From Candidatus Methanomethylophilaceae archaeon (GTDB lineage: Archaea > Thermoplasmatota > Thermoplasmata > Methanomassiliicoccales > Methanomethylophilaceae): DNA of 64,000 nucleotides. The stretch spans positions 32,001-96,000 of the forward strand of contig CALUHR010000003.1 of NCBI GenBank assembly GCA_944320495.1, given 5' to 3'. Made by a program: the position numbers and the translations under genes. Positions within the stretch are counted from its first letter, which is position 1. Every line of letters starts with the position of its first letter. Under the pieces are notes generated by a model. It was not told the DNA's origin and did no database searches. It saw only the letters and a list, made by a program, of their open reading frames with translations. This document shows, piece after piece, positions 1 to 64,000 of the stretch.

Positions 1-237
1 GGAGCCGTGAGGGAGAATGAGATGCTCTACGGCACATACCTCCACGGGATATTCGACAGGAAGCCCTTCAGGACCCATTTCCTCTCCAGGATAACGCATG
101 GAGGGGAGCGCTACGACGCCTCCGACTCCCGCGACTACGACGATATCCTCGAGGAGAACCTCGAGAGGCTGGCGGACGTGTTCGAATCCAACCTGGACAT
201 GGACGCGGTCATGCGCATGCTGGGGGTGGGCGAGTGA
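1..237 (+). CDS. cobQ: Cobyric acid synthase CobQ/CbiP, C-terminal end (partial, runs off window start)
   Basis: GTYLHGIFD motif of the CobQ glutamine amidotransferase C-terminus; TGA stop overlaps the next GTG start. Confidence 0.75.
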   Translation, partial: GAVRENEMLYGTYLHGIFDRKPFRTHFLSRITHGGERYDASDSRDYDDILEENLERLADVFESNLDMDAVMRMLGVGE

Positions 238-1076
238 GGATCCTCGTCCTCGGCACGTCCTCCGACGCAGGGAAGACCGTCATCGGCGCCATGATCTGCC
301 GCCACATGGCCCGCAGGGGGCTAGACCCCGTGCCCTTCAAGGCGTTCAACCTGTCGCTCAACTCCTATGCCACCAAGGACGGCGGGGAGATCGGGATGGG
401 GCAGACATTCCAGGCGTGGGCCTGCGGCCTCGAGCCTGAGACCGACATGAACCCCGTGCTCTACAAGCCGTCCGGCGGGGGCAGGATGCAGATGATCGTC
501 GGGGGGAGACCGCTCATGGACATCGGCAACGGCGTCGAGCCCGACAGGGAGGCGGCGGTGAGAGGGATTCGCGAGGCATACGGCAGGCTCTCGTCCGCCC
601 ACGGATGCGTGGTGTGCGAGGGGTCCGGATCCCCCGCCGAGCTGAACCTCATGTCCAGCGACCTCGCCAACACCGGGCTCATGCGCCTCCTGGGAGTGCC
701 CGCGGTGCTGGTCGCCGATATCGAGCGCGGAGGGGCCTTCGCAGCGATATACGGGACGTGGAGGATCATCCCGGAGGACGTCAGACCCCTGCTCAAGGGC
801 TTCGTGATCAACCGCTTCAGGGGCGACGCCTCCATCCTCGGGGACGGCATCAGGAGGATCGAGGAGCTCACCGGCATGAGGTGCCTGGGCGTCATACCCT
901 ATCTGCCGCTTAGGTTCCCGGAGGAGGACTCGCTGTCGCGGTCCGAGGGGAGGCTCCAGGGCGAGGACGTCAGGCAGGCGTTCCTGTCCAACCTGGACGA
1001 GCTGCTCGACGCGGCGGAGGCCGGCGGATTCGACTTCAGGCTCCTGGAGGACATCACGGACGAGGGTCAGAGCCGA
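234..1076 (+). CDS. CobQ-like protein, N-terminal ATPase/synthase domain only (280 aa)
   Basis: GTSSDAGKT P-loop, PFKAxNxSLNS, DMNPVLxKP, EGSGSPAELNL, DIERGG, INRFRGD; no GATase domain. End placed at the first in-frame CGA (1074-1076); the standard code gives 1109. Confidence 0.75.
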
Positions 1077-1166
1077 CGCACGACGACACGATTAACTACC
1101 GACGAGTGATAGTCCAGACAATTCACCCCGGGCGGATCCCCGTACCGGAGGACGGGGGACGTACCC

Positions 1167-2525
1167 ATGAACAGCGAGTACAAGAGATTCATCGAGAGCA
1201 AGGCCAAGGAGTGCCAGTCCATCGACAGCTTCCCGCCGGAGCTCTACGAGAAGTTCGATGTCAAGAAGGGGCTGCGCGACAACAAGGGCAACGGCGTCGT
1301 CGTCGGGCTCACGAGCATCTCCCAGGTCGACGGGACCGAGAAGATCGACGGGAAGAAGGTCCCCTGCGAGGGCAAGCTGCGCTACCGCGGCTACGACATC
1401 GAGGACCTGACCCAGGGGTTCCTGAACAAACGCTTCGGGTTCGAGGAGTGCACCTATCTCCTGCTGTTCGGCAACCTCCCCACCCAGGACGAACTCGAGG
1501 AGTTCAAGATGCACCTGGCCGAGGAGAGGAGGCTTCCCGTCACCTTCACCAGGGACGTCATCATGAAGGCCGCCAACAAGGACATCATGAACTCCGTGTC
1601 CAGATGCATACTGTTCCTCTCCTCCTACGACAAGAACGCCCTGGACAACTCCACCAAGAACGTCCTCAGGCAGTGCATCTACCTGATCAGCGTCTTCCCC
1701 ATGCTCACCGTCTACAGCTACCACGCCTACAACCACTACATCAACGACGAGAGCATGTACATCCACCGCCCGGACCCGAGGCTCTCCACCGCGGAGAACT
1801 TCCTCAGGATGCTCAGGCCGGACAAGTCCTACACCTACCTGGAGGCCACCGTCCTCGACCTGGCGCTGGTTCTGCACATGGAGCACGGCGGAGGCAACAA
1901 CTCCACCTTCACCACCCGCGTGACCACGTCCTCGGGATCGGACACGTACGCGGTCATCGCCGCGGCCATGTCCTCCCTCAAGGGACCGAAGCACGGCGGC
2001 GCCAACCTGAAGGTCATGGACATGATGGACGACCTCAAGCGCCACGTGAAGCATCCGGACAACAGGAAGTCGCTAACCAAGTACCTCTCGGACGTCCTGG
2101 ACAAGAAGGCGTTCGACCACCAGGGCCTGATCTACGGCATGGGCCACGCGGTATACACCCTCTCGGACCCCAGGGCCAAGGTCTTCAAGTCCTTCGTCGA
2201 GAAGCTCGCCGCCGAGAAGGGGAGGCTGGACGACTACAACCTCTACGCCGCCGTCGAGGAGATCGCCCCGGAGCTCATCATGGCCAAGCACCCCAACACC
2301 ACCGGTGTCTCCGCCAACGTGGACTTCTACAGCGGGTTCGTCTACGACCTGCTCGGCATCCCGAGGGAGCTGTACACCCCGATCTTCGCCACCGCCAGGA
2401 TAGTCGGGTGGAGCGCCCACAGGATCGAGGAGATCGTCACCTCCAACAAGATCCTCCGTCCCGCCTACGTGAACATCGGAGAGCCCAGGGAGTACGTGCC
2501 CCTGGACAGGAGGGGTTCCGAATGA
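1167..2525 (+). CDS. gltA: Citrate synthase
   Basis: LHMEHGGGNNST, GPKHGGAN, GMGHAVY, ANVDFYSG, RIVGWSAH motifs; 452 aa. Confidence 0.93.
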   Translation: MNSEYKRFIESKAKECQSIDSFPPELYEKFDVKKGLRDNKGNGVVVGLTSISQVDGTEKIDGKKVPCEGKLRYRGYDIEDLTQGFLNKRFGFEECTYLLLFGNLPTQDELEEFKMHLAEERRLPVTFTRDVIMKAANKDIMNSVSRCILFLSSYDKNALDNSTKNVLRQCIYLISVFPMLTVYSYHAYNHYINDESMYIHRPDPRLSTAENFLRMLRPDKSYTYLEATVLDLALVLHMEHGGGNNSTFTTRVTTSSGSDTYAVIAAAMSSLKGPKHGGANLKVMDMMDDLKRHVKHPDNRKSLTKYLSDVLDKKAFDHQGLIYGMGHAVYTLSDPRAKVFKSFVEKLAAEKGRLDDYNLYAAVEEIAPELIMAKHPNTTGVSANVDFYSGFVYDLLGIPRELYTPIFATARIVGWSAHRIEEIVTSNKILRPAYVNIGEPREYVPLDRRGSE

Positions 2526-2971
2526 TCGGCAACCCCAGCAACAAGGCGATCAGGAACGCCAAGAAGGCGCTGGAGTCCCTGGACCTCAACTACGAGGACC
2601 GCGACGGCACCATCGTGCTGAGCGCCATGGGGGACGACCTGCCCATCGGCATGGTCATCATCGCCGACGACGGCAACATGACCCTGAACATCTACTGCTA
2701 CCTGATGTTCGACTTCGGGTCGGAGGCCAGGATGAAGCTCATCCCCGAGCTGAACACGCTGAACAACACCATAAACAACGGCGGGTTCTACATGTCGGAC
2801 GACGAGAACAAGATCTACTTCAAGATCGTCCAGAGCTTCTACGACCAGGTCCCCTCGGACGAGACCATCGCCCACCTGATCAAGGTGGCGTTCAAGACCG
2901 TCGACGTCAACGACGGCAAGCTGAAGGACCTCATCCCGAAGGACGCGATGAAGGACCTGATGTACTCGTGA
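2522..2971 (+). CDS. YbjN-like / T3SS-chaperone-fold protein (149 aa)
   Basis: ATGA overlap with gltA; MIGNPSNK...MKDLMYS; LNxLNxxxxxGxFY pattern and length fit the YbjN family. Confidence 0.6.
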   Translation: MIGNPSNKAIRNAKKALESLDLNYEDRDGTIVLSAMGDDLPIGMVIIADDGNMTLNIYCYLMFDFGSEARMKLIPELNTLNNTINNGGFYMSDDENKIYFKIVQSFYDQVPSDETIAHLIKVAFKTVDVNDGKLKDLIPKDAMKDLMYS

Positions 2972-3874
2972 TCGCCTTCCGGCGACCATCCTCTCCACCG
3001 GCCTGCGGGCACCGGCGACGACCTCGTCCGGGAGCTCGACGGCCGGTCCCATCTTCTCCAGGCACTCCAGCACGCCCTCGGGGGTTGCCATCTTCATGGC
3101 CCCGCACACGGCGGACTCGGGGAACCACCACACCCTTCCGGGGACCTCCTTATCGAGCCTGTGCCTCATGCCGACCTCGGTGAGCACGATGAACTCCCTC
3201 GACTCGGACTGGCGGCAGTGGCCGATCATGCCCTCGGTGGAACCGATGAAGTCGGCCATCGCGAGGACCGGCGCCCTGCACTCGGGGTGGGCGAGGACCT
3301 CCGCGCCGGGATGCTCGCGCCTGAGCGCCTCCACCTGGCCGACCGATATGGATTGGTGGATGGGGCAGAACCCGTGCCAGAGCTCGATGTCCTTGGATGG
3401 GTTCTTGGATGCGGCGTAGGAGCCGAGGTTCCTGTCGGGAACGAAGAGGACCTTGTCGGAGGACAGTCCCGAGACGACCTTGACGGCGTTGGACGACGTG
3501 CAGCACACGTCCATCTCCGCCTTGCACGCGGCCGTCGAGTTGACATAGCCGACGACCTCGCACCCGGGGTTGCGAGCACGAGCCTCGCGGATCTGCTCCG
3601 GGGTGCACATCTGCGCCATGGAGCACACCGCATCCGGATCGGGGATCAGCACGGTCTTGCCCGGATTGAGGATCTTGGCGGTCTCGGCCATGAAGGACAC
3701 GCCGCAGAACACGATGACATCGGCGTCCGTCTCGGACGCCGCTATGGAGAGGCCGAGGGAATCCCCGACCTTGTCGGCGATGTCCTGCACCTCTGGCAGG
3801 CAGTAGTTGTGCGCCAGGATGATGGCGTTGCGTTCGCACTTGAGCTCGGCTATCCTCTCCGAGACGTCGACCAT
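2972..3874 (-). CDS. nadA: Quinolinate synthase NadA (300 aa)
   Basis: ILAHNY, IADKVGDS, VFCGVSFMAETAK, GYVNS, CTSSNA, AHPEC, CGAMK. Ends ERMVAGR-CGA (2974-2972), abutting the TGA of the convergent gene; the standard code runs on to 2465. Confidence 0.92.
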
Positions 3875-3963
3875 GCCTGCGCGATTGACGCACCCATATA
3901 AATCATGCCCCAATCTATTTAGGAAAACCTAATCGAATGGTATATGCCCCCGATTACACGACC

Positions 3964-4116
3964 ATGTCGGAGATCGTGCTCAACCCCAACTGCAACTGCC
4001 CCAAGGTGGAGTGCCCCAACCACGGGAACTGCATGGCATGCGTGGAGAACCACAAGGCCAACAGCAAGCTCATCCCGTTCTGCCTGAGATTCATGGTCGA
4101 AAACAACCAGGCCTGA
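3964..4116 (+). CDS. Small Cys/His-rich metal-binding protein (50 aa, DUF6485-like)
   Basis: Hand translation MSEIVLNPNCNCPKVECPNHGNCMACVENHKANSKLIPFCLRFMVENNQA; CxC-x4-CxxHGxCxxC-x3-H...PxC; below the ORF-track cutoff. Confidence 0.7.
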   Translation: MSEIVLNPNCNCPKVECPNHGNCMACVENHKANSKLIPFCLRFMVENNQA

Positions 4117-4200
4117 ACCGGCGGCCACGATTCCAAATCCCGGACGGCCGCCTGCGGGCAATGTCCGGGCGTTTCTTTTCTTCTATCAGATAGTTAGCAA

Positions 4201-4673
4201 ATGAACATGCATATGAATATGCAAGTGCATCAGAATATGCATGTGCATATGAATATGAACCATGAAAACATCACGACTACTGAGGAGAAGGACAGCCATT
4301 CGCTTACAATGGACTCAATCCTGAATCCATCCCCAAAATAGAGAAGGGTCTCAACGAACTGTGCAATAGGATACCCCGCGCTACATCCCACAGCTCTCAT
4401 ATCACGTCTACAAAGGAGCCGATCAACAATCCGAAAGGAAAGTACAGGGACCCGAAGGAGACGAAGGAAGCAATCCTGGAATCGCTCAGGATCAACGGCG
4501 GCCAAAGCGGACGGGAATTGGCGACATCTGTAGGCTACAATGGCGTGAACAACACCTTCCGCAGATGCTTAGCCGAACTCATGGAGGCCGGCCTGGTCGA
4601 ATACTTGTATCCGGACTCACCCAGGGACAGGCGCCAGAAGATATGTCTGGCAAAACGCGGACTAACGCCCCGA
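4201..4673 (+). pseudogene. Frameshifted winged-helix protein resembling the C-terminal HTH of Fic/RecG-C family proteins
   Basis: Frame with ILESLRINGGQSGRELATSVG...LVEYLYPDSPRDRRQKICL has no ATG after a TGA at 4281; a Met/His/Asn-rich ATG frame begins at 4201; a shift is needed near 4300. First CGA at 4671-4673 avoids overlap with mptD. Confidence 0.5.
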
Positions 4674-4716
4674 TTCGGCGCCAACGGATTTATCCGGGAC
4701 CCTCCATGCGAGCCCC

Positions 4717-5091
4717 ATGAACAGAGAGGAAACGGCGGGCAGCAGGTTCGCCTGCAACGACAGGGAGAGGGCGCTTTTCGAGGCGGGGATCAAGATGGGC
4801 ACCATCTACCACCAGTTCGTCGGATCCCCCGTATCCGCAACTACGGTGGATCTCCTGGAGCGGACCATGTCCGAGACCATCATGGTCCAGCCCTACGTGG
4901 AGGATGCACGGATCCGCATCGACCGCTGCCGCATCCCCGACGGGGATGGTACCTATGAGTACGCCTCGCTGACCGGCGACATGATCGACGCGGTCGTCAC
5001 CGTCACTGTGGGTGAGGCGACAGTCGTCGCCGAGATGCGCTACGACGAGGAGCTGGACTATCCCCTGATGTACGTCTCATCCATCTCGTGA
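4717..5091 (+). CDS. mptD: Archaeal dihydroneopterin aldolase (MptD family)
   Basis: ERALFEAGIKMGTIYHQFVGSPV, YASLTGDM, YDEELDYPLMYV; 124 aa. Confidence 0.85.
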   Translation: MNREETAGSRFACNDRERALFEAGIKMGTIYHQFVGSPVSATTVDLLERTMSETIMVQPYVEDARIRIDRCRIPDGDGTYEYASLTGDMIDAVVTVTVGEATVVAEMRYDEELDYPLMYVSSIS

Positions 5092-5214
5092 TCCTGGTTG
5101 TTAACCCCAGGTTGAATGTATTTGGATAATACATCCAGCCTGAACATTCGGAGATGAATTAAATAAGAGGTCAACCCATACGGGATAGGCCGACCTTTCG
5201 GCGGGTTGTTGCGA

Positions 5215-5760
5215 ATGATCTCTGACATAAAGATAGGAATCACTGGCCTTCCTGGATCCGGGAAGACCTATGCCCTGTTGCGGGTCATAGAGATGCTGCA
5301 GGACGGGGAGCTGAAGATAGGCGGCATGATCGACGAGCCCGTCGGAGACGGCAGGCACAAGACCGGTTTCACCGTCCGCGACCTTCTCACCGGTGAGACC
5401 GACGTATTCGCCAGCACCGACATCGAGAGCCGCGTCATGGTCGGCAAGCTCGGCGTGGACCTGTCCAAGCTCGAGGCCATCGGCGTGAAGGCGATCAAGG
5501 AGGCCTGCGAGAGCTGCGACATCATCGTCATCGACGAGGTCGGGAAGATGGAGGTCGAGTCCCAGGCGTTCATCGACGCCGTGAAGGAGGCCCTCGACGC
5601 CGACAAACCCATGATCATCACGCTCCACAAGAAATCCAGGAACCCCCTGCTGCAGGACATCCGCAGGAGGGACGACGTCAGGATCCTGGAGGTCACCCCC
5701 ACCAACCGCAACCTGCTTCCATACAAGATCGTGCGCCTCATGAGCGGTGAGAACGTTTGA
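5215..5760 (+). CDS. Nucleoside triphosphatase (THEP1/NTPase_1 family)
   Basis: ITGLPGSGKT Walker A, IVIDEVGKME Walker B. Confidence 0.88.
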   Translation: MISDIKIGITGLPGSGKTYALLRVIEMLQDGELKIGGMIDEPVGDGRHKTGFTVRDLLTGETDVFASTDIESRVMVGKLGVDLSKLEAIGVKAIKEACESCDIIVIDEVGKMEVESQAFIDAVKEALDADKPMIITLHKKSRNPLLQDIRRRDDVRILEVTPTNRNLLPYKIVRLMSGENV

Positions 5761-6869
5761 GCCACGAGGGTTCCATCATCACCGAGGGCGGGACAAGGAT
5801 CCTCGTCCCCCAGCTCCATTCCACCCATGGACCCGGCAAGAAGATCGGGCCCGTGTTCTTCAACGAACAGATGTCCTTCAACAGGGACGTCAGCGTCATG
5901 CTCCTCCGGGCACTGGAGAGGGACCGCATCCGCGTCGGAGACGCCATGGCGGCCACTGGCTCCAGGTCGGTCCGCATAGCCAACGAGGTCCCCGGCACCG
6001 AGGTCGTCGCCAACGACATTTCCGCCGAGGCCGTCGAGTGGATCGACGCCAACATCGAGCTCAACGGGCTCTCTAACTGCACCTCGTCCAAGAGGGACAT
6101 GCACATACTCTTCTCCGAGTCCAGCTTCGACTACGTGGACCTGGACCCGTTCGGATCCCCCATGCCTTTCCTGCAATCGGCCATCCGCGGATGTGCCAGG
6201 AAGGGGATCCTGGCGGTCACAGCCACCGACATGGCGCCCCTCGCCGGCGCCCATGCGGTGAAGTGCCGCAGAAGGTACCAGTGCGAACCGATACGCGGAT
6301 ACATGTGCCACGAGGGCGGCCTGCGCATCCTCATGTGCAACGTGGCCCGCGAACTGGCCAAGTTCGACCGCGGCATGAGGCCTCTGCTCTCATTCTTCGC
6401 CGACCACTACTACCGCACCTACGTGCAGATCGAGGAGGGAGCGAACGCGGCGGACAGGACCCTGGCCCAGCTCGGATACATGGAGTACGACATGGACACG
6501 CTGGAGCGCTCCACGTCGGACGTCCGCGACGAGAAGCATCCGCTCGGCCCGTTCTGGCTGGGTCCGCTGCACGACCGCGCCCTGCTGGACAGGATGAGCC
6601 CCGAGGGAATGGCCGACGAGCGCAGGTGCGTCAAGTACCTCAACCTCTGGCGCAACGAGCTGGAGGACCAGGTCTTCGTCTACGACATGAGCGAGCTCTC
6701 CTCCCATCTCAAGACGTCCCCTCCGAGGATCGCCGAGTTCGTCGAGCTCCTGAACCAACACGGACGCGCCTCCCTGACGCACTTCTCCCCGACCGAGTTC
6801 ATGACGGACGTACCCCTGGGAGAGCTCAAGGCGCTCTTCGCCGAGGCCAGCCCCGACTCGAAGCTTTAA
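5757..6869 (+). CDS. trm1: tRNA (guanine-26-N2)-dimethyltransferase
   Basis: VFFNEQMSFNRDVS, DAMAATGSRSVR, DYVDLDPFGSP, TATD; TTG start; one of very few TAA stops in the window. Confidence 0.92.
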   Translation: MSHEGSIITEGGTRILVPQLHSTHGPGKKIGPVFFNEQMSFNRDVSVMLLRALERDRIRVGDAMAATGSRSVRIANEVPGTEVVANDISAEAVEWIDANIELNGLSNCTSSKRDMHILFSESSFDYVDLDPFGSPMPFLQSAIRGCARKGILAVTATDMAPLAGAHAVKCRRRYQCEPIRGYMCHEGGLRILMCNVARELAKFDRGMRPLLSFFADHYYRTYVQIEEGANAADRTLAQLGYMEYDMDTLERSTSDVRDEKHPLGPFWLGPLHDRALLDRMSPEGMADERRCVKYLNLWRNELEDQVFVYDMSELSSHLKTSPPRIAEFVELLNQHGRASLTHFSPTEFMTDVPLGELKALFAEASPDSKL

Positions 6870-6905
6870 TACGGTCTGGGTCATCCTTCCGCCAGAGGAT
6901 TCAGA

Positions 6906-8213
6906 ATGCCCGGACTAGCCATCATCGGATCGCAGTGGGGAGACGAGGGGAAAGGAAAGATCACAGACTACCTGGACGAGAGGGCGGACATGATCGTCCG
7001 CTTCCAGGGCGGCAACAACGCCGGCCACACCATCATCGTGGACGGCAAGACGTTCAAGCTCCACGGGCTCCCATCCGGTGTCGTTCGTCCGGGGAAGCTC
7101 GCCGTCATCGGGAACGGCGTCGTTGTCAACCTGGAGGAGCTCCAGGAGGAGATCGACCAGGTGCTCGCCGCCGGCGGCAGCATCGACGGACTCAGGATCT
7201 CCGACCGCGCCCATCTCATCATGAACTACCACAAGAAGCTCGACGGCGCCGAGGAGAAGTACCGCGGGAAGAACGTGGTGGGGACCACCAAGAAGGGCAT
7301 CGGACCCGCCTACCAGGACAAGATCGCGAGGATCGGATTCCGCGCCGGGGACCTCCTGGAGGAAGACGTGCTGAGGGACAAGATCCAGTTCATCCTGCCC
7401 TACAAGAAGGACGTGCTCGACCTCATGGGGGCCGAGCCCTGCCAGTGCACCCCCGAGTCCCTCTTCGAGAAGATGAAGGGATGGGGAGACTCCATCGGGA
7501 AGTACATCTGCGACACGTCCGTGCTGATCAACGACGCCCTGGATGAGGGCGGCAACGTCATCTTCGAGGGCGCCCAGGGAGCGATGCTGGACATCGACCA
7601 CGGAACGTACCCGTACGTGACCTCCTCCGCCACCTGCGGAGGCGGCGTCTGCACCGGGTCCGGCGTGGCCCCCAACAGGATCGACAGGGTCCTCGGAGTC
7701 GTCAAGGCCTACACCACCCGCGTGGGCGAGGGGCCCTTCGTCACCGAGCTCAACGAGAAGGAGGAGAAGGAGCTCCAGGCCCGCGGTGGCGAGTTCGGCG
7801 TCACCACCGGACGCGGCAGGCGCTGCGGATGGCTGGACCTCGTCGTCGTGGAGCATGCGAAGAGGATGTGCGGGTTCACCTCCCTCGTCATGACCAAGAT
7901 CGACGTCCTGAACGACATGGCCGAGATCCCCGTGTGCGTCGCGTACGAGATCGACGGCACCGAGGTGAAGCACTTCCCCGCATCCATCGCCAAGCTCAAC
8001 AGGGCCAAGCCCGTGTACGAGACCCTCAAGGGATGGAAGGGCTGGGACAGCACCGAGGAGCTCGTCAAGGGCGGATACGACAACCTTCCGGGCGAGATGC
8101 GCGAGTACATCGAGTTCACCGAGAGGTACCTGAAGACCCCGGTGGACATCGTCAGCGTCGGCCCCGACAGGGACGAGACCATCGACCGCCGCAACGGCGA
8201 CTGGTGGTCCTGA
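6906..8213 (+). CDS. purA: Adenylosuccinate synthetase
   Basis: GSQWGDEGKGK, RFQGGNNAGHT, GTTKKGIGPAY, EGAQGAMLDIDHGTYPYVTSS, TTGRGRRCGWLD. Confidence 0.97.
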   Translation: MPGLAIIGSQWGDEGKGKITDYLDERADMIVRFQGGNNAGHTIIVDGKTFKLHGLPSGVVRPGKLAVIGNGVVVNLEELQEEIDQVLAAGGSIDGLRISDRAHLIMNYHKKLDGAEEKYRGKNVVGTTKKGIGPAYQDKIARIGFRAGDLLEEDVLRDKIQFILPYKKDVLDLMGAEPCQCTPESLFEKMKGWGDSIGKYICDTSVLINDALDEGGNVIFEGAQGAMLDIDHGTYPYVTSSATCGGGVCTGSGVAPNRIDRVLGVVKAYTTRVGEGPFVTELNEKEEKELQARGGEFGVTTGRGRRCGWLDLVVVEHAKRMCGFTSLVMTKIDVLNDMAEIPVCVAYEIDGTEVKHFPASIAKLNRAKPVYETLKGWKGWDSTEELVKGGYDNLPGEMREYIEFTERYLKTPVDIVSVGPDRDETIDRRNGDWWS

Positions 8214-8233
8214 GACCTTTAACGCTTCTTACC

Positions 8234-8252
8234 GCCCCGCCCTGGGCGGGGC
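8234..8252 (+). terminator. GC-rich hairpin after purA
   Basis: GCCCCGCC-CTG-GGCGGGGC, 8-bp perfect stem 20 nt after the purA stop. Confidence 0.4.
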
Positions 8253-8285
8253 ACCCTTATCTTATACCCAGACCATTCAGATGGC

Positions 8286-8597
8286 ATGTCGGAATGCGAG
8301 GTTACCGTACACGCCGGCGTCTGCAACATGACCACCGTCATCCGCGCCAAACCCAACGATGACATGACCGTGTCCATCGAGATCGAGAGCAACTGCCCCA
8401 TGGTCAAGAAGACCCCCGTCCCCACCCTCGTCCCGTGGGAGGAGATCGGGCTCCCGATGAGCCAGTCCGCCATCTACAAGTGGGCCAGCGAGAACATCGG
8501 GCACACCGCCTGCCCCGTCCCCTGCGCCATCCTCAAATCCATCGAGGTCGCGGGAGACCTGGGACTCAAGAAGGACGTCTCCATCGAGATCAGATGA
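8286..8597 (+). CDS. Small conserved protein (DUF6951-like)
   Basis: AGVCNMTT...IESNCP...HTACPVPCAILKSIEV; 103 aa. Confidence 0.65.
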   Translation: MSECEVTVHAGVCNMTTVIRAKPNDDMTVSIEIESNCPMVKKTPVPTLVPWEEIGLPMSQSAIYKWASENIGHTACPVPCAILKSIEVAGDLGLKKDVSIEIR

Positions 8598-8759
8598 GAC
8601 CCATGGGGGCTCCGGCCCCCGACAAACCCATTCTCCAGGAGGACGCCGCGACATGTGACGTCCCCGATGCTTCTGCCGATGACTTCCTCAGCATCCGCCC
8701 CTGACGAAGGAACGCGATGCCCCCGTCGGTTTACCGCATCGCACATCGCCCCCATCCAT

Positions 8760-9962
8760 TCGGAGCCTGGCAGTGGAGGACGTCCCCCTGCCCTCCCCTC
8801 CGCACGCCAGGATAACGAGGCACGAGCAGACCGCGGCCATCAGGAGGAACGCGGCGCCCAGGTACCCGATGTACGGAAGGCCGAAGGAGTCGAAGACGAT
8901 TCCCGCGAGATAGGAACCGGCGGCTATCCCCACGTTGAACGACGTTGGGTTGAGCGAGGATACGAGATTGATCGCCTCCGGATAGTCCCTGGTCCCGATC
9001 TCCAGCAGATGCACCTGCACGGAGGCGTTCATGACGTACATCATGAGCCCGATGAGCAGTATGTCGGCCATCCCGGTGACCGCGCCCGCCAGAGCCGTCG
9101 GCAGCAGGAACAGTGCCAATCCCTCCAGCAGGCATCCCCAGCGGACGGTGCGGAACCCCCCGTGGGAGGCTATCCTCCCGGACATCAGGTTGCTGGCCAG
9201 GACGGCCACCCCGTAGGCCATCAGACCGAGGGACACCATGCCCTCTGAGAAGCCGAGCTCGTCCTCGAATATCGGCGTGATGTAGGTGTACACGGCGTAG
9301 ACACCGCCAGCGCTGAAGACCGTCACCAGACATGCGAGCAGGACCCTCGGATCCCTCAGCATCCTCCGTGCCGCGCCCTTACGCCTCGGCCCCGCATGCC
9401 CTCCCGAACGCGGGAGCGTCCTCGCAGCGAAGGCCAGTGCGACGAGCGACATTACCAGTATCAGGACGAACACCGATCTCCACCCGAGGACTCCGGACAT
9501 GTAGGTCCCCAACGGGACGCCCACTATCGACGAGAGGCTGAACCCGGCGAAGACCCACGACACGGCCGCGGAGCGGTGCCTCTGCGTGACCAGGTCCATC
9601 ACGAAGGTCAGACCCACTGCCAGGAGCGACCCCGATGCGGCGGCGGTGACCACGCGGGACACCAGCAGCGGGACGTACCCCCACGACACAAGCGACAGCA
9701 GGTTGGCCAGGATGAACACGACCGCCAGGGACATGGCGAGCCTGTACCTCCCGAACCTCCCCGTGACACCCGTTATAAGAGGCGTGAACACGGCATAGCT
9801 CAAGGCGAAGACGGACACCAGCGAACCGACCGCGGTGTACTCGACACCGAGCCCCGACGCGATGTCAGGCAGGATGCCCATGACGATGAACTCGCTGGTC
9901 CCCATGACGAAGCTCAGGAAGACGAGCGCGACAACCGCCGGAGTGAACAGCCTGTCATCCAC
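8760..9962 (-). CDS. MFS transporter, DHA1/PbuE-NepI type (400 aa)
   Basis: GTSEFIVMGILPDIA, VGVPLGT, NVGIAAGS; about 12 hydrophobic segments; GTG start. Ends STARL-CGA (8762-8760), followed by a GCGATGC/GCATCGC hairpin; the standard code gives 8688. Confidence 0.88.
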
Positions 9963-10019
9963 GCCCGTTCGAGAGCCGAGGCCGTATTTAGCACTGATGA
10001 CACGCGAGGGTTTTATACG

Positions 10020-11255
10020 ATGCTGGCAGTGGACGACCCGATCAACATGAAGAAGATCAAGGCATCCAGGCGCTCGATGGGTATGAACTACGCGATACGC
10101 GAGGTCACCGTCCCTGCCGCCGCCGCCAAAGCAGCGGGAGTGGATCTCCTTGATCTCAACATCGGGGACCCCAACAAGTGGGACTTCGAGACCCCCGAGT
10201 ACTTCAAGGCCACCCTCCGCGCGGCAGTGGACGAGACGGACAACGGGTACGGGGACTCCCAGGGCAACCTGGACCTCCGCGAGGCCATCGTCGACCGCGA
10301 GTACGAGAAGCACGGCATCCACATCACGTCCGGCGACGTCTACGTCACCGCAGGTGTCAGCGAGGCCATCAACGTTATGATGGGGACCCTCATCGAGCCG
10401 GGAGACGAGATCCTCGTCCCCGGGCCCGGCTACCCCTCGTACGCTCAGTACATCAACTTCTACGAGGGCCGTACCGTCCCCTACAGGCAGATCGAGGAGG
10501 AGGACTGGCGCCCCGACGTGGACATGATCAGGAAGAGGATCACCGACCGCACTAAGGCGATGATCATCATCAACCCGAACAACCCGACCGGCGCGGTCTA
10601 CGACGAGAAGACCATCCGTGAGATGGGCGACCTCGCCGCGGAGTTCGACATACCCCTGATCTCCGACGAGATCTACGACAAGATCGTCATGGAGGGCGAC
10701 TACTTCTCCGCGTCCCAGCTCCCCGACGACATACCCCGCGTGATCTTCAACGGGTTCTCCAAGGTCAACCTGATGCCCGGCTGGAGGATGGGCTACATGT
10801 ACTTCATGGACGAGAGGGGCCTGATGGACGAGGTCCGCGAGGGTCTCATGAAGCAGTTCCGTGCGAGGATCTGCCCCAACGTCCCCTGCCAGGCGGCAGC
10901 CCGCGCCTCCCTGCAGGGCCCCCAGGAGTACATCGCCGAGATGAACAGGAAGCTGAAGGAGAGGGCGGACTTCTCCTACAGGCGCCTCAACGAGATCGAC
11001 CGCATCTCCACCCGCCGTGTGAAGGGAGCGTTCTACATGTTCCCCAGCATCGACCTCAGGGACACCCCCTGGAGGACGGACAAGGACTTCGTCCTCGATC
11101 TGATCAGGGAGGAAGGCGTCGTCGTGGTGCACGGCTCCGGTTTCTGCTCGGAGTTCGGACAGGACCACTTCAGGACAATAACCCTGCCCCCGATGGAGAC
11201 GCTGGAGGAGGCCTACGACAGACTGGAGCGCTTCCTGAAGCATCACGCGTCCTGA
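10020..11255 (+). CDS. Class I/II PLP-dependent aminotransferase (alanine/aspartate type)
   Basis: LNIGDP, IINPNNPTG, ISDEIYD, GFSKVNLMPGWRMGY (PLP Lys); alternative start at 10047. Confidence 0.9.
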   Translation: MLAVDDPINMKKIKASRRSMGMNYAIREVTVPAAAAKAAGVDLLDLNIGDPNKWDFETPEYFKATLRAAVDETDNGYGDSQGNLDLREAIVDREYEKHGIHITSGDVYVTAGVSEAINVMMGTLIEPGDEILVPGPGYPSYAQYINFYEGRTVPYRQIEEEDWRPDVDMIRKRITDRTKAMIIINPNNPTGAVYDEKTIREMGDLAAEFDIPLISDEIYDKIVMEGDYFSASQLPDDIPRVIFNGFSKVNLMPGWRMGYMYFMDERGLMDEVREGLMKQFRARICPNVPCQAAARASLQGPQEYIAEMNRKLKERADFSYRRLNEIDRISTRRVKGAFYMFPSIDLRDTPWRTDKDFVLDLIREEGVVVVHGSGFCSEFGQDHFRTITLPPMETLEEAYDRLERFLKHHAS

Positions 11256-11326
11256 ACCGATATCTGAAAAAAATCCAGACGATGGCTGGAGACTGACCTC
11301 CGGCCATCGTCGAAACGGTTTCGTAC

Positions 11327-11898
11327 TCACGGCCGCTGCTCCGGCTCCCAGGGAAACTGGGGCCTGAGCAGGCATACCATCATCATCAGTGTCCCGGACC
11401 CGTTCATCCTGACGGACTGGAACCCGTATCCGGTGTAGTACTCCATCAGCTCCGGCTTGCAGTCTATGCGAACAACCGGGCATCCGATGATCGCGTTGGC
11501 CTCGCGGATGAGACCCATCGCATCGGCCATGAGCTGCTTCCCGAATCCTTTCTCCGAACCGTCGGCGCGTCCGAGCTGGCCTATCAGGTACGTCTGGGCC
11601 ACATCGGTCTCGGACTGCACGTTGAGGTGCTTGTACATGGATTTGGAGATCCGGGAGTCCTTCGGTACGATCCCGCAGCGCATGCTGAGGCTGAAGTATC
11701 CGAGATCGAGCCGCTCTCCGTATCCAGAGCCAGATAGACCCTGGCCAGTTCGCGCTTCTCATACGGGATAGCCGATCTGTGAAGGAAGTCCTCGAGGTCC
11801 TTATCCCTGGAGCATCTGAAGGAACTCAACCTCTTCCGAATGTCTTCCTCGGGATAGGACCTGATGAACTCGCTTAGGGGGAATATCCTGTATACCAC
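11327..11898 (-). pseudogene. GNAT-family acetyltransferase (type II toxin-like) with a 1-nt frameshift
   Basis: N-half SFRCSRDKDLEDFLHRSAI...ARVYL and C-half YLIGQLGR...GFGKQLM...RIDCKPELMEYY join if one C is restored near 11706 (ATC-CTC-GGA-TAC-TTC = ILGYF). Confidence 0.7.
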
Positions 11899-11907
11899 TA
11901 CTCTCCC

Positions 11908-12075
11908 TCAGCCCTTCATGAACTTGTCCATTATCGCGCGGTCGGTGCAGAGTTCGACCTTCCGGTAGGGGAGCACCTCATCGATCTCCCCGACACGCTC
12001 TATGGCCTTCTCCATGTTGGCGATGGCCTCGGGCGTGTCCAGGATCAGGTCCTCGTAATATGAACCCGTGGCCAT
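11908..12075 (-). CDS. Small 55-aa protein upstream of the GNAT gene (putative antitoxin)
   Basis: Hand translation MATGSYYEDLILDTPEAIANMEKAIERVGEIDEVLPYRKVELCTDRAIMDKFMKG; 9 nt from the GNAT GTG with a purine-rich RBS. Confidence 0.6.
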   Translation of the reverse strand: MATGSYYEDLILDTPEAIANMEKAIERVGEIDEVLPYRKVELCTDRAIMDKFMKG

Positions 12076-12163
12076 TTCGAATCACCGGTAAATCGTTGGT
12101 CGACATCCCTTATAAAAGATCGGCATGCGCCAACCCTGCGGACGGATGTCGTTCCCGTGGGGA

Positions 12164-13978
12164 TCAGTGGCCCTCGTCCTGATCGTCGGCGTCCATGGCC
12201 TGCCTCTCCAGCCTGTTCTGGCGGTACTTCTTGACGTACACGGAGAGGATCACGAGGGCCGCCGCGGCCACGACCACGGCATAGTACCACAGCTCGACGT
12301 TGACGGCGTTGGGCACGATGAGGATGATCAGGAAGTCGATCAGCAGGATCAGCAGATACGTGTTTATGTCCAGCAGCCTGAGGAACCTGTCGTAGACCGC
12401 GGACGGGTTGCTATCCGAGCCCTCCCTGTTGGCGATGCGCTTGGCCCCGCCGATGATGATCTCGTCCAGGAACTTCACGTTGTTGATCATGTAGTACGTG
12501 GGGATCGTCAGGAGCAGGAAGTTCACTCCGAGGATGATCAGGACCCAGCCGGCCTGGCTCCCTCCGAACGCGGTCAGCAGCCAGTCGCAGAGCGGCGGGA
12601 GCAGGAAGTAGAACGCTATCTCGATGACCGCGATGACCAGGATGTTGATGTACGCATGGGTCATGCTGCGGTAGACGGCCTTCTGGGACTTCTTCGAGGA
12701 CGCGGAGAGGCGGTCGTAGGTCCTGGACCTGGCGTCGTTGAGGGAGCAGCATGCGGCGTAGACCTTGCGGGGGCATCTGTCCACAGCCTTGTCCCACAGG
12801 GCGCCGGAGTAGCGGGCAGCTATAGGCAGGACGATCATGGACATGAGCGCGGCGCCGATGACAGAGGTGTAGAACGAATCGCCGACGACGCCGCTGGACA
12901 GCGCCTCGGCGGCGATGATGAAGGCGAACTCTCCCATGGCGCACAGACTGGTGGCCGACAGGAACCCGTTCTTGCAGCTCTCGTTACCGATCCAGTAGGC
13001 GAGGAAGACGGTGGCGCTCTTCAGGACGAAGAACAGCAGGAAGAAGATCAGGATCGTGCTGAAGTTGTCCACGAGGATGGACGCGGGGAACACCTCCGCA
13101 CCCACGCTGATGAAGAACACGGCCATGAAAAGGTCGCGCATAGGCTCGATCTTGTGATTGATGTCCTTGGCCTTCCTGCTGCTGGCGACCATCATTCCCA
13201 TCAGGAAGGCGCCGATGGCCATGGACAGACCGGCGTACATCGAGAGAAGGGCCATTCCGAAAGCGAGTCCCACGGACGTCACGGTTAGGATCTCGTCGGA
13301 CACGTTGTCGGAGATCCAGTTGATGACCTTCGGGACTATCCTCAGACCGATCACGATGCTGATGATCATGAACGCGAGGATCTTGACGATCAGGACGATG
13401 ATCTCGTTGATGTCCATCCCGCCCATCCCTCCGGCGGCGTAGTTCGCCATCAGCGGCGTGATCATGGACAGGATGATGACCTGGCCTATGTCCTCCATGA
13501 TGGTGATGAGGACGAGCATCTCGATGTGCTCCTTGTCCAGCTTACCCTGGGACTTGAGGACCCCCATGACGACGGCCGTGGACGAACCGGAGATGATGGC
13601 GCCGAGAACGATGGACTGGGTCATGTCGTAGCCGAGGAGCGAGCCTGCGATGAAACCGCCAAGGACCATCAGGGGCAGCTGGATCACTGCCACCAGAATG
13701 GCGAAGGACCCCTGCTTGCGGATCTTCTTGATGTTGATCTCCAGTCCTATGCAGAACATAAGCAGTATCAAGCCGAAGTCCTTCAGCAGCGAGATGATCT
13801 CTTCTTCGGCGAGGATCGTCTCCTCGTCCTGATGGATGAACATCACATTGACGAGGACGATACCGGCGATAATGTAGCCGATGAGGGGCGGGAGCTTGAG
13901 CTTGTTGAAGATGATGGAACAGACTGCGGCCAACAGCGTGAAAAGCGCCAATGCCGTGACCATCACTATCTCTTCCAT
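12164..13978 (-). CDS. CPA2/Kef-type cation:proton antiporter
   Basis: LPPLIGYIIAG, LMFCIGLE, SSTAVV, IMEDI, GAFLMG, FFISVG, GEFAFII. Confidence 0.88.
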   Translation of the reverse strand: MEEIVMVTALALFTLLAAVCSIIFNKLKLPPLIGYIIAGIVLVNVMFIHQDEETILAEEEIISLLKDFGLILLMFCIGLEINIKKIRKQGSFAILVAVIQLPLMVLGGFIAGSLLGYDMTQSIVLGAIISGSSTAVVMGVLKSQGKLDKEHIEMLVLITIMEDIGQVIILSMITPLMANYAAGGMGGMDINEIIVLIVKILAFMIISIVIGLRIVPKVINWISDNVSDEILTVTSVGLAFGMALLSMYAGLSMAIGAFLMGMMVASSRKAKDINHKIEPMRDLFMAVFFISVGAEVFPASILVDNFSTILIFFLLFFVLKSATVFLAYWIGNESCKNGFLSATSLCAMGEFAFIIAAEALSSGVVGDSFYTSVIGAALMSMIVLPIAARYSGALWDKAVDRCPRKVYAACCSLNDARSRTYDRLSASSKKSQKAVYRSMTHAYINILVIAVIEIAFYFLLPPLCDWLLTAFGGSQAGWVLIILGVNFLLLTIPTYYMINNVKFLDEIIIGGAKRIANREGSDSNPSAVYDRFLRLLDINTYLLILLIDFLIILIVPNAVNVELWYYAVVVAAAALVILSVYVKKYRQNRLERQAMDADDQDEGH

Positions 13979-14108
13979 CTTCCACCCGCGAATGCGATGC
14001 ATTGCTACGATTTATAATGTACATCTGTGACCACCGGGACAATGGGAATATCTCCACCAGCCGGTTTTATCTATTAAATATTGGATGTATAATCCAATAG
14101 GTGTGCTG

Positions 14109-14504
14109 ATGGCCCCAGACGATCCAAGGAAGAAGGTTTGCCTGCGCTGCGGTCACGGATGGATCAGCCATGTCGAGACCCCTGCCAGGTGCCCGTCCTG
14201 CGGTTCGTACCGCTGGAAAGACGAACCGCGGGAGAACCTCTGTCCGGTCTGCGGCCACATGTGGCGCTCGCGCTCCGAGGGCTCCGGAAAGAGATGCCCC
14301 GCCTGCAGAGCGCGTCCGAGAGCATCATCAGATCATGATGGAGGGCACTGCGTGGAAGCGGTCGATAGCAAGAAGGAGGAGATAGTCGGCAGATACCTCA
14401 AGGGCGAGGGATGTGTCAAGATATCCATGGACACAGGACTGTCCGTCGACACCGTGATGAGAACTTTGAAAGGGGTTTCCGACGGCGGGCGCCTGAGGAT
14501 GCGA
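14109..14504 (+). CDS. Double zinc-ribbon plus HTH-like protein (131 aa)
   Basis: CLRCGHGW, RCPSCGS, CPVCGHMW, RCPAC, then a helical segment. Ends GGRLRM-CGA (14502-14504); the standard code overlaps ribH. Confidence 0.65.
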
Positions 14505-14520
14505 CGCCCGCCGAAGGCGA

Positions 14521-14931
14521 TCACTCCAGCCTCTGGAGCATCTTGACGACCGCGTCGACGACCTCGCGGCCCTTCTCGATGCGGTCCATCGCCTGGAGCT
14601 CGGTCATGCCGGGGCCAGTGACTCCGAACCCGACGGGCTTGTTGTACTCGAGACCGAGGTCCATGATCTTACGGGACGCCTGGGCGACGACGACCTCGTC
14701 GTGCTTGGTCTCGCCGGTGATGACCGCGCCGAGTGTGATGACGGCATCGATGTCGTCCTTCTCGAGCATGTTCTTGACAGCCATGGGGATCTCGAATACC
14801 CCGGGGACCAGGATGGTCTTTGCAATCTTCACTCCGAGGAACTCGGCCTCCGCCTTCGCCCTCTCGATCATGAGGGATGTGACCTCGAAGTTGAACTCCG
14901 CTGCGACCATCCCGATCTTGTACTCCTTCAT
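14521..14931 (-). CDS. ribH: 6,7-dimethyl-8-ribityllumazine synthase
   Basis: VAAEFN, VPGVFEIP, LGAVITGETKHD, KPVGFGV. Confidence 0.93.
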   Translation of the reverse strand: MKEYKIGMVAAEFNFEVTSLMIERAKAEAEFLGVKIAKTILVPGVFEIPMAVKNMLEKDDIDAVITLGAVITGETKHDEVVVAQASRKIMDLGLEYNKPVGFGVTGPGMTELQAMDRIEKGREVVDAVVKMLQRLE

Positions 14932-14935
14932 CTCG

Positions 14936-16532
<1,597 letters not shown>

Positions 16533-16797
16533 CCTGTGGGTGTATCCGTAACGCCGTCATAACCGAAAGCGACATACCAGATACATGGTAGATGGTAAGG
16601 CGGATTGTAGCCCCGCCTTCGAGGATGTGGTGTGAGAAACGGGGAGGAACGCCACCCTAGCGATAGGAGGGAAACGTGACGGATGCAGGATGGCGTTTCC
16701 CCCGCCTCGGGCGCCGGATGCCGCCCTCGGCGGGGAAGGGGAGGGCCGGGTGTGTCGTCCCGGCGGTCCCCGTGGTTTCGCTCTGGTCCCTGGGGAC

Positions 16798-18186
16798 TCA
16801 GTGCTTGATGTCGAGACCGGCGTCCCTGAGGGTGGCGACGGCCTTGTCGTAGATGTCCAGGTACTCCTGGGTCGGCTTGACGGTCTTGACGTCGTAGCAC
16901 TCCTGGAAGGTCTTGCCGGCCGGAGCGTCGGTGAAGTGGGCCTCGTAGGCGGGCACGATCTTGTTCAGGATCTCGTTGACGTCGGAGATCTTCATTCCGC
17001 AGGTGGCCACGGCGGCGTTGCCCATGATCCTGGCCTCCATTCCGGTGGTCTTGTCCTGGACGACTCCCTTGGCGGCGGCGGATCCGGAGAGGAGCTCCCT
17101 TCCGGAGGCGGTGTCGGTGATCGCCTGGGCGGCGGTCTCCAGCAGGCACATCTCGGTGCAGGGTCCTGCCATCGGGTAGTACTGGTTGGCCAGGAGCAGG
17201 TCGGTGTTGGCGTCGACGGCTGCGGCTGCCCAAGCGGCGACCTGGAGGGTCTCTCTCGCAGTGGTGACTCCCCACCTGATGTGGATGGGTCCGTCCAGGT
17301 GGAAGTTTCCGCTGAAGCAGGCGAAGGATCCGAGGGTGGTGGCGACGTCGCAGATGGCGGTCTCCTCGACGCCTCCGGTGTATCCACCGAAGATGGGCAT
17401 CTGCTCGATCATGATCATGTCGCCGACGGTGGTCCATCCGGCCAGCATGTTCAGTCCGGTCATGTCGATCTTCAGCTCGTTGAGCTGGGAGCACTCGTGC
17501 GCGTCGGTGATCCTGTGTCCCGCGTTGGGGAGATCGGCGCAGAGACGTCCGGCCTCGGACAGAGGCGTCTCGGGTCCCTAAACACCCATGCCGGGCCTGG
17601 CTGCCCTAACACGGGCCTCCTTGACGGCCCTGAGCTCGGCCATGGTCGCACGGATCTCGTAGGGGGTCTTGGTCTTAGCCGGGTGGCCCTCGATCGTGGT
17701 CATGACTCCGTTGACGAGGGTGTCGACGACTCCCTCCTGGGCGTAGGACTGCATGACCTGCACGAAGACGTCCTCGGAGATCGGGGATCCGGTGGGTCCT
17801 CCCTGGATGATCGGCTTGACGTTGCTGTTGCCGTGCCTGGGGTAGAACCTGGCGATGTCTTTTCCCTCTCCGTAGATCATCTTGGTCGGGGTCTTCTTGA
17901 TTCCCTCCCAGACCTCCTCCTCGGTGACGTGCATGACACGGCCGAGGTCCTGGTTGTAGTAACCGACGGTGACCAGCATCTCAAGTCCGGCCTGGAAGAG
18001 CCTGTTGACCATGTCCTTGTCCTCGGGGACGATCTCCTTCGGGTCGAACTTGATGTTGTACTTCTCTTTGAGAGCGGTGAGGTTCTCGGGGGTGATCTTG
18101 TAGTCCCAGTCCTCCACCTTGACTTTCTTTCCCTTCACGAACCTGTCGTAGACGTCGGGGATGGTGAGTGCCCTTGTTGCTGCCAT
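16798..18186 (-). CDS. mtmB: Monomethylamine methyltransferase MtmB (copy 1), Pyl-containing, 462 aa
   Basis: Two track ORFs join through an in-frame TAG at 17580-17578: RPGMGV-O-GPETPLS, matching the MtmB Pyl context; HECSQLNELKID, EQMPIFGGY, NQYY. Confidence 0.95.
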
Positions 18187-18223
18187 TTCTTTTCCTCCTT
18201 AGTAGTTCCTATGGCGTTTTGCT

Positions 18224-18862
18224 TCAGGCTCCGACAAGCTTGTCGACGAGTCCGATGATCTCGTTCGCGGTCTCGGAGTATCCGTCGGCTCCGATCTGGT
18301 CGCACCACTCCTGGCTGCAGGGGGCTCCTCCGAAGATGCACTTGTAGGGGGCCTCCGCCTCGTTCTTGGCCTCGACGAGCTCCCTCTGGGACTCGAGGGT
18401 GGTGGTCATGAGAGCGGATCCTCCGATGACCTGCGCCTCGTTCTCGTCGGCGGCGTCGAGGAAGTCCTGGGCGGTCACGTCGGGTCCGAGGTCGATGACC
18501 TTGTATCCGGCACCGCGGAGCATGGCGCAGCAGACGTTCTTTCCGATCTCGTGGATGTCTCCCTCGACGGTTCCCATGATGACGCATCCCTTGAGGGATC
18601 CGGCACCGGCGGTCATGAGGGGCTCGAGGATTTTGAGGGCCATCTCCATGGTCTTGGATGCGGCGACGACCTGCGGGAGGAAGATCTCGGCCTTGTCGAA
18701 CCTGTCGCCGATGACTTCCATTCCCTTTCCGAGTCCGTCTCCGATGATCTCTGCGACGGAGATGTTGGCGTCGATGGCCTTCTGGGTGGCCTCCTGGACG
18801 AGCTTTATGTCCCAGGTCTCGACAGACTTCTTCAGATCTGCAAGGATCTCCTCTTTGCTCAT
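18224..18862 (-). CDS. mtmC: Monomethylamine corrinoid protein MtmC (copy 1)
   Basis: GTVEGDIHEIGKN B12-binding DxHxxG motif, SALMTTT, FGGAP; directly upstream of mtmB. Confidence 0.92.
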   Translation of the reverse strand: MSKEEILADLKKSVETWDIKLVQEATQKAIDANISVAEIIGDGLGKGMEVIGDRFDKAEIFLPQVVAASKTMEMALKILEPLMTAGAGSLKGCVIMGTVEGDIHEIGKNVCCAMLRGAGYKVIDLGPDVTAQDFLDAADENEAQVIGGSALMTTTLESQRELVEAKNEAEAPYKCIFGGAPCSQEWCDQIGADGYSETANEIIGLVDKLVGA

Positions 18863-19235
18863 TTCTTGTTCCTCCTTTTTTTCTGACCGGAGTCAGAGGC
18901 TCTTACGAGCTTGTATAATGAATCTGAGGGGTCACTATTTAATGTTTACTGTTATCCGATTTGTATTATATTTAAACTTTATGTTTTTTGAAAAAGTGTG
19001 TAGAGTATGCTATTTCAATATTTCGACCAAGAGGAGGCAATTGGATATTATTTGAATCCATTAAACAGATTGTTTTAAATATTAGTCTCATAAAACATCC
19101 ATTTGTCATCCATCCAACACATAAAGGTACATCTCCGGAAGAGAAGATAGGACTGAAGGGATCCTCCCCCGACGGGAGAAAGGAGTCGAAGAAAACGGGG
19201 GAGGATGCGGCGGGGTTCCCCCCGCCAGTGGTTTC

Positions 19236-20447
19236 TCAGGCTTCCGCAGGAGAGGCGGCTGGAGCCTCCTCGGGAAGGTCCTTGGGAGCCTCGGTCTTCA
19301 CGAAGTCGAAGTCATCGTCGCATATGACCATGGATCCGCGGGTCGCCCTGACGACGAGTCCGATGACGAATCCGGTGACCATCACGATGACGAAGACGAT
19401 GATCGCGATGACGAAGGTGGACACGCTGCCGACGATGACGGACACGAAGATGGCACCCATCCATCCGCCGACTCCGTGCAGGTTGTGGACGCCCATCATG
19501 TCCATGACCCCGATCTTCTTGGTGAACCAGGGCTGGAGATAGACGAAGCACAGGGTTGAGACGGCACCGGCGATGAGTCCGATGAGGAGTCCTCCCCAGG
19601 GTCCGACGGAGAGCAGCGGGGCTCCGATGGCGACGGGTCCGCAGAGCATGGCATAGGTGAACACCAGGCAGTTGATCTTGCCCAGCATGGAGCTCACGAA
19701 GTACGTGCTCAGCAGGGATCCGATTCCGGCCATGTAGCAGGTGATGGTCCCGGTGGTGACGCTCTCGAGCGGGAGCAGGGAGCACACGAAGGAGGGCCAG
19801 AGCATCCACAGGAGCATGGACGCGAGCCAGACGAACGTGACGCTGTGGGTGGTCGTGTACATGGGCTCGTCGAACGCCGTCTTGTCACGGATACCGAGGG
19901 CGACGCCGATACCGAAGTAGGCGGCGCACAGGTGGACGAGGACGGATCCTCCGGGGTCGGTGGCGAGGGTGCCGAAGATCTCGACGTTGCCGATGATGTA
20001 CTCCACGAGGCAGTAGACGAAGCCGAAGGCCACGCCGATGAGCAGGTACTGCCACATCTTGCAGGTTCCGAGGAACACCCCGATCGCGATGACGAGGGTG
20101 ATGGCGCAGATGACCGCCCTGATCAGCAGGGCCTGGTCCCACACGGTGTAATCGAAGACGAACTGCTGGAGCGCCAGGTAGATCACGAAGCTCGCAGCGG
20201 CGGATAGCAGGGTGGCGAGACAGACGCCCCACTCGAACTTCCTGATGAAGATCATCAGGAATGCGACAAGCATGAGCATGAACCACACGTCAAGGTTCTT
20301 GCTGAACTGATACTGCTCCTGCGGGTTGGAACCATCGGAGATGCTCACGAAGGAGAATCCCCCAGTGAACTCGCCATAGAACAGCACAGCCACGATGATT
20401 ATCGCGATGATGAGCACTGCCAGCATCGCGGACTGTTTCTTTTCCAT
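19236..20447 (-). CDS. Ammonium transporter, Rh (Rh50)-like subtype of the Amt/Mep/Rh family
   Basis: DPGGSVLVHLCAAYFG, LLWMLWPSF and GVHNLHG resemble Rh-type motifs; about 11-12 TM segments; 403 aa. Confidence 0.8.
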   Translation of the reverse strand: MEKKQSAMLAVLIIAIIIVAVLFYGEFTGGFSFVSISDGSNPQEQYQFSKNLDVWFMLMLVAFLMIFIRKFEWGVCLATLLSAAASFVIYLALQQFVFDYTVWDQALLIRAVICAITLVIAIGVFLGTCKMWQYLLIGVAFGFVYCLVEYIIGNVEIFGTLATDPGGSVLVHLCAAYFGIGVALGIRDKTAFDEPMYTTTHSVTFVWLASMLLWMLWPSFVCSLLPLESVTTGTITCYMAGIGSLLSTYFVSSMLGKINCLVFTYAMLCGPVAIGAPLLSVGPWGGLLIGLIAGAVSTLCFVYLQPWFTKKIGVMDMMGVHNLHGVGGWMGAIFVSVIVGSVSTFVIAIIVFVIVMVTGFVIGLVVRATRGSMVICDDDFDFVKTEAPKDLPEEAPAASPAEA

Positions 20448-20700
20448 TTTCGAATCCCCTATCTTCTGTTGCTTTCGACCCTATCGGGTCCTGATTAGGG
20501 GAAACATCCGGCACGGCGGTCCTTCCGCCGATTTCCCTGGAGACTCGCCGCGCACCGGATTTCAAATCCTCGGCCCGGTCGGTCGTAGGGGGCTCGACAC
20601 ACAGCCCGAAGGCCATACCCCGTTCCGCCCTAGCGGGCTGCGGTCCGTCTCCTCGCCTCATGGAAAGGCTGAGGAACAAATCTCATCCATCGGTATAAAA
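20448..20700 (-). promoter_or_regulatory. TATA-like element plus long structured 5' leader of the Rh/Amt gene
   Basis: Minus-strand TTTTTTATA near 20700; hairpins GACCC/GGGTC (20477-20490) and CGGCGG/CCGCCG; a TCCCCTA/TAGGGGA pair (20455-61 and 20496-502) covers the RBS. Confidence 0.4.
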
Positions 20701-21592
20701 AACTGATGCATAGGACCACGTGGGGGACTGCCAGCTATTTCAACCTTGTTTGGATGGATGGACCCATACGGATGCGGAATCGGTCCATTGCCGGGATTGG
20801 AATGGACGTTCACCGGAGCCATATGCGTCGGACCTCGGTAATTGAGGTCCACCGGCACATCGTGCTACCAGGAGAACCTCATCGCACGTCGGAGCATGGA
20901 GAACGCGACCTTCGCCAGCGCCTCCGTTTCGCTCTCGACCTGCGTCGTCCATTCGAGCGTCCAGTCGTCAGACAGGCTCTCGGGAGACCCATCCGGGGAT
21001 CGCAACCTCTTCCGCGTCCCAGCGTTCCTGTCGATCTCCCTCGGCTCGCCCCCGGGGACGCGCACGGTCCCGAGCCTCGCATCTTCCCGTAGGGTTCGGA
21101 GGCGTCCTTCATGAATCCGAGTGGCGGCGGGAGCCACCAGGTCACGCAGCTCGGCAGCGTCATGACCTCCCCTGGTCCCCGCACAGCCTGTCCATCAGCT
21201 GTTCTTCGCAATCCCTCCGATCTCCCCGCACCCCGGGAGGCACTGAATCATCGCAGAGGCTGCACGCGGTCACCATCAGCATGGCGCCGTAGCCGTATCA
21301 GTAGGGCCAGCCCGTATGGCGCGGGCATCCGTCGTCGTTCCATGTCCCGTGGGTCACGCCGACGTCCCTCCCGGGGGATCCGAGGATGTGGCACGTCCAC
21401 CCCTCGGCGAGCCTGCGAATGGTGGTCCCCCGATCGTGGCAATGACATCTGGTCAGGGTCCCCGCGTAGATGCCAGGCCCCATGCCGATCGGTCTCCTTT
21501 CCGATGACGTCCGTTCCGACGTTTTCAACGCCGCGGATCGGGATGACCGTGCCCCATAACCTGTTATAAGGACCGGTCCGATACCGCATCCG

Positions 21593-22876
21593 ATGACTCA
21601 GGAAGACGCCCAGTACATCAGAAGCAAGGTGATGGCGCACAACAAATGGTTCGAGGAGTGCATCCCCATGATCGCATCCGAGAACCTCATGAGCCCCCTT
21701 GCCAAGGAGATGCTCATCTCCGACTTCGCGGACAGGTACGCCGAGGGCCTCCCCGGCAAGCGCTACTACCAGGGCAACATCTATGTCGACGAGGTCGAGC
21801 TCAAGGCGATCGAGCTCGCCAAGAAGGTCTTCGACGCCGACTTCGCCGATGTCAGACCCATCTCCGGCACCGTCGCCAACATGGCGGTGCTCTTCGCATT
21901 CGCCCAACCCGGCGACACGATCACCACCTGCGCCCTGGCCCAGGGGGCCCACATCTCCACCTGCGAGTTCGGTGCCTTCGGACAGAGGTCTGTCAACTCC
22001 GTCAACTACCCGTTCAACGAGCACGACATGAACCTCGACGTGGACGGCACCATCAAGCTCCTGAAGGAGGTCAGGCCCAAGGTCGCCCAGTTCGGACTGT
22101 CCGTCTTCCTGTTCCCCCCGCCGCTCAAGGAGCTCCAGGACACCTTCAACGAGATCGGGTGTCTGGTCTGGGAGGACTGCGCCCACGTCCTCGGCCTCAT
22201 CGCCGGGAAGCAGTTCCACGACCCCCTCAGGGAGGGTGTGAACATCGTGTCCTCCTCGACCCACAAGACCTTCCCCGGACCCAACCACGGTCTCCTCCTC
22301 GGACAGAACCTCACCGAGGAGCAGGAGAAGCAGCTCCAGAAGGCCGTCTTCCCCGGAGTCACCTCCAGCCACCACCTCCACGCGATGGCCGCCCTCGCCG
22401 TGACCCTCGCCGAAATGGACGTCTTCGCGAAGGACTATGCGGCCCAGACCTGCAAGAACGCCAGGGCCCTCGGGCAGGCGCTTTACGAGCGCGGGGTGCC
22501 CGTCCTCTGCCCGGACCTCGGATTCACCAGGTCCCACGCCATTGCCGTCGACGTCTCCCAGTTCGGAGGCGGGAAAGACTGCGCCAAGGCCCTGGAGGAC
22601 GCGAACATCATCTGCAACAAGAACATGCTTCCCAGGGACACCAGCTCCGTCAGGCCCTCCGGCCTCAGGCTCGGGGCCCAGGAGATGACCAGGCTCGGAA
22701 TGAAGGAGAGCGACATGGTCGAGGTCGCCGACCTCATCTCCCGCGTCGTGGTCAAGAAGGAGGACCCTGCCAAGGTTAAAGAGGACGTCAAGACCTTCAA
22801 GAGGCAGTTCACCTCGATACAGTACTGCTTCAACGCGGGCGAGCCCGCCTACGGCTACCACAAGCTCGTCGAGTGA
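21593..22876 (+). CDS. glyA: Serine hydroxymethyltransferase
   Basis: MIASEN, YAEGLPGKRYYQG, SSSTHKTFPGP (PLP Lys), SSHHLH, NKN, GLRLG. Confidence 0.95.
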   Translation: MTQEDAQYIRSKVMAHNKWFEECIPMIASENLMSPLAKEMLISDFADRYAEGLPGKRYYQGNIYVDEVELKAIELAKKVFDADFADVRPISGTVANMAVLFAFAQPGDTITTCALAQGAHISTCEFGAFGQRSVNSVNYPFNEHDMNLDVDGTIKLLKEVRPKVAQFGLSVFLFPPPLKELQDTFNEIGCLVWEDCAHVLGLIAGKQFHDPLREGVNIVSSSTHKTFPGPNHGLLLGQNLTEEQEKQLQKAVFPGVTSSHHLHAMAALAVTLAEMDVFAKDYAAQTCKNARALGQALYERGVPVLCPDLGFTRSHAIAVDVSQFGGGKDCAKALEDANIICNKNMLPRDTSSVRPSGLRLGAQEMTRLGMKESDMVEVADLISRVVVKKEDPAKVKEDVKTFKRQFTSIQYCFNAGEPAYGYHKLVE

Positions 22877-22890
22877 ACGGAGGGATGCGC

Positions 22891-23169
22891 ATGGGATTCA
22901 TGGACAAGATGAAGGATGCGGTCAAGGACGCCGACACCAAGATCGGCAACTCCATCGACAAGAGCAAGCTCGACTCCCAGATCAGGGACGAGGAGCGCAA
23001 CATCGAGAAGCTGGAGGCCGAGATCGGACAGGAGGTCGTCAAGACCCTGAAATCCGGCAAGACCGTGGCCGAGGCCAACATCCAGGCCAACTACGACAAG
23101 ATCCTCGAGTCCGAGAAGAAGATCGAGGAGCTCAAGGCCAAGAAGGAAGCCATCGGAAAGGAGGAGTGA
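22891..23169 (+). CDS. Small charged coiled-coil hypothetical protein (92 aa)
   Basis: K/E/D-rich ORF with typical codon usage, RBS upstream and a terminator-like hairpin downstream. Confidence 0.7.
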   Translation: MGFMDKMKDAVKDADTKIGNSIDKSKLDSQIRDEERNIEKLEAEIGQEVVKTLKSGKTVAEANIQANYDKILESEKKIEELKAKKEAIGKEE

Positions 23170-23175
23170 TCCCCT

Positions 23176-23195
23176 CGGCGGGGGAGACCCCGCCG
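23176..23195 (+). terminator. Hairpin after the glyA operon
   Basis: CGGCGGGG-GAGA-CCCCGCCG, 8-bp stem with a GNRA loop. Confidence 0.45.
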
Positions 23196-23342
23196 CCCAA
23201 ACGACTTACCATCCCCGGATTACGTATGTGCGCCATCCGTTACAGTCCGGACGGCTTGTAACTACGCTTTCGTGCAACATTCTTTTTTTGTTAGATAGCT
23301 TAATAAGTCCACGGGTCGGTTCCCATTTAAAAGGGGGAGACC

Positions 23343-24062
23343 ATGGACACAGAGGAGATTCTCAGGAACCTATAGGATTCGGTCGTGAAGCTCGACGTGG
23401 ACGGCTGCCGCAGATACGCGGAGATCGCCATGGACTCCGGCATGCCTCCAGAGGAGGCCATTGAGAGGGGACTCGCACGTGGCATGGACCGCATCAGCGA
23501 CATGTTCGACGAGGGCACCGCCTATCTCCCCCAGATCCTGATGGCATCGAAGGCCATGGACGCCGCCCTGGACGTCATCATCCCGCATATCGAGAGGCAG
23601 GGGTCCTGTCTCCGCGGGATAGTCGTCATGGGATCCGTCAAGGGCGACATCCACTCCATCGGCAAGAACGTGTGCTGCGCCATGCTCCGCGGCGCCGGAT
23701 TCAAGGTCGTCGACCTCGGAACGGACGTGGATCCGGACAAGTTCGTCAAGGCCGTCGAGAAGCATCATCCGAACGTGGTCGGCGCCTCGGCACTCATGAC
23801 CGTCAGCCTCCCCCAGCAGAGGCAGCTGGTGCGCATCTTCAGGGAGAACGGCATATCCGTTCTCACCATCTTCGGCGGCGCCCCCTGTAGCCAGGAGTGG
23901 GTCGATGAGATCGGAGGGGACGGGTACTCCGACTCAGGCGCGAGCATCGTCAGGCTCGTGCGCTCGCTCCTTGGCATCGACGTCCAGGTCGGATCCGGCC
24001 AAAAGGATTATATCGGAATTGACCGGGATGGGGAGCCAGATGACGGCCAAACGCTATGTCGA
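23343..24062 (+). CDS. mtmC: Corrinoid protein MtmC (copy 2) with an in-frame TAG at codon 11
   Basis: RBS, then ATG 23343: MDTEEILRNL-O-DSVVKLD aligns with MSKEEILADL-K-KSVETWD of copy 1; GSVKGDIHSIGKN motif. 3' end uncertain: first in-frame CGA at 24060-62, TGA at 24078-80. Confidence 0.85.
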
Positions 24063-25419
24063 CATTTTCGAGGCATATGACCGGTTCTTCAAGGGGGAGC
24101 GCGTCACCGAGAACGACTGGGACTACAACATAGTCCCGAAGGCGGCGGCCGACATCAAGGAGAAGTTCAAGATCTCGTTCGGAAGGGACATCATCCCCAC
24201 CGATGAGGACCTGTGCGAGAGACTGTTCCTCGCAGGCATCGACATGCTCCTCACCACCGGGTTCTACAACACCGATCTGAAGAGGGTCATGAGGATCGAC
24301 GAGGACGAGCTCTTCGAGGGACTCAAGATGGCGCCGACGAAGCTGCAGCTCGGCTCCGGCAAGGACCAGCGCGAGTGCCAGGCCCGCCGCGGCAACGCCC
24401 GTCGCAAGCCCATCATCCAGGGTGGCCCTACCGGGGCGCCCGTGTCGGAGGCGAGCTTCGTCCCCATGATCCGCTCTTACGCCCAGGAGCCCGTCGTAGA
24501 CACGATAGTCAGCGGGGTCCTGAGCACCATCAACAACCATCCGGCGACCACCAACACGCCCTGGGAGATCCGCGCCACGATGGCCGAGACCAGGTACGTG
24601 AGGGAGGCATGCCTGATGGCCCAGCGCCCAGGCATGTGCATCTAGGGGCCCCAGACCCCCCTCTCCGCCGCGGGGAGGCTGGCGTCGGACCTCACGCAGC
24701 ACGGCCTCAAGCCCTACGACGCCCACGAGTGCTCCCAGCTGAACGAGCTGAAGATCGACATGTCCGCCCTGAACATGATGGCGGGCTGGCAGGCCGTGGG
24801 GGACATCGTCATGATGGAGCAGATGCCCATCTTCGGAGGCTACGTCGGAGGCGTGGAGGAGACCGCGATCTGCGACGTGGCGACAATGATCGCATCGTTC
24901 GCGATATTCGACTGCGACATCCACCTGGACGGCCCGATCCACATCAGATGGGGGACCACGACCACCCGCGAGACGCTGAAGATCGCCGCGCACGCCGCGG
25001 CCGCTCTGGACCAGAACACCGATTTCCTGCTGGCCAACCAGTACTACACGATGGCCGGGCCCTGCACGGACATGTGCCTGCTGGAGATCGCCGCCCAGGC
25101 GATGACCGACACCGCCTCCGGCAGGGAGCTCCTCTCCGGCGTGGCGTCGTCCAAGGGAGTCAGCCGCGACAGGACCACGGGCATGGAGGCCAGGTTCATG
25201 GGGGAGGTCTCGCTCGCGACCTGCGGGATGAGCATAGAGGACGTCAACAGCACGATCGACAACGTCCTGAAGCTCTACGAGAAGGACTTCGCGAAGGCGC
25301 CCCAGGGAAAGACGTTCCAGGAGTGCTACGACGTCACCACGATGGAGCCCAGCGACGAGTATGTGGAGCTCTACGACAGGATGGTGGACGTCCTCGGTAC
25401 CTGCGGGATGGACTTCCGA
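24040..25419 (+). CDS. mtmB: Monomethylamine methyltransferase MtmB (copy 2), Pyl at codon 202, 459 aa
   Basis: In-frame TAG at 24643-45: RPGMCI-O-GPQTPLS; collinear with copy 1. Ends GMDF-CGA (25417-19), aligned with the GLDIKH* end of copy 1. Confidence 0.92.
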
Positions 25420-25758
25420 TCGCTCCTTGTTCTCCTCGGACACCAGGTTGAGGCCGGCCACCCCGGCGACGATCATGAAGAGGCAGATCCAGCCGACCCA
25501 GTTCAGACCCTCGTCCATCCAGATCATGCCCACCACGACGGCCCCCACGGCGCCGATGGCCGTCCATACCGCGTAGCACGGGCCTGTCGGGAGACCGTGC
25601 CTGAATCCGAGGTTGAGCAGGTACATGCTGATGCCCAGGAAGATCATCATGGGGATCATCCAGAGAGGCTCGGAGAACCCGTCTGTGAACTTCAGGCATG
25701 TCGCCCATGCGGTCTCCGCGACGCCTCCTGCGAGGACGTAGAGCCATCCCCTGTTCAC
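25420..25758 (-). CDS. Small multidrug resistance (SMR/Gdx-like) subunit, 112 aa
   Basis: GGVAETAWATCLK (membrane Glu), GLPTGPCYAVWTAIG; 4 TM; GTG start. Ends EENKE-CGA (25422-20); the standard code runs 1.5 kb antisense through mtmB2. Confidence 0.88.
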
Positions 25759-26087
25759 AGCACCATCCCCCTGGAGAGCTCGAGGCCTACGACACCAGCG
25801 AGGATCAGCCCCACCAGGACCATCTTGACCGCCCCGACTGCCTCCCTGTACAGGAAGTACCCGACGGCCATGGTGCACACGGCACCGATGCCGGTCCACA
25901 TGGCGTAGGAGACGCCCATGGGTATCGTCTCCATACCCACGCCCATAAGGACGGGACTGAGGACGGCGAAGAACACGGTCGCCGCGAGCCATGCGATCCT
26001 GCGGTCCTCGTCGAACCTCTTGAGCGTTATGACCCAGACGGGCTCCAGCAGCCCGGCGGCGATTATCCACAGCATCCCTGCGTCCAT
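25755..26087 (-). CDS. SMR family subunit (partner of a paired SMR), 110 aa
   Basis: AGLLEPVW, IPMGVSYAMWTGIG; GTGA overlap with the next SMR gene. Confidence 0.88.
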   Translation of the reverse strand: MDAGMLWIIAAGLLEPVWVITLKRFDEDRRIAWLAATVFFAVLSPVLMGVGMETIPMGVSYAMWTGIGAVCTMAVGYFLYREAVGAVKMVLVGLILAGVVGLELSRGMVL

Positions 26088-26197
26088 GGGGCGGGCAATG
26101 TCGCACGCTTAATAACGGTTGCCGGGAGGCTGAACGGCACTGAACAGAGTGTAAGGATAACCGAATTATTTTTAGGTAGAGCGATTATCCCAGTCCG

Positions 26198-26863
26198 ATG
26201 ACCACAGGGAACCGCGAGGACTATCTCATCAACATTCTCAGACTCACAGAGGGCGAGGGCGTGGCCAAGACCACCGAGCTCGCCTCCTTCATGGGCGTTT
26301 CGCCCGCCAGCGTGAGCGAGATGGTCAAGGTCCTCGCGAAGGAGGGTCTCGTCTCCTACGAGAAGTACAAGGGCGTCGCCCTCACCGACAAGGGTCTGAC
26401 CTACGCTCGCCAGATCCGCAAGAAGCACCATGTGGTCGAGCGCTTCCTCACCGACTACCTCAACGTGGACCACAAGACCGCCCACGAGGAGGCCTGCCGC
26501 ATCGAGCACGCCATCTCCGACGAGTCGGCGATCAGGATGTGCCACATGATGGGCACCCCGGTGGACGTGGACTGCCAGAGCTGCATCTCGCCCTGCAAGG
26601 CGGTCTCCGAGGGGATCATGAACATCCTCCCCCTGAACAAGCTCGCCCAGAGCCAGTCCGGGAGGATATCCCACATCAAGTCCGACGATGCGGAGGTCGT
26701 GAAGAAGCTCATCTCCATGGGGTTCGTCCCCGGCAGGGAGATCTCCATCGAGGCCATCCTCTCGGACGGCGGACCCCGCGTGGCGCGCATCGGAGACGCC
26801 ACCATGGCGCTGGACTACAGGCTCGCGTCCTGCATCTTCGTGGACGTCGAGTCCGAGAGCTGA
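26198..26863 (+). CDS. DtxR/MntR-family metal-dependent repressor with a C-terminal FeoA domain
   Basis: EDYL, SPASVSEMVKVL, RKHHVVERFL, AHEEACRIEH; C-terminal KKLISMGFVPG FeoA motif. Confidence 0.9.
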   Translation: MTTGNREDYLINILRLTEGEGVAKTTELASFMGVSPASVSEMVKVLAKEGLVSYEKYKGVALTDKGLTYARQIRKKHHVVERFLTDYLNVDHKTAHEEACRIEHAISDESAIRMCHMMGTPVDVDCQSCISPCKAVSEGIMNILPLNKLAQSQSGRISHIKSDDAEVVKKLISMGFVPGREISIEAILSDGGPRVARIGDATMALDYRLASCIFVDVESES

Positions 26864-26897
26864 GTAATTATAGGGAGCGCCCATCGGGGTCCCCAGC

Positions 26898-28850
26898 ATG
26901 TCTCAACCTTCAGGAGGACCCGTCGCCGAGGGCGGCGGACGCGTCCTCAGGGTGGCCCTCGTGGGCCAGCCCAACGTGGGCAAATCCTCGCTCTTCACCC
27001 GCCTGACCGGCGTGGGCGTGATATCCTCGAACTACCCCGGCACCACGGTGACGTTCGAGGAGGGCGCCATCACCAGGAACGGCTCCACAGTCAGCGTCCG
27101 CGACCTGCCCGGCACCTTCGGCATATCCGGGAACTCGGACGACGAGAGGGTCGTCATCAGGAACCTGAGGGAGCAGGGGTTCGACTGCATCATACTGGTG
27201 GCCGATGCCACCGGCCTGTCCGGGAGCCTTGTGCTGTGCGAGGAAGCCCTCGAGCTGGGGCTCCCGACCATCGTGGCGCTCAACAAGATGGACGAGGCCC
27301 GCAAGAGGCTGTCCATCGACAGCTCGAAGCTGGAGGAGGCCCTCGGCGTGCCGGTAATTCCGGTGTCCTCGAAGACCTCCGAGGGCGTCGACGAGCTCGC
27401 TGACGCGGTATGCGCCGGGAAGGCGAGGCTCCCCAAGTCCGACATGCGCTTCGACGACGGGATCGAGGCGGCCATCGCAGGGATAACTGAAGCCCTGCCG
27501 GACGGCATGCCATTCTCCAAGCGGGGCGTGGCCATCAAGATCCTCGAGCACTCGCCCGAGTTCGACCCCCTGGCCGACGACGACACCCGCCGTTCAGCCG
27601 GCCTCATGCGCCGCGTGTACTCGGAGCGCGAGGGCAGGTCCATGGCGGTGTCCATCGCCACCGAGAGGTACTCGTGGGCGGAGAAGGTCGTGTCGTCCTG
27701 TGTCGAGAAGGACGAGAGCAGGCTGTCCCTTGCCGACAGGATATCGGACATCACAATCACGCCGATCACCGGCCTGCCGATCCTCGTGCTGATATGCCTC
27801 GGCATACTCACGGTGATCGTCTACGCCGGCTCGTTCCTCGACGGGGTGGTGAACGGTGTCTACAGCTCCGTCATCGGGAGCGCTCTCATCGACTTCGGCC
27901 GCTCCATCGGAGGGGACTTCGGCGAGGCCGTGTTCACCGGGATCGACGGGAGCTTCCAGGCGATGCTGGCGCTCGTCATCCCCTACATCCTCGTCTTCTA
28001 CATCATCCTGGGCATCCTGGAGGATTCCGGATACCTGACCAGAGCGGTCGTGCTCCTGGACAACATAATGCACCACTTCGGTCTCCACGGAGGCTCTTTC
28101 ATCCCCATGATCGTCGGCATCGGGTGCAACGTGCCGGCCATCCTGGCGGTGCGCACGGTCAAGTCCCGCAGGGAGAAGATCATCCTCTCCTCTATAATCA
28201 TCATGGCCGTCCCCTGCTCGGCGCAGCTGGCCATAATCATGGGCGCCACAGGGTCCTACGCCGGGGTGCTCTATGCGTTCGGCATCCTCGTGATGCTCGT
28301 CTGCCTCGGCATGGCGGTCGGCGTCCTCATGAACAGGTTCCTGAGATACGAGCCAAGCGACCTCGCCATGGAGCTGCCCCCGCTGCAGATGCCCACGGTC
28401 AAGAACATCCTGTTCAAGACCTGGCACAGGATCAAGGACTTCCTCTACATCGCGTTCCCCCTGCTCGTGGTGGGCTCCATCGTGGTGGAGATCCTCATCT
28501 CATACGATCTGCTCGGGGCCATCGTCGATCCGCTCTCGCCCATCACCGTCGGCATCCTGGGACTTCCGGCCGTCTGCACCATAGCGTTCATCGTCGGCAT
28601 CCTGAGGAAGGAGATGGCCGTAGGGATGCTCTCGGTACTGGCAGGAGGGGTCGCCCTGGAGGAGTTCATGACGCCGGACCAGTTCGTGGTGTTCGGAGTG
28701 GTGATGGCGGTGTACATGCCGTGCCTCGCCACCCTCCTGACGATGTGGCGCGAGATCGGGTGGAAGGAGACCATCTGCGTGAGCGTCCTGTCCATAGCGG
28801 TGGCCATCGCCCTCGGAGGGGCGGCCAACCTGCTGCTCCAGCTGTTCCGA
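26898..28850 (+). CDS. feoB: Ferrous iron transporter FeoB (650 aa)
   Basis: GQPNVGKS, NYPGTTV, DLPG, NKMD, LEDSGY, GIGCNVPA, PCSAQ, YMPC. Ends LLLQLF-CGA-CGA (28848-53); the standard code gives a 986-aa run-on over ubiD. Confidence 0.93.
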
Positions 28851-28902
28851 CGACGCCTCCGGAGGAACCAAGCATATTATCGGATGATGCCATCCAGCGC
28901 TC

Positions 28903-30165
28903 ATGACAGTCAAAGAATCGGTGACATCCGACGCCCTCGTGGTGGATGCGCCAACGTGCAGGGACGACTGCTCCGCCACCAGGGTCCTGCTGCAGGACCA
29001 GGCCAGGACCGTCGTCTTCCAGGACCTCGACGGCGGCAGGGCCGTGGGCAACAGGTTCTCCACCAGGGAGAAGATGGCCGCGGCGCTGAACATCCCCAAG
29101 GACGGCATCGTCAACCACATCCTCGAGGCGGTCAACCACCCGATCCCCTGCGAGGTCGTCGACGACCCGGAGTTCGCCGCATGCGAGCTGCCCCTGGACC
29201 TCACCGCCCTGCCCATCCCCAAGTACTTCCCGGAGGACGGCGGCAGGTACGTGACCTCGGGAATCGTGGTCACCGAGTTCGAGGGCTACAGGAACGTCTC
29301 CTTCCACAGGATGATGATCATGGACGAGAGGCACATCGCCATCAGGCTGGTGCCCCGCCACCTGTTCACCATCCACCGCATGGCGAAGGAGAAGGGACAG
29401 GAGCTCGGGATCACCATCTGCATCGGCGCACAGGCCGAGGTGCTGCTCGCCGCCGCGACGTCGATGGACTTCGGCGCCGACGAGCTCGAGGTCGCCTCCG
29501 CGATGCACAAGGCCGGACACGGCACCCCGCTCAGGGTCGGACGCTGCGCCAACGGCCTCCTCGTGCCCGCCGACACCGACTACGTGATCGAGGGGAGGAT
29601 AACACTCGAGGAGACCAAAGAGGGTCCGTTCGTGGACATCACCGGCACCTACGACTTCGAGAGGCAGCAGCCGGTCATCGAGGTCGACAGGATCACCTCG
29701 TGCAAGGATCCGATGATGCACCTCCTCCTGCCCGGAGGATGGGAGCACTACCTCCTCATGGGACTCCCCAGGGAGCCCATGATCCTCAAGGCCGTGAGGC
29801 AGGCCGTGCCCGGCGTGAGGAACGTCAGGCTCACCGAGGGCGGATGCTGCTGGCTTAACGGAGTGGTCTCGATCAGGAGGAACAAGGCGGGCGACGGGGT
29901 CAACGCCGGCATGGCCGCCCTGTCAGGTCACACATCCATGAAGCAGGTCATCGTCGTGGACGAGGACATCGACATCTTCGACGACCGCGAGGTCGAATGG
30001 GCGGTCGCCACCAGGATGCAGGCGGACCGCATCGTGAAGATCCCCGGAGCCGCCGGATCCTCGCTGGACCCCAGCTCCCACGGGGGGACGACCTGGAAGG
30101 TCATAATCGACGCGACGATCCCGCCCGAGGCGGACCTGTCGCTTTACAAGAAGGCAACGCTCTGA
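28903..30165 (+). CDS. UbiD-family prFMN-dependent decarboxylase
   Basis: EDGGRYVTSG, NVSFHR, EGPFVDITGTY, VVDEDIDIFD, VEWAVATR, SSLDPS. Confidence 0.9.
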   Translation: MTVKESVTSDALVVDAPTCRDDCSATRVLLQDQARTVVFQDLDGGRAVGNRFSTREKMAAALNIPKDGIVNHILEAVNHPIPCEVVDDPEFAACELPLDLTALPIPKYFPEDGGRYVTSGIVVTEFEGYRNVSFHRMMIMDERHIAIRLVPRHLFTIHRMAKEKGQELGITICIGAQAEVLLAAATSMDFGADELEVASAMHKAGHGTPLRVGRCANGLLVPADTDYVIEGRITLEETKEGPFVDITGTYDFERQQPVIEVDRITSCKDPMMHLLLPGGWEHYLLMGLPREPMILKAVRQAVPGVRNVRLTEGGCCWLNGVVSIRRNKAGDGVNAGMAALSGHTSMKQVIVVDEDIDIFDDREVEWAVATRMQADRIVKIPGAAGSSLDPSSHGGTTWKVIIDATIPPEADLSLYKKATL

Positions 30166-30210
30166 GCGCCTTCCGGGGGCCGTCTTCGGACGGCTCCCTC
30201 AAACCCAGAT

Positions 30211-30480
30211 TCGGTCCTCGGCCTCTGTCGAGTCAGCGGAGGGCATCGCGACATTCTGCATCAGGAGCTGGCCCTTGTCGGTCAGCACGAGGACGTCGTC
30301 GGCGTACTCCATGTAGCCTATCGTGATTATCGTGTGGACGCTCTTGGATGCGCGGTAGTCGCCCTCGACCCTGTCGCGCGACCATCCCGCGTACCTGCGG
30401 ACATCCTTCTGGAGGGACGACACGTACCTCGGACGATCCATCCGCGGTTCGGCGTTCCTCCTGCGTAGAGTGAATCTCAT
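30211..30480 (-). CDS. Small hypothetical protein (89 aa, possible winged helix)
   Basis: MRFTLRRR...GYMEYADDVLVLTDKGQLL; AT-rich promoter upstream; ends at CGA (30213-11), three codons before a TGA. Confidence 0.55.
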
Positions 30481-30672
30481 TCCATCCCGTGTTACCCAGT
30501 TTTTAATACTATAAAAAACCAAGGCATGGAGCTACACACCGCCTACAATGCTCGGTCTACGGAAACTAGAGTGTACTAAGCTAGAATGACCGAAGAACGA
30601 TGCGTCCCCGGCTTTTACGCGTGATGCGACGGGCATCCGCACCGCGCTCGTCGCGGTGGGAGATGCGATAGA

Positions 30673-33600
30673 ATGCAGAAGAGCACAGCGGCGGTATGCC
30701 TGGCGATGGTCATGCTCACCATGACCCTCGTCATGGGTGCCGCACCGCCGATGGAGGCTGAGCCGACGGAGTTCACGGACTACGAGCTCGACATATCGTC
30801 GGTCACCAGCAACTACACCAAGAGGGAGATCGGCGGGATAGAGTACAACGTGATGGTCTCGGCGAGTCCGGGCGAATACACGAACAAGACGAACTTCTCG
30901 TCCGATTACATGATCCTGAAGGTCAGCGAGGTCGATTGGAGCAGCTTCAACGGCACGGACATCGACGAGGTGGTCCTGACGACCTACGTGAAGAAGGTCG
31001 ACGACTACGCCTTCGCGAACACCTCGGACCTTCACACCTTCACAACGCACGGCAACGTCACCGCCACATACGCGGCGAAGTCCTTCGACGGGGACCAGAA
31101 TACCCTGAAGGTCTTCGACCTCAGGTCCCACGGCACCATAGACACCAGCGGGGACTTCTACAAGGAGTACAGGGGAGCCGTCATCATCGACGGCCCGAGC
31201 GACATACCGTCCGGATTCAACTACGGCAGGATAGTCGACGTCTCCGGCGTCACCAAGAACGAGCTCTACCACATCAGCCACAACCCGGACACCGGCAAGC
31301 TGAGGATCCAGTACGTCGGCCACGGGCTGCTGCAGTGCACCGACGACACCGGCAAGGTGACCATGCCCGACAGCACCGTCGAGTCCTACGGGAACATGCT
31401 GGAGTTCTCATACTCCGGCAAGCGCATGGACATCGGCTACGTCACGGCGAACATCGACTTCGGAGCCTTCGGCATCGGGACGAGGGGCATCCAGCTGAAG
31501 CAGTACGACAACGCCCTGCCCGTCCCCGAGGGATACAACATCGACGGCGGGTTCCGCGGATGGAGCATCAACGGCATAGACGTCGGGACCTCCCTGGACA
31601 TAGACGAGTACCAGAGGATCGTCGAATCGGGGGCTCAGACCCTGACGGCGGTGCCCATCATAGAGACGTACACCATCTCCTTCGACCTGTCCGGCCTCCC
31701 CTCCGGGGAGAGCGCGACACTGCAGCCCATGACCCTCACCGGCACCGGGACCTACCCGCAGCTGCAGAGCGAGCACTACCATGTGGTGAACTGGAGCGTC
31801 GACGGGACCATGCACGCCCCAGGCAGCGCTATCACCGACCTGAGGGACCACACCGCCGTCGCGGTGTGGGAGGTCAGGCCCGACTGCCACTACCAGGTCA
31901 GATACCTGAACGTGGATTCCTCGATCGCTGGCGACGAAGGCACCAAGCCCTACGGCACCGTGATGTCCATAGGCGACCTGATACCGAAGGGCGAGACGCA
32001 GACCCAGATGTTCGACGGATGGAGGGTCAACGGCCAGGGGGACATACTCAGGTCTGGTGACACGTTCACCGTCACCGGACCCACCGACCTGGTCCCCGCG
32101 CTGAGGGACCGCCAGACCTACAAGGTCACATACCTGGCGGACGGACAGCCCTTCTTCGAGGACACCGCGTACGAGGACCTCCAGTACACCGTCACCGACA
32201 GGTTCCCGGACAACGAGACCCGCAAGTTCATCGGATGGCTGGGTACGTTCTCCGACGACATGCTGAGCGCGGGGGACACCCTCGACATCGATTCCGACAT
32301 CACCCTGTCCGCCGCCTGGAGGGACAGGATCCAGTTCAAGGTCACATACACCGCCGACGACGGGGAGTTCCTGACCGGCACCGCCTACGACGGCTACCCG
32401 TACACCATCATGGAGGGGGTCCCCGAGAGGGAGGACAAGATCTTCGACGGATGGCAGACCCCCGACGGGGATGTAGTCTGGGCGGGAGAGACCATCGACG
32501 TGGGCGAGGCCACGGAGCTGAAGGCGACCTGGAGGGACAGGACCCCCTACGATGTCGTCTATGTGACGGAGGACGGGGAGGTCTGCAGGGAGACCGCCTA
32601 CGAGGGCATCCCGTATCCGGTGACCCAGACGGTACCGGAGAAGGAGGACGGTATCTTCGTCGCATGGTAGGATGCCGACGGCAACCAGCACACGGCCGGG
32701 GAGATGATCGACATCGCCGGCGACTGCCAGATGACCGCCGTTTGGCGCGAGAGGACCGAGTTCACCGTGACCTTCATGGCCGAGGGCTCCGAGTTCACAA
32801 AGGCCACGGCCTATGAGGGACTGGACTTCACCATCGATGCGGGCATCCCCACCGGGGAGGGCATCTTCACTTACTGGCTCATGGACGGATCGGAGGAGCA
32901 CCTCAACGACGGCAGCATCCTAAGGCTCGACGGGGACACCGTCCTCACCGCGCAGTGGAGGGACAGGACCGAGTACAAGGTGACCTATGTGGCCGACGGC
33001 GTCATCGTCGACGTCGACACCGCATACGAGCAATTGGACTACGAGATCGGCTCCATCATACCGACAGCCGAGGACAGGATCTTCACCCACTGGCACATCG
33101 AAGGCGAGGAGGAGCAGCTGGACTCCGGGGACAGCATCTCTGTCAACGGAGACATCAGACTCATCGCCGAATGGAGGGACAGGGAGAGGTACGCAGTCAC
33201 CTTCGTGGCCGACGGCGAGACCATACACACGGCCACCGCCTACGAACAGATCCCCTTCGAGATTCCCGAACTGGACATCCAGAAGGATGGCATGGTCTTC
33301 GACGGCTGGAGCTGCGGAGACGCGAACTACCACACCGACGACGAGATAGACGTCACCGGACCCGTGACGCTCACCGCCGAATGGCGCGAGATCGTCAAGC
33401 ACACCGTCATAATCGTCGATTCCGAGGGCGAGGAGCACCGCTACACCGTCGAGGAGGGTCAGAGCCTCACCATCGACCTCGATGAGCCCACAGACCCTGA
33501 CAGGGTGTTCCTCGGCTGGAAGGTCGAGGGGTCCGACACCCTGTACCGCAACGGTGACCAGGTCCCCGTGAGCGGGGACATGATCCTCAGCGAGGAGTGG

Positions 33601-36600
33601 AGGGACCGCTACACCTTCGACGTCACCTACGTGACTGCTGACGGCACCTTCCGCGAGGACACCGCCCGCGAGGGGTACGAGTACGCCATCATTCAGGATG
33701 TCCCGGTCAACGGGGACCACATCTTCGACGGATGGACCGCGGACGGACTCGGATCCGCGCTGTTCGGCGGAGAGAAGGTTGAGCTCGACGGCGACACGAC
33801 CTTCACGGCTCAGTGGAGGGAGCGCGAATCCTACGACGTCACCTACGTGACCTCCGACGGCACCTTCCGCGAGGATACGGCAGTCGAAGGCATGCCCTAC
33901 GAGATCATCGACGACATCCCGACCTCCGAGGATTCCGTCTTCGTCGGCTGGGAGATCGACGGAAGCGACGGCACGCTCGTCGGAGGAGATTCCGTCACCA
34001 TAGACTGCGACACCGTCCTCACCGCGCAGTGGAGGGACAGGTACCAGTATGGTGTCGTCTACGTCACGGATGACGGCGAGATCCTCAGGGAGACGGTCTA
34101 CGAGGGAATCCCCTACATCGTCGCCGACACCGTCCCGGAGAGGGAGGACGGGATCTTCGTCGCCTGGAGCGACGATGACAGGAACCAGCACACAGCAGGC
34201 GATTCCATCATCGTCGACGGCGAGTGCCAGCTCACCGCAGTATGGCGCGACAGGGCCGAGTACTCCGTGACCTTCAAGGCCGGCGATTCGGAATTCCTCG
34301 TGACCACCGCCTACGAGGGGCTGGACTTCACCATCGACGCCGGCATCCCCACGGGAGAGGGCATCTTCACCTACTGGCTCATGGAGGGCTCCGACGAGCA
34401 GCTCGAGGACGGCGACGTCCTGAGGCTCGACAGGGACGTCGTGCTCACCGCCCAGTGGAGGGAGCGCCAGACCTTCGACGTCGTCTACGTCTCCGACGGG
34501 GAGGAGCTCCTCAGAGAGACCGCCTACGAGGGGATTCCATACAAGATCGCAGACACCACCCCCGAATCCGAGAGCGGCATCTTCGTCGCCTGGCAGGATG
34601 CCGACGGCGACCAGCACACCGCGGGAGACTCCATGGACGTCTCCGCCGAGTGCACCCTGACCGCCGTATGGCGCGAGAGGTCGGAGTACACCGTCACCTT
34701 CGTCTCCGACAGAGAGACCGTAAGCACGGACACCGCCATCGAGGGCGTGCCCTACGAGATCCCCGAACTCGATCTCGAGAAGGACGGCATGGTGTTCGTC
34801 TCCTGGAGCTACGATGACCAGAACTACTCCGCCGGAGACGAGATCGACGTCTCTGGCCCTATCACCCTGACCGCCGTGTGGCGCGAGATCGCCGAGCACA
34901 CGGTCGTGTTCGTCGATACCGAGGGCAACGAGCACTATGTCACCGTCGAGGACGGCGAGAGCCTGACCATCGACATCGAGGAGCCCTCGGATTCCGACAG
35001 GATCTTCCTCGGCTGGAGCGTGAACGGCTCCGACGAGCTTGTACACGCGGGAGACGAGATCACCGTCGACGGGGACCTGACCCTGAACGAAGTGTGGAGG
35101 GACCGTTACACGTTCACCGTCACCTACATGATGGAGGATGGCACCTTCCTCGAGGATACAGCGGTCGAAGGTATCCCCTACACGATCGTCGACGACATCC
35201 CGGTCTCTGAGACTTGCATCTTCGACGGGTGGATGATGGACGGACGTGATTCCGCCCTCTCCGGAGGGGAGGAACTCGTCCTCGACGACGACACCACCTT
35301 CACGGCGCAGTGGAGGGAGCGCGAGACCTACGACGTGGTCTACATGTCCGAAGGCTCGGAGTTCCACAGGGACACCGCGTACGAGGGCATCCCCTACACG
35401 ATCGCAGACGATGTTCCGATCTCCGAGACCGCGACCTTCGCCGGCTGGGCCGCCGACGCATACGGCGTCCTCCGCGCCGGCGATGAGATCACGGTGGACG
35501 GGGACACTGTCCTCACCGCCGAATGGACACCTCTGATGGGATTCACCGTCATCTACATGTCGGACGGCGAGACGGTCGCCGTGGACAGCGCCTTCGAGGG
35601 AGTCCCCTATCAGATCATCGAGCTACAGCCCGAGAACGGTGAGCGCATCTTCGTCGGATGGGCGCTCGGGGAGCAGGTCCTCGCATACGGAGACAGCATC
35701 GACGTCACTGAGAACCTCGTCCTCGACGCCGTCTGGAGGGAAAGGGAGACCTACACCCTGACCTTCGTGTCCGAAGGTGCGGAGTTCATGACCACTCAGG
35801 CCGTGGAGGGCATCCTCTTCACGATCGGTGCGGAGATCCCCGAGAACGGCGACATGGTCTTCGACGGATGGATCGTCGACGGGACAGACGTCATCCTCCG
35901 CGAGAGGGACGGCTTCATCCCCGAGGGAGATACCGTGCTGACGGCGAAGTGGAGGGACTCGTCATGCTTCACGGTCACCTACGTGACCGATGACGGCACC
36001 GTCCTGACGGACACCGCCAGGGAGGGCGAGCCCTACACTGTGGAGCACTGGAACCCCGCCGATTCGGACATGATCTTCACCGGCTGGAGGGTCGGCGGAG
36101 AGGGCGAGATCCTCAACGCTGGCGACACCATCGATGTGACCGGCGATATCACCCTCGTGGCCTCCTGGCGCGAGAGGGGAGACATCTCAGTCACCTACGT
36201 CGTCGACGGAGACACGTACATGGTCGGCACCGCCACAGAGGGCGTGCCGTACCAGATCGAGGATTGGGTTCCCTCGGACATCAATGGTATCTTCGTCGGA
36301 TGGTCATTGGCCGGTTCCGATGTCACGCTCGTCCACGGGGACAGCATGACTCTCGCCGAGGACGCCGTACTCGAGGCGGTCTGGAGGGAGAGGCTGCAGT
36401 ACGATGTCACCTTCGCGGTCGACGGGGAGACGTTCCTCACAGGAGTAGCCACCGAGGGGCTCCCGTTCGAGATCCCCGAGGGCGTTCCCGAGAGGCAGGA
36501 CGCCGTCTTCGACGGCTGGATGCTCGGAGAGCAGAGGCTGTACGCCGGCGATTCCGTCGTCCTGACAGGGGACACCGTCCTGGAGGCATCCTGGCGCGAC

Positions 36601-37578
36601 AGGATAGAGTACACCGTGACCTACGTCTCCGGCGACGAGGAGATCCTCGTCGGCACCGCCTACGAGGGGCTCCCGTACACTATCGATTCGACGATCCCCA
36701 CGGACGGGACGATGCTGTTCACCGGATGGTCCCTCGACGGCGACGTCCTCGAGAGAGGGGACGTCATCACCGTCGAAGGCGACATCACCCTCACCGCGAA
36801 CTGGAGGGCGAAGGAGACGTTCACCCTCACGTACGTGGTGGACGGCAGCGTCATCGGCTCTGTTCTGACGGTGCTCGAAGCCACGTCGGTGACCGTGGAC
36901 ATGAGTGTGTCTTCGCCGTGGGCGGAGTTCCTCGGATGGAGCGACGGCCACGACCTGTACCCCGTAGGCTCGCAGTACGTGGTCACCGCCGACACCGTCC
37001 TCCACGCGATGTGGGGCGAGAAGACCCCGTCGTGCCCGGAGGATCCTGACGACGGAGATGATCCGAAGGAGCCGGAGACCCCCGGAGAGGACGAGACCCC
37101 CGATGAGGAGGAACCCGACACCGATGACAGGGAGCCAGAGACTCCCAGCACGGACGACGACAGTAACGATCCTGCCGTCGATGATGGGGACCACTCCCAC
37201 ACCGGAACGACCGGCGGAAGCACCGGAGGCTCCGGAAGCACCGGCGACTGTCCCTCCGACAGGCCCTCGACCGGACCGGAGACGCCTTCGGACGATGATT
37301 CCGAGAGACCCTCCGATGAGCCTTCCGACGAGCCCTCCGGCGACGATCCCGTCCCGGAGGACCCGGACGACGGCACCGACGAGACGCCTGACGACACGGA
37401 CGACACCCAGGGACCGAGCGATCAGGACCCCGAGGACGACGGAGGAAACGTCTCCGACATCACCCAGACGACCACCGATAACAGCGACGAGGGCGGCATA
37501 GCCGTCCCGGCCGCCATTGCGGCGGCCGTCGCCGCCGTCGTGGTCTGCATGCTGCTGGTCGTCGCCAGGCGTAGCTGA
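30673..37578 (+). CDS. Giant membrane-anchored surface protein with about 25 InlB-B/Listeria-Bacteroides-type repeats (2301 aa), one in-frame TAG
   Basis: Signal-like N-terminus; about 70-aa repeats (YxVTY...FxGW...GD...LTAxWR); D/E/P/S/T linker; C-terminal TM plus RRS. Track ORFs 30673-32670 and 32704-37578 are one frame joined by TAG at 32668-70. Confidence 0.88.
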
Positions 37579-37602
37579 AATATAGGCCAGAGACCTAGAG
37601 TC

Positions 37603-39549
37603 ATGGGAGTGAACATGGGCGCGATACGTCTCGGAAAGAACCACCTCAGATGGTGCCGCAAGTGCAACCTGCCGATACTGGAAACCAAGGAGTGTCCGGT
37701 CTGCGGATCGGCCACCGAGGAGATCGTGCTCACGCCGTCCGGCGACGCCAGGCCGGCGTTCCCCCATGACGTAAACATGATAAGGGGCCTGCTGGACAGG
37801 GACTACGGCGAGGGTGCAGGGAGGGCCGTCCTCCCGGAGAACCACGTCGTGATCCTCAGCAAGGCCCCGGCCCTGGACCGCATGGACGAGGTCGTGGTGG
37901 ACGGCGACATAGTCGCCACCGTCCGCTACGACATGGGCTCCGGATGGAAGGCCATCCTCAGGCTCCAGGGCGCCTACCGCCTCGGGAAGGCGGCCACCAA
38001 GGGATGGGTCATCTGCGACCCCGGCGCGGTGAAGTTCGTACAGGAGAGCAAGAACCTCATGGCCCCCGGCGTGGTCGACGCCGACCCTGACATAAAAGAG
38101 GGCGACGAGGTCCTCGTCATGACCGCCGACAGGACCGTCGTGTCCACCGGCATGGCCAGGATGGACGGGCCCACGATGGTGAAGGAGGACCACGGCGTCG
38201 CCGTCAAGACCAGGTGGTACAAACCCGAGGAGTTCAGACCCTCGGACGTGGAGCACTCCTGGGACGATGTCGTGGAGGCCAACCGCGCGGTGATGCAGAA
38301 GCGCATCGACGAGGCCGTCGGCTTCATCAGGAACACCATCGCCAAGAACGACCTGCCCGCCATCGTGTCGTTCTCCGGAGGGAAGGACAGCCTGTCCACG
38401 CTCCTGCTTACGATCGACGCGGGACTCGATCTCCCCGTACTGTTCGTGGACACCGGGCTGGAGATGAACGAGACCGTCCAGCACGTCCACGACGTGTGCG
38501 AGAGGCACCACCTCAAGCTGATCGAGGAGAAGGCCCCCGCCGACGCGTTCTTCGGCAACCTGGTGTACTTCGGCCCGCCCGCGAAGGATTACAGGTGGTG
38601 CTGCAAGACCAACAAGCTCGGCCCCACCGTCGGGGCGATCACCAAGAACTTCCCGGACGGGGTGCTCTCGTTCATCGGCCAGAGGAAGTACGAGTCCGAG
38701 GCCAGGAACGCCAAGCCGCGTGTGTGGAGGAACCCCTGGACCCCGGGTCAGCTCGGAGCGTCCCCGATCCAGAACTGGTGCGCCATGCACGTTTGGCTGT
38801 ACATCTTCATGCGCGGGGAGCCGTTCAACGTGTGGTACGCCCGCGGGCTGGACCGCATAGGATGCTTCATGTGCCCCGCGTCGGACCTGGCGGAGTTCGA
38901 CCTGATAGCAGGGCAGAGCGACCGCTGGGCCCAGTGGGACGGGTACCTCGACAAGTACATGGAGGACCGCGGGCTCCCGCCGGAGTGGAAGGAGTTCGGC
39001 CTCTGGAGATGGAAGGATGCGCCGAAGTCCATCAGGGAGGAGGTCAGCAGGGTCACCGGCAAGGGCGTCTCGGAGCTCACGAAGCAGACCAAGACGCCGG
39101 AGACCGGACCCCTCACGATCAGGGTGCAGGACGGCTACAGCCCCTGCACCATGGGATACAGCATCGAGGCGGCCCTGTCCAGGCCGATAGACCTCGAGAA
39201 GGTGAAGCCCTTCTGCCACGCGCTGGCGTGGCAGGTGGACATGGACCCCGACGGCGAGTACATCACCGCCGGGTTCATGACGATCTACCGCGAGGGCTCG
39301 ATCATATCGAAGGCGAACGTGGAGAACGACGCCAGGACGAACATAGACCACGCGTTCCAGTGCATCGTCCGCGCCGAGCAGTGCGTCGGCTGCGGGCTCT
39401 GCGCCGCGAGGTGCGACCCCAAGGCGCTGTACATGGAGGACGGCAAGGTCAAGATCCACGAGGACGACTGCATCTTCTGCAGGGACTGCTTCGGACCCTG
39501 CCCGTCCGTGGACTTCGTGAGGGACAACAAGGAGGGATTCGAACAGTGA
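37603..39549 (+). CDS. PAPS/APS-reductase-family protein with Zn-ribbon, PUA and 4Fe-4S domains
   Basis: WCRKC...CPVC; PUA (LMAPGVVDAD); SFSGGKDS, RWCCKTNKLGP, GQRKYES, RIGCFMCP; two CxxCxxCxxxCP-like ferredoxin motifs. Confidence 0.85.
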   Translation: MGVNMGAIRLGKNHLRWCRKCNLPILETKECPVCGSATEEIVLTPSGDARPAFPHDVNMIRGLLDRDYGEGAGRAVLPENHVVILSKAPALDRMDEVVVDGDIVATVRYDMGSGWKAILRLQGAYRLGKAATKGWVICDPGAVKFVQESKNLMAPGVVDADPDIKEGDEVLVMTADRTVVSTGMARMDGPTMVKEDHGVAVKTRWYKPEEFRPSDVEHSWDDVVEANRAVMQKRIDEAVGFIRNTIAKNDLPAIVSFSGGKDSLSTLLLTIDAGLDLPVLFVDTGLEMNETVQHVHDVCERHHLKLIEEKAPADAFFGNLVYFGPPAKDYRWCCKTNKLGPTVGAITKNFPDGVLSFIGQRKYESEARNAKPRVWRNPWTPGQLGASPIQNWCAMHVWLYIFMRGEPFNVWYARGLDRIGCFMCPASDLAEFDLIAGQSDRWAQWDGYLDKYMEDRGLPPEWKEFGLWRWKDAPKSIREEVSRVTGKGVSELTKQTKTPETGPLTIRVQDGYSPCTMGYSIEAALSRPIDLEKVKPFCHALAWQVDMDPDGEYITAGFMTIYREGSIISKANVENDARTNIDHAFQCIVRAEQCVGCGLCAARCDPKALYMEDGKVKIHEDDCIFCRDCFGPCPSVDFVRDNKEGFEQ

Positions 39550-40217
39550 CGATCGACTACGAGATAGACCCGGACGACCTGGCGGTCGCCATGGAGGAGG
39601 ACCCCGCCATCGTCAACGAGGAGGACGCCAGTAGGTTCCACACCGGACTGCAGGCCGTCAGCATGTACAGGCTGAGCCACAGGCTCTGGATGGAGGGAAG
39701 GAAGATGGAGGCCCGCGAGGTGAACTTCGTGGCGCACCAGCTCACCGGATGCGACATACACCCGGGGGCGACCATCGGCAAGAGGTTCTTCATCGACCAT
39801 GCGACCGGCGTGGTGATCGGGGAGACCGCGATAATCGGCGACAACGTGTCCCTGTATCAGGGCGTCACCCTCGGAGGTGTCTCGACCAACAAGGGCAAGA
39901 GGCACCCGACCGTGGGGAACCACGTGGTCGTGGGATGCAACGCATCCGTGCTCGGGGACATCACCATCGGGAACAACGTGCGCATCGGCGCCGGTTCCGT
40001 GGTGCTGAAGGACGTTCCGGACGACTGCACCGTCGTCGGCGTTCCCGGCAGGATCGTCAGGAAGGCCGGCCTGAAGACTGACGACTGCGACAGCGACCTG
40101 AGGCACAACGACCTGCCCGACCCGATCAGGGACAAGATGTCCTCCATGGAGGGTGAGATCGCCGCCCTGAGGGCGGAGGTCGCAGCGCTGCAGAGGTTGC
40201 TGAAGGAAAAGGAATGA
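39546..40217 (+). CDS. cysE: Serine O-acetyltransferase
   Basis: GCDIHPGATIG, FFIDHATGVVIGETA, QGVTLGG, KRHPT, IGAGSVV; GTG start overlapping the upstream stop. Confidence 0.92.
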   Translation: MTIDYEIDPDDLAVAMEEDPAIVNEEDASRFHTGLQAVSMYRLSHRLWMEGRKMEAREVNFVAHQLTGCDIHPGATIGKRFFIDHATGVVIGETAIIGDNVSLYQGVTLGGVSTNKGKRHPTVGNHVVVGCNASVLGDITIGNNVRIGAGSVVLKDVPDDCTVVGVPGRIVRKAGLKTDDCDSDLRHNDLPDPIRDKMSSMEGEIAALRAEVAALQRLLKEKE

Positions 40218-40334
40218 GAACGCCGGCGGGTCGTATCCCCGCCGGATCATCCCGCATCTGCGATACGGGTCCGAAACGATTTTCAGATTCTGGGCCGCCC
40301 CTCCCGGGACGGCCCGAAGTTGGTTTGCAAGAGC

Positions 40335-40610
40335 TCAGCTCTCGACGTTCATGGCCTTACCGACCTCGATGAGCGCATCGACCGTGCGCCTGCCGGAGTC
40401 GGTGAGGTAGAAGCGGCGCATCATCCTGTCATCCACGCCCTCGGCGCGGATGAGGCCACCCTCGGCCAGGGTGTCCAGCTTCCCGGGCATGCCCTGGGCG
40501 TGGGAGACCTCGCGGTAGATGTCCGTCTTCATGCATCCCTCGTTCTTGGCGATGTACAGGAGGATCGAGATCATGTGCCTCTCCTCCAGCATGCGAAGCT
40601 CGTTCATCAT
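40335..40610 (-). CDS. Winged-helix transcription regulator (HxlR/MarR-like)
   Basis: ILLYIAKNEGCMKTDIYREV...LDTLAEGGLI...FYLTDSGR; ATGA overlap with the upstream gene. Confidence 0.75.
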   Translation of the reverse strand: MMNELRMLEERHMISILLYIAKNEGCMKTDIYREVSHAQGMPGKLDTLAEGGLIRAEGVDDRMMRRFYLTDSGRRTVDALIEVGKAMNVES

Positions 40611-41902
40611 ATCCTACCTCTCATGTACCATACTGCGACGATCGCGACGATGACCACAATGATGACCACGACGATCCACAGCGGGAATCCGCCGTCGTCG
40701 GCGGGCTCCTTGGGCTCGTCGGGTTCGTCGATGCCTCCGGGGTCGAGAATGGGCGTCACTTCACCATCGATGTTTACGACCGTGTTGGTGCTGATACCCG
40801 AAAGCGTGTAGATGCCCTCGGCAAAACTGATGCTGCCCCTATTGGATGTCACATCGGCATCGCCCCTGAGCACATAACCGTCGGTGACGTTCACCTGGAA
40901 CGACACGCTACGGTCGCCTTGACTGACAACGGTGTATTCGAGACCGACGGTGGTATTGAACGTGACCGTGTAGACACGATCGATATGGATTGTCGATGAC
41001 CCTCCACCGGCGACCTCGGTCTGCCCGGAGATCGTCACGGTCGTGTCGGAATCTATGTCGCTGAGGGTGTAGACACCATTCGAGGAGGAGATAACCCCTC
41101 CGTCCGATGTTACCTCTATGTCACCTATAAGATTGAAACCCCCGACCACGTTCACCATGAACGTCACACTATCGCCTGTCTGACCGATGACCCTGTACTC
41201 CAGACCCCGGTCCGTCTCGAACAGGACAAGATGGTTCTGCACCTCAACGGGCGGATTGTCGGGCCCCTCTGTCCCCTGAGAAGTCCACTTGGCGTAGACC
41301 GTCAGATCATCGTAAATCGGATTCTTCGTGTTAAGATTCTGGCTGAATCCCGTGTCCGTATACCATCCAGCGAACTCGTAACCGACCTTCTCCGGTGCTA
41401 CATAGGGCTCCAGGAAATGGTCGTCTCCGACCTTGACAACGGTCTTGTTGGTGATCGTCTGACGGTCAAAGACATAGGATCCATCCATGAACACAATCTC
41501 GATCTCCCCCTCCGATCCGAAGACGTGAAGTGGCGTCAGATAGAGAGTCATGGCATCGCTCTCATCAGGATCGATGGTGGAAGTCACAGTCTGTACTACC
41601 TTGACTGAATCTATACTCTCGTCTGAGAGATCCAGAGTCACCGAGAACTCATTCTCGTGGTATTGGTCTGCACCTATCGGGGAACCGCTCTTATCATAGA
41701 ACGAGACGACCCAGTCGACGGTCCTGTCAGTCTGCACTCCGCTGTATCTCAGCGTCGGGTGGTCCCCGTAGCAGTAGTAGTACTCGGACTCCCCTTCACT
41801 CCCAGAGTCGCCGACGTCGGCATCCGCTTCCGCGGATGCGAGGAACGGCAGGCATAACAGCACGAGAGCGACGGGAATCACTATCCTCAGTATGTCTTTC
41901 AT
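40607..41902 (-). CDS. Secreted, C-terminally anchored protein with one InlB-B-type repeat and a duplicated beta domain
   Basis: Signal peptide; EKVGYEFAGWYTD...TVYAKW; two similar F(E/N)TxxGLEY...IxG segments; TM plus MRGRI tail. Confidence 0.75.
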   Translation of the reverse strand: MKDILRIVIPVALVLLCLPFLASAEADADVGDSGSEGESEYYYCYGDHPTLRYSGVQTDRTVDWVVSFYDKSGSPIGADQYHENEFSVTLDLSDESIDSVKVVQTVTSTIDPDESDAMTLYLTPLHVFGSEGEIEIVFMDGSYVFDRQTITNKTVVKVGDDHFLEPYVAPEKVGYEFAGWYTDTGFSQNLNTKNPIYDDLTVYAKWTSQGTEGPDNPPVEVQNHLVLFETDRGLEYRVIGQTGDSVTFMVNVVGGFNLIGDIEVTSDGGVISSSNGVYTLSDIDSDTTVTISGQTEVAGGGSSTIHIDRVYTVTFNTTVGLEYTVVSQGDRSVSFQVNVTDGYVLRGDADVTSNRGSISFAEGIYTLSGISTNTVVNIDGEVTPILDPGGIDEPDEPKEPADDGGFPLWIVVVIIVVIVAIVAVWYMRGRI

Positions 41903-41943
41903 CTTTCATCCTCCAGCAATGAAGGGGGCCGAGCCCCCTGTTT

Positions 41944-43128
41944 TCAGGCGCCTTCTATCACGACACCCGCCTGTATGGCATCGATATCCGATACGACGTT
42001 CAGCACTACGTAGTCCTGATTGCTCACGCCGTCGAGGATGTAGGAGACACAGATCCTGTACTGACCGATACCGCCCGTAGGAACCTCCATGTTATCGGTA
42101 TAGCTGGTATAGCGGTCACCGTCATCGCCGATGATCCTGACACCGACGACATCCAGCGATGACTCGGAGTCAACTGGAATGGAGACACTGAGCTTCACTG
42201 TGCTGCCCTGCTGTGCGGTGTATGTGTTACCCCCCTCGGTGGGCTCTTTGAAGTTGGTAGATTCACTGGTGAGGGCAATCGTCACATCCGTTTCTGTAGC
42301 CTCTTTGTTGGAAATTGTAAGGGAGTACTCCGTGACGGTTCCACTGGAGTCGGTAGCGTAGACTGCAACAGTTACTGTGTTATTGTTACCGTCAGCGATC
42401 TTCTCCGTCATCATGCCGGACACGATGCCGTCAGGAGACATGGAAAGCCCCTGAGGGAGTCTGACAGCATACCAGCTCATGTCTGCTGGAACATCAGTAG
42501 GAGACTCTCCGTCTACCTGGATCTTCTGGTAGAACGGAATGCCTACAGGGACCTTCATTTCGACGAGGGATATAGCCTGAGTCTGACCCTTTACAGTCAC
42601 ATCGATGACACCATAGACGGAGGGAACAACGTAGTTACTAGAGCCTGTGGTAACGGAACACTTGATTCCGAAGACGCCAGACGTAGCACCATCTGTGGCA
42701 GTGATGCGGAGGATGTACGTTCCGAGATCCTCCGTCTTCTCCATCTTGAATTTCAGGGCATCATTCTGGAAGGATACACCATTGTTATCCGTTATTGCAT
42801 TGGCCGCCTCCAGAGAGGTACCTGCCTGAATAGTCCTCTTCGCCAGGATATCGTTTTCTCCGCTGAAGTCATAGGTGTATGGGCCCTCGCTACCAGTGGC
42901 CTGGGCGATCTCCCATGTGAGGGTGTATCCCAGAGGGAGATACTCCGCCTCGGAGACCTTCAGCATGACCACGGCATCGCTGCCGCCTTTGATCACATCT
43001 ACTTCGACGTTTCCGAGCGCCGGATCCTCAATTGTATCGGCATCCGAGCCCTGAATCGCCATGGCTCCGGCAAGGGCGGCGGCCACCATGACCGTCACCG
43101 CGACAAGAGCCACAATTTTGCTGTTCAT
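41944..43128 (-). CDS. Secreted protein with a putative Ig (He_PIG-like) domain
   Basis: Signal MNSKIVALVAVTVMVAAALAG; WYAVRLPQGLSMSPDGIVSG; 394 aa. Confidence 0.7.
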   Translation of the reverse strand: MNSKIVALVAVTVMVAAALAGAMAIQGSDADTIEDPALGNVEVDVIKGGSDAVVMLKVSEAEYLPLGYTLTWEIAQATGSEGPYTYDFSGENDILAKRTIQAGTSLEAANAITDNNGVSFQNDALKFKMEKTEDLGTYILRITATDGATSGVFGIKCSVTTGSSNYVVPSVYGVIDVTVKGQTQAISLVEMKVPVGIPFYQKIQVDGESPTDVPADMSWYAVRLPQGLSMSPDGIVSGMMTEKIADGNNNTVTVAVYATDSSGTVTEYSLTISNKEATETDVTIALTSESTNFKEPTEGGNTYTAQQGSTVKLSVSIPVDSESSLDVVGVRIIGDDGDRYTSYTDNMEVPTGGIGQYRICVSYILDGVSNQDYVVLNVVSDIDAIQAGVVIEGA

Positions 43129-43216
43129 TCTATCACCTTGTTGCTTGGCCCCGAGATCGCCTCATCAGCGGACTCGAGCCGAAGTTGTTTCATGGGATCC
43201 TCGGCTGCGACAGCAA

Positions 43217-46200
43217 TCGGCGTCCGCTGCCTACCGCCTCCAATCCGCCTTCTAGATCCGGAAGGATCGTGATGGTCAGTCCCGTCCCGTCATGGAACAC
43301 TGTGAACTGCCCAGTTCCCGCCCCTTCCACTTTAAGAGTCTTGGAGTCCGCATCGTAGGATACCAGATGCGTATCGCTCCATGTGAACACATGGACCTGG
43401 AATCCGGGAACCCCGAGATCGACAACCACACCCTGCGCGAACTGCGACTGGGTGGCCGTCACGCTTATGACTTCGGGAACCCCCGCTTCGCCCGTGAGCC
43501 GCGGCATCGCATAGTATGTTATGGTCTGGGAATCACCAGCCTCGATGGAATCGACCACGGCATAGACGCCGTCGGACATCTCCATCCAGACCTGGGAGTC
43601 CCCCACAACCAGGACACTCGCATTGTCGCAGTGCGGTGCTTTCTTTTCCGAGATAATGGTCCATCTCTCACTGTCGAAGAGTGAACCGTCCAGAGAACGG
43701 TACTCTATGGTGTAGGCTATCAGGTCGAGATGCACCGTGCCCTCGAACCTGTCGGACGTCAGCGGGATGCTGATCGTTCCGGTCTCGAATCCTTCCAGAC
43801 CCACCGTGAGCTGGGTGCTGTTGTACGCATCCGTCGGCACCTGTGCGGTGAAGATCATACGAGCGTCGGAGATAGTGCCGTCGACAATCGTGACAGTCGA
43901 GGAGGATCCGAGGCTGAAGTCAAACCTTATCGACATCCCCGTGAGCCTGGATACCATCTCCTCATCCAGCTCGTTCTCGCTCTCATCGCGGAATACCACG
44001 ATGATTGACACCTCTGTGCTCTGGAGCGTCGCGATGAGCTCCACATCCACCGTTCCGAGGACAAGATACACCATTGAGGAACCTGTCATGGTTCCGGCAT
44101 CGGTGCCGACCTGGGAGGTGGACATGGTGTATGCATCCTCAGTGACAACGGTCAGGATGTACCCCTCGAAGAGAACATCCCCTTCTTGGGCTTCGACCGC
44201 TCCGCTCTCGTTTCCGGATACATCCACGGATGCGACATTCACTGATGATATCCCTTCCCCGATGTCCTTGAGCTCCACCTGCCGGTAGACGGAGAACGTT
44301 AGCTCCACATCCTCCTGGACATCGAGATTCAGTGTCACACTCACGGTCACCCTCCCGCCAATGCTCCCACTATCCGAATCAGTGAGCATCCTCTCGCCCA
44401 TCCACATCGCGTAGCGGTAGCCTGTGGGAAGACTGACTGAGATCGTGATCGATCCAGAGTCAACGACGGCACCCTTCGAATCAGGATTGTTGCCGGTAAA
44501 CGATATGCTTCCGAAACTCCCGAATGAGATCGTCGCTGAGCCATCGCCGAGACCGCTGGAAAGGCCATCGTCCCCGGTGTAACCTACGGTGACGGTGACC
44601 CCAGTCCTGAGATGGATCTCCAGCTCCAGGGTCCCCTCACCATCGTCACCGGCATTCGGCACTACAAACGCCATCTCCATCCCGGGGACCCCGCTGATGG
44701 CTACGCTGTTGTCTCCATAGGAACAGACAGCGGATGAGATCCTGTAGCCATCATCAGCGGTCACGACGACCCTGAGCCCGAACGCCACGCTCAGTGTGGC
44801 ATTCCAGGAACCCGAGCTCGGAGTCCAAGATATCTCCTCTGTGGACCAGAGCCCCTCGAACGAGAGCACTGAACTGGGGTCGCCACCCTCGACGATGACT
44901 TTCATTGTGTACTCGTTCGGCTCCCAAGGCACGTACAGTGTGGTGTCGGTGTACAGGACTGTATCGTCGAAAGAGAATTCGTCTGCATCCGTGAATCCCC
45001 CAACAGGTGCTGAGGAACTCAGGGTCCAGTACTTTCCTGCGAGATGATACCCGGGATATGCCGTGGCGGCCGTGCCGTCCCAGGGTATGACCAGTCCCTC
45101 CCCTTCATCTCCCGGTTCGCCGATGCCGTTGGCCTTCAGCGTGGTCCCGGGTCTGATGTAGACGCTGGTGGTCTCTAGATGGACGTACTGTCCGACGAAA
45201 GAGACCTTGATGCCGAACTTGGCGGTGAGGGTCAGTGACTCCTTGAGCTCGGACGTCATGTTGTACTTCAGAGTCTCGCTGACGTACCAGCCGTCGAGAC
45301 TTTTGAAATATGTGAAGATCGACCCATCTTTCAAGGTTTCGTCGGGGATTAGCGTCAGGAGCCATCCCATCATCTCCCCGATGGTCCCGGTGACCTGCTG
45401 ACCGTCCCTCATGTATGTAATGGTCTCGCTCTCGAGGATGCCTCCGAAGGGGATCTTGATGGATTCCGAGGGGGAATCTGACCATACGAAGGTGTAGATT
45501 CCAGTACTCTGATCCATGGTCACTTCGAGACCGTGTACTTCCCCGTCGATGTCCTTGTATTGAAGGGCCAGGTCCACGGGCTTGGCCTCTTGGAAATGAA
45601 CCGTGACACGATAGTTCACAGTCTCACTACCAGCGGTAGCAACCACGGTGAACACTGTGGACTGCATCTCGCCATCGCCGGAATAGAATATCCTCATTAC
45701 CGAGTCCTTGACACCGCCCTCTCCGAACTCCTTACCTTTGGCATCGGAACCGTTGAGGCCGTCGCTCATGTACTGCGATGCCACCCAGCCCTTGCTGGAC
45801 AGATACGTGGTGTCCGCGAACAGCGTCAGATCCCCGTCGACATCGCTCGTAATCGTGTAGGAGTGCCTGTTTCCGAGGGAGGGGAATAGGACATACCCGG
45901 TACCAGTGCAACGTCCGCCCGACACGGTGGTCATTATGGTGACAGACAGATCGATCGTTTCCGGTACGCTCCTGGGGAGGACGTTGAGCGTGACCTCGAC
46001 ATCGACGAAGTTCACGGGCAGATAGCTTACACTCCCGTTTAGCGTATACGGGATTACCTCCGCCAGGTGCAGAGTGATCACCCCTACGTTCCCCGTCGTC
46101 CCGAAGACGGTCGTTTGATTCATACCGAGATATGAGTTCGATATCAGGGAAGCATCGACGCGTATGGCGAAGTCGTTGGCATTTCCTACTTCTTCGTATG

Positions 46201-49200
46201 CCGAATCACCGCTGAAATAGTACCTCTGGAGCGAATCCCTGCCGGATCCGCTCACATATTCGTGGGTCTTTACGGCGACCTGCTTGGTATTATCCCCGGC
46301 ATCGGATCCGCTGATGGTCATGCTGAAGAAGTCCGAAACGCCAATATCATCAACCGGATTGAATCCGTCTGCCCTCACGTAGCTGTTGTAATCACCCTCT
46401 GTCAGGATATAGAACCCGTTCTGGACAGTGGGATTCGCATATGCCGCTGCGTACGCCAGCATAGAGCCGTTGGACATGTGCGGAAGGATCGCGGTGCCGG
46501 TGGCGCTCCAGTTCTGGGACCCGTCATCCGATGTCGTCCCGAAGTTCAGGACCATCCCCACGCTTACATGCCCCGAGATATACCAGGTCTTGGTCTGGCT
46601 GTTGCCGGTTCCATATATGTAGCTAGCAGGGGAAAGTCTCCCACTATCATCCCTGATGACAAAGCCTGACTCCTCGTCAGTGTACATTGATCCCACAGCA
46701 AAGGCTCCGTAATAGGTATCGCCGGCGGCCCTCGATATGATCGTGTATCCTTTGATGAGTCCTATCCCGTCATCTTTGTTATTCGGACCGATGTCGTCGG
46801 GACCGAGGATGTAGAGCATCCTCCCATCGCGCAGGACGATCTCGTTACCGGTCCCATCCTCATATCCTGTCGTATAGTCCCCGGACTGGGCCAGGTTTCC
46901 GTCGATGTAGCTCTCGTAGCTCTGGATGCCCGATGTCTGAGCCCTCAGATCCAAGACTGTCCCGCCGCCCAGGACGAGCTTCTTCGTGATGCTGTTGATG
47001 GAGACGCTGATGGAAAGGCCCGTGGACGTTCCGTCAGCTGATCCTTCCACGACGATACTGGCATTCTCTATCAGAAGCTCGTTAGCACGCTGGATGGACT
47101 GGATGAAATATTCGCAATCCTGATCGTAATCATGGATGCTGATGGTCGACGTGCCGCCTATCGCACTGTAGTTCCCCTGCCCGAAGATATCGCCGTAGAT
47201 GCTGATCTTCGGAACATCCGATACATCGCTGGGACCTGGCATCACATATCCTGCGAAACCGATGGATGGAACGGGACCGCCGGAAATCTCGATCGTAACA
47301 TCCCCCATCAGCAGCTCGCTGCCCTCCTGGAACGCGGCCTCGCCAGGGGAGTTGAGGTTACCTCCGCCGTAGATGCTGTTGATCCTGAGGTCGTATCCCG
47401 AAACACCGTTGTAGACGGTCAAATACGGAACCGCACCCTCGGCCTCGACGGCGCAAGAGCCCACGAGGATTGTGGCATCCATCAGGGAATGACCCATGAA
47501 GCCCCCTCCATAGACGCCCTGCATGACGACACCGGCCAGGAGACGGATGCTGACGCTACCGACGGCATTTTTGGATTGGTTGCCATCGTAGTCTTGGGGG
47601 GCATCGTGGCCGAGCCTGCTTCCCCCATAGACGCTACCGTTTATCGTAGCACCGTTGATGACCAGCGTCCTCTCGCCGTTCGACATTATGGACTTCGCAT
47701 CGGAGGCCTCGGGCTCATCATCCGGCACTACACCGTAGCCACCGCCGTAGACGTCGCCGTTGACTGTGGAGCCTCCTCCGATGCTGATGCACACCGATTC
47801 TGCTTCGGTGTACGCAGCCGCTCCTCCTCCGAACACCGCATACTGGGTGCTCGTCTCGCCGACATTCGATGCGAACACCGAGACGGAGATGCTATCCACA
47901 TCCACCTTTGCGATATCTGGTTGACCTGTGACCCCTTTACCTCCGCCGAAGATCGCCCCAAGAACTTTGGCTGGATTCGCGGTGGAACCAGTCACGATGA
48001 CGGAGATCGAGGGCCCGGAGACCAGACCGAGTGCCCCTCCCCCATAGACGGATTCTTCGACCGTGCCGCCGGAGATGGTGACGGACGTGCCACCGGTGAC
48101 CATCGCGACATCCTTGCTGGTGTCTCCATCGACTCCCATGCCTCCGCCGTAGACGGATTCTTCGACCGTGCCGCCGGAGATGGTGACGGACGTGCCGCCG
48201 AAGACAGAGGCCACATCTGATGTGCCCTTGCCGTTGTATACGACGCCTTCACCTCCTCCGTATATTGAACCCACGACAGTCCCATCTTGCATGATGATGC
48301 TCGTGGTCCCGTAGACATAGGCTTTTCCTGTAGGATCGTCTTTTGTTTCTGCATATTCAGCTTCACTGAGCGGATCTGCCCCTCCGCTACCGCCGCCGAA
48401 AACCGATCCTGTGATCTTTCCCCCGAGGATATTGACAGTGGTGGACCCCTGTTCGTCAGTATAGACGGTTCCCACGGTTCCTCTGAACCCTCCCCCATAT
48501 ACCGAGCCGTTCACAACCGCCGATTCCTTGATTGTCACATCAGTGTACCTGACTCCAGGCCCTTTCGTACTTGCAAAGGTGTCCCAACCACCTCCAAGCA
48601 CATCTCCCGGATATTCTGATGTCCCCACCTTTGCGGAGCCACCGATGACGACATTTGCCGTCACCACCGGGAACTCATCTGATGGGTTGCCGTCGGTCAC
48701 CGCGCCGCAGACCATGTACACGACGTACGAATCCCCGGCTACTGTGACGTTGGCAGTGTCCACGTGAGATGACTGGCCTGACCTCCCTCCACCCTGGACT
48801 GCGAACACCTTGGCTTTGCCGACGATATCGACATTGCTCGTAACGACTTCACCAAGACGAGAGCCGCCGACGACCGTCTGATAGACGGAGTTCGTAATCG
48901 AATGGATGTTCCCATCCCAGATGCTTCCTCCGGCGATGAGAACGTTGGTCTCCGACAGCTTCGACTTATTACTCTGGACCCCGTGCCCCCCATAGACGGA
49001 ATCCGTCACCGTCCCGCCGAGGATCTTCACGGATGTTGTGGCTTCAGCGGAGCTGGATCCGGATGAACCACCCATTATTGTCTGATAATTGCCACTGAAG
49101 ATGACTATGTCGGATGAAGTTCCACTGGAGGAGAGTCCGCTTACCTGCACACCTTTACTGGAATCTGAGATCCCCGTGCCCAGTATGACGGACTTACTGT

Positions 49201-50176
49201 TCCCACGGATACCTTCATCTTGATTTCCGTGAGCGTTTGCAGATGCTTCCTTTCCGTCAATACGGACATTATCGATGATACAATCCGCTTGGATGTCCCA
49301 GGTGGAGTTAAAATTCAGAGTCTTTAGAGAACCATTCTTGCTGTCGCTGTCTGAGACGTAGCTCCTGATCGTGACGGTCTTGTTTATCGTGCTTACGGCG
49401 ATGTTCCGACTCTCATTATCATCGAAATACAGAAGGATGATGCTGCGATATTTTGCCTGGGGACCATCAACAATTGATATTCCTTCATTCCACCACCCAT
49501 CAAAGACACTATCTTCACAACCATTCAGCGCATAGTCCAATGTCGTCGGTTCAGACCGCGTTCCATCGTCTCTTTCCCGATGGACCAGCGAACTATTTCC
49601 GTTATCATCGTCATCATGCCCATCAACATAGCGGACATCGTAAAGTGTGTCCCACTGAGCTGTGAGTGTCAGAGTCTTATTATTCCAAAGCCCAGCATAC
49701 TCTGATGATAGGAGATCCGTTCCCGGATCGACGACATAGTCAGTTCCCGAGACCTTCCATCCGACGAACACAATCGTCTGTTTTTTCACATAGTCTTCTA
49801 TGATATACCAATCTTCCACGGTATTCGCATAACCGGCTCCCGTGACGACGGTCGCATGCTCATCTATGCTACTAGAATAACCAGAAGAGGCCGTACTCCA
49901 GAACTGCGGGTTGTATTCGGCCACAGCATAGCCGTCGTACTTCACCTTCACATTCTGATAGCCTGTGCTGTCCGGGTCACTGTTGTTCCCTGTAGGCAGG
50001 CCTTTTACTGTGCCCGGCTCATACACGACATAGTAGTCATCATCGGTGAAGTCCGTATCATCCGGATCTGCCGAATACAGGACGGTGATGCACGATAGCA
50101 GCATGAGGGCTACAGCTAGGATCGCGAAGGCTCTGACAGAGTGCTTATGACTTCCTCCACTCGTCCTCGCAAACAG
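43217..50176 (-). CDS. Giant Gly/Ser/Thr-rich secreted adhesin-like protein (about 2300 aa) with repeated (V/I)(Y/F)GGG motifs
   Basis: Open frame 50104-43190; the upstream in-frame HKHSVRAFAILAVAL extends the signal peptide, so a CTG start at 50176 after GGAGGG is possible. First CGA at 43219-17 (GSGR-CGA). More A/T-ending codons than flanking genes. Confidence 0.75.
48045..48196. repeat. 47-bp exact direct repeat pair, 105 bp apart, inside the giant adhesin gene
   Basis: 48045-48091 equals 48150-48196; encodes (G)GTSVTISGGTVEESVY(GGG) twice. Confidence 0.85.
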
Positions 50177-50780
50177 GGAAATCCCCTCCCTCCCCCCCCA
50201 GCGAAAGCCGGGAACGACCCATAGTGCATGTCTGAATCGCCATTGGATGCTCCTTCATACCTGGTCTAGGAAACATATTCTGTGGAACATGTTCATAGCT
50301 TGATTTTCCACTCCACTATATTATAATATTTACGCTATTGTGTACTATGGAGAATACAAATTGTACCAAATGTACGGAACGAAGTGAAATTAAAACGCCG
50401 TTAAGTCCGAGTTCGGTGTTAACTCGAGATTTCGACGAAACTGCATAATGCATGGTCTGAGAACCGAATATCCTATTCCTTAACGCGAAAAACCAGGGCG
50501 GAAACGGCCGCTTTTCTTCCGAAACCCCCGTTCCGATGCGGAGATCCCCCAATGTTCCGACCCCTTAGTAACACCCGGATCGCCCGATCCGCCGCGGACG
50601 CTGGCCTTCATCCGCAATCCTACCATCGGGTGCGTTGGTTATGTCAATCCGCAAAACATACAATTTATTCCATTCATAGTTTCACATTTCATACGTATTT
50701 TTCATACGAATAATAAGTATTAACAACGTGAGATTTCCATAAAAAACTAGTTATTTAACCTCAGATTAACATTCATCATT

Positions 50781-52127
50781 ATGCTGAGAAGGAAGATTGA
50801 CACGGAGCTCTACCGCTGGCGCGGCTCCCACGGCCACGGACCGCTCATCATAGCCGGCGCAAGGCGCGTCGGCAAGACCACCACCGTCCGCGAGCTCGGG
50901 AAGCTCTACGAGCACTTCGTGGAGCTCGACCTCGAGCGTTACGCCAACCACCGCGCCATGCTCGCCGACTCCCCCGACCCCCAGACCCTCGTGAACAGGA
51001 TCAGGGACGAGTACGGCAGGGACTCCGTCGTGAAGGACAGGACCCTGATACTCCTGGACGAGATCCTCGCCTGCCCCGGCGTGTGGGCCACCCTGGAGAA
51101 GCTGGTCGGCTTCCGCGACTGCGACGTCATCGCCACCGCGTCCCTCCCCGGGATGGTCCGCCACCGCGTCCCCGACGGGATCGGCTACATGGAGATGGGG
51201 CCCCTCGATTTCGAGGAGTACCTCTGGGCCCGCGGGATCTCCGAGGCCATAATCGCCGACGGCGTCTGGAGGATCCGCGCCCGCAGGCCACTGGACGACG
51301 AGCAGATGGCCAACGCCGGGATGAGGATGCGCGAGTACATCGCCGTCGGCGGGATGCCTCAGGCGGTGAACGAGTACATCGCGACGAACAGCATCGACGA
51401 GGTGCACCGCGTGCACGGGGAGCTCATCACCGTCTTCAGGGGGATCGCCGGCATCTACGCCGACCCGGGCATCAGGGAGAGGCTCTACGAGTGCTACGAG
51501 TCCATCCCCGAGCAGCTCGCCGAGGGGAACGGGAGGTTCTTCTTCTCCAAGATCAGGACGCACGACGGCAGGAAGACGTCCTACGGCGCCAGGGAGTACG
51601 GCCCCGCCATCAGATGGCTCACGGACAGCGGCTTCTGCATCCGCTGCGACGTGACCGACGACACGTCCACCGACGGCTCCGGGGAACTGTTCAAGCTCTA
51701 CATCGCCGACTCCGGGGTGCTCAACTCCATATACCCCAGGACCGCCATGCGCGACATCCTGGACCCGTCCTCCCCCGTGAGCGAGACCCCCGGCGCCGAG
51801 AACATGCTCGCCTGCATGGTCGCGAGGTTCGGCGACGGGATGCTCCGCTACCGCAGGAGGTCCACCGAGGTGGACTTCCTCACCTACCGCGGTAACGACC
51901 TCGTGGGCATAGACATCAGGTCCGGGAACAACCCCAAGTCCAAGGCCCTGGAGACCCTGCTCTCCGGAGGGAGGATAGACCGCGCCGTGAGGTTCTGGGA
52001 CGGCAACCTGTCCATCGGAACAAACGGTGTGGAGAGGTACCCCCTGTTCTCGGCCGGGTTCCTGGACACCATCCTGGGCCCGGTGCCGGTGGCGGATTCG
52101 CGGCGGGGGGGGGGGCCCGGCGCCTGA
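50781..52127 (+). CDS. AAA_14/DUF4143-type ATP-binding protein
   Basis: GARRVGKTT, ILLDEI, MGPLDFEEYL, YIAVGGMPQAV, FKLYIADSG, EVDFL, IDIRSG. Confidence 0.88.
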   Translation: MLRRKIDTELYRWRGSHGHGPLIIAGARRVGKTTTVRELGKLYEHFVELDLERYANHRAMLADSPDPQTLVNRIRDEYGRDSVVKDRTLILLDEILACPGVWATLEKLVGFRDCDVIATASLPGMVRHRVPDGIGYMEMGPLDFEEYLWARGISEAIIADGVWRIRARRPLDDEQMANAGMRMREYIAVGGMPQAVNEYIATNSIDEVHRVHGELITVFRGIAGIYADPGIRERLYECYESIPEQLAEGNGRFFFSKIRTHDGRKTSYGAREYGPAIRWLTDSGFCIRCDVTDDTSTDGSGELFKLYIADSGVLNSIYPRTAMRDILDPSSPVSETPGAENMLACMVARFGDGMLRYRRRSTEVDFLTYRGNDLVGIDIRSGNNPKSKALETLLSGGRIDRAVRFWDGNLSIGTNGVERYPLFSAGFLDTILGPVPVADSRRGGGPGA

Positions 52128-52396
52128 GGCGCGACCGCCCGCCCGTGCGATGCTATCGATCCCAATGTGCCAGCATGGCCGTTCCGTACCTCTGAGGACG
52201 GGCGGAGGAGCCGCCCGGACCCCGTCAACCGCCGGAGGATGCTGGCACCCTTCCCGCCATCCTCCTGCCCCTCCCGGACATGTGAGTCCCGAATGCATCC
52301 AGAATGCCGCCCCTCCGCGACGTCTGGGTCTTTCCTTATCCCGACCTGAGGAAGGACTTTGTTTTTATATCCGAAAGGTATCGACCGCCGATTAGC

Positions 52397-53809
52397 TTGC
52401 TGCGCATCCACAACACCCTCACCGACTCGGTGGAGGAGTTCAGTCCAATCGTTCCCGGTAAGGTCTCCATGTACGTCTGCGGCGTCACCGTCTACGACGA
52501 CATCCACATGGGCCATGCCAGGAGCATCATCGTGTTCGACGCCGTCGCCCGCTACCTGCGCTACCTGGGGTACGACGTCACCCACGTCACCAACTTCACC
52601 GACGTGGACGACAAGATCATCCGCCGCTCGGCGGAGGAGGGCGTGGAGCCCCTCGAGCTCTCCGCCCGCTACATCAAGCGCTACTTCGAGGACGTCTCCA
52701 GGCTCGGCGTCGTCCCCGCCACCATGTACCCCAAGGCCAGCGAGAGCATCGGCGACATCATCTCCATGATCGAGGAGATCATCGCCAACGGCTTCGGCTA
52801 CGCCGCCGCCGACGGCAGCGTCTACTTCGACGTCTCCAAGGTCGAGAACTACGGCAGGCTCACCAACCAGACCGTCGACCAGCTGCAGTCCTCCGGCAGG
52901 ATCGCCGACGACCCCAACAAGCGCGGCCCCCTGGACTTCGCCCTTTGGAAAGCGGCCAAGCCCGGCGAGATCTCCTGGGACTCCCCATGGGGCCCAGGAC
53001 GCCCGGGATGGCACATCGAGTGCTCCGCCATGATCAGGAGCTGCATGGGCGAGCAGATCGACATCCACGGCGGAGGGAACGACCTCATCTTCCCGCACCA
53101 CGAGGACGAGATCCTTCAGACAGAGGCGGTCACAGGCAAGCCCCTGGCCAACTACTGGATGCACAACGGCATGCTCCAGGTCAAGGGCCACGGCATGTCC
53201 AAGGAGGAGAAGATGTCCAAGTCCCTGGGCAACTTCTTCACCGTCCGCGACGTCCTGCAGAAGTTCGACGGGCGCACCGTCCGCTTCTACTTCCTCAACA
53301 CCCACTACATGAGCCCCCTCGTCTACGGCGAGGACATGCTCGCCGAGGCGGACGCGGCGAGGGGACGCCTCGTCAACAACTACCGCGAGCTCCAGTCCTA
53401 CGCGAAGACCGCGCCGTCCTCCACCGCCGACCCCTCGGCCACCGTGGAGGAGTACCGCGCCAGATTCTGCGCCGCCATGGACGAGGACTTCAACACCCGC
53501 GAGGCCATCGCGGTCATGTTCGAGATGGCCCGCGCCACCAACAAGTCGATGGCCGATGGCACGCTCTCGAGGGAGGAGGCCGAGGCCATGCTGACCCTGA
53601 TCGGCGAGTTCGACTCCATCCTCGGCATCATGCCAGAGGACACGAAGGACGAGGGGCTCGACGAGATCATGGGGATCCTCATTGACTTGAGGAAGGAGCT
53701 CCGCTCCAGGAAGATGTACGACCTGTCGGACCTCATCCGCGACCGCCTCAAGGAGGCCGGCTTCGTGCTCGAGGACTCGGCGGAGGGCGCCAAATGGAAG
53801 AGGGCCTGA
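52397..53809 (+). CDS. cysS: Cysteinyl-tRNA synthetase
   Basis: MYVCGVTVYDDIHMGHAR (HIGH), TDVDDKII, DFALWK, GRPGWHIECS, DIHGGG.DL.FPHH, KMSKS; TTG start. Confidence 0.96.
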   Translation: MLRIHNTLTDSVEEFSPIVPGKVSMYVCGVTVYDDIHMGHARSIIVFDAVARYLRYLGYDVTHVTNFTDVDDKIIRRSAEEGVEPLELSARYIKRYFEDVSRLGVVPATMYPKASESIGDIISMIEEIIANGFGYAAADGSVYFDVSKVENYGRLTNQTVDQLQSSGRIADDPNKRGPLDFALWKAAKPGEISWDSPWGPGRPGWHIECSAMIRSCMGEQIDIHGGGNDLIFPHHEDEILQTEAVTGKPLANYWMHNGMLQVKGHGMSKEEKMSKSLGNFFTVRDVLQKFDGRTVRFYFLNTHYMSPLVYGEDMLAEADAARGRLVNNYRELQSYAKTAPSSTADPSATVEEYRARFCAAMDEDFNTREAIAVMFEMARATNKSMADGTLSREEAEAMLTLIGEFDSILGIMPEDTKDEGLDEIMGILIDLRKELRSRKMYDLSDLIRDRLKEAGFVLEDSAEGAKWKRA

Positions 53810-54819
53810 CCAGGAAGGGCGAGCTCCTCCTCGGAGGCGGGATACGCCTCCCCGAGGGGTTCGTCCTCCCCTGCCGCGTCTCGCAGTCCACCGCGGGACC
53901 GGGAGCCGGGTCGGGTTCGGCAGTCTTCGCATTCGACAGATACAGGGTGAAGAAGACCGTCTCCTACGACGAGGGGGAGTTCGACCTCCGCGTCGTGGAC
54001 GGGGAGATGTCCATCTGGAGGGACGGGACCCTCGTGGTGGACGGCGTGACCATACAGCCGGTAATCCGCCACTGCCCCAACCAGGCGTTCTTCAACCTGG
54101 ACCAGCACTGCATGTACAACTGCGCCTACTGCACCTCCCCCCTCCTGCCGAGGAATCTGGACAAGGGCCTCACCACCGAGAGGATCATGGAGATGCTGGA
54201 GGAGTCCCTCTCGCAGTACAGGTTCAAGACCGTCGCCTTCACCAGCGGGGTCGTCGGGAGCGTGGGGCACACCGTCGACAGGATGGCGGACGCCGTGAGG
54301 GCGGTCCGCGAGACATACCCCAAGATGACCATCGGCGTCGAGCCGTACATCACCGAGCCGGGACAGATCGCCCAGCTCAGGGAGGCCGGTGCCAACGAGA
54401 TCAAGATCAACGTGGAGTGCGCCACCAGGGACATATTCGAACGCGTATGCCCGGACCTCGACTACGACAACACCTTCGCGATGCTCCGCGAGGCGGGCGT
54501 CCATTTCAAGAAGGGGAAGGTCGCATCGAACGTCCTCTACGGACTCGGCGAGACCGACCAGGACATCGACATGACCCTGGAGAGGCTGTGCAGGATGAAC
54601 GTCCTGCCCGGCCTGCGCGCGGTCCGCATCAACGACATGAACAGGGACAGGCTGCTCGCGGCCGGCGTCCCCGACGAGAGGCCCACTGTCCTCAGGGCCC
54701 TCTTCCTCGCAGGCCTCCAGAAGAGCGCGATGAAGCGCCACGGCCTGAATCCCGAGCGTTTCCACAGCATGTGCTTCTCATGCGCATGTTGTGATCTGGT
54801 GCCGTTCGTCGATTTCTGA
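53794..54819 (+). CDS. Uncharacterised radical SAM protein
   Basis: CMYNCAYC (CxxxCxxC); overlaps the cysS end by 16 nt; C-terminal CFSCACC. Confidence 0.85.
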   Translation: MEEGLTRKGELLLGGGIRLPEGFVLPCRVSQSTAGPGAGSGSAVFAFDRYRVKKTVSYDEGEFDLRVVDGEMSIWRDGTLVVDGVTIQPVIRHCPNQAFFNLDQHCMYNCAYCTSPLLPRNLDKGLTTERIMEMLEESLSQYRFKTVAFTSGVVGSVGHTVDRMADAVRAVRETYPKMTIGVEPYITEPGQIAQLREAGANEIKINVECATRDIFERVCPDLDYDNTFAMLREAGVHFKKGKVASNVLYGLGETDQDIDMTLERLCRMNVLPGLRAVRINDMNRDRLLAAGVPDERPTVLRALFLAGLQKSAMKRHGLNPERFHSMCFSCACCDLVPFVDF

Positions 54820-54898
54820 ATCGGACACCGTCCGGAATCATCCCATAACGAAGTGTGGACAGAGGCTCGACTGACCTCTAATGGGCCTGCCTATTCGC

Positions 54899-54908
54899 TT
54901 TTTATAAA
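54899..54908 (+). promoter_or_regulatory. TATA box with no downstream + strand CDS (putative ncRNA promoter)
   Basis: TTTTTATAAA about 22 nt upstream of a hairpin-rich tract. Confidence 0.5.
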
Positions 54909-54929
54909 TGGACCACGATACAAAACGCA

Positions 54930-55075
54930 GACCGCAGGCGGCCGTCTTTGACGGCCTAAGCTGTTTAGTAACCTGTTCGCGAGCAGGTTACCGCAACAGT
55001 TCGACTATCAGCCGAACCGTTTGGAGGACCAGGGACGCGAATTGCAATAGGAGTCCCTGGTCCGGATTCTTCTGA
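54930..55075 (+). ncRNA. Putative structured antisense RNA (ends approximate)
   Basis: Perfect stems GGCCGTC/GACGGCC (54940-56), GTAACCTG/CAGGTTAC (54968-91), GGACCAGGGAC/GTCCCTGGTCC (55026-63), then a pyrimidine tract; antisense to a small ORF. Confidence 0.45.
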
Positions 55076-55080
55076 TTCAG
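54988..55080 (-). CDS. 30-aa hydrophobic peptide, type I toxin-like
   Basis: AGGAGGTGAT RBS (55093-84), 3 nt, CTG start: MNQKNPDQGLLLQFASLVLQTVRLIVELLR-TAA. Confidence 0.5.
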   Translation of the reverse strand: MNQKNPDQGLLLQFASLVLQTVRLIVELLR

Positions 55081-55196
55081 ATTATCACCTCCTCGAAGTT
55101 CCAGATCATCGGGAACCCACCACAGGGAAGCCCCCTGCGGTAGGCTTCCTCCTTGGCCGAATCACATATCCAGCGCTTCCGATTCTTAAACGCCAT
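55077..55196 (-). CDS. 39-aa upstream ORF whose TGA overlaps the CTG of the hydrophobic peptide
   Basis: MAFKNRKRWICDSAKEEAYRRGLPCGGFPMIWNFEEVII; CTGA overlap. Confidence 0.3.
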   Translation of the reverse strand: MAFKNRKRWICDSAKEEAYRRGLPCGGFPMIWNFEEVII

Positions 55197-55453
55197 GCCG
55201 CAGGCTACGCTCTAAGATATTTCGATCAGAATATACAGGGAAGAGACAGGGCTGCCCCCGCCCCGGTATATCAGGCCCTGTCTGCGAAGTCCGCAAAGAA
55301 CAGACAGACGTCAGTCCCGTCGTCCAGTTCCGTGAAGTGGTTCACGAGTGTCTCGGACGCGTCTGACGTGCTAGAACGCACCCTTCGTCTTCTTCACTGC
55401 GTCAATCTCTCGCGGGCTTCCACCCCGTGGGACGGCGGACCGTCGGATGGCAG

Positions 55454-56380
55454 TCGTGCCCTCCCGATCCTCTCCCTCGCCCTGTCCAGGAGCTGGCAGG
55501 ACTTGCAGCTTCCTCCGAGCGTGGGCTCCCCGCAGCGGGGGCACGGGTGCATCTCCGTCTCCGGCAGACCTGCCCTCAGCATCGGCTTCAGGGAATCGTA
55601 CGACGAGAGTATGCCGAACCTCGCCCCGGGCGAGCGGTCCTCGAGCTGGTCCACGATGTCGCGGTACTGGTTCCTCAGGGCGGCCTCCCAGTAGGGGCAC
55701 ACCCCGTCCCAGAACTCCATCCCCGAGACGATTGCGTATAGCAGCGTCTCCTTCTCCGGGATCGTCCTCAGCGGGAGGAACCTCGGGACGAGACCGGGCT
55801 TCACGACGTCGTGCGGTGCCATGCGCGCCAGGCGCTCCACGTCGCCCCTCACGAAGTTCATCATGATCGACTGCGACATGTCGTCCAGGTTGTGGCCCGT
55901 CGCCAGATACCTGGCGCCGATCCTCCTCGCCTCGTCGTTCATGAGCATCCTGCGGAACACGCCGCAGTAGGTGCAGGGGCTGCTGTCCCCGCTCACCGGC
56001 GCGATCTCGTCCATCGTCACTCCCATCTCCGAGAAGGAGCGCAGATGGAACCCCACACCGTTGGATTCGCAGAACCTCCTGACGATGTCCACGCTGGGCG
56101 GGCGGTAGCCCGCGATGCCCTCGTCGATCGTTATCGCATGGAGCTCGACGCCGTTCCTCTCGTTGAACACCGACGCCAGCATCCTGAGGGCGACCATGCT
56201 GTCCTTCCCCCCGGACACGGCGACGGCTATCCTGTCCCCGCGGGAGACGTCGATCTGCTTGCGGATCTCCCTCTTGACCCTGCGGTCCACGTACCTCATG
56301 AAGTGCTCGGCGCAGAGGTGCGTGCCGTTGTACCTCACGAACGTGACGGCGTCGCGGCCGCAGACGTCGCAGGATGTCAT
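55454..56380 (-). CDS. tRNA 2-thiolation protein TtuA/NcsA/Ctu1 family (308 aa)
   Basis: CDVC...HLC zinc site, AVSGGKDS PP-loop, CTYCGVFRR, ATGHNLDD, CPY, CPRCG...CKSC. Ends RIGRA-CGA (55456-54). Confidence 0.92.
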
Positions 56381-57524
56381 CCTCACCCTCCAGGATCGCC
56401 TCCATCTTATCGGCGAGCACCTTGGACGGTATGTCCGGCAGGACGATGACCGCGGTCCTGCCCGTCTCGTTGTCCACCACCGTGAGCCTGATCGCCCCGA
56501 TCTTGTCCAGGTCCTGGAGGTACTTCCAGAACTGAGTGTGCTTCCGGGCGGGGACCTCGTACTCCTCGCACACCACCGCATAGGTCCTCTCGGCGGCGGC
56601 CGCCGGGATCGAGGGGTTCTTCTTCATGGCGCGGGCGACCGCGAGCAGCACCAGCTTCCTGTTGATGTCCAGGGAACGGAGCTTGGAGTCGGACACCGCG
56701 CTGTATATCATGGCCTTGGCGGCCCTCACATGGTCCACGTCGACCTCGCCGGAATCGTCCTCCTCGGCGATGTTCGCCGCCCTGTCCAGGAGCTCGATGG
56801 CCATCCTGGCGTCGCCGTACTCGGCTGCCTCCTCGGCTATGACGTCGAGGGCATCGTCCGAGCACCTGCCCGGGAACAGCGCCTCCTCGGCGCGGGAGCC
56901 GACGATCTCCCTGAGCTCGGCCATGCTGTAACGGTCGAACCTGACGACGTTGGTCCTCCTGAACGTGGAGAGCGAGGCCTCGTCGAGCACCATGTCCAGG
57001 GGCTCCTGGGAGATCATGATGACCGACACGGGCGCGGAGCCCTCCCTCATGCGCGTCAGCTGGTAGACCAGGTCGGTGGATCCCTTCCTCAGGAGCACGT
57101 CCACCTCGTCCAGGATCACGGTCATCGCCCTGCGGTTCGATGCCAGATGCTGGGAGAGCACCCTCGCCATGTCGTCCTGGGAGAACCCCCTGCCCGGGAA
57201 CCCGGGGTCGTAGTGCCTGATGAGCTGCAGGAGCACCCCGGTCTCGGAGGTGTTCCGGCAGTTCACGTAGATGACGTCCAGGGCCTTGCCGGCGGATCCC
57301 ATGTAGTCGGCCATGTCCCGGCAGAACCTGCGGGCGGTGACCGTCTTCCCGGTGCCCACCCCTCCGGTCAGGAACGCGGTGCACTGGCGGCCGTCGAGGG
57401 CGAGCGGACGGAACAGCGTCTCCAGACGGGAGAGCTGCCCGTCCCTGTTGACCAGGCTCTTCGGGATGTACGCGAAGTCGAGGACCGACCCGTCGCGTAT
57501 GATCGTGGACCTCCGCTCGAACAT
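56367..57524 (-). CDS. cdc6: Orc1/Cdc6 replication initiator (385 aa)
   Basis: GGVGTGKT, YVNCR, ILDEVD, FDRYSMAELREI, GDARMAIELL, wHTH. Ends EDDIL-CGA (56369-67); the standard code gives 717 aa over the whole downstream gene. Confidence 0.93.
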
Positions 57525-57525
57525 G

Positions 57526-58488
57526 TCGGTTCCTGCTGCAGCGGATGAATCCGGAGCACGGGACGACCTCTATGCCCTCCCGCTCCCAGATGTCGCAGAT
57601 CAGGTTCACTCCCAGGGAATCCGACGGCATGTGGCCGGACACGACGAGGTTCACGTGCGCCTCCCTGGCCGCATCGTAGTGGGACTCGGGGAAGTGCATC
57701 GCGATGACCGTCCCGACGCCCGCGCGGGCCAGGGCCTCGTACATCTCCTTCGGTCCGGAGGTGCCGCCGGTCATCTTGCACATGATCCTCCCGCAGCGGG
57801 AGTCCTTCGATCCGACCATCACGGTGGGGACACAGTTCCTCCTGGCCGCGGCCACGTACTCCGGCTCACCCATGAGGACGTCGACGATGTCCCCGAGGGT
57901 GCGGGGGGCCCTCTCGTCCATGAGCCTCGTGAGGTAGTCCTGGACCATGTTGTCCGCGGCCGAGTGGACGTTGAACATCGGGATGCCCAGCATCCTCGCG
58001 GCATCGGCGGCCTGGTCGTAGTTGGAGCCCATGACGCCTCTGAGCACCTCGGAGGTCCTCGGCCCGACGATCCCCTCGGCGACGTTGATAGGCACGCCCT
58101 CGGCATGGTACATGTCCGCCTGGATCGGAATCACGTTGGGGTACAGGTTCCGGGATTTCCCCGTGGGATGGTGCGCCACCACAGCGTCGATGCGCTCCCC
58201 CTTGGAGCGGAGGCGGTCGGCCAGCAGGACCTCGGCGGGTCCGATGTCTATGCCCCACATCATCCTGGAGGCCTCGGTCTCGCGCGCCAGCTCCTCCAGG
58301 GCGGAGAACCTGCAGTCGGAGTAGGGGTTCCAGAGACGCTCGGTGTCGAAGCACTCGCGCCTCCATCCCTCCGACCTCTCGTATTCGGAGGCCGCCGCGT
58401 CCAGGACGCGCCTGACCTCGTCCTCCGGACGGGGGTCCTTCCCCATGCCCGCCCTGATGGCGGCCTCGTAGGCCTCGTAGACCTTCAT
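57526..58488 (-). CDS. NIF3/NGG1p-interacting-factor-like protein (320 aa)
   Basis: GID...VAHHP, HSAADN, MHFPE, SGHMPSDSLG. Ends CSRN-CGA, 1 nt before the cdc6 ATG; the standard code gives 693 aa. Confidence 0.8.
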
Positions 58489-58536
58489 GGCCCGGGGATT
58501 GAAGACGGATATTAAGATGGCGCGCCCTGAATCCCC

Positions 58537-59061
58537 TCAGAAGCCCCTGGACAGGAGGATCTCCTCCGGCCCCACGGTCTTGCAGAGGGCCTCCACCATC
58601 CTGGTGTTCTCCGGGTCGGCCCCGGCTATGCCCCCTCTCAGGATGTACGGGCAGACGTCCTCGTCGTAGGCGCCGAAGTAGGTGGCGTGGACGCACCATC
58701 TGGAGACCAGTCCGCATATCACAGCGCCGTCGCATCCCAGCGTGCGCAGCATCCCCCCGAGGCCGGTGCCGTGGAAGGCGTTCATCTCCGACTTGGGCAC
58801 GACGGGGTCGCCCTCCCTGAAGTCGAGACCTTCCACGAACCCGTCCGGGTCCTCCATGTCCTCGGGGACGCAGGCGCTCCTGGCGGTCATCCTGATGAAG
58901 AGCACGGGCCTCCCGGCGTCCCTGAACATGCATATCGCGCTGTTCACGGTCGGAAGGATCCCCGCGACCGGCTCCGCCATCGCACCCTGTGCGTACTTGT
59001 TCTGGATGTCGACGACGATCAGGGCCAGGGACTTGGAGCGGATGTCCGCGTCGGCGATCAT
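58537..59061 (-). CDS. Isochorismatase/cysteine hydrolase family protein
   Basis: LIVVDIQ, KSEMNAFHGT, CGLVSRWCV (catalytic Cys); ATGA overlap with MarR. Confidence 0.87.
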   Translation of the reverse strand: MIADADIRSKSLALIVVDIQNKYAQGAMAEPVAGILPTVNSAICMFRDAGRPVLFIRMTARSACVPEDMEDPDGFVEGLDFREGDPVVPKSEMNAFHGTGLGGMLRTLGCDGAVICGLVSRWCVHATYFGAYDEDVCPYILRGGIAGADPENTRMVEALCKTVGPEEILLSRGF

Positions 59062-59504
59062 GGCTTCTCCGGGAGGCAGTCCGGCAGAAGCCTCGACGCC
59101 TCGTCCAATACCTCGGCGAAGTCCCTGAGGCGCTCCTCCCCGAAGCGCTCCCTCAGGTCCTCGACCATCCTCTCGAAGATCCCCCACCCCATCCTGTATA
59201 CATCGGCGATGCGCTGGGTGAGCTCCACCACCTGGACCCTCCCGTCCTCGTCGCTCCTCGCCCTGCGAACGAATCCCTTGTCCTCCAGACCGTTGAGCCT
59301 CGAGGTTATGGTGGGCTTGGTGACGCAAGCGGCCTCGGCCAGCTTGGAGGGGGTGCAGTCCTCGATGGTGGCGATCAGGTTCAGGAACATGACGTCCTTG
59401 AACGACAGACGCGTGTCCGCCGACGGGTCGGAGTTGATGATCCTCAGCTCCATTATCGAGCCGGCGGCTAGATACCTTATCATGCTCCGGGTGAGGTCAT
59501 CCAT
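59058..59504 (-). CDS. MarR-family transcription regulator
   Basis: TPSKLAEAACVTKPTITSRLNGLEDKGFVRRARSDEDGR. Confidence 0.88.
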   Translation of the reverse strand: MDDLTRSMIRYLAAGSIMELRIINSDPSADTRLSFKDVMFLNLIATIEDCTPSKLAEAACVTKPTITSRLNGLEDKGFVRRARSDEDGRVQVVELTQRIADVYRMGWGIFERMVEDLRERFGEERLRDFAEVLDEASRLLPDCLPEKP

Positions 59505-59760
59505 CAGTCCTTCCCCCACGTCCAAGGACCCATGCGGCGATCACAGGCACGACGGACCGGGCCATGGCGACCGTCATGCAGAGCCCGTCCCTGGAGGCGC
59601 CGGTGAAAACCCCGGATGTGGTCCCGGGCCCCCTGATGCCGAGTCCGTAGGACTCGGCCGCCTCGGGCAGCGCCGCGTTGGTGGTCGTCCCGTCCGAACC
59701 GTCCAGGAACGTGCTGGTCGCGATCGTCGCGAGCAGAATTCCATGCCCCGCCTGCTTCAT
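59497..59760 (-). pseudogene. Internally deleted DHA2-type MFS remnant (87 aa)
   Basis: N-terminus LLATIATSTFLDGSDGTTTNAALPE resembles DHA2 TM1, fused directly to a C-terminal-like hydrophobic helix; upstream of MarR. Confidence 0.5.
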
Positions 59761-59881
59761 CGGGACCGCATCATGATGAGCGCGTATAATTGATTGTTCG
59801 AATCTCTTATGTAACGCCGTCCCGGCCAGGGGCTCGCGGACATAGCCTATTAATCGTCGCGCGCATTGTCACGTGTTTCCC

Positions 59882-60841
59882 ATGAACGAGATCTGGACCG
59901 AGAAGTACAGGCCGAGGACGCTGGACGAAGTCGCAGGCCAGAGCCAGGTTACCGACAAGCTGAAGGCGTACGTCAGGTCGGGCAACATCCCGCACATGCT
60001 CTTCACAGGGCCCGCCGGGACCGGCAAGACCACATGCGCCCTCGCCCTGAGCAGGGAGCTCTACGGCGAGAACTGGCTGGGGAACTACATCGAGATGAAC
60101 GCTTCCGACGAGAGGGGCATAGACGTGGTCCGCGGCAAGATCAAGGACTTCGCCAGGACCTCCCCCATCGGCGGGGCCCAGTTCAAGATCATCTTCATGG
60201 ACGAGGCCGACGCCCTCACCAGGGACGCCCAGGCCGCTCTCAGGCGCACCATGGAGAAGTACTCCGGGATCTGCAGGTTCATCCTCTCGTGCAACTACTC
60301 GTCCAAGATCATCGACCCGATCCAGTCCAGATGCGCCGTGTTCAAGTTCAGGCACCTCTCCGACGGGGAGATCTCCGGGTTCCTCCAGAGGATCGTCGGG
60401 TCCGAGGGCATCCAGATCGACGACGACGCCCTGGAGGCCCTGGTGGGAATCGCCAGGGGGGACATGCGCCGCGCCGTCAACTCGCTGCAGGTGGCCGCCT
60501 CCCTCGGAAGGAGAATCGACGCCGACCTGATCTACCAGACCGCCGGACATGCGAACCCCGAGAGCATCAGGGATATCATCATGACCGCCATGGATGGGGA
60601 CTTCGTGGGCGCAAAGGACCGCCTCGCCAGCACCATGGAGGAGTACGGCCTCGCCGGACAGGACGTCATCGGGCAGATACACTCCCAGATCTTCTACCTC
60701 GACATATCCGACTACGAGAAGGTCCGCCTGCTGGACAAGGTGGGCGAGTGCGAGTTCAGGATCGTCGAGGGCAGCAACGAGCGCATCCAGCTGGAGTGGC
60801 TGATCGCATCGATGGCCCTCATCGGCGGGAACCTGAAGTGA
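59882..60841 (+). CDS. rfcS: Replication factor C small subunit
   Basis: IWTEKYRP, GPAGTGKTT, MNASDERGID, MDEAD, ALRRTME, SRC, GDMR. Confidence 0.96.
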   Translation: MNEIWTEKYRPRTLDEVAGQSQVTDKLKAYVRSGNIPHMLFTGPAGTGKTTCALALSRELYGENWLGNYIEMNASDERGIDVVRGKIKDFARTSPIGGAQFKIIFMDEADALTRDAQAALRRTMEKYSGICRFILSCNYSSKIIDPIQSRCAVFKFRHLSDGEISGFLQRIVGSEGIQIDDDALEALVGIARGDMRRAVNSLQVAASLGRRIDADLIYQTAGHANPESIRDIIMTAMDGDFVGAKDRLASTMEEYGLAGQDVIGQIHSQIFYLDISDYEKVRLLDKVGECEFRIVEGSNERIQLEWLIASMALIGGNLK

Positions 60842-60897
60842 GCCCGTCCCAAACAAATCAAACGCATTGATCCCCATTTCAAATGGTTACAGAATGG

Positions 60898-60923
60898 TTC
60901 CGAACTAGTTCGGAACTAGTTCC
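60898..60923. repeat. Overlapping palindromes with an 11-bp period
   Basis: TTCCGAACTAGTTCGGAA (60898-915, perfect 18-bp palindrome) and GGAACTAGTTCC (60912-23) between convergent genes. Confidence 0.75.
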
Positions 60924-61029
60924 TGAACACCCGGCGACGGGTGACCACCAGTGAGAGCACGGGCATCCGTATCGCTTATCCCCAATGGACGTCTTAATCA
61001 CAGCGACATGGATTGCGGAACCGGGCCGA

Positions 61030-61686
61030 TCGGTCCCCGCACATCTCGCGGGACAGGCGCTCCCTCAGCTCGTCCAGGCTCCGGAAGACCTCCGCCTTGG
61101 ACCGGATCTCGTCGTCGGCGTCGGTGAGGTCCGGTACGAACGCGACCCTGCATCCGGCATCGTAAGCGGACCTCACGCCGTTGGGCGCATCCTCCACCGC
61201 GATGCAGTCGCACGGCCTCTCGCCCACCCTCTCGCACGCGTACAGATAGACGTCCGGGCTGGGCTTACCGTTCGGTACCGACGACGTGCAGACGACCTCG
61301 TCGAACATCACGCGAATCCCGAGCATGTTCAGATACTCGTCCACGTGGTCGGGGCGGGACGCGGTGGCGACCGCCGTCTTGATGCCGGAGGACCTCAGGA
61401 ACCCCAGTATCCCCACGACGCCGGGCTTCATCTCTATGCCCTCGGAACGCACGTGCTCGGCCATCAGCCGGCGGCGCTCCTCCCTCACGGCCCCGAAGTC
61501 CATGCCCGGATGGTTGGATTCCAGGTACTGCCTGGCGAGCCTCCCGTCCAGGCTGCGGATGTGGAGCACCTCGTCCCTCGTTATCCCGAAGCCCAGGTTC
61601 CTCCCGGCCTCCATCCAGAACCTCACGTTGAGCTTCTCGGTGTCGATGAGGGTGCCGTCCATGTCGAAGATGACCGCTCCGGTCAT
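61030..61686 (-). CDS. HAD-superfamily phosphatase (beta-PGM-like, 218 aa)
   Basis: IFDMDGTLID, ATAS, GKPSPDVY, VEDAPNG. Ends MCGD-CGA (61032-30); the standard code gives 60994. Confidence 0.9.
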
Positions 61687-61690
61687 GGGA

Positions 61691-62926
61691 TCAGTACCTG
61701 TTGTCGAAGATCCTGTTGGTCTTCTTCTCGCTCCTCGGCAGGTACCCGACGGGCACGGCGCGGGGGATGACGGTGATGTTCATCTTGGACTTGATCTTGG
61801 AGACCAGCTCCCTCTCGAGCTCGATGCGCCCCTCCTCCGGGACAATGGTCTCGAAGTACACGGTGACCTCGTCCCTCCCCATGAGGTGGTCGATCATGAC
61901 CTGGTACTCGCTCGATGCGCCCTCGATGGTCGCCAGGACCTCGTCGAACTGGGCGGGGAACATGTTGCATCCCTTCACCTTGATCATGTCGTCGGTGCGT
62001 CCGACGATGATGTCGATCCTGGGGAACCTGGAGCCGCAGGGGCACTCCCCCGGGACGATCCTGGTGAGGTCGTGGGTGCGGTAGCGTATGAGCGGCGCCC
62101 CCTCCTTCCTCAGGGTGGTGATCACCAGCTCGCCGACCGTGCCGTCAGGCACGGTCTCCCCGCTCTGCGGGTCGATGATCTCGAAGTAGATGTAATCGTC
62201 CCACATGTGGATTCCGTTGCGGTAGTCGCAGCTGATCCCGATGCCCGGACCGTAGATCTCCGTAAGGCCGTAGATGTCGTAGAACTCCACCCCCAGGTCG
62301 GACGCGATCTCGTTGCGCATCTTCTCACCCCAGCGCTCGGAGCCGATCACGCCCTTGCGGAGGTGGAGCCTGTCCTTGATGCCGCGGCTCTTGATCTCCT
62401 CGGCCAGCAGGAGCGCGTAGGACGATGTGGCGCAGAGCACCGTGGTCCCCATGTCCTCCATCATCCTGAGCTGCTTGTCCGTGTTGCCCGGACCCATCGG
62501 CAGGGCCATGGCGCCGAGCCTCTCGCAGCCCGCCTGGAACCCTATCCCCGCGGTCCAGAGGCCGTATCCGGGGGTGATCTGGACCACGTCGTCCTCGGTC
62601 ACGCCGGCCATGCGGTAGCAGCGCTCGAACATGACCGCCCAGTCCTCAACGTCCCTCGCGGTGTACGGGATGACCACCGGGGTTCCGGTGGTCCCCGAGG
62701 AGCTGTGTATCCTCACGATGTCCTTGCGGGGGACGGCTGCGAGGCCCAGAGGGTACGCCTCGCGGAGGTCGGCCTTGTCTGTGAACGGGAGCCTCTCGAA
62801 ATCCTCCTGCGTCGATACCTGGGTGAGGTCGATTCCATCGAACTTCCTCGCGTAGAACGGGCTGCGTTCCTTGATGTCCCTCAGGAGACGCGTGATGATC
62901 TCCCTCTGGTACTCGTTCATCCTCAT
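61691..62926 (-). CDS. paaK: Phenylacetate-CoA ligase family protein
   Basis: RIHSSSGTTG, GYGLWTAG, DIYGLTE, IRYRT.D, GRTDDMIKVKG, KTNRIFDNR. Confidence 0.88.
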   Translation of the reverse strand: MRMNEYQREIITRLLRDIKERSPFYARKFDGIDLTQVSTQEDFERLPFTDKADLREAYPLGLAAVPRKDIVRIHSSSGTTGTPVVIPYTARDVEDWAVMFERCYRMAGVTEDDVVQITPGYGLWTAGIGFQAGCERLGAMALPMGPGNTDKQLRMMEDMGTTVLCATSSYALLLAEEIKSRGIKDRLHLRKGVIGSERWGEKMRNEIASDLGVEFYDIYGLTEIYGPGIGISCDYRNGIHMWDDYIYFEIIDPQSGETVPDGTVGELVITTLRKEGAPLIRYRTHDLTRIVPGECPCGSRFPRIDIIVGRTDDMIKVKGCNMFPAQFDEVLATIEGASSEYQVMIDHLMGRDEVTVYFETIVPEEGRIELERELVSKIKSKMNITVIPRAVPVGYLPRSEKKTNRIFDNRY

Positions 62927-62932
62927 CGAATG

Positions 62933-63661
62933 TCACCTCTTGAGCTGGGCCAGCAGCTCGGCGGCCTCCTGTGAGCCCCTCGCCGCGGCCTTGGAAATCC
63001 ATTTGCGGGCGTTGTTCTCGCTCCTCACCATGCCCTCGCCGGACAGGGACATCCTGCCGAGCTCGAGCATCGCCTCCTCCGATCCCATGTCGGCGGCCTT
63101 GATCAGATATTTGGCGGCCTTGTCGGGGTTCCTCGGGAATCCTGTGCCGGTCATGTGCATGGAGGCTAGCCTGACCCCCGCCTTGGGGTATCCGTTGGCG
63201 AGCGCCTTCTCGAACCATCCGGCGGCGGCCTTCGGATCGGGATCGTATCCCCTGCCCTCCAGCAGGATGACGCCTATCCTGTACTGCGCGACGGTGCTGC
63301 CGGCCTCGGCGGCCCTGCCGTACCAGTACCTGGCCCTCTCCCAGTCCTGGGGGATCCCCTCCACGTCGCTGTACATGAAGCCGAGGTTGAACATCGCCTG
63401 GGGGTAGCCGAGCTCCGCGGACCTCTCGTAGAGGGCCATGGCGCCCTCGAGGTCGCAGCGGACGCCGAACCCGTGAGCCTTGATGTAGGCGAGGTTGCAC
63501 ATCGCCTCCGGATTGCCCTGATCTGACGCGAGGCCGAACCATCTGGCGGCCTCCCTGCGGTCCTGCGTCACACCCTCGCCCTTGAAGAACAGGTACCCCA
63601 TCGCCGTCTGGGCGTCCGGATCCCCGTCCTGGGCGGCCTTGAGAACTGTCTCGAACGACAT
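62933..63661 (-). CDS. Sel1-like (TPR) repeat protein
   Basis: About six AxxxLGxxYxxGxG...DxxxAxxWxxxAAxxG repeats. Confidence 0.92.
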   Translation of the reverse strand: MSFETVLKAAQDGDPDAQTAMGYLFFKGEGVTQDRREAARWFGLASDQGNPEAMCNLAYIKAHGFGVRCDLEGAMALYERSAELGYPQAMFNLGFMYSDVEGIPQDWERARYWYGRAAEAGSTVAQYRIGVILLEGRGYDPDPKAAAGWFEKALANGYPKAGVRLASMHMTGTGFPRNPDKAAKYLIKAADMGSEEAMLELGRMSLSGEGMVRSENNARKWISKAAARGSQEAAELLAQLKR

Positions 63662-63662
63662 T

Positions 63663-64000
63663 TCAGCGCCTCATGTGGGTCCTGCGGACGTACCTCTCCG
63701 GGTGGTCCTCGTATTTCGAAAGGTAGTAGTACGCGGCTAGGAAGCCGTTGCTCGCGGCGTCCGCATAGAGCTTGACGATCTGCGACTCGTCGGTGGGGAA
63801 GCTGCTCGACTCGTAGGTGCGGGCAAGGTAGAACTGCGCGTCCTCCGACCCGGCGTCGGCCGCCCTGGACAGCAGGGATATCGCCTTGATGTCGTCCCTC
63901 CTGACCCCCATGCCCTGGTGGTGCATCATTGCCACGTAGAACATCGCCGGGGGGCTGCCGAGGTCGGCGGCGTGACGGTACGCCGCATAGGCCCCCTCCA
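63663..64000 (-). CDS. Sel1-like repeat protein (partial, continues beyond the window)
   Basis: AADLGSPPAMFYVA, AQFYLA, AYYYL repeats; frame open to the window end. Confidence 0.8.
   Translation of the reverse strand, partial: EGAYAAYRHAADLGSPPAMFYVAMMHHQGMGVRRDDIKAISLLSRAADAGSEDAQFYLARTYESSSFPTDESQIVKLYADAASNGFLAAYYYLSKYEDHPERYVRRTHMRR

What the first reader, a model, noticed from the sequence alone, without database searches (positions are those of the whole stretch)
1074..61032. CGA appears to act as a stop codon across the window (candidate new genetic code, or stop-creating C-to-U editing)
Seen in sequence: in 14 genes the first in-frame CGA sits at a plausible or family-expected C-terminus. 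They are cobQ-like (1074), nadA (2974-72, 300 aa), wHTH remnant (4671), MFS (8762-60, 400 aa), Zn-ribbon (14502), mtmB2 (25417, 459 aa), SMR (25422-20, 112 aa), feoB (28848, CGA-CGA, 650 aa), hypothetical (30213-11), giant adhesin (43219-17), ttuA-like (55456-54, 308 aa), cdc6 (56369-67, 385 aa), NIF3 (57528-26, 320 aa) and HAD (61032-30, 218 aa). Read as Arg, several run hundreds of codons over neighbours (feoB 986 aa, cdc6 717 aa, NIF3 693 aa). I read Arg codons by hand in about 20 genes and found AGG, CGC, CGT, CGG and AGA but no internal CGA. That includes about 50 Arg codons in the AT-richer giant adhesin gene. By my count about 40 genes end in TGA, 14 in CGA, 1-2 in TAA and none in TAG. 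Established: CGA is Arg in translation table 11, and I know of no prokaryotic code with CGA as stop. Inference: this lineage, having given TAG to Pyl, uses TGA, TAA and CGA as stops, for example through loss of tRNA-Arg(UCG) plus relaxed aRF1 first-position specificity. Alternatives are mRNA C-to-U editing, or a stop-specific artefact or edit of the sequence.
Basis: partly seen in the sequence, partly recalled or inferred. Interest (0 to 1): 0.97.

Follow-up and report, generated by a model that had tools for sequence, protein, structure and literature searches.

The report
CGA used as leaky stop codon
In this gut methanogen (Methanoprimaticola-type archaeon) the arginine codon CGA has almost vanished from inside genes and instead ends about a quarter of them, at the spot where sister species have TGA; this would be the first sense codon turned stop signal in a free-living cell, but it rests on sequence comparison only.

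Summary
Window tally: TGA 36, CGA 13, TAA 1, and 3 TAG that are read through.

Genome-wide, in-frame CGA with coding sequence on both sides is 7 of 1104 occurrences, against 28-55% for other rare Arg codons. About 24% of genes end in CGA. At identical alignment columns, orthologs in 12 sister species show TGA 37 times where this genome has CGA. A separate assembly (93-97% identical) repeats 19 of 21 CGA ends.

Avoidance is frame-specific: about 36,000 out-of-frame CGA lie inside genes. This argues against RNA editing and sequence artefact.

tRNA-Arg(UCG) is present, but its anticodon arm is non-canonical in all 16 genus members examined.

CGA survives in frame at a few conserved sites: one Arg codon of the release-factor gene aRF1, and two domain junctions of fusion enzymes.

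Best reading: CGA is a leaky fourth stop, with aRF1 competing against a weakened tRNA. No reads, RNA or peptides could be examined. This scan had already flagged the same phenomenon in other windows of this genome and in a sister genome.

The parts
1074..1076 (+). CGA ending a CbiA/CobQ-like gene (ORF 234-1076)
   Evidence: 4-stop gene model. The Pfam CbiA match ends at residue 224 of 280. The G013 ortholog ends in TGA a few residues away. The next standard stop is 10 codons on.
2972..2974 (-). CGA ending nadA
   Evidence: NadA profile 1-294/295 ends at residue 310; CGA is codon 314. The G013 ortholog has TGA in the same column. Read-through would add 168 codons.
4671..4673 (+). CGA closing a small wHTH-like ORF (unconfirmed)
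   Evidence: The codon is in frame. No ortholog end was found and the gene model did not select it.
8760..8762 (-). CGA ending an MFS transporter gene
   Evidence: 4-stop model, 402 codons. MFS_1 match covers residues 15-319. No ortholog was found in the DNA held.
14502..14504 (+). CGA closing a small Zn-ribbon-like ORF (unconfirmed)
   Evidence: In-frame CGA, followed by CGC CCG.... No ortholog support.
25417..25419 (+). CGA ending mtmB (monomethylamine methyltransferase, with in-frame TAG at 24643)
   Evidence: MtmB profile reaches 450/450 three residues before the CGA. G013 and G004 have TGA in the same column. Read-through would add 162 codons.
25420..25422 (-). CGA ending a small SMR-like membrane protein gene, convergent with mtmB (shared palindrome CGATCG)
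   Evidence: The G013 ortholog ends in TGA within 3 residues. Read-through would add 489 codons.
28848..28853 (+). Tandem CGA-CGA ending feoB
   Evidence: Five sister species have TTC-TGA in this column. G013 has TTC-CGA-CGA, then TGA three codons later. Read-through would run 335 codons across the next gene in another frame.
30211..30213 (-). CGA ending a 106-codon hypothetical gene
   Evidence: Orthologs end in TGA (G013, G002) or in CGA (G004) near the same place. Weak coding score.
43217..43219 (-). CGA ending the giant surface protein gene (2339 codons, no internal CGA)
   Evidence: A TGA follows 8 codons later, so this case alone is weak.
55454..55456 (-). CGA ending a ttuA-like PP-loop gene
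   Evidence: The G013 ortholog ends in TGA 8 residues later.
56367..56369 (-). CGA ending cdc6/orc1
   Evidence: Cdc6_C ends at residue 363; CGA is codon 386. G013 has TGA one column away. Read-through would add 331 codons over ttuA.
57526..57528 (-). CGA ending a NIF3-like gene
   Evidence: G013 has TAA one column away. Read-through would add 372 codons over cdc6. No Pfam hit at E <= 1e-5.
61030..61032 (-). CGA ending a HAD hydrolase gene
   Evidence: HAD_2 profile 1-178/178 ends at residue 184; CGA is codon 219. Also.

Best explanation
In this archaeon and part of its genus, the ribosome usually ends translation at CGA. The release factor aRF1 is inferred to read CGA as a near-cognate of UGA. 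It wins against a tRNA-Arg(UCG) that is kept but has a defective anticodon arm.

Because an in-frame CGA mostly truncates the protein, selection has removed it from reading frames. T-to-C drift in this GC-rich genome then turned about a quarter of TGA stops into CGA, mostly in weakly expressed genes.

Termination at CGA is inferred to be leaky. The residual Arg decoding is kept and used at a few sites: one conserved Arg codon in the aRF1 gene itself (a feedback sensor comparable to the in-frame UGA of bacterial prfB), and the junctions of two fusion enzymes, where both a short and a fused product could be made.

Shown: the codon distribution, the ortholog ends, the tRNA and aRF1 features, and the conserved internal CGA sites. 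Inferred: that aRF1 is the agent, that termination is leaky, and that the internal sites are regulatory.
For: 1. Internal CGA is almost absent. It has coding sequence on both sides in 7 of 1104 occurrences (0.6%), against CGG 28%, CGT 45% and AGA 55%. On inspection 2-3 of the 7 are boundaries between genes that share a frame.

2. A model with CGA as a stop gives 1586 ORFs against 1255, with a higher summed coding score. Ends: TGA 1131, CGA 386, TAA 50, TAG 19.

3. Same-column ortholog ends over 12 sister species: G000 CGA against TGA 37 times, the reverse 9 times, and CGA against CGA 31 times.

4. An independent assembly, G018 (93-97% nt identity), gives CGA/CGA 19, CGA/TGA 2 and TGA/TGA 115.

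5. The distance to the next standard stop is the same after CGA (median 23.5 codons; 26% at 100 or more) as after TGA (median 29; 23%), so extensions are not kept short.

6. Avoidance is frame-specific. Out-of-frame CGA inside genes number 28,662 in frame +1 (obs/exp 0.96) and 7,141 in frame +2 (obs/exp 0.87-0.94). Only the ribosome reads the frame.

7. Signs of leakiness:
- CGA ends make up 6.5% of the top codon-bias quintile and 36% of the bottom one (Mann-Whitney p = 1.5e-20).
- A tandem stop follows 10% of CGA ends and 4% of TGA ends.
- The +4 base is T in 56% and A in 8% of CGA ends.

8. aRF1 has exactly one in-frame CGA in 21 of 21 genus members. In 20 it is at conserved Arg78, in the fixed context NCT-CGA-CTN, while neighbouring synonymous sites vary. 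It is at codon 78 in 36 of 38 public loci with at least 82% identity.

9. A conserved in-frame CGA lies at the NifH-like/NifD-like junction in 17 of 17 genus orthologs, although the linker sequence is variable. The same holds at the GmhA/GmhB junction in 11 species; other species there have AGA, TAG, or two separate genes ended by TAA.

10. tRNA-Arg(UCG) has a non-canonical anticodon arm in 16 of 16 genus members: either a 31-39 mismatch, or C33 plus a 27-43 mismatch. In 6 of 6 relatives outside the genus the arm is canonical.

11. Precedent: yeast eRF1/eRF3 measurably terminates at CGA in competition with tRNA-Arg. The UGA-biased eRF1 variants L123F/R/Y raised growth of a CGA-stall reporter strain, read as more release at CGA (PMC7379694). 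The aRF1 here has Y-R-C at that motif.
Against: - There is no direct evidence.
- tRNA-Arg(UCG) is retained and conserved Arg positions are written CGA, so CGA is not a pure stop.
- The aRF1 decoding motifs (NIKS, YRC, GTE) are the same in relatives that still use CGA as an ordinary Arg codon. The four genus-specific substitutions (A17D, S142C, F250V, x270I) lie outside the known decoding motifs.
- Several genus members (G008, G015, G007, G061, G005) have neither internal CGA nor CGA gene ends in the samples taken. In them CGA may simply be unused.
- My gene models come from codon usage, and CGA is common in off-frames. Some low-scoring 'CGA-ended' ORFs are therefore probably spurious, and the 24% figure is approximate. 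Among genes with orthologs the share is 14-26%.
Confidence: 0.72

Rival explanations
1. CGA is a 'hungry', effectively unassigned codon. The weakened tRNA-Arg(UCG) decodes it so slowly that ribosomes stall. They are then resolved by drop-off or by rescue factors (aPelota/ABCE1), not by aRF1 reading the codon. The outcome, a protein ending at CGA, is the same.
For: The tRNA anticodon arm is non-canonical in 16 of 16 genus members. No genus-specific change was found in the aRF1 decoding motifs. Some genus members avoid CGA completely without using it as a gene end.
Against: Pelota-type rescue does not hydrolyse peptidyl-tRNA (established knowledge). It is therefore a poor routine ending for a quarter of all genes. 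CGA and TGA interchange freely in the same column.
Confidence: 0.15
2. The genomic CGA is edited to UGA in the mRNA (C-to-U), so the message carries a standard stop.
For: One transition converts CGA to UGA. No RNA data could be examined.
Against: A CGA-directed editor would also hit about 7,100 NCG-A codon pairs in genes, changing Ser, Pro, Thr and Ala to Leu, Met or Val. These pairs are barely depleted (obs/exp 0.87-0.94). Conserved Arg78 of aRF1 and the junction CGA codons need to be read as sense. I know of no mRNA C-to-U editing in archaea (own knowledge).
Confidence: 0.03
3. CGA is ordinary Arg, and the proteins simply carry C-terminal extensions to the next standard stop.
For: tRNA-Arg(UCG) exists. 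About 23% of CGA ends have a standard stop within 5 codons.
Against: This does not explain the near absence of CGA inside genes. 26% of the extensions would be 100 codons or more, running through neighbouring genes in the wrong frame. The run-on parts have non-coding codon usage and match no Pfam family.
Confidence: 0.03
4. Assembly or base-calling artefact, or deliberate alteration, turned T into C at stop codons.
For: Raw reads were not seen.
Against: The same CGA ends occur in an independent assembly at 93-97% identity (19 of 21). CGA ends also occur in at least six further species, including one closed 1.9-Mb genome. The pattern includes frame-specific removal of CGA from about 400,000 codons, which no sequencing error produces. 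The window and the held genome are identical.
Confidence: 0.01

Closest known systems
Sense-to-stop reassignments in organelle codes (NCBI tables 2, 22, 23: AGA/AGG in vertebrate, UCA in Scenedesmus, UUA in Thraustochytrium mitochondria; own knowledge)
   Same: A sense codon disappears from reading frames and is found at gene ends.
   Different: Those are tiny organelle genomes that lack the cognate tRNA. Here it is a 1.8-Mb cellular genome with about 390 such gene ends. The cognate tRNA is retained and the codon is still read as Arg at a few conserved sites.
Termination at CGA by yeast eRF1/eRF3 (Wada and Ito 2018, PMC7379694)
   Same: [quoted passage not shown] UGA-biased variants at the YxC motif did better in the CGA-stall growth assay. 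The aRF1 here has Y-R-C, the residue of the yeast L123R variant.
   Different: In yeast this is a low-level misreading seen with reporters. Here it would be the normal ending of a quarter of the genes and has reshaped codon usage.
prfB (RF2) autoregulation by an in-frame UGA in bacteria (own knowledge)
   Same: The release-factor gene carries, at a conserved place, the very codon that the factor is proposed to read. Full-length synthesis then needs the factor to lose the competition.
   Different: prfB uses a +1 frameshift with a Shine-Dalgarno-like stimulator. Here plain read-through by tRNA-Arg at a conserved Arg codon would suffice. No feedback has been measured.
Codes with ambiguous stop/sense codons (Condylostoma, Parduczia: PMC4967479, title and abstract listed, paper not read; Blastocrithidia: own knowledge)
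   Same: One codon is either terminator or sense, depending on position or context.
   Different: Those are standard stop codons that gained a sense meaning in eukaryotes. Here a sense codon gained a stop meaning in an archaeon.
Genetic Code 34, all TAG = pyrrolysine (Kivenson et al., bioRxiv 10.1101/2024.09.30.615893)
   Same: Same family of gut methanogens. This genome also reads TAG through (10 internal TAG) and has PylS.
   Different: That paper does not mention CGA (0 occurrences). It describes only two stop codons.
KACI preprint (Melnykov 2026, bioRxiv 10.64898/2026.04.02.715157)
   Same: It notes complete absence of CGA from HMM-aligned domains in two archaeal assemblies and raises the possibility that CGA is a stop.
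   Different: Those are hydrothermal-vent archaea with CGG = Trp and no tRNA(UCG). No gene-end evidence is given, and the question is explicitly left open.

Membership tests
Variant genetic code with sense-to-stop reassignment | The codon is absent from conserved sense positions | tested here: met
   7 of 1104 in-frame CGA have coding sequence on both sides. After inspection about 4-5 are truly internal, in about 400,000 codons. Internal CGA was 0 in 13 of the 14 sampled genus members and 1 in the fourteenth, G008.
Variant genetic code with sense-to-stop reassignment | The codon sits at aligned C-termini where relatives have standard stops | tested here: met
   37 same-column CGA/TGA pairs over 12 species. 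FeoB column. Pfam profile ends.
Variant genetic code with sense-to-stop reassignment | The cognate tRNA is lost | tested here: not met
   tRNA-Arg(UCG) is present in G000 and in 15 other genus members. Its anticodon arm is non-canonical in all 16.
Variant genetic code with sense-to-stop reassignment | The release factor hydrolyses peptidyl-tRNA at the codon; proteins end there | not testable with these tools
   This needs a release assay, C-terminal proteomics or ribosome profiling.
Release-factor autoregulation of the prfB kind | The release-factor gene holds, in frame, a conserved codon read by that factor | tested here: met
   There is one CGA in aRF1 in 21 of 21 genus members, 20 of them at Arg78 with fixed flanks. 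It is at codon 78 in 36 of 38 close public loci. That aRF1 reads CGA is inferred, not shown.
Release-factor autoregulation of the prfB kind | +1 frameshift site with upstream stimulator | tested here: not met
   The aRF1 frame is continuous and CGA aligns with a conserved Arg. No frameshift is needed.
Release-factor autoregulation of the prfB kind | Factor level controls its own synthesis | not testable with these tools
   This needs reporters or titration of aRF1.
Stop-creating C-to-U mRNA editing | The edited motif is avoided wherever editing would damage the protein, in any frame | tested here: not met
   NCG-A codon pairs: 7,141 observed, obs/exp 0.87-0.94.
Genetic Code 34 (TAG = Pyl) | In-frame TAG in coding sequence, few or no TAG gene ends, Pyl machinery present | tested here: met
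   10 internal TAG against at most 4 possible TAG ends. PylS is above the curated cut-off at C9:67854-68522. tRNA-Pyl and pylBCD were not searched.

The most novel reading that the evidence does not exclude
CGA is a dual-meaning codon in a cellular genome. It is the routine terminator of hundreds of genes. It is also a programmed read-through signal that the cell uses to set the level of its own release factor and to make both single-domain and fused forms of two enzymes (NifH-like/NifD-like and GmhA/GmhB). The balance would be set by a deliberately weakened tRNA-Arg(UCG).
Probability: 0.45. Interest if true: 0.95.

Novelty: new variant of a known kind. Interest (0 to 1): 0.9.

Why it matters
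- Every prokaryotic code change firmly established so far, as far as I know, gives a stop or sense codon a new amino-acid meaning. A sense codon captured as a stop in a free-living organism would be a new direction of code evolution. It would show an intermediate, ambiguous stage in the wild.
- Public annotations of these gut methanogen genomes, made with table 11, would be wrong for about a fifth of their genes. The errors are run-on fusions and masked neighbours: 1255 ORFs against 1586 in my models.
- Codetta-type tools cannot see stops, so the change would escape them.
- The conserved CGA in aRF1 offers a testable case of release-factor feedback in archaea.
- The naturally weakened tRNA/aRF1 pair is of interest for genetic-code engineering, which already uses Pyl systems from this family.

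Tried and rejected
No raw DNA or RNA reads were examined, and read laying was not used.
- My first extraction of G000 aRF1 picked a shadow ORF and was redone.
- A GC-independent training start (train2) converged on the wrong frame for G013. Those G013 numbers are discarded in favour.
- I looked for a genus-specific change in aRF1 decoding motifs. Only A17D, S142C, F250V and x270I turned up, none of them in NIKS, YxCxxxF or GTS.
- The Arg-to-Met change after NIKS (NIKSKTTM) is family-wide and does not track CGA use.
- The G-to-S change in the GTS-equivalent loop is limited to G000 and G018. G010 has more CGA ends without it.
- The 4-stop model is uninformative in genomes that still use CGA as sense (G063, G031). 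There it only fragments genes.
- In the M. alvus-sized genome G087, only two CGA codons lie 2-4 codons before a TGA. That is not evidence of CGA termination there.
- BLAST with the G000 tRNA missed the divergent tRNA-Arg(UCG) of G008, G007 and G015. A covariance model found it.
- A Pfam call with a wrong frame failed.

Full report
**What was checked first.** The window equals G000:C3:32001-96000 of a 1.77-Mb, 14-contig, 61% GC assembly. Public records with the closest aRF1 genes are titled Methanomassiliicoccales or Methanomethylophilaceae MAGs and 'Candidatus Methanoprimaticola sp. MG2'.

With table 11 the window is full of very long overlapping ORFs. I trained a codon-usage model on the whole genome and asked where each rare codon sits relative to coding potential. 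I scored 50 codons on either side of each occurrence.

- In-frame CGA has coding sequence on both sides in 7 of 1104 cases (0.6%).
- The same measure gives CGG 28%, CGT 45%, AGA 55%, CGC 74% and AGG 80%.
- CGA is 3-6 times enriched at coding-to-non-coding transitions: 9.8% against 1.7-3.4% for the other Arg codons.
- The pattern occurs on every contig, not only in the window.

Allowing CGA as a stop raises the number of selected ORFs from 1255 to 1586 and raises the summed coding score. The ends are then TGA 1131, CGA 386, TAA 50 and TAG 19.

**The window.** The tally is TGA 36, CGA 13, TAA 1 and TAG 3. The sites at 4671 and 14502 are real in-frame CGA codons but lack outside support.

Pfam profiles end just before the CGA in NadA, MtmB, Cdc6 and HAD. 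Nothing matches the run-on parts.

The FeoB alignment is the clearest single case. Five sister species end ...F-TGA. This genome and G013 have ...F-CGA-CGA in that column. Downstream, G013 reaches TGA after three codons, while this genome runs 335 codons across the next gene in a different frame.

**Orthologs and an independent assembly.** I aligned the C-terminal 150 residues of G000 genes to DNA fetched from 12 other species of the genus. Among ends falling in exactly the same column:

- G000-CGA faces TGA 37 times.
- G000-TGA faces CGA 9 times.
- CGA faces CGA 31 times (first pass).

G018 is a separate assembly at 93-97% nucleotide identity. It repeats 19 of 21 CGA ends and has TGA at the other two. 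The C is therefore real, and the T/C switch at the first stop position is an ongoing substitution.

**Is it decoding, editing or DNA?** CGA is abundant inside genes out of frame. There are 28,662 in frame +1 and 7,141 in frame +2, with observed/expected ratios of 0.96 and 0.87-0.94. Only in-frame CGA is missing.

A motif-directed C-to-U editor, a restriction or methylation effect, or a base-calling error would not respect the frame. The translation machinery does. I could not look at reads.

**How good a stop is it?**

- The distance from CGA to the next standard stop is like that after TGA: median 23.5 against 29 codons, with 26% against 23% at 100 codons or more. Extensions are therefore not being kept short.
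- CGA ends are nevertheless rare in genes with the strongest codon bias: 6.5% in the top quintile against 36% in the bottom one, p = 1.5e-20. One 33-kb contig has 1 CGA end in 33 genes.
- CGA is followed directly by another stop more often than TGA is (10% against 4%).
- It prefers T and avoids A at +4 (56% and 8%).

I read this as a usable but weaker terminator.

Its anticodon arm is odd, however. In 13 genus members the 31-39 pair is broken (A.A, C.A or U.C). In three others (G008, G007, G015) a different gene has C33 instead of the near-universal U33, plus a 27-43 mismatch. In six relatives outside the genus the arm is canonical, with C31-G39 and loop CUUCGGA or CUUCGAA.

G000 and G018 additionally have U32 and C38. 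A retained but weakened decoder fits a competition model. That it is weak is an inference from structure.

**The exceptions are informative.** Of the seven 'internal' CGA codons, two or three are gene boundaries in a shared frame. The rest are as follows.

*aRF1 codon 78.* This is a conserved Arg.
- All 21 genus members sampled have exactly one CGA in aRF1. In 20 it is at codon 78, in the fixed context NCT-CGA-CTN, while nearby synonymous sites vary. The 21st has it at Arg25.
- Among public loci with at least 82% identity, 36 of 38 have it at codon 78.
- In other genera of the family a single CGA recurs at Arg25, Arg11, Arg123, Arg50 or Arg326. In other families of the order, aRF1 has 1-4 CGA at non-conserved places.
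- With about five internal CGA per 400,000 codons, a 410-codon gene should carry one about 0.5% of the time.
- A release-factor gene that keeps the one codon the rest of the genome has purged is what an RF2-like feedback would look like.

*The NifH-like/NifD-like junction.* All 17 genus orthologs, and several paralogs, have CGA 9-14 codons after the motif GREIRP. The linker around it differs in every species, and a conserved CxxC segment follows without any start codon.

*The GmhA/GmhB junction.* There is a CGA in 11 species, AGA in 2 and TAG in 1. Two species have two overlapping genes separated by TAA. Two outgroup genomes (G024, G028; one genus) have a plain Lys codon.

At these sites CGA must be read through at least sometimes. 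Their +4 bases are C (aRF1), G (gmhAB) and mostly A (NifH/D), not the T favoured at gene ends.

**Distribution.**
- Internal CGA is 0 in 13 of the 14 genus members sampled and 1 in the fourteenth, G008.
- The share of CGA gene ends varies: about 30% in G010, 22% in G001, 14% in G099, 10% in G013, 9% in G004 and 7% in G006. It is 0 in G015, G061, G007, G008, G005 and G002. Samples were 20-200 kb, so the figures are rough.
- Samples of four other genera of the family also had no internal CGA: g15, g16, g23 and g17. The g17 genome is a 1,666,795-bp single contig, the size I recall for M. alvus Mx1201 (unverified).
- Six other genera had 5-16 internal CGA per about 11,000 codons.

The likely order of events is: CGA becomes rare and costly; CGA is kept in aRF1; then, in GC-rich lineages of one genus, TGA drifts to CGA at gene ends. 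This order is inferred, not tested on a tree.

**Mechanistic precedent.** Wada and Ito showed that yeast eRF1/eRF3 terminates detectably at CGA in competition with tRNA-Arg. They also found that the UGA-biased variants L123F/R/Y at the YxC motif improve growth of a CGA-stall reporter strain, which they read as more release at CGA (PMC7379694).

The aRF1 here, like that of the whole order, has Y-R-C. TGA is the dominant stop and TAG is given over to Pyl. A UGA-focused release factor is therefore plausible as the starting point.

I found no substitution in the decoding motifs that separates CGA-stop species from their relatives. The Arg-to-Met change three residues after NIKS aligns with a conserved Arg of Halobacterium and Aeropyrum aRF1, but it is family-wide.

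**Literature.**
- Full-text searches found no report of CGA as a stop in Methanomassiliicoccales.
- The Code 34 paper on this family does not mention CGA.
- A 2026 preprint raises the possibility for two unrelated vent archaea without testing it.

**Earlier notes of this scan.** Notes on other windows of this genome and on a sister genome reached the same reading. I treated them as leads and re-derived everything here.

**Verdict.** CGA as a functional terminator is very likely, about 0.85 for 'translation ends there' under either the aRF1 or the stall mechanism. The aRF1-versus-weak-tRNA mechanism with leaky read-through is the best-supported account (0.72), but it is untested at the bench.

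Noticed in passing
window 17578-17580 (-), 24643-24645 (+), 32668-32670 (+): Three in-frame TAG codons have coding sequence on both sides. Two lie in methyltransferase-type genes and are conserved as TAG in G013 and G004. One is at codon 681 of a 2317-codon ORF (30625-37578). Genome-wide there are 10 internal TAG against at most 4 possible TAG ends, and PylS is present at C9:67854-68522. The genome therefore fits the all-TAG-as-Pyl code.
   Followed up: partly
window 25417-25422: Two convergent genes (mtmB and a small SMR-like gene) end back to back on the palindrome CGATCG, each using its own CGA. At 2969-2974 the pair is TGATCG, so one gene ends in TGA and the other in CGA.
   Followed up: no
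G000 C2:85942-87135 (-), locus L064:1492-2724 (-): aRF1 carries its only CGA at conserved Arg78 in the context GCT-CGA-CTC. This codon is conserved through the genus. Other genera of the family keep a single CGA at Arg25, Arg11, Arg123 or Arg326.
   Followed up: yes
L279:1531-1533 (UBA480 aRF1): In the public MAG UBA480 the aRF1 gene itself ends ...RYRPN-CGA, in the column where G000 has TGA.
   Followed up: partly
G000 C5:79781-81964 (-), CGA at 81061; loci L207-L223: A NifH-like/NifD-like fusion ORF has a CGA at the domain junction in 17 of 17 genus orthologs. The linker is variable, and a conserved CxxC segment follows. This may produce a short and a fused product.
   Followed up: partly
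G000 C13:193618-194718 (-), CGA at 194145; loci L240-L257: The GmhA/GmhB junction codon is CGA in 11 species, AGA in 2 and TAG in 1. Two species (G005, G007) have two overlapping genes with TAA there, and two outgroup genomes have AAA.
   Followed up: partly
G000 C8:55685 (+) and C5:178733 (+): Two further in-frame CGA codons lie inside apparently intact genes: a flavodoxin-like protein, where a G010 paralog has His at that column, and a membrane protein. It is unexplained whether they are recent arrivals, decaying genes or more read-through sites.
   Followed up: partly
G000 C13:413317-413390 and loci L022-L033, L192-L200: tRNA-Arg(UCG) of the genus comes in two forms. One is 73-75 nt with a broken 31-39 pair. 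The other is about 75-77 nt with C33. G000 and G018 alone have loop UUUCGGC instead of CUUCGGA.
   Followed up: yes
loci L278, L280, L281, L290, L294, L297, L298, L325: Contigs carrying aRF1 of this archaeal family sit in public bins labelled as bacteria (Ruminococcus sp. CAG:579, Bifidobacteriaceae, Lachnospiraceae, Prevotella hominis, Dialister hominis and others). These look like binning contamination.
   Followed up: no
G000 contig C4 (33 kb): Only 1 of 33 genes on this contig ends in CGA, against about 24% genome-wide. The syntenic stretch of G018 is likewise almost free of CGA ends. Gene content was not examined; highly expressed genes are a possibility.
   Followed up: no

Follow-up and report, generated by a model that had tools for sequence, protein, structure and literature searches.

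How do two convergent genes end when neither has a standard stop codon near the point at which they meet? The question is raised by the palindromic hexamer CGATCG at positions 25417-25422 (C3:57417 in the genome listing) of the window, the 64-kb stretch of DNA analysed here (G000:C3:32001-96000), which belongs to a genome of 1.77 Mb with 61% GC and approximately 1,700 genes. The plus strand reads GGG ATG GAC TTC CGA TCG CTC CTT at positions 25405-25428, with GTT following. The CGA at 25417-25419 is in frame with the ORF 24760..25419 of mtmB2, and the adjoining TCG at 25420-25422 is a CGA on the minus strand, in frame with the ORF 25420..25758 of a small multidrug resistance (SMR) gene, so that the hexamer ends both genes with a gap of zero. 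The first-pass annotation had described one in-frame CGA per strand within this hexamer, and both the sequence and the ORF frames agree with it. It had also placed the next standard stops 0.5 kb and 1.5 kb away; under translation table 11 the plus frame is indeed open for 163 further codons past the CGA, to position 25908, and the minus frame for 490 further codons, crossing mtmB in antisense. The two stops are therefore adjacent and palindromic, as in a tail-to-tail TGATCA arrangement. Folding of the RNA at the junction gave z = +1.26, that is, no structure, and no terminator-like sites were found there; a search of JGI metagenomes for the exact 24-mer of the junction returned no match. We consider it very likely, from the sequence comparisons given below, that CGA is read here as a termination signal and that mtmB2 and the SMR gene both end at CGATCG without a spacer.

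Domain analysis located the ends of the gene products. The mtmB2 gene (24040..25419, plus strand) encodes a monomethylamine methyltransferase of 459 residues with an in-frame TAG at 24643-24645, presumed to encode pyrrolysine. With the TAG read through, as it is in other MtmB genes, residues 7-457 of the 459-residue product (24040-25416) match the whole Pfam MtmB model (1-450 of 450, E = 5e-224), so the match stops two residues short of the CGA. The SMR product (112 residues, 25420..25758, minus strand) covers positions 2-93 of the 93 in Multi_Drug_Res. Its partner SMR gene (110 residues, 25755..26087, minus strand) ends with TGA and overlaps the start of this downstream SMR gene by 4 nt. Upstream of mtmB2 lies a corrinoid (B12-binding) protein gene (225 residues, 23385..24062, plus strand; Pfam B12-binding and B12-binding_2), which also ends with CGA and overlaps the mtmB2 start by approximately 23 nt. 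A like geometry had been pointed out at 2969-2974, and it was found as described: the YbjN-like gene (2522..2971, plus strand) ends with the TGA at 2969-2971 of a zero-gap TGATCG, the other half of which, the complement of 2972-2974, is the CGA that ends the quinolinate synthase gene nadA (2972..3913, minus strand, 313 residues; Pfam NadA 1-294 of 295). By their Pfam matches, the mtmB2, SMR and nadA products are complete at their CGA.

These are not the only such genes in the window, whose gene ends comprise 35 TGA, 11 CGA, one TAA and three TAG. On the plus strand, CGA also ends a CbiA/MinD-type ATPase gene (234..1076) and feoB (26898..28850, 650 residues), where a standard stop comes only 336 codons later. 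On the minus strand it ends genes for an MFS transporter (8760..9962) and a TtuA-like PP-loop ATPase (55454..56386), cdc6/orc1 (56367..57524, next standard stop 332 codons on), a gene for a 320-residue product with no Pfam match (57526..58488), and a HAD hydrolase gene (61030..61686), where the CGA is followed by TCG to give CGATCG again.

The mtmB/SMR junction is kept in three same-genus genomes. It reads TGAGTTCA in G009 and TGAGCTCA in G013, and in G010 a TGA is followed by a longer spacer and the SMR end. In all three the mtmB TGA stands in the column of the window's CGA, and the relatives' TGAs share columns and residue counts with both CGAs of the window; the SMR orthologue of G009, for example, has five residues after the NLVS motif, as in the window, and then TGA. 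At the nadA junction, the near-identical genome G018 has TGATCG as in the window, and the orthologues of other same-genus genomes end in TGA: G109 has TGATCA, and G099 and G080 have an overlapping TCATGA. The first-pass annotation had expected TGATCA or the like at the orthologous junctions, and the TGA..TCA at mtmB2/SMR together with the TGATCA of G109 at nadA bear this out. The comparison supports the reading that mtmB2 and the SMR gene meet tail to tail in the compact manner of their relatives, with a spacerless CGATCG in place of TGA..TCA.

The protein record agrees with these positions. The C-terminal part of MtmB, read through under table 11, was used as a query against a collection of 5.8 billion proteins. 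All but a few of the 887 matched MtmB relatives span only the first 57% of the query, and approximately 880 homologues end at the residue directly before the window's CGA. Only three protein clusters, with 54 members together as read at the protein level, run on past the MtmB end with an R and the same tail: P0003 (41 members), P0004, and P0005 (12 members on 10 contigs). In P0003 the tail is 84% identical against 99% for the MtmB part, and in P0005 the values are 38% and 79%. A tail that diverges faster than the MtmB part is as expected for an untranslated frame. Recurrence of the same R and tail in three public clusters, with the rule being genome-wide and present in other genomes of the genus, makes a deletion or misassembly at the junction unlikely, one of the findings that had been named as able to overturn the annotation. 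In the rpoB neighbourhood, the ends that match CGA ends of the present genome were collected from 40 other genomes of the family: 36 are TGA, nine TAA, six CGA and one TAG, giving standard stops at 46 of 52 orthologous ends.

We analysed the whole genome with a codon model in which CGA and the three standard stops scored zero. Tested CGAs were those in frame and preceded by 40 strongly coding codons (n = 376). The coding signal continued after only 1.1% of them, compared with 3.2% for TGA and 7.3% for TAA, and after rare sense codons (CGG, AGA and CGT) it continued in 47-68% of cases. The ends of 1,425 confident genes comprised 1018 TGA, 341 CGA (24%), 45 TAA and 21 TAG. Conversely, no in-frame CGA was found in approximately 110,000 aligned codons from 20 genomes of the genus. 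CGA is thus absent from the sense positions of conserved genes and is located where homologues end or have standard stops; it marks real gene ends and is purged inside genes. A local or planted artefact was ruled out, given the uniform composition across all 14 contigs and the recurrence of the pattern in further genomes. A few in-frame CGAs do persist inside genes, namely in the release factor gene aRF1 and at C8:55685 and C13:194145, with none in the window, so CGA is not an absolute stop. Nor does slippage explain the ends: a one-base shift at 25417 gives CCG or GAT, and on the other strand GCG or GAT, none of which is a stop. The same holds for any CGA, where a shift yields NCG or GAN; since no standard stop can be reached in this way, the model put forward for mitochondrial AGA/AGG is inapplicable.

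Zero-gap junctions proved to be a favoured setting for CGA. Among the 154 convergent pairs detected in the genome, 21 have a gap of zero, and 20 of these 21 use CGA (CGATCG eight times, the mtmB2/SMR junction being one of them, CGATCA eight times, TGATCG four times, including that at 2969, and TGATCA once). CGA accounts for 28 of the 42 stops at such junctions, against approximately 20% genome-wide (binomial p = 6e-11). Thus the zero-gap CGA arrangement exceeds chance, and the earlier claim that CGATCG is the CGA counterpart of the TGATCA tail-to-tail arrangement, not the outcome of two stop-loss accidents, gains support from both the relatives' junctions and the genome-wide rule. Avoidance of TGATCA by a restriction system was considered as the reason for CGATCG and was ruled out by the similar counts of the four hexamers, which are about equally common in the genome (614-792 copies). 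The bases that follow CGA are also biased. T occupies +4 at 59% of CGA ends, whereas the value for TGA is 31% (p = 2e-16); A and T are very rare at +5, and TCG is the most frequent next triplet. When two stops abut, each is followed by the complement of its partner, which places T at +4 and C at +5, and zero-gap junctions are probably rich in CGA because the abutting pair gives each CGA a UC context.

Use of CGA also varies with gene class. From the lowest to the highest codon-bias quintile its share of gene ends falls through 41, 31, 28, 15 and 5%, the first value possibly being inflated by spurious ORFs in the lowest quintile, and this fall makes CGA look like a weaker stop than TGA. A standard stop follows immediately at 6.6% of CGA ends compared with 3.3% of TGA ends (p = 0.02).

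We then considered what could read CGA in two ways, starting with the release factor. The aRF1 gene is single-copy in the genome and has one in-frame CGA, at a conserved Arg 20 residues after NIKS (the Arg of 'ARLKTYK'), through which the frame is open. This CGA at NIKS+20 is found in 15 of 16 genomes of the genus; among 37 public loci that are 82% or more identical, 35 have it, and these genes have no other CGA. A conserved in-frame copy of the stop thus lies inside the release factor gene, as in prfB-type autoregulation; a programmed +1 frameshift bypass of the prfB type is absent, the frame staying open. Outside the genus, nearly all aRF1 genes have one or two CGAs at the recurrent sites -47, -33, -31, -8, +20 and +65, and there are other genera with a single CGA at -33 or -47. 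Avoidance of T at +4 of these internal codons is unsupported, as five of 44 are followed by TTG, which matches the Leu baseline. Some of the aRF1 in-frame CGAs are therefore in T contexts, and the context rule is statistical only. Genus-specific substitutions in the protein cluster at NIKS -5, -2, +5 and +7 and directly before YxCxxxF, although they are confounded with phylogeny, the outgroups being only ~60% identical; Met at NIKS+7 is family-wide.

Strict codon reassignments usually lose the cognate tRNA. Here a tRNA gene with anticodon UCG lies at C13:413317-413390, and the tRNA is present and under selection in every genome of the genus examined. In 12 of these genomes the anticodon is invariant and the 19 base pairs other than 31-39 are all kept, six of them via compensatory changes, so that tRNA-Arg(UCG) is evidently functional. 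Its 31-39 pair, by contrast, is unpaired in 12 of 12 (A.A, C.A or U.C). A second form, with C33 and a C.C mismatch at 27-43, occurs in four genomes (G008, G015, G007 and G005), in which BLAST and a pattern search had missed the gene; the covariance model found it in all of them, and the idea that the tRNA had been lost in some species was discarded. A fully paired canonical arm with U33 is seen in other genera (G033, G077, G124 and G050) and in the outgroup family (G024), and the tRNA of a fifth other genus (G034) has one mismatch, at 28-42. Presumably, then, the atypical anticodon arm of tRNA-Arg(UCG) is weakened in this genus.

We propose the following mechanism. The single aRF1, with its lineage-specific changes flanking NIKS, would release the chain at CGA, where it would compete with the retained tRNA-Arg(UCG) and its atypical, presumably weakened anticodon arm. 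CGA would be the poorer stop, favoured where U, often UC, follows and disfavoured in genes with strong codon bias. Through the CGA at its conserved Arg, the level of aRF1 could tune its own synthesis, and tRNA-Arg(UCG) may be kept because this in-frame CGA needs to be read. Reading of CGA by aRF1 is probably correct as the central step. Taken as a whole, the proposal is that aRF1 reads CGA as a fourth stop, one that leaks and depends on context; that it is balanced against a weakened but retained tRNA-Arg(UCG) and sensed via the CGA of aRF1 itself; and that it arose stepwise in the Methanomethylophilaceae. This would make it the first C-initial stop and, for free-living cells, the first change from sense to stop; for this full chain of steps we regard the balance as even.

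The main rival treats CGA as a starved codon with almost no assignment, at which the weakened tRNA leaves ribosomes stalled and the chain is freed by rescue, whether of a Pelota type or by drop-off. It would account for an anticodon arm that is atypical across the whole genus, and for the genomes with the C33 form, which have hardly any CGA in either role and so resemble genomes avoiding a codon; the few CGAs of the g16 genome that sit a few codons from standard stops also fit it. However, rescue would then be needed at every round of synthesis for one gene in four, mtmB2, feoB and cdc6 among them. In other systems, release factors are known to decode with a preference for the next base, and the marked preference for the base after CGA resembles this. 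Action of a release factor on this codon also has a reported precedent in yeast eRF1/eRF3 (PMC7379694). We regard stalling and rescue as improbable, and continue with termination by aRF1 as the preferred explanation.

Two further explanations fare worse. C-to-U editing of the mRNA would convert CGA into UGA, from which it differs by exactly that change, and relatives do have TGA at the same places. Such editing would have to act at approximately 340 sites, and we know of no mRNA-editing system in archaea; it would also leave unexplained a selection-kept tRNA with anticodon UCG, the aRF1 CGA at a conserved Arg and the changes near NIKS. We judge it very improbable. Alternatively, CGA could be ordinary arginine, with a misassembly, a deletion or two stop-loss mutations having produced long, overlapping C-terminal extensions; under table 11 both frames are open, and the tRNA-Arg(UCG) gene is present. 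Yet the coding signal stops at CGA genome-wide, the codon is missing from the ~110,000 conserved codons, and the extensions lie opposite conserved genes, on the other strand, and diverge much more quickly than the MtmB part does. CGA-type ends, moreover, recur in three public protein clusters independent of one another and in other members of the genus whose genomes come from separate projects. An ordinary arginine codon is thus scarcely credible here, and termination at CGA remains the reading that we adopt.

The extent of CGA use across the family can be followed with the same data. By its aRF1 locus this gut methanogen groups with Candidatus Methanoprimaticola of the Methanomethylophilaceae, the aRF1 of Candidatus Methanoprimaticola sp. 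MG2 being 91% identical, and the RefSeq genome of MG2 belongs to the group. CGA-type ends appear elsewhere in the genus too, in genomes that stem from separate projects; a codon model trained on four-stop ORFs, with CGA scoring zero, showed them at 18 of about 100 ends in G013. Two genomes with the C33 form of the tRNA (G008 and G015) have 0 and 1 CGA ends per 120 kb and no CGA inside genes (p = 9e-6). Most genera of the family have no CGA in about 3,500-5,600 conserved codons, and in g19 and g22 CGA is used for arginine. The g16 genome has eight coding-preceded CGAs, none of which is then followed by a coding signal, and several lie within 1-5 codons of a standard stop. This distribution suggests a stepwise history, in which CGA may have been purged family-wide, then tolerated near gene ends, and then become a free stop in the higher-GC Methanoprimaticola lineage.

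If approximately one gene in four ends at CGA, the gene calls of this genus in public records, made under table 11, contain false C-terminal extensions and overlaps, of which the clusters of 382-residue 'MtmB' are an example. If the proposal is true, it would be the first sense-to-stop change outside organelles and would provide the first stop codon that begins with C, which would challenge the view that factors of the eRF1/aRF1 family need U at the first position. It would also offer a natural system in which one codon is read both as stop and as sense, possibly under self-regulation.

A full-text literature search turned up no paper that describes termination at CGA for this lineage, and sense-to-stop code changes of this kind were found described for organelles only, not for any free-living cell. 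Vertebrate mitochondria use AGA/AGG (table 2), Scenedesmus mitochondria UCA (table 22) and Thraustochytrium mitochondria UUA (table 23); for human mitochondrial AGA/AGG, a -1 frameshift onto a standard stop has been proposed. As in these codes, a sense codon of the standard code ends genes here and vanishes inside them, and as in table 2 it is an arginine codon. Unlike the tiny organelle genomes, the present case concerns the chromosome of a free-living archaeon with approximately 1,700 genes, and the cognate tRNA is kept. The CGA stop also has C as its first base, where U stands in the standard stops and in the stops of tables 22 and 23.

Changes of rare arginine codons are described for bacteria, where AGG, CGA and CGG have altered meaning in sense-to-sense fashion only (Shulgina and Eddy 2021, PMC8629427), and reassignment of CGA/CGG to Trp is listed for Absconditabacteria (bioRxiv 10.64898/2026.04.02.715157). 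The present case shares with them that rare arginine codons including CGA change meaning, but some of those changes are in low-GC genomes, whereas here the genome has 61% GC and CGA becomes a stop. For two Njordarchaeales assemblies, CGG read as Trp, no CGA in known domains and no tRNA(UCG) have been reported in the same preprint, which raises CGA as a possible stop without a test or gene-end evidence and leaves its meaning open (bioRxiv 10.64898/2026.04.02.715157). Both cases are archaea without CGA in conserved domains. In contrast with the Njordarchaeales, which are of a different phylum, CGG behaves as sense here, tRNA(UCG) is present and the gene ends were examined directly.

A yeast study (PMC7379694, FEBS J 2018) reports eRF1/eRF3 acting on CGA, so that a factor of the eRF1 family acts on a one-base neighbour of UGA, which gives a plausible molecular starting point. 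In yeast CGA is a rare sense codon, at which such action amounts to an error or a rescue, whereas here CGA regularly ends about a quarter of the genes. The proposed self-regulation has its own parallel in release factors. Bacterial RF2 is autoregulated via an in-frame stop in its own gene, prfB, from which ribosomes escape by a +1 frameshift. Like prfB, the aRF1 gene has a conserved in-frame copy of the codon that its product is proposed to read; unlike prfB, its frame is open, and escape in this putative feedback would be plain decoding by tRNA-Arg(UCG). The geometry itself is that of the compact convergent stops of prokaryotes, TGATCA and TCATGA, both of which occur in relatives of this genome, with the difference that the stop here has C as its first base.

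ORF-based counting of stop codons calls for caution in this GC-rich genome, as seen at the second copy of the monomethylamine methyltransferase gene mtmB (18186..16798, minus strand), which carries an in-frame TAG after position 17578 and ends at TGA. Antisense to it runs a CGA-ended ORF of 514 aa (16690..18234, plus strand) with no Pfam match, and this ORF is spurious. At the mtmB2 locus itself, the start of the gene is overlapped by approximately 23 nt by the upstream corrinoid-protein gene (23385-24062), which is also CGA-ended.

Apparent TAG ends may likewise mislead. Genome-wide, G precedes TAG in 95% of such gene ends (n=58), and the sequence past them shows a strong three-base periodicity; many may not be true gene ends but in-frame TAG codons (pyrrolysine) or artefacts that lie out of frame. 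Within the window, a 665-aa ORF without a Pfam match ends at the TAG at 32668-70, and a 1624-aa ORF with Listeria-Bacteroides repeats starts 11 codons further on in the same frame (both within 30673-37578). The two may be neighbouring genes, or may form a single protein via pyrrolysine read-through of the TAG.

Outside the window, an in-frame CGA flanked on both sides by coding signal was found at two sites, G000:C8:55685 and G000:C13:194145 (contigs of the same genome). A flavodoxin-like sequence (...GKTI-R-PFCTNEGSG...) contains one of them, and the other sits just ahead of a HAD-phosphatase-like start (...FGS-R-AVFIDRDDT...). These CGAs may reflect read-through, the fusion of two genes, or pseudogenes. 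Within the window, the GC content falls to 53-58% at 40600-50100, where a 2295-aa ORF (43217..50104, minus strand) without a Pfam match ends at CGA (CGATTG). Because the codon score of this ORF is below the norm of the genome, the stretch may be an acquired island, yet one that obeys the rule of CGA as a stop codon.

In other genera of the Methanomethylophilaceae, nearly all genes for the archaeal release factor aRF1 (loci L193-L235) still contain one or two CGAs at a small number of recurrent arginine sites, namely −47, −33, −31, −8 and +65 relative to the NIKS motif; in most of those genera, none was found among approximately 3500-5600 conserved codons around rpoB. CGA may have been tied to the release-factor gene since before the Candidatus Methanoprimaticola-type genus arose.
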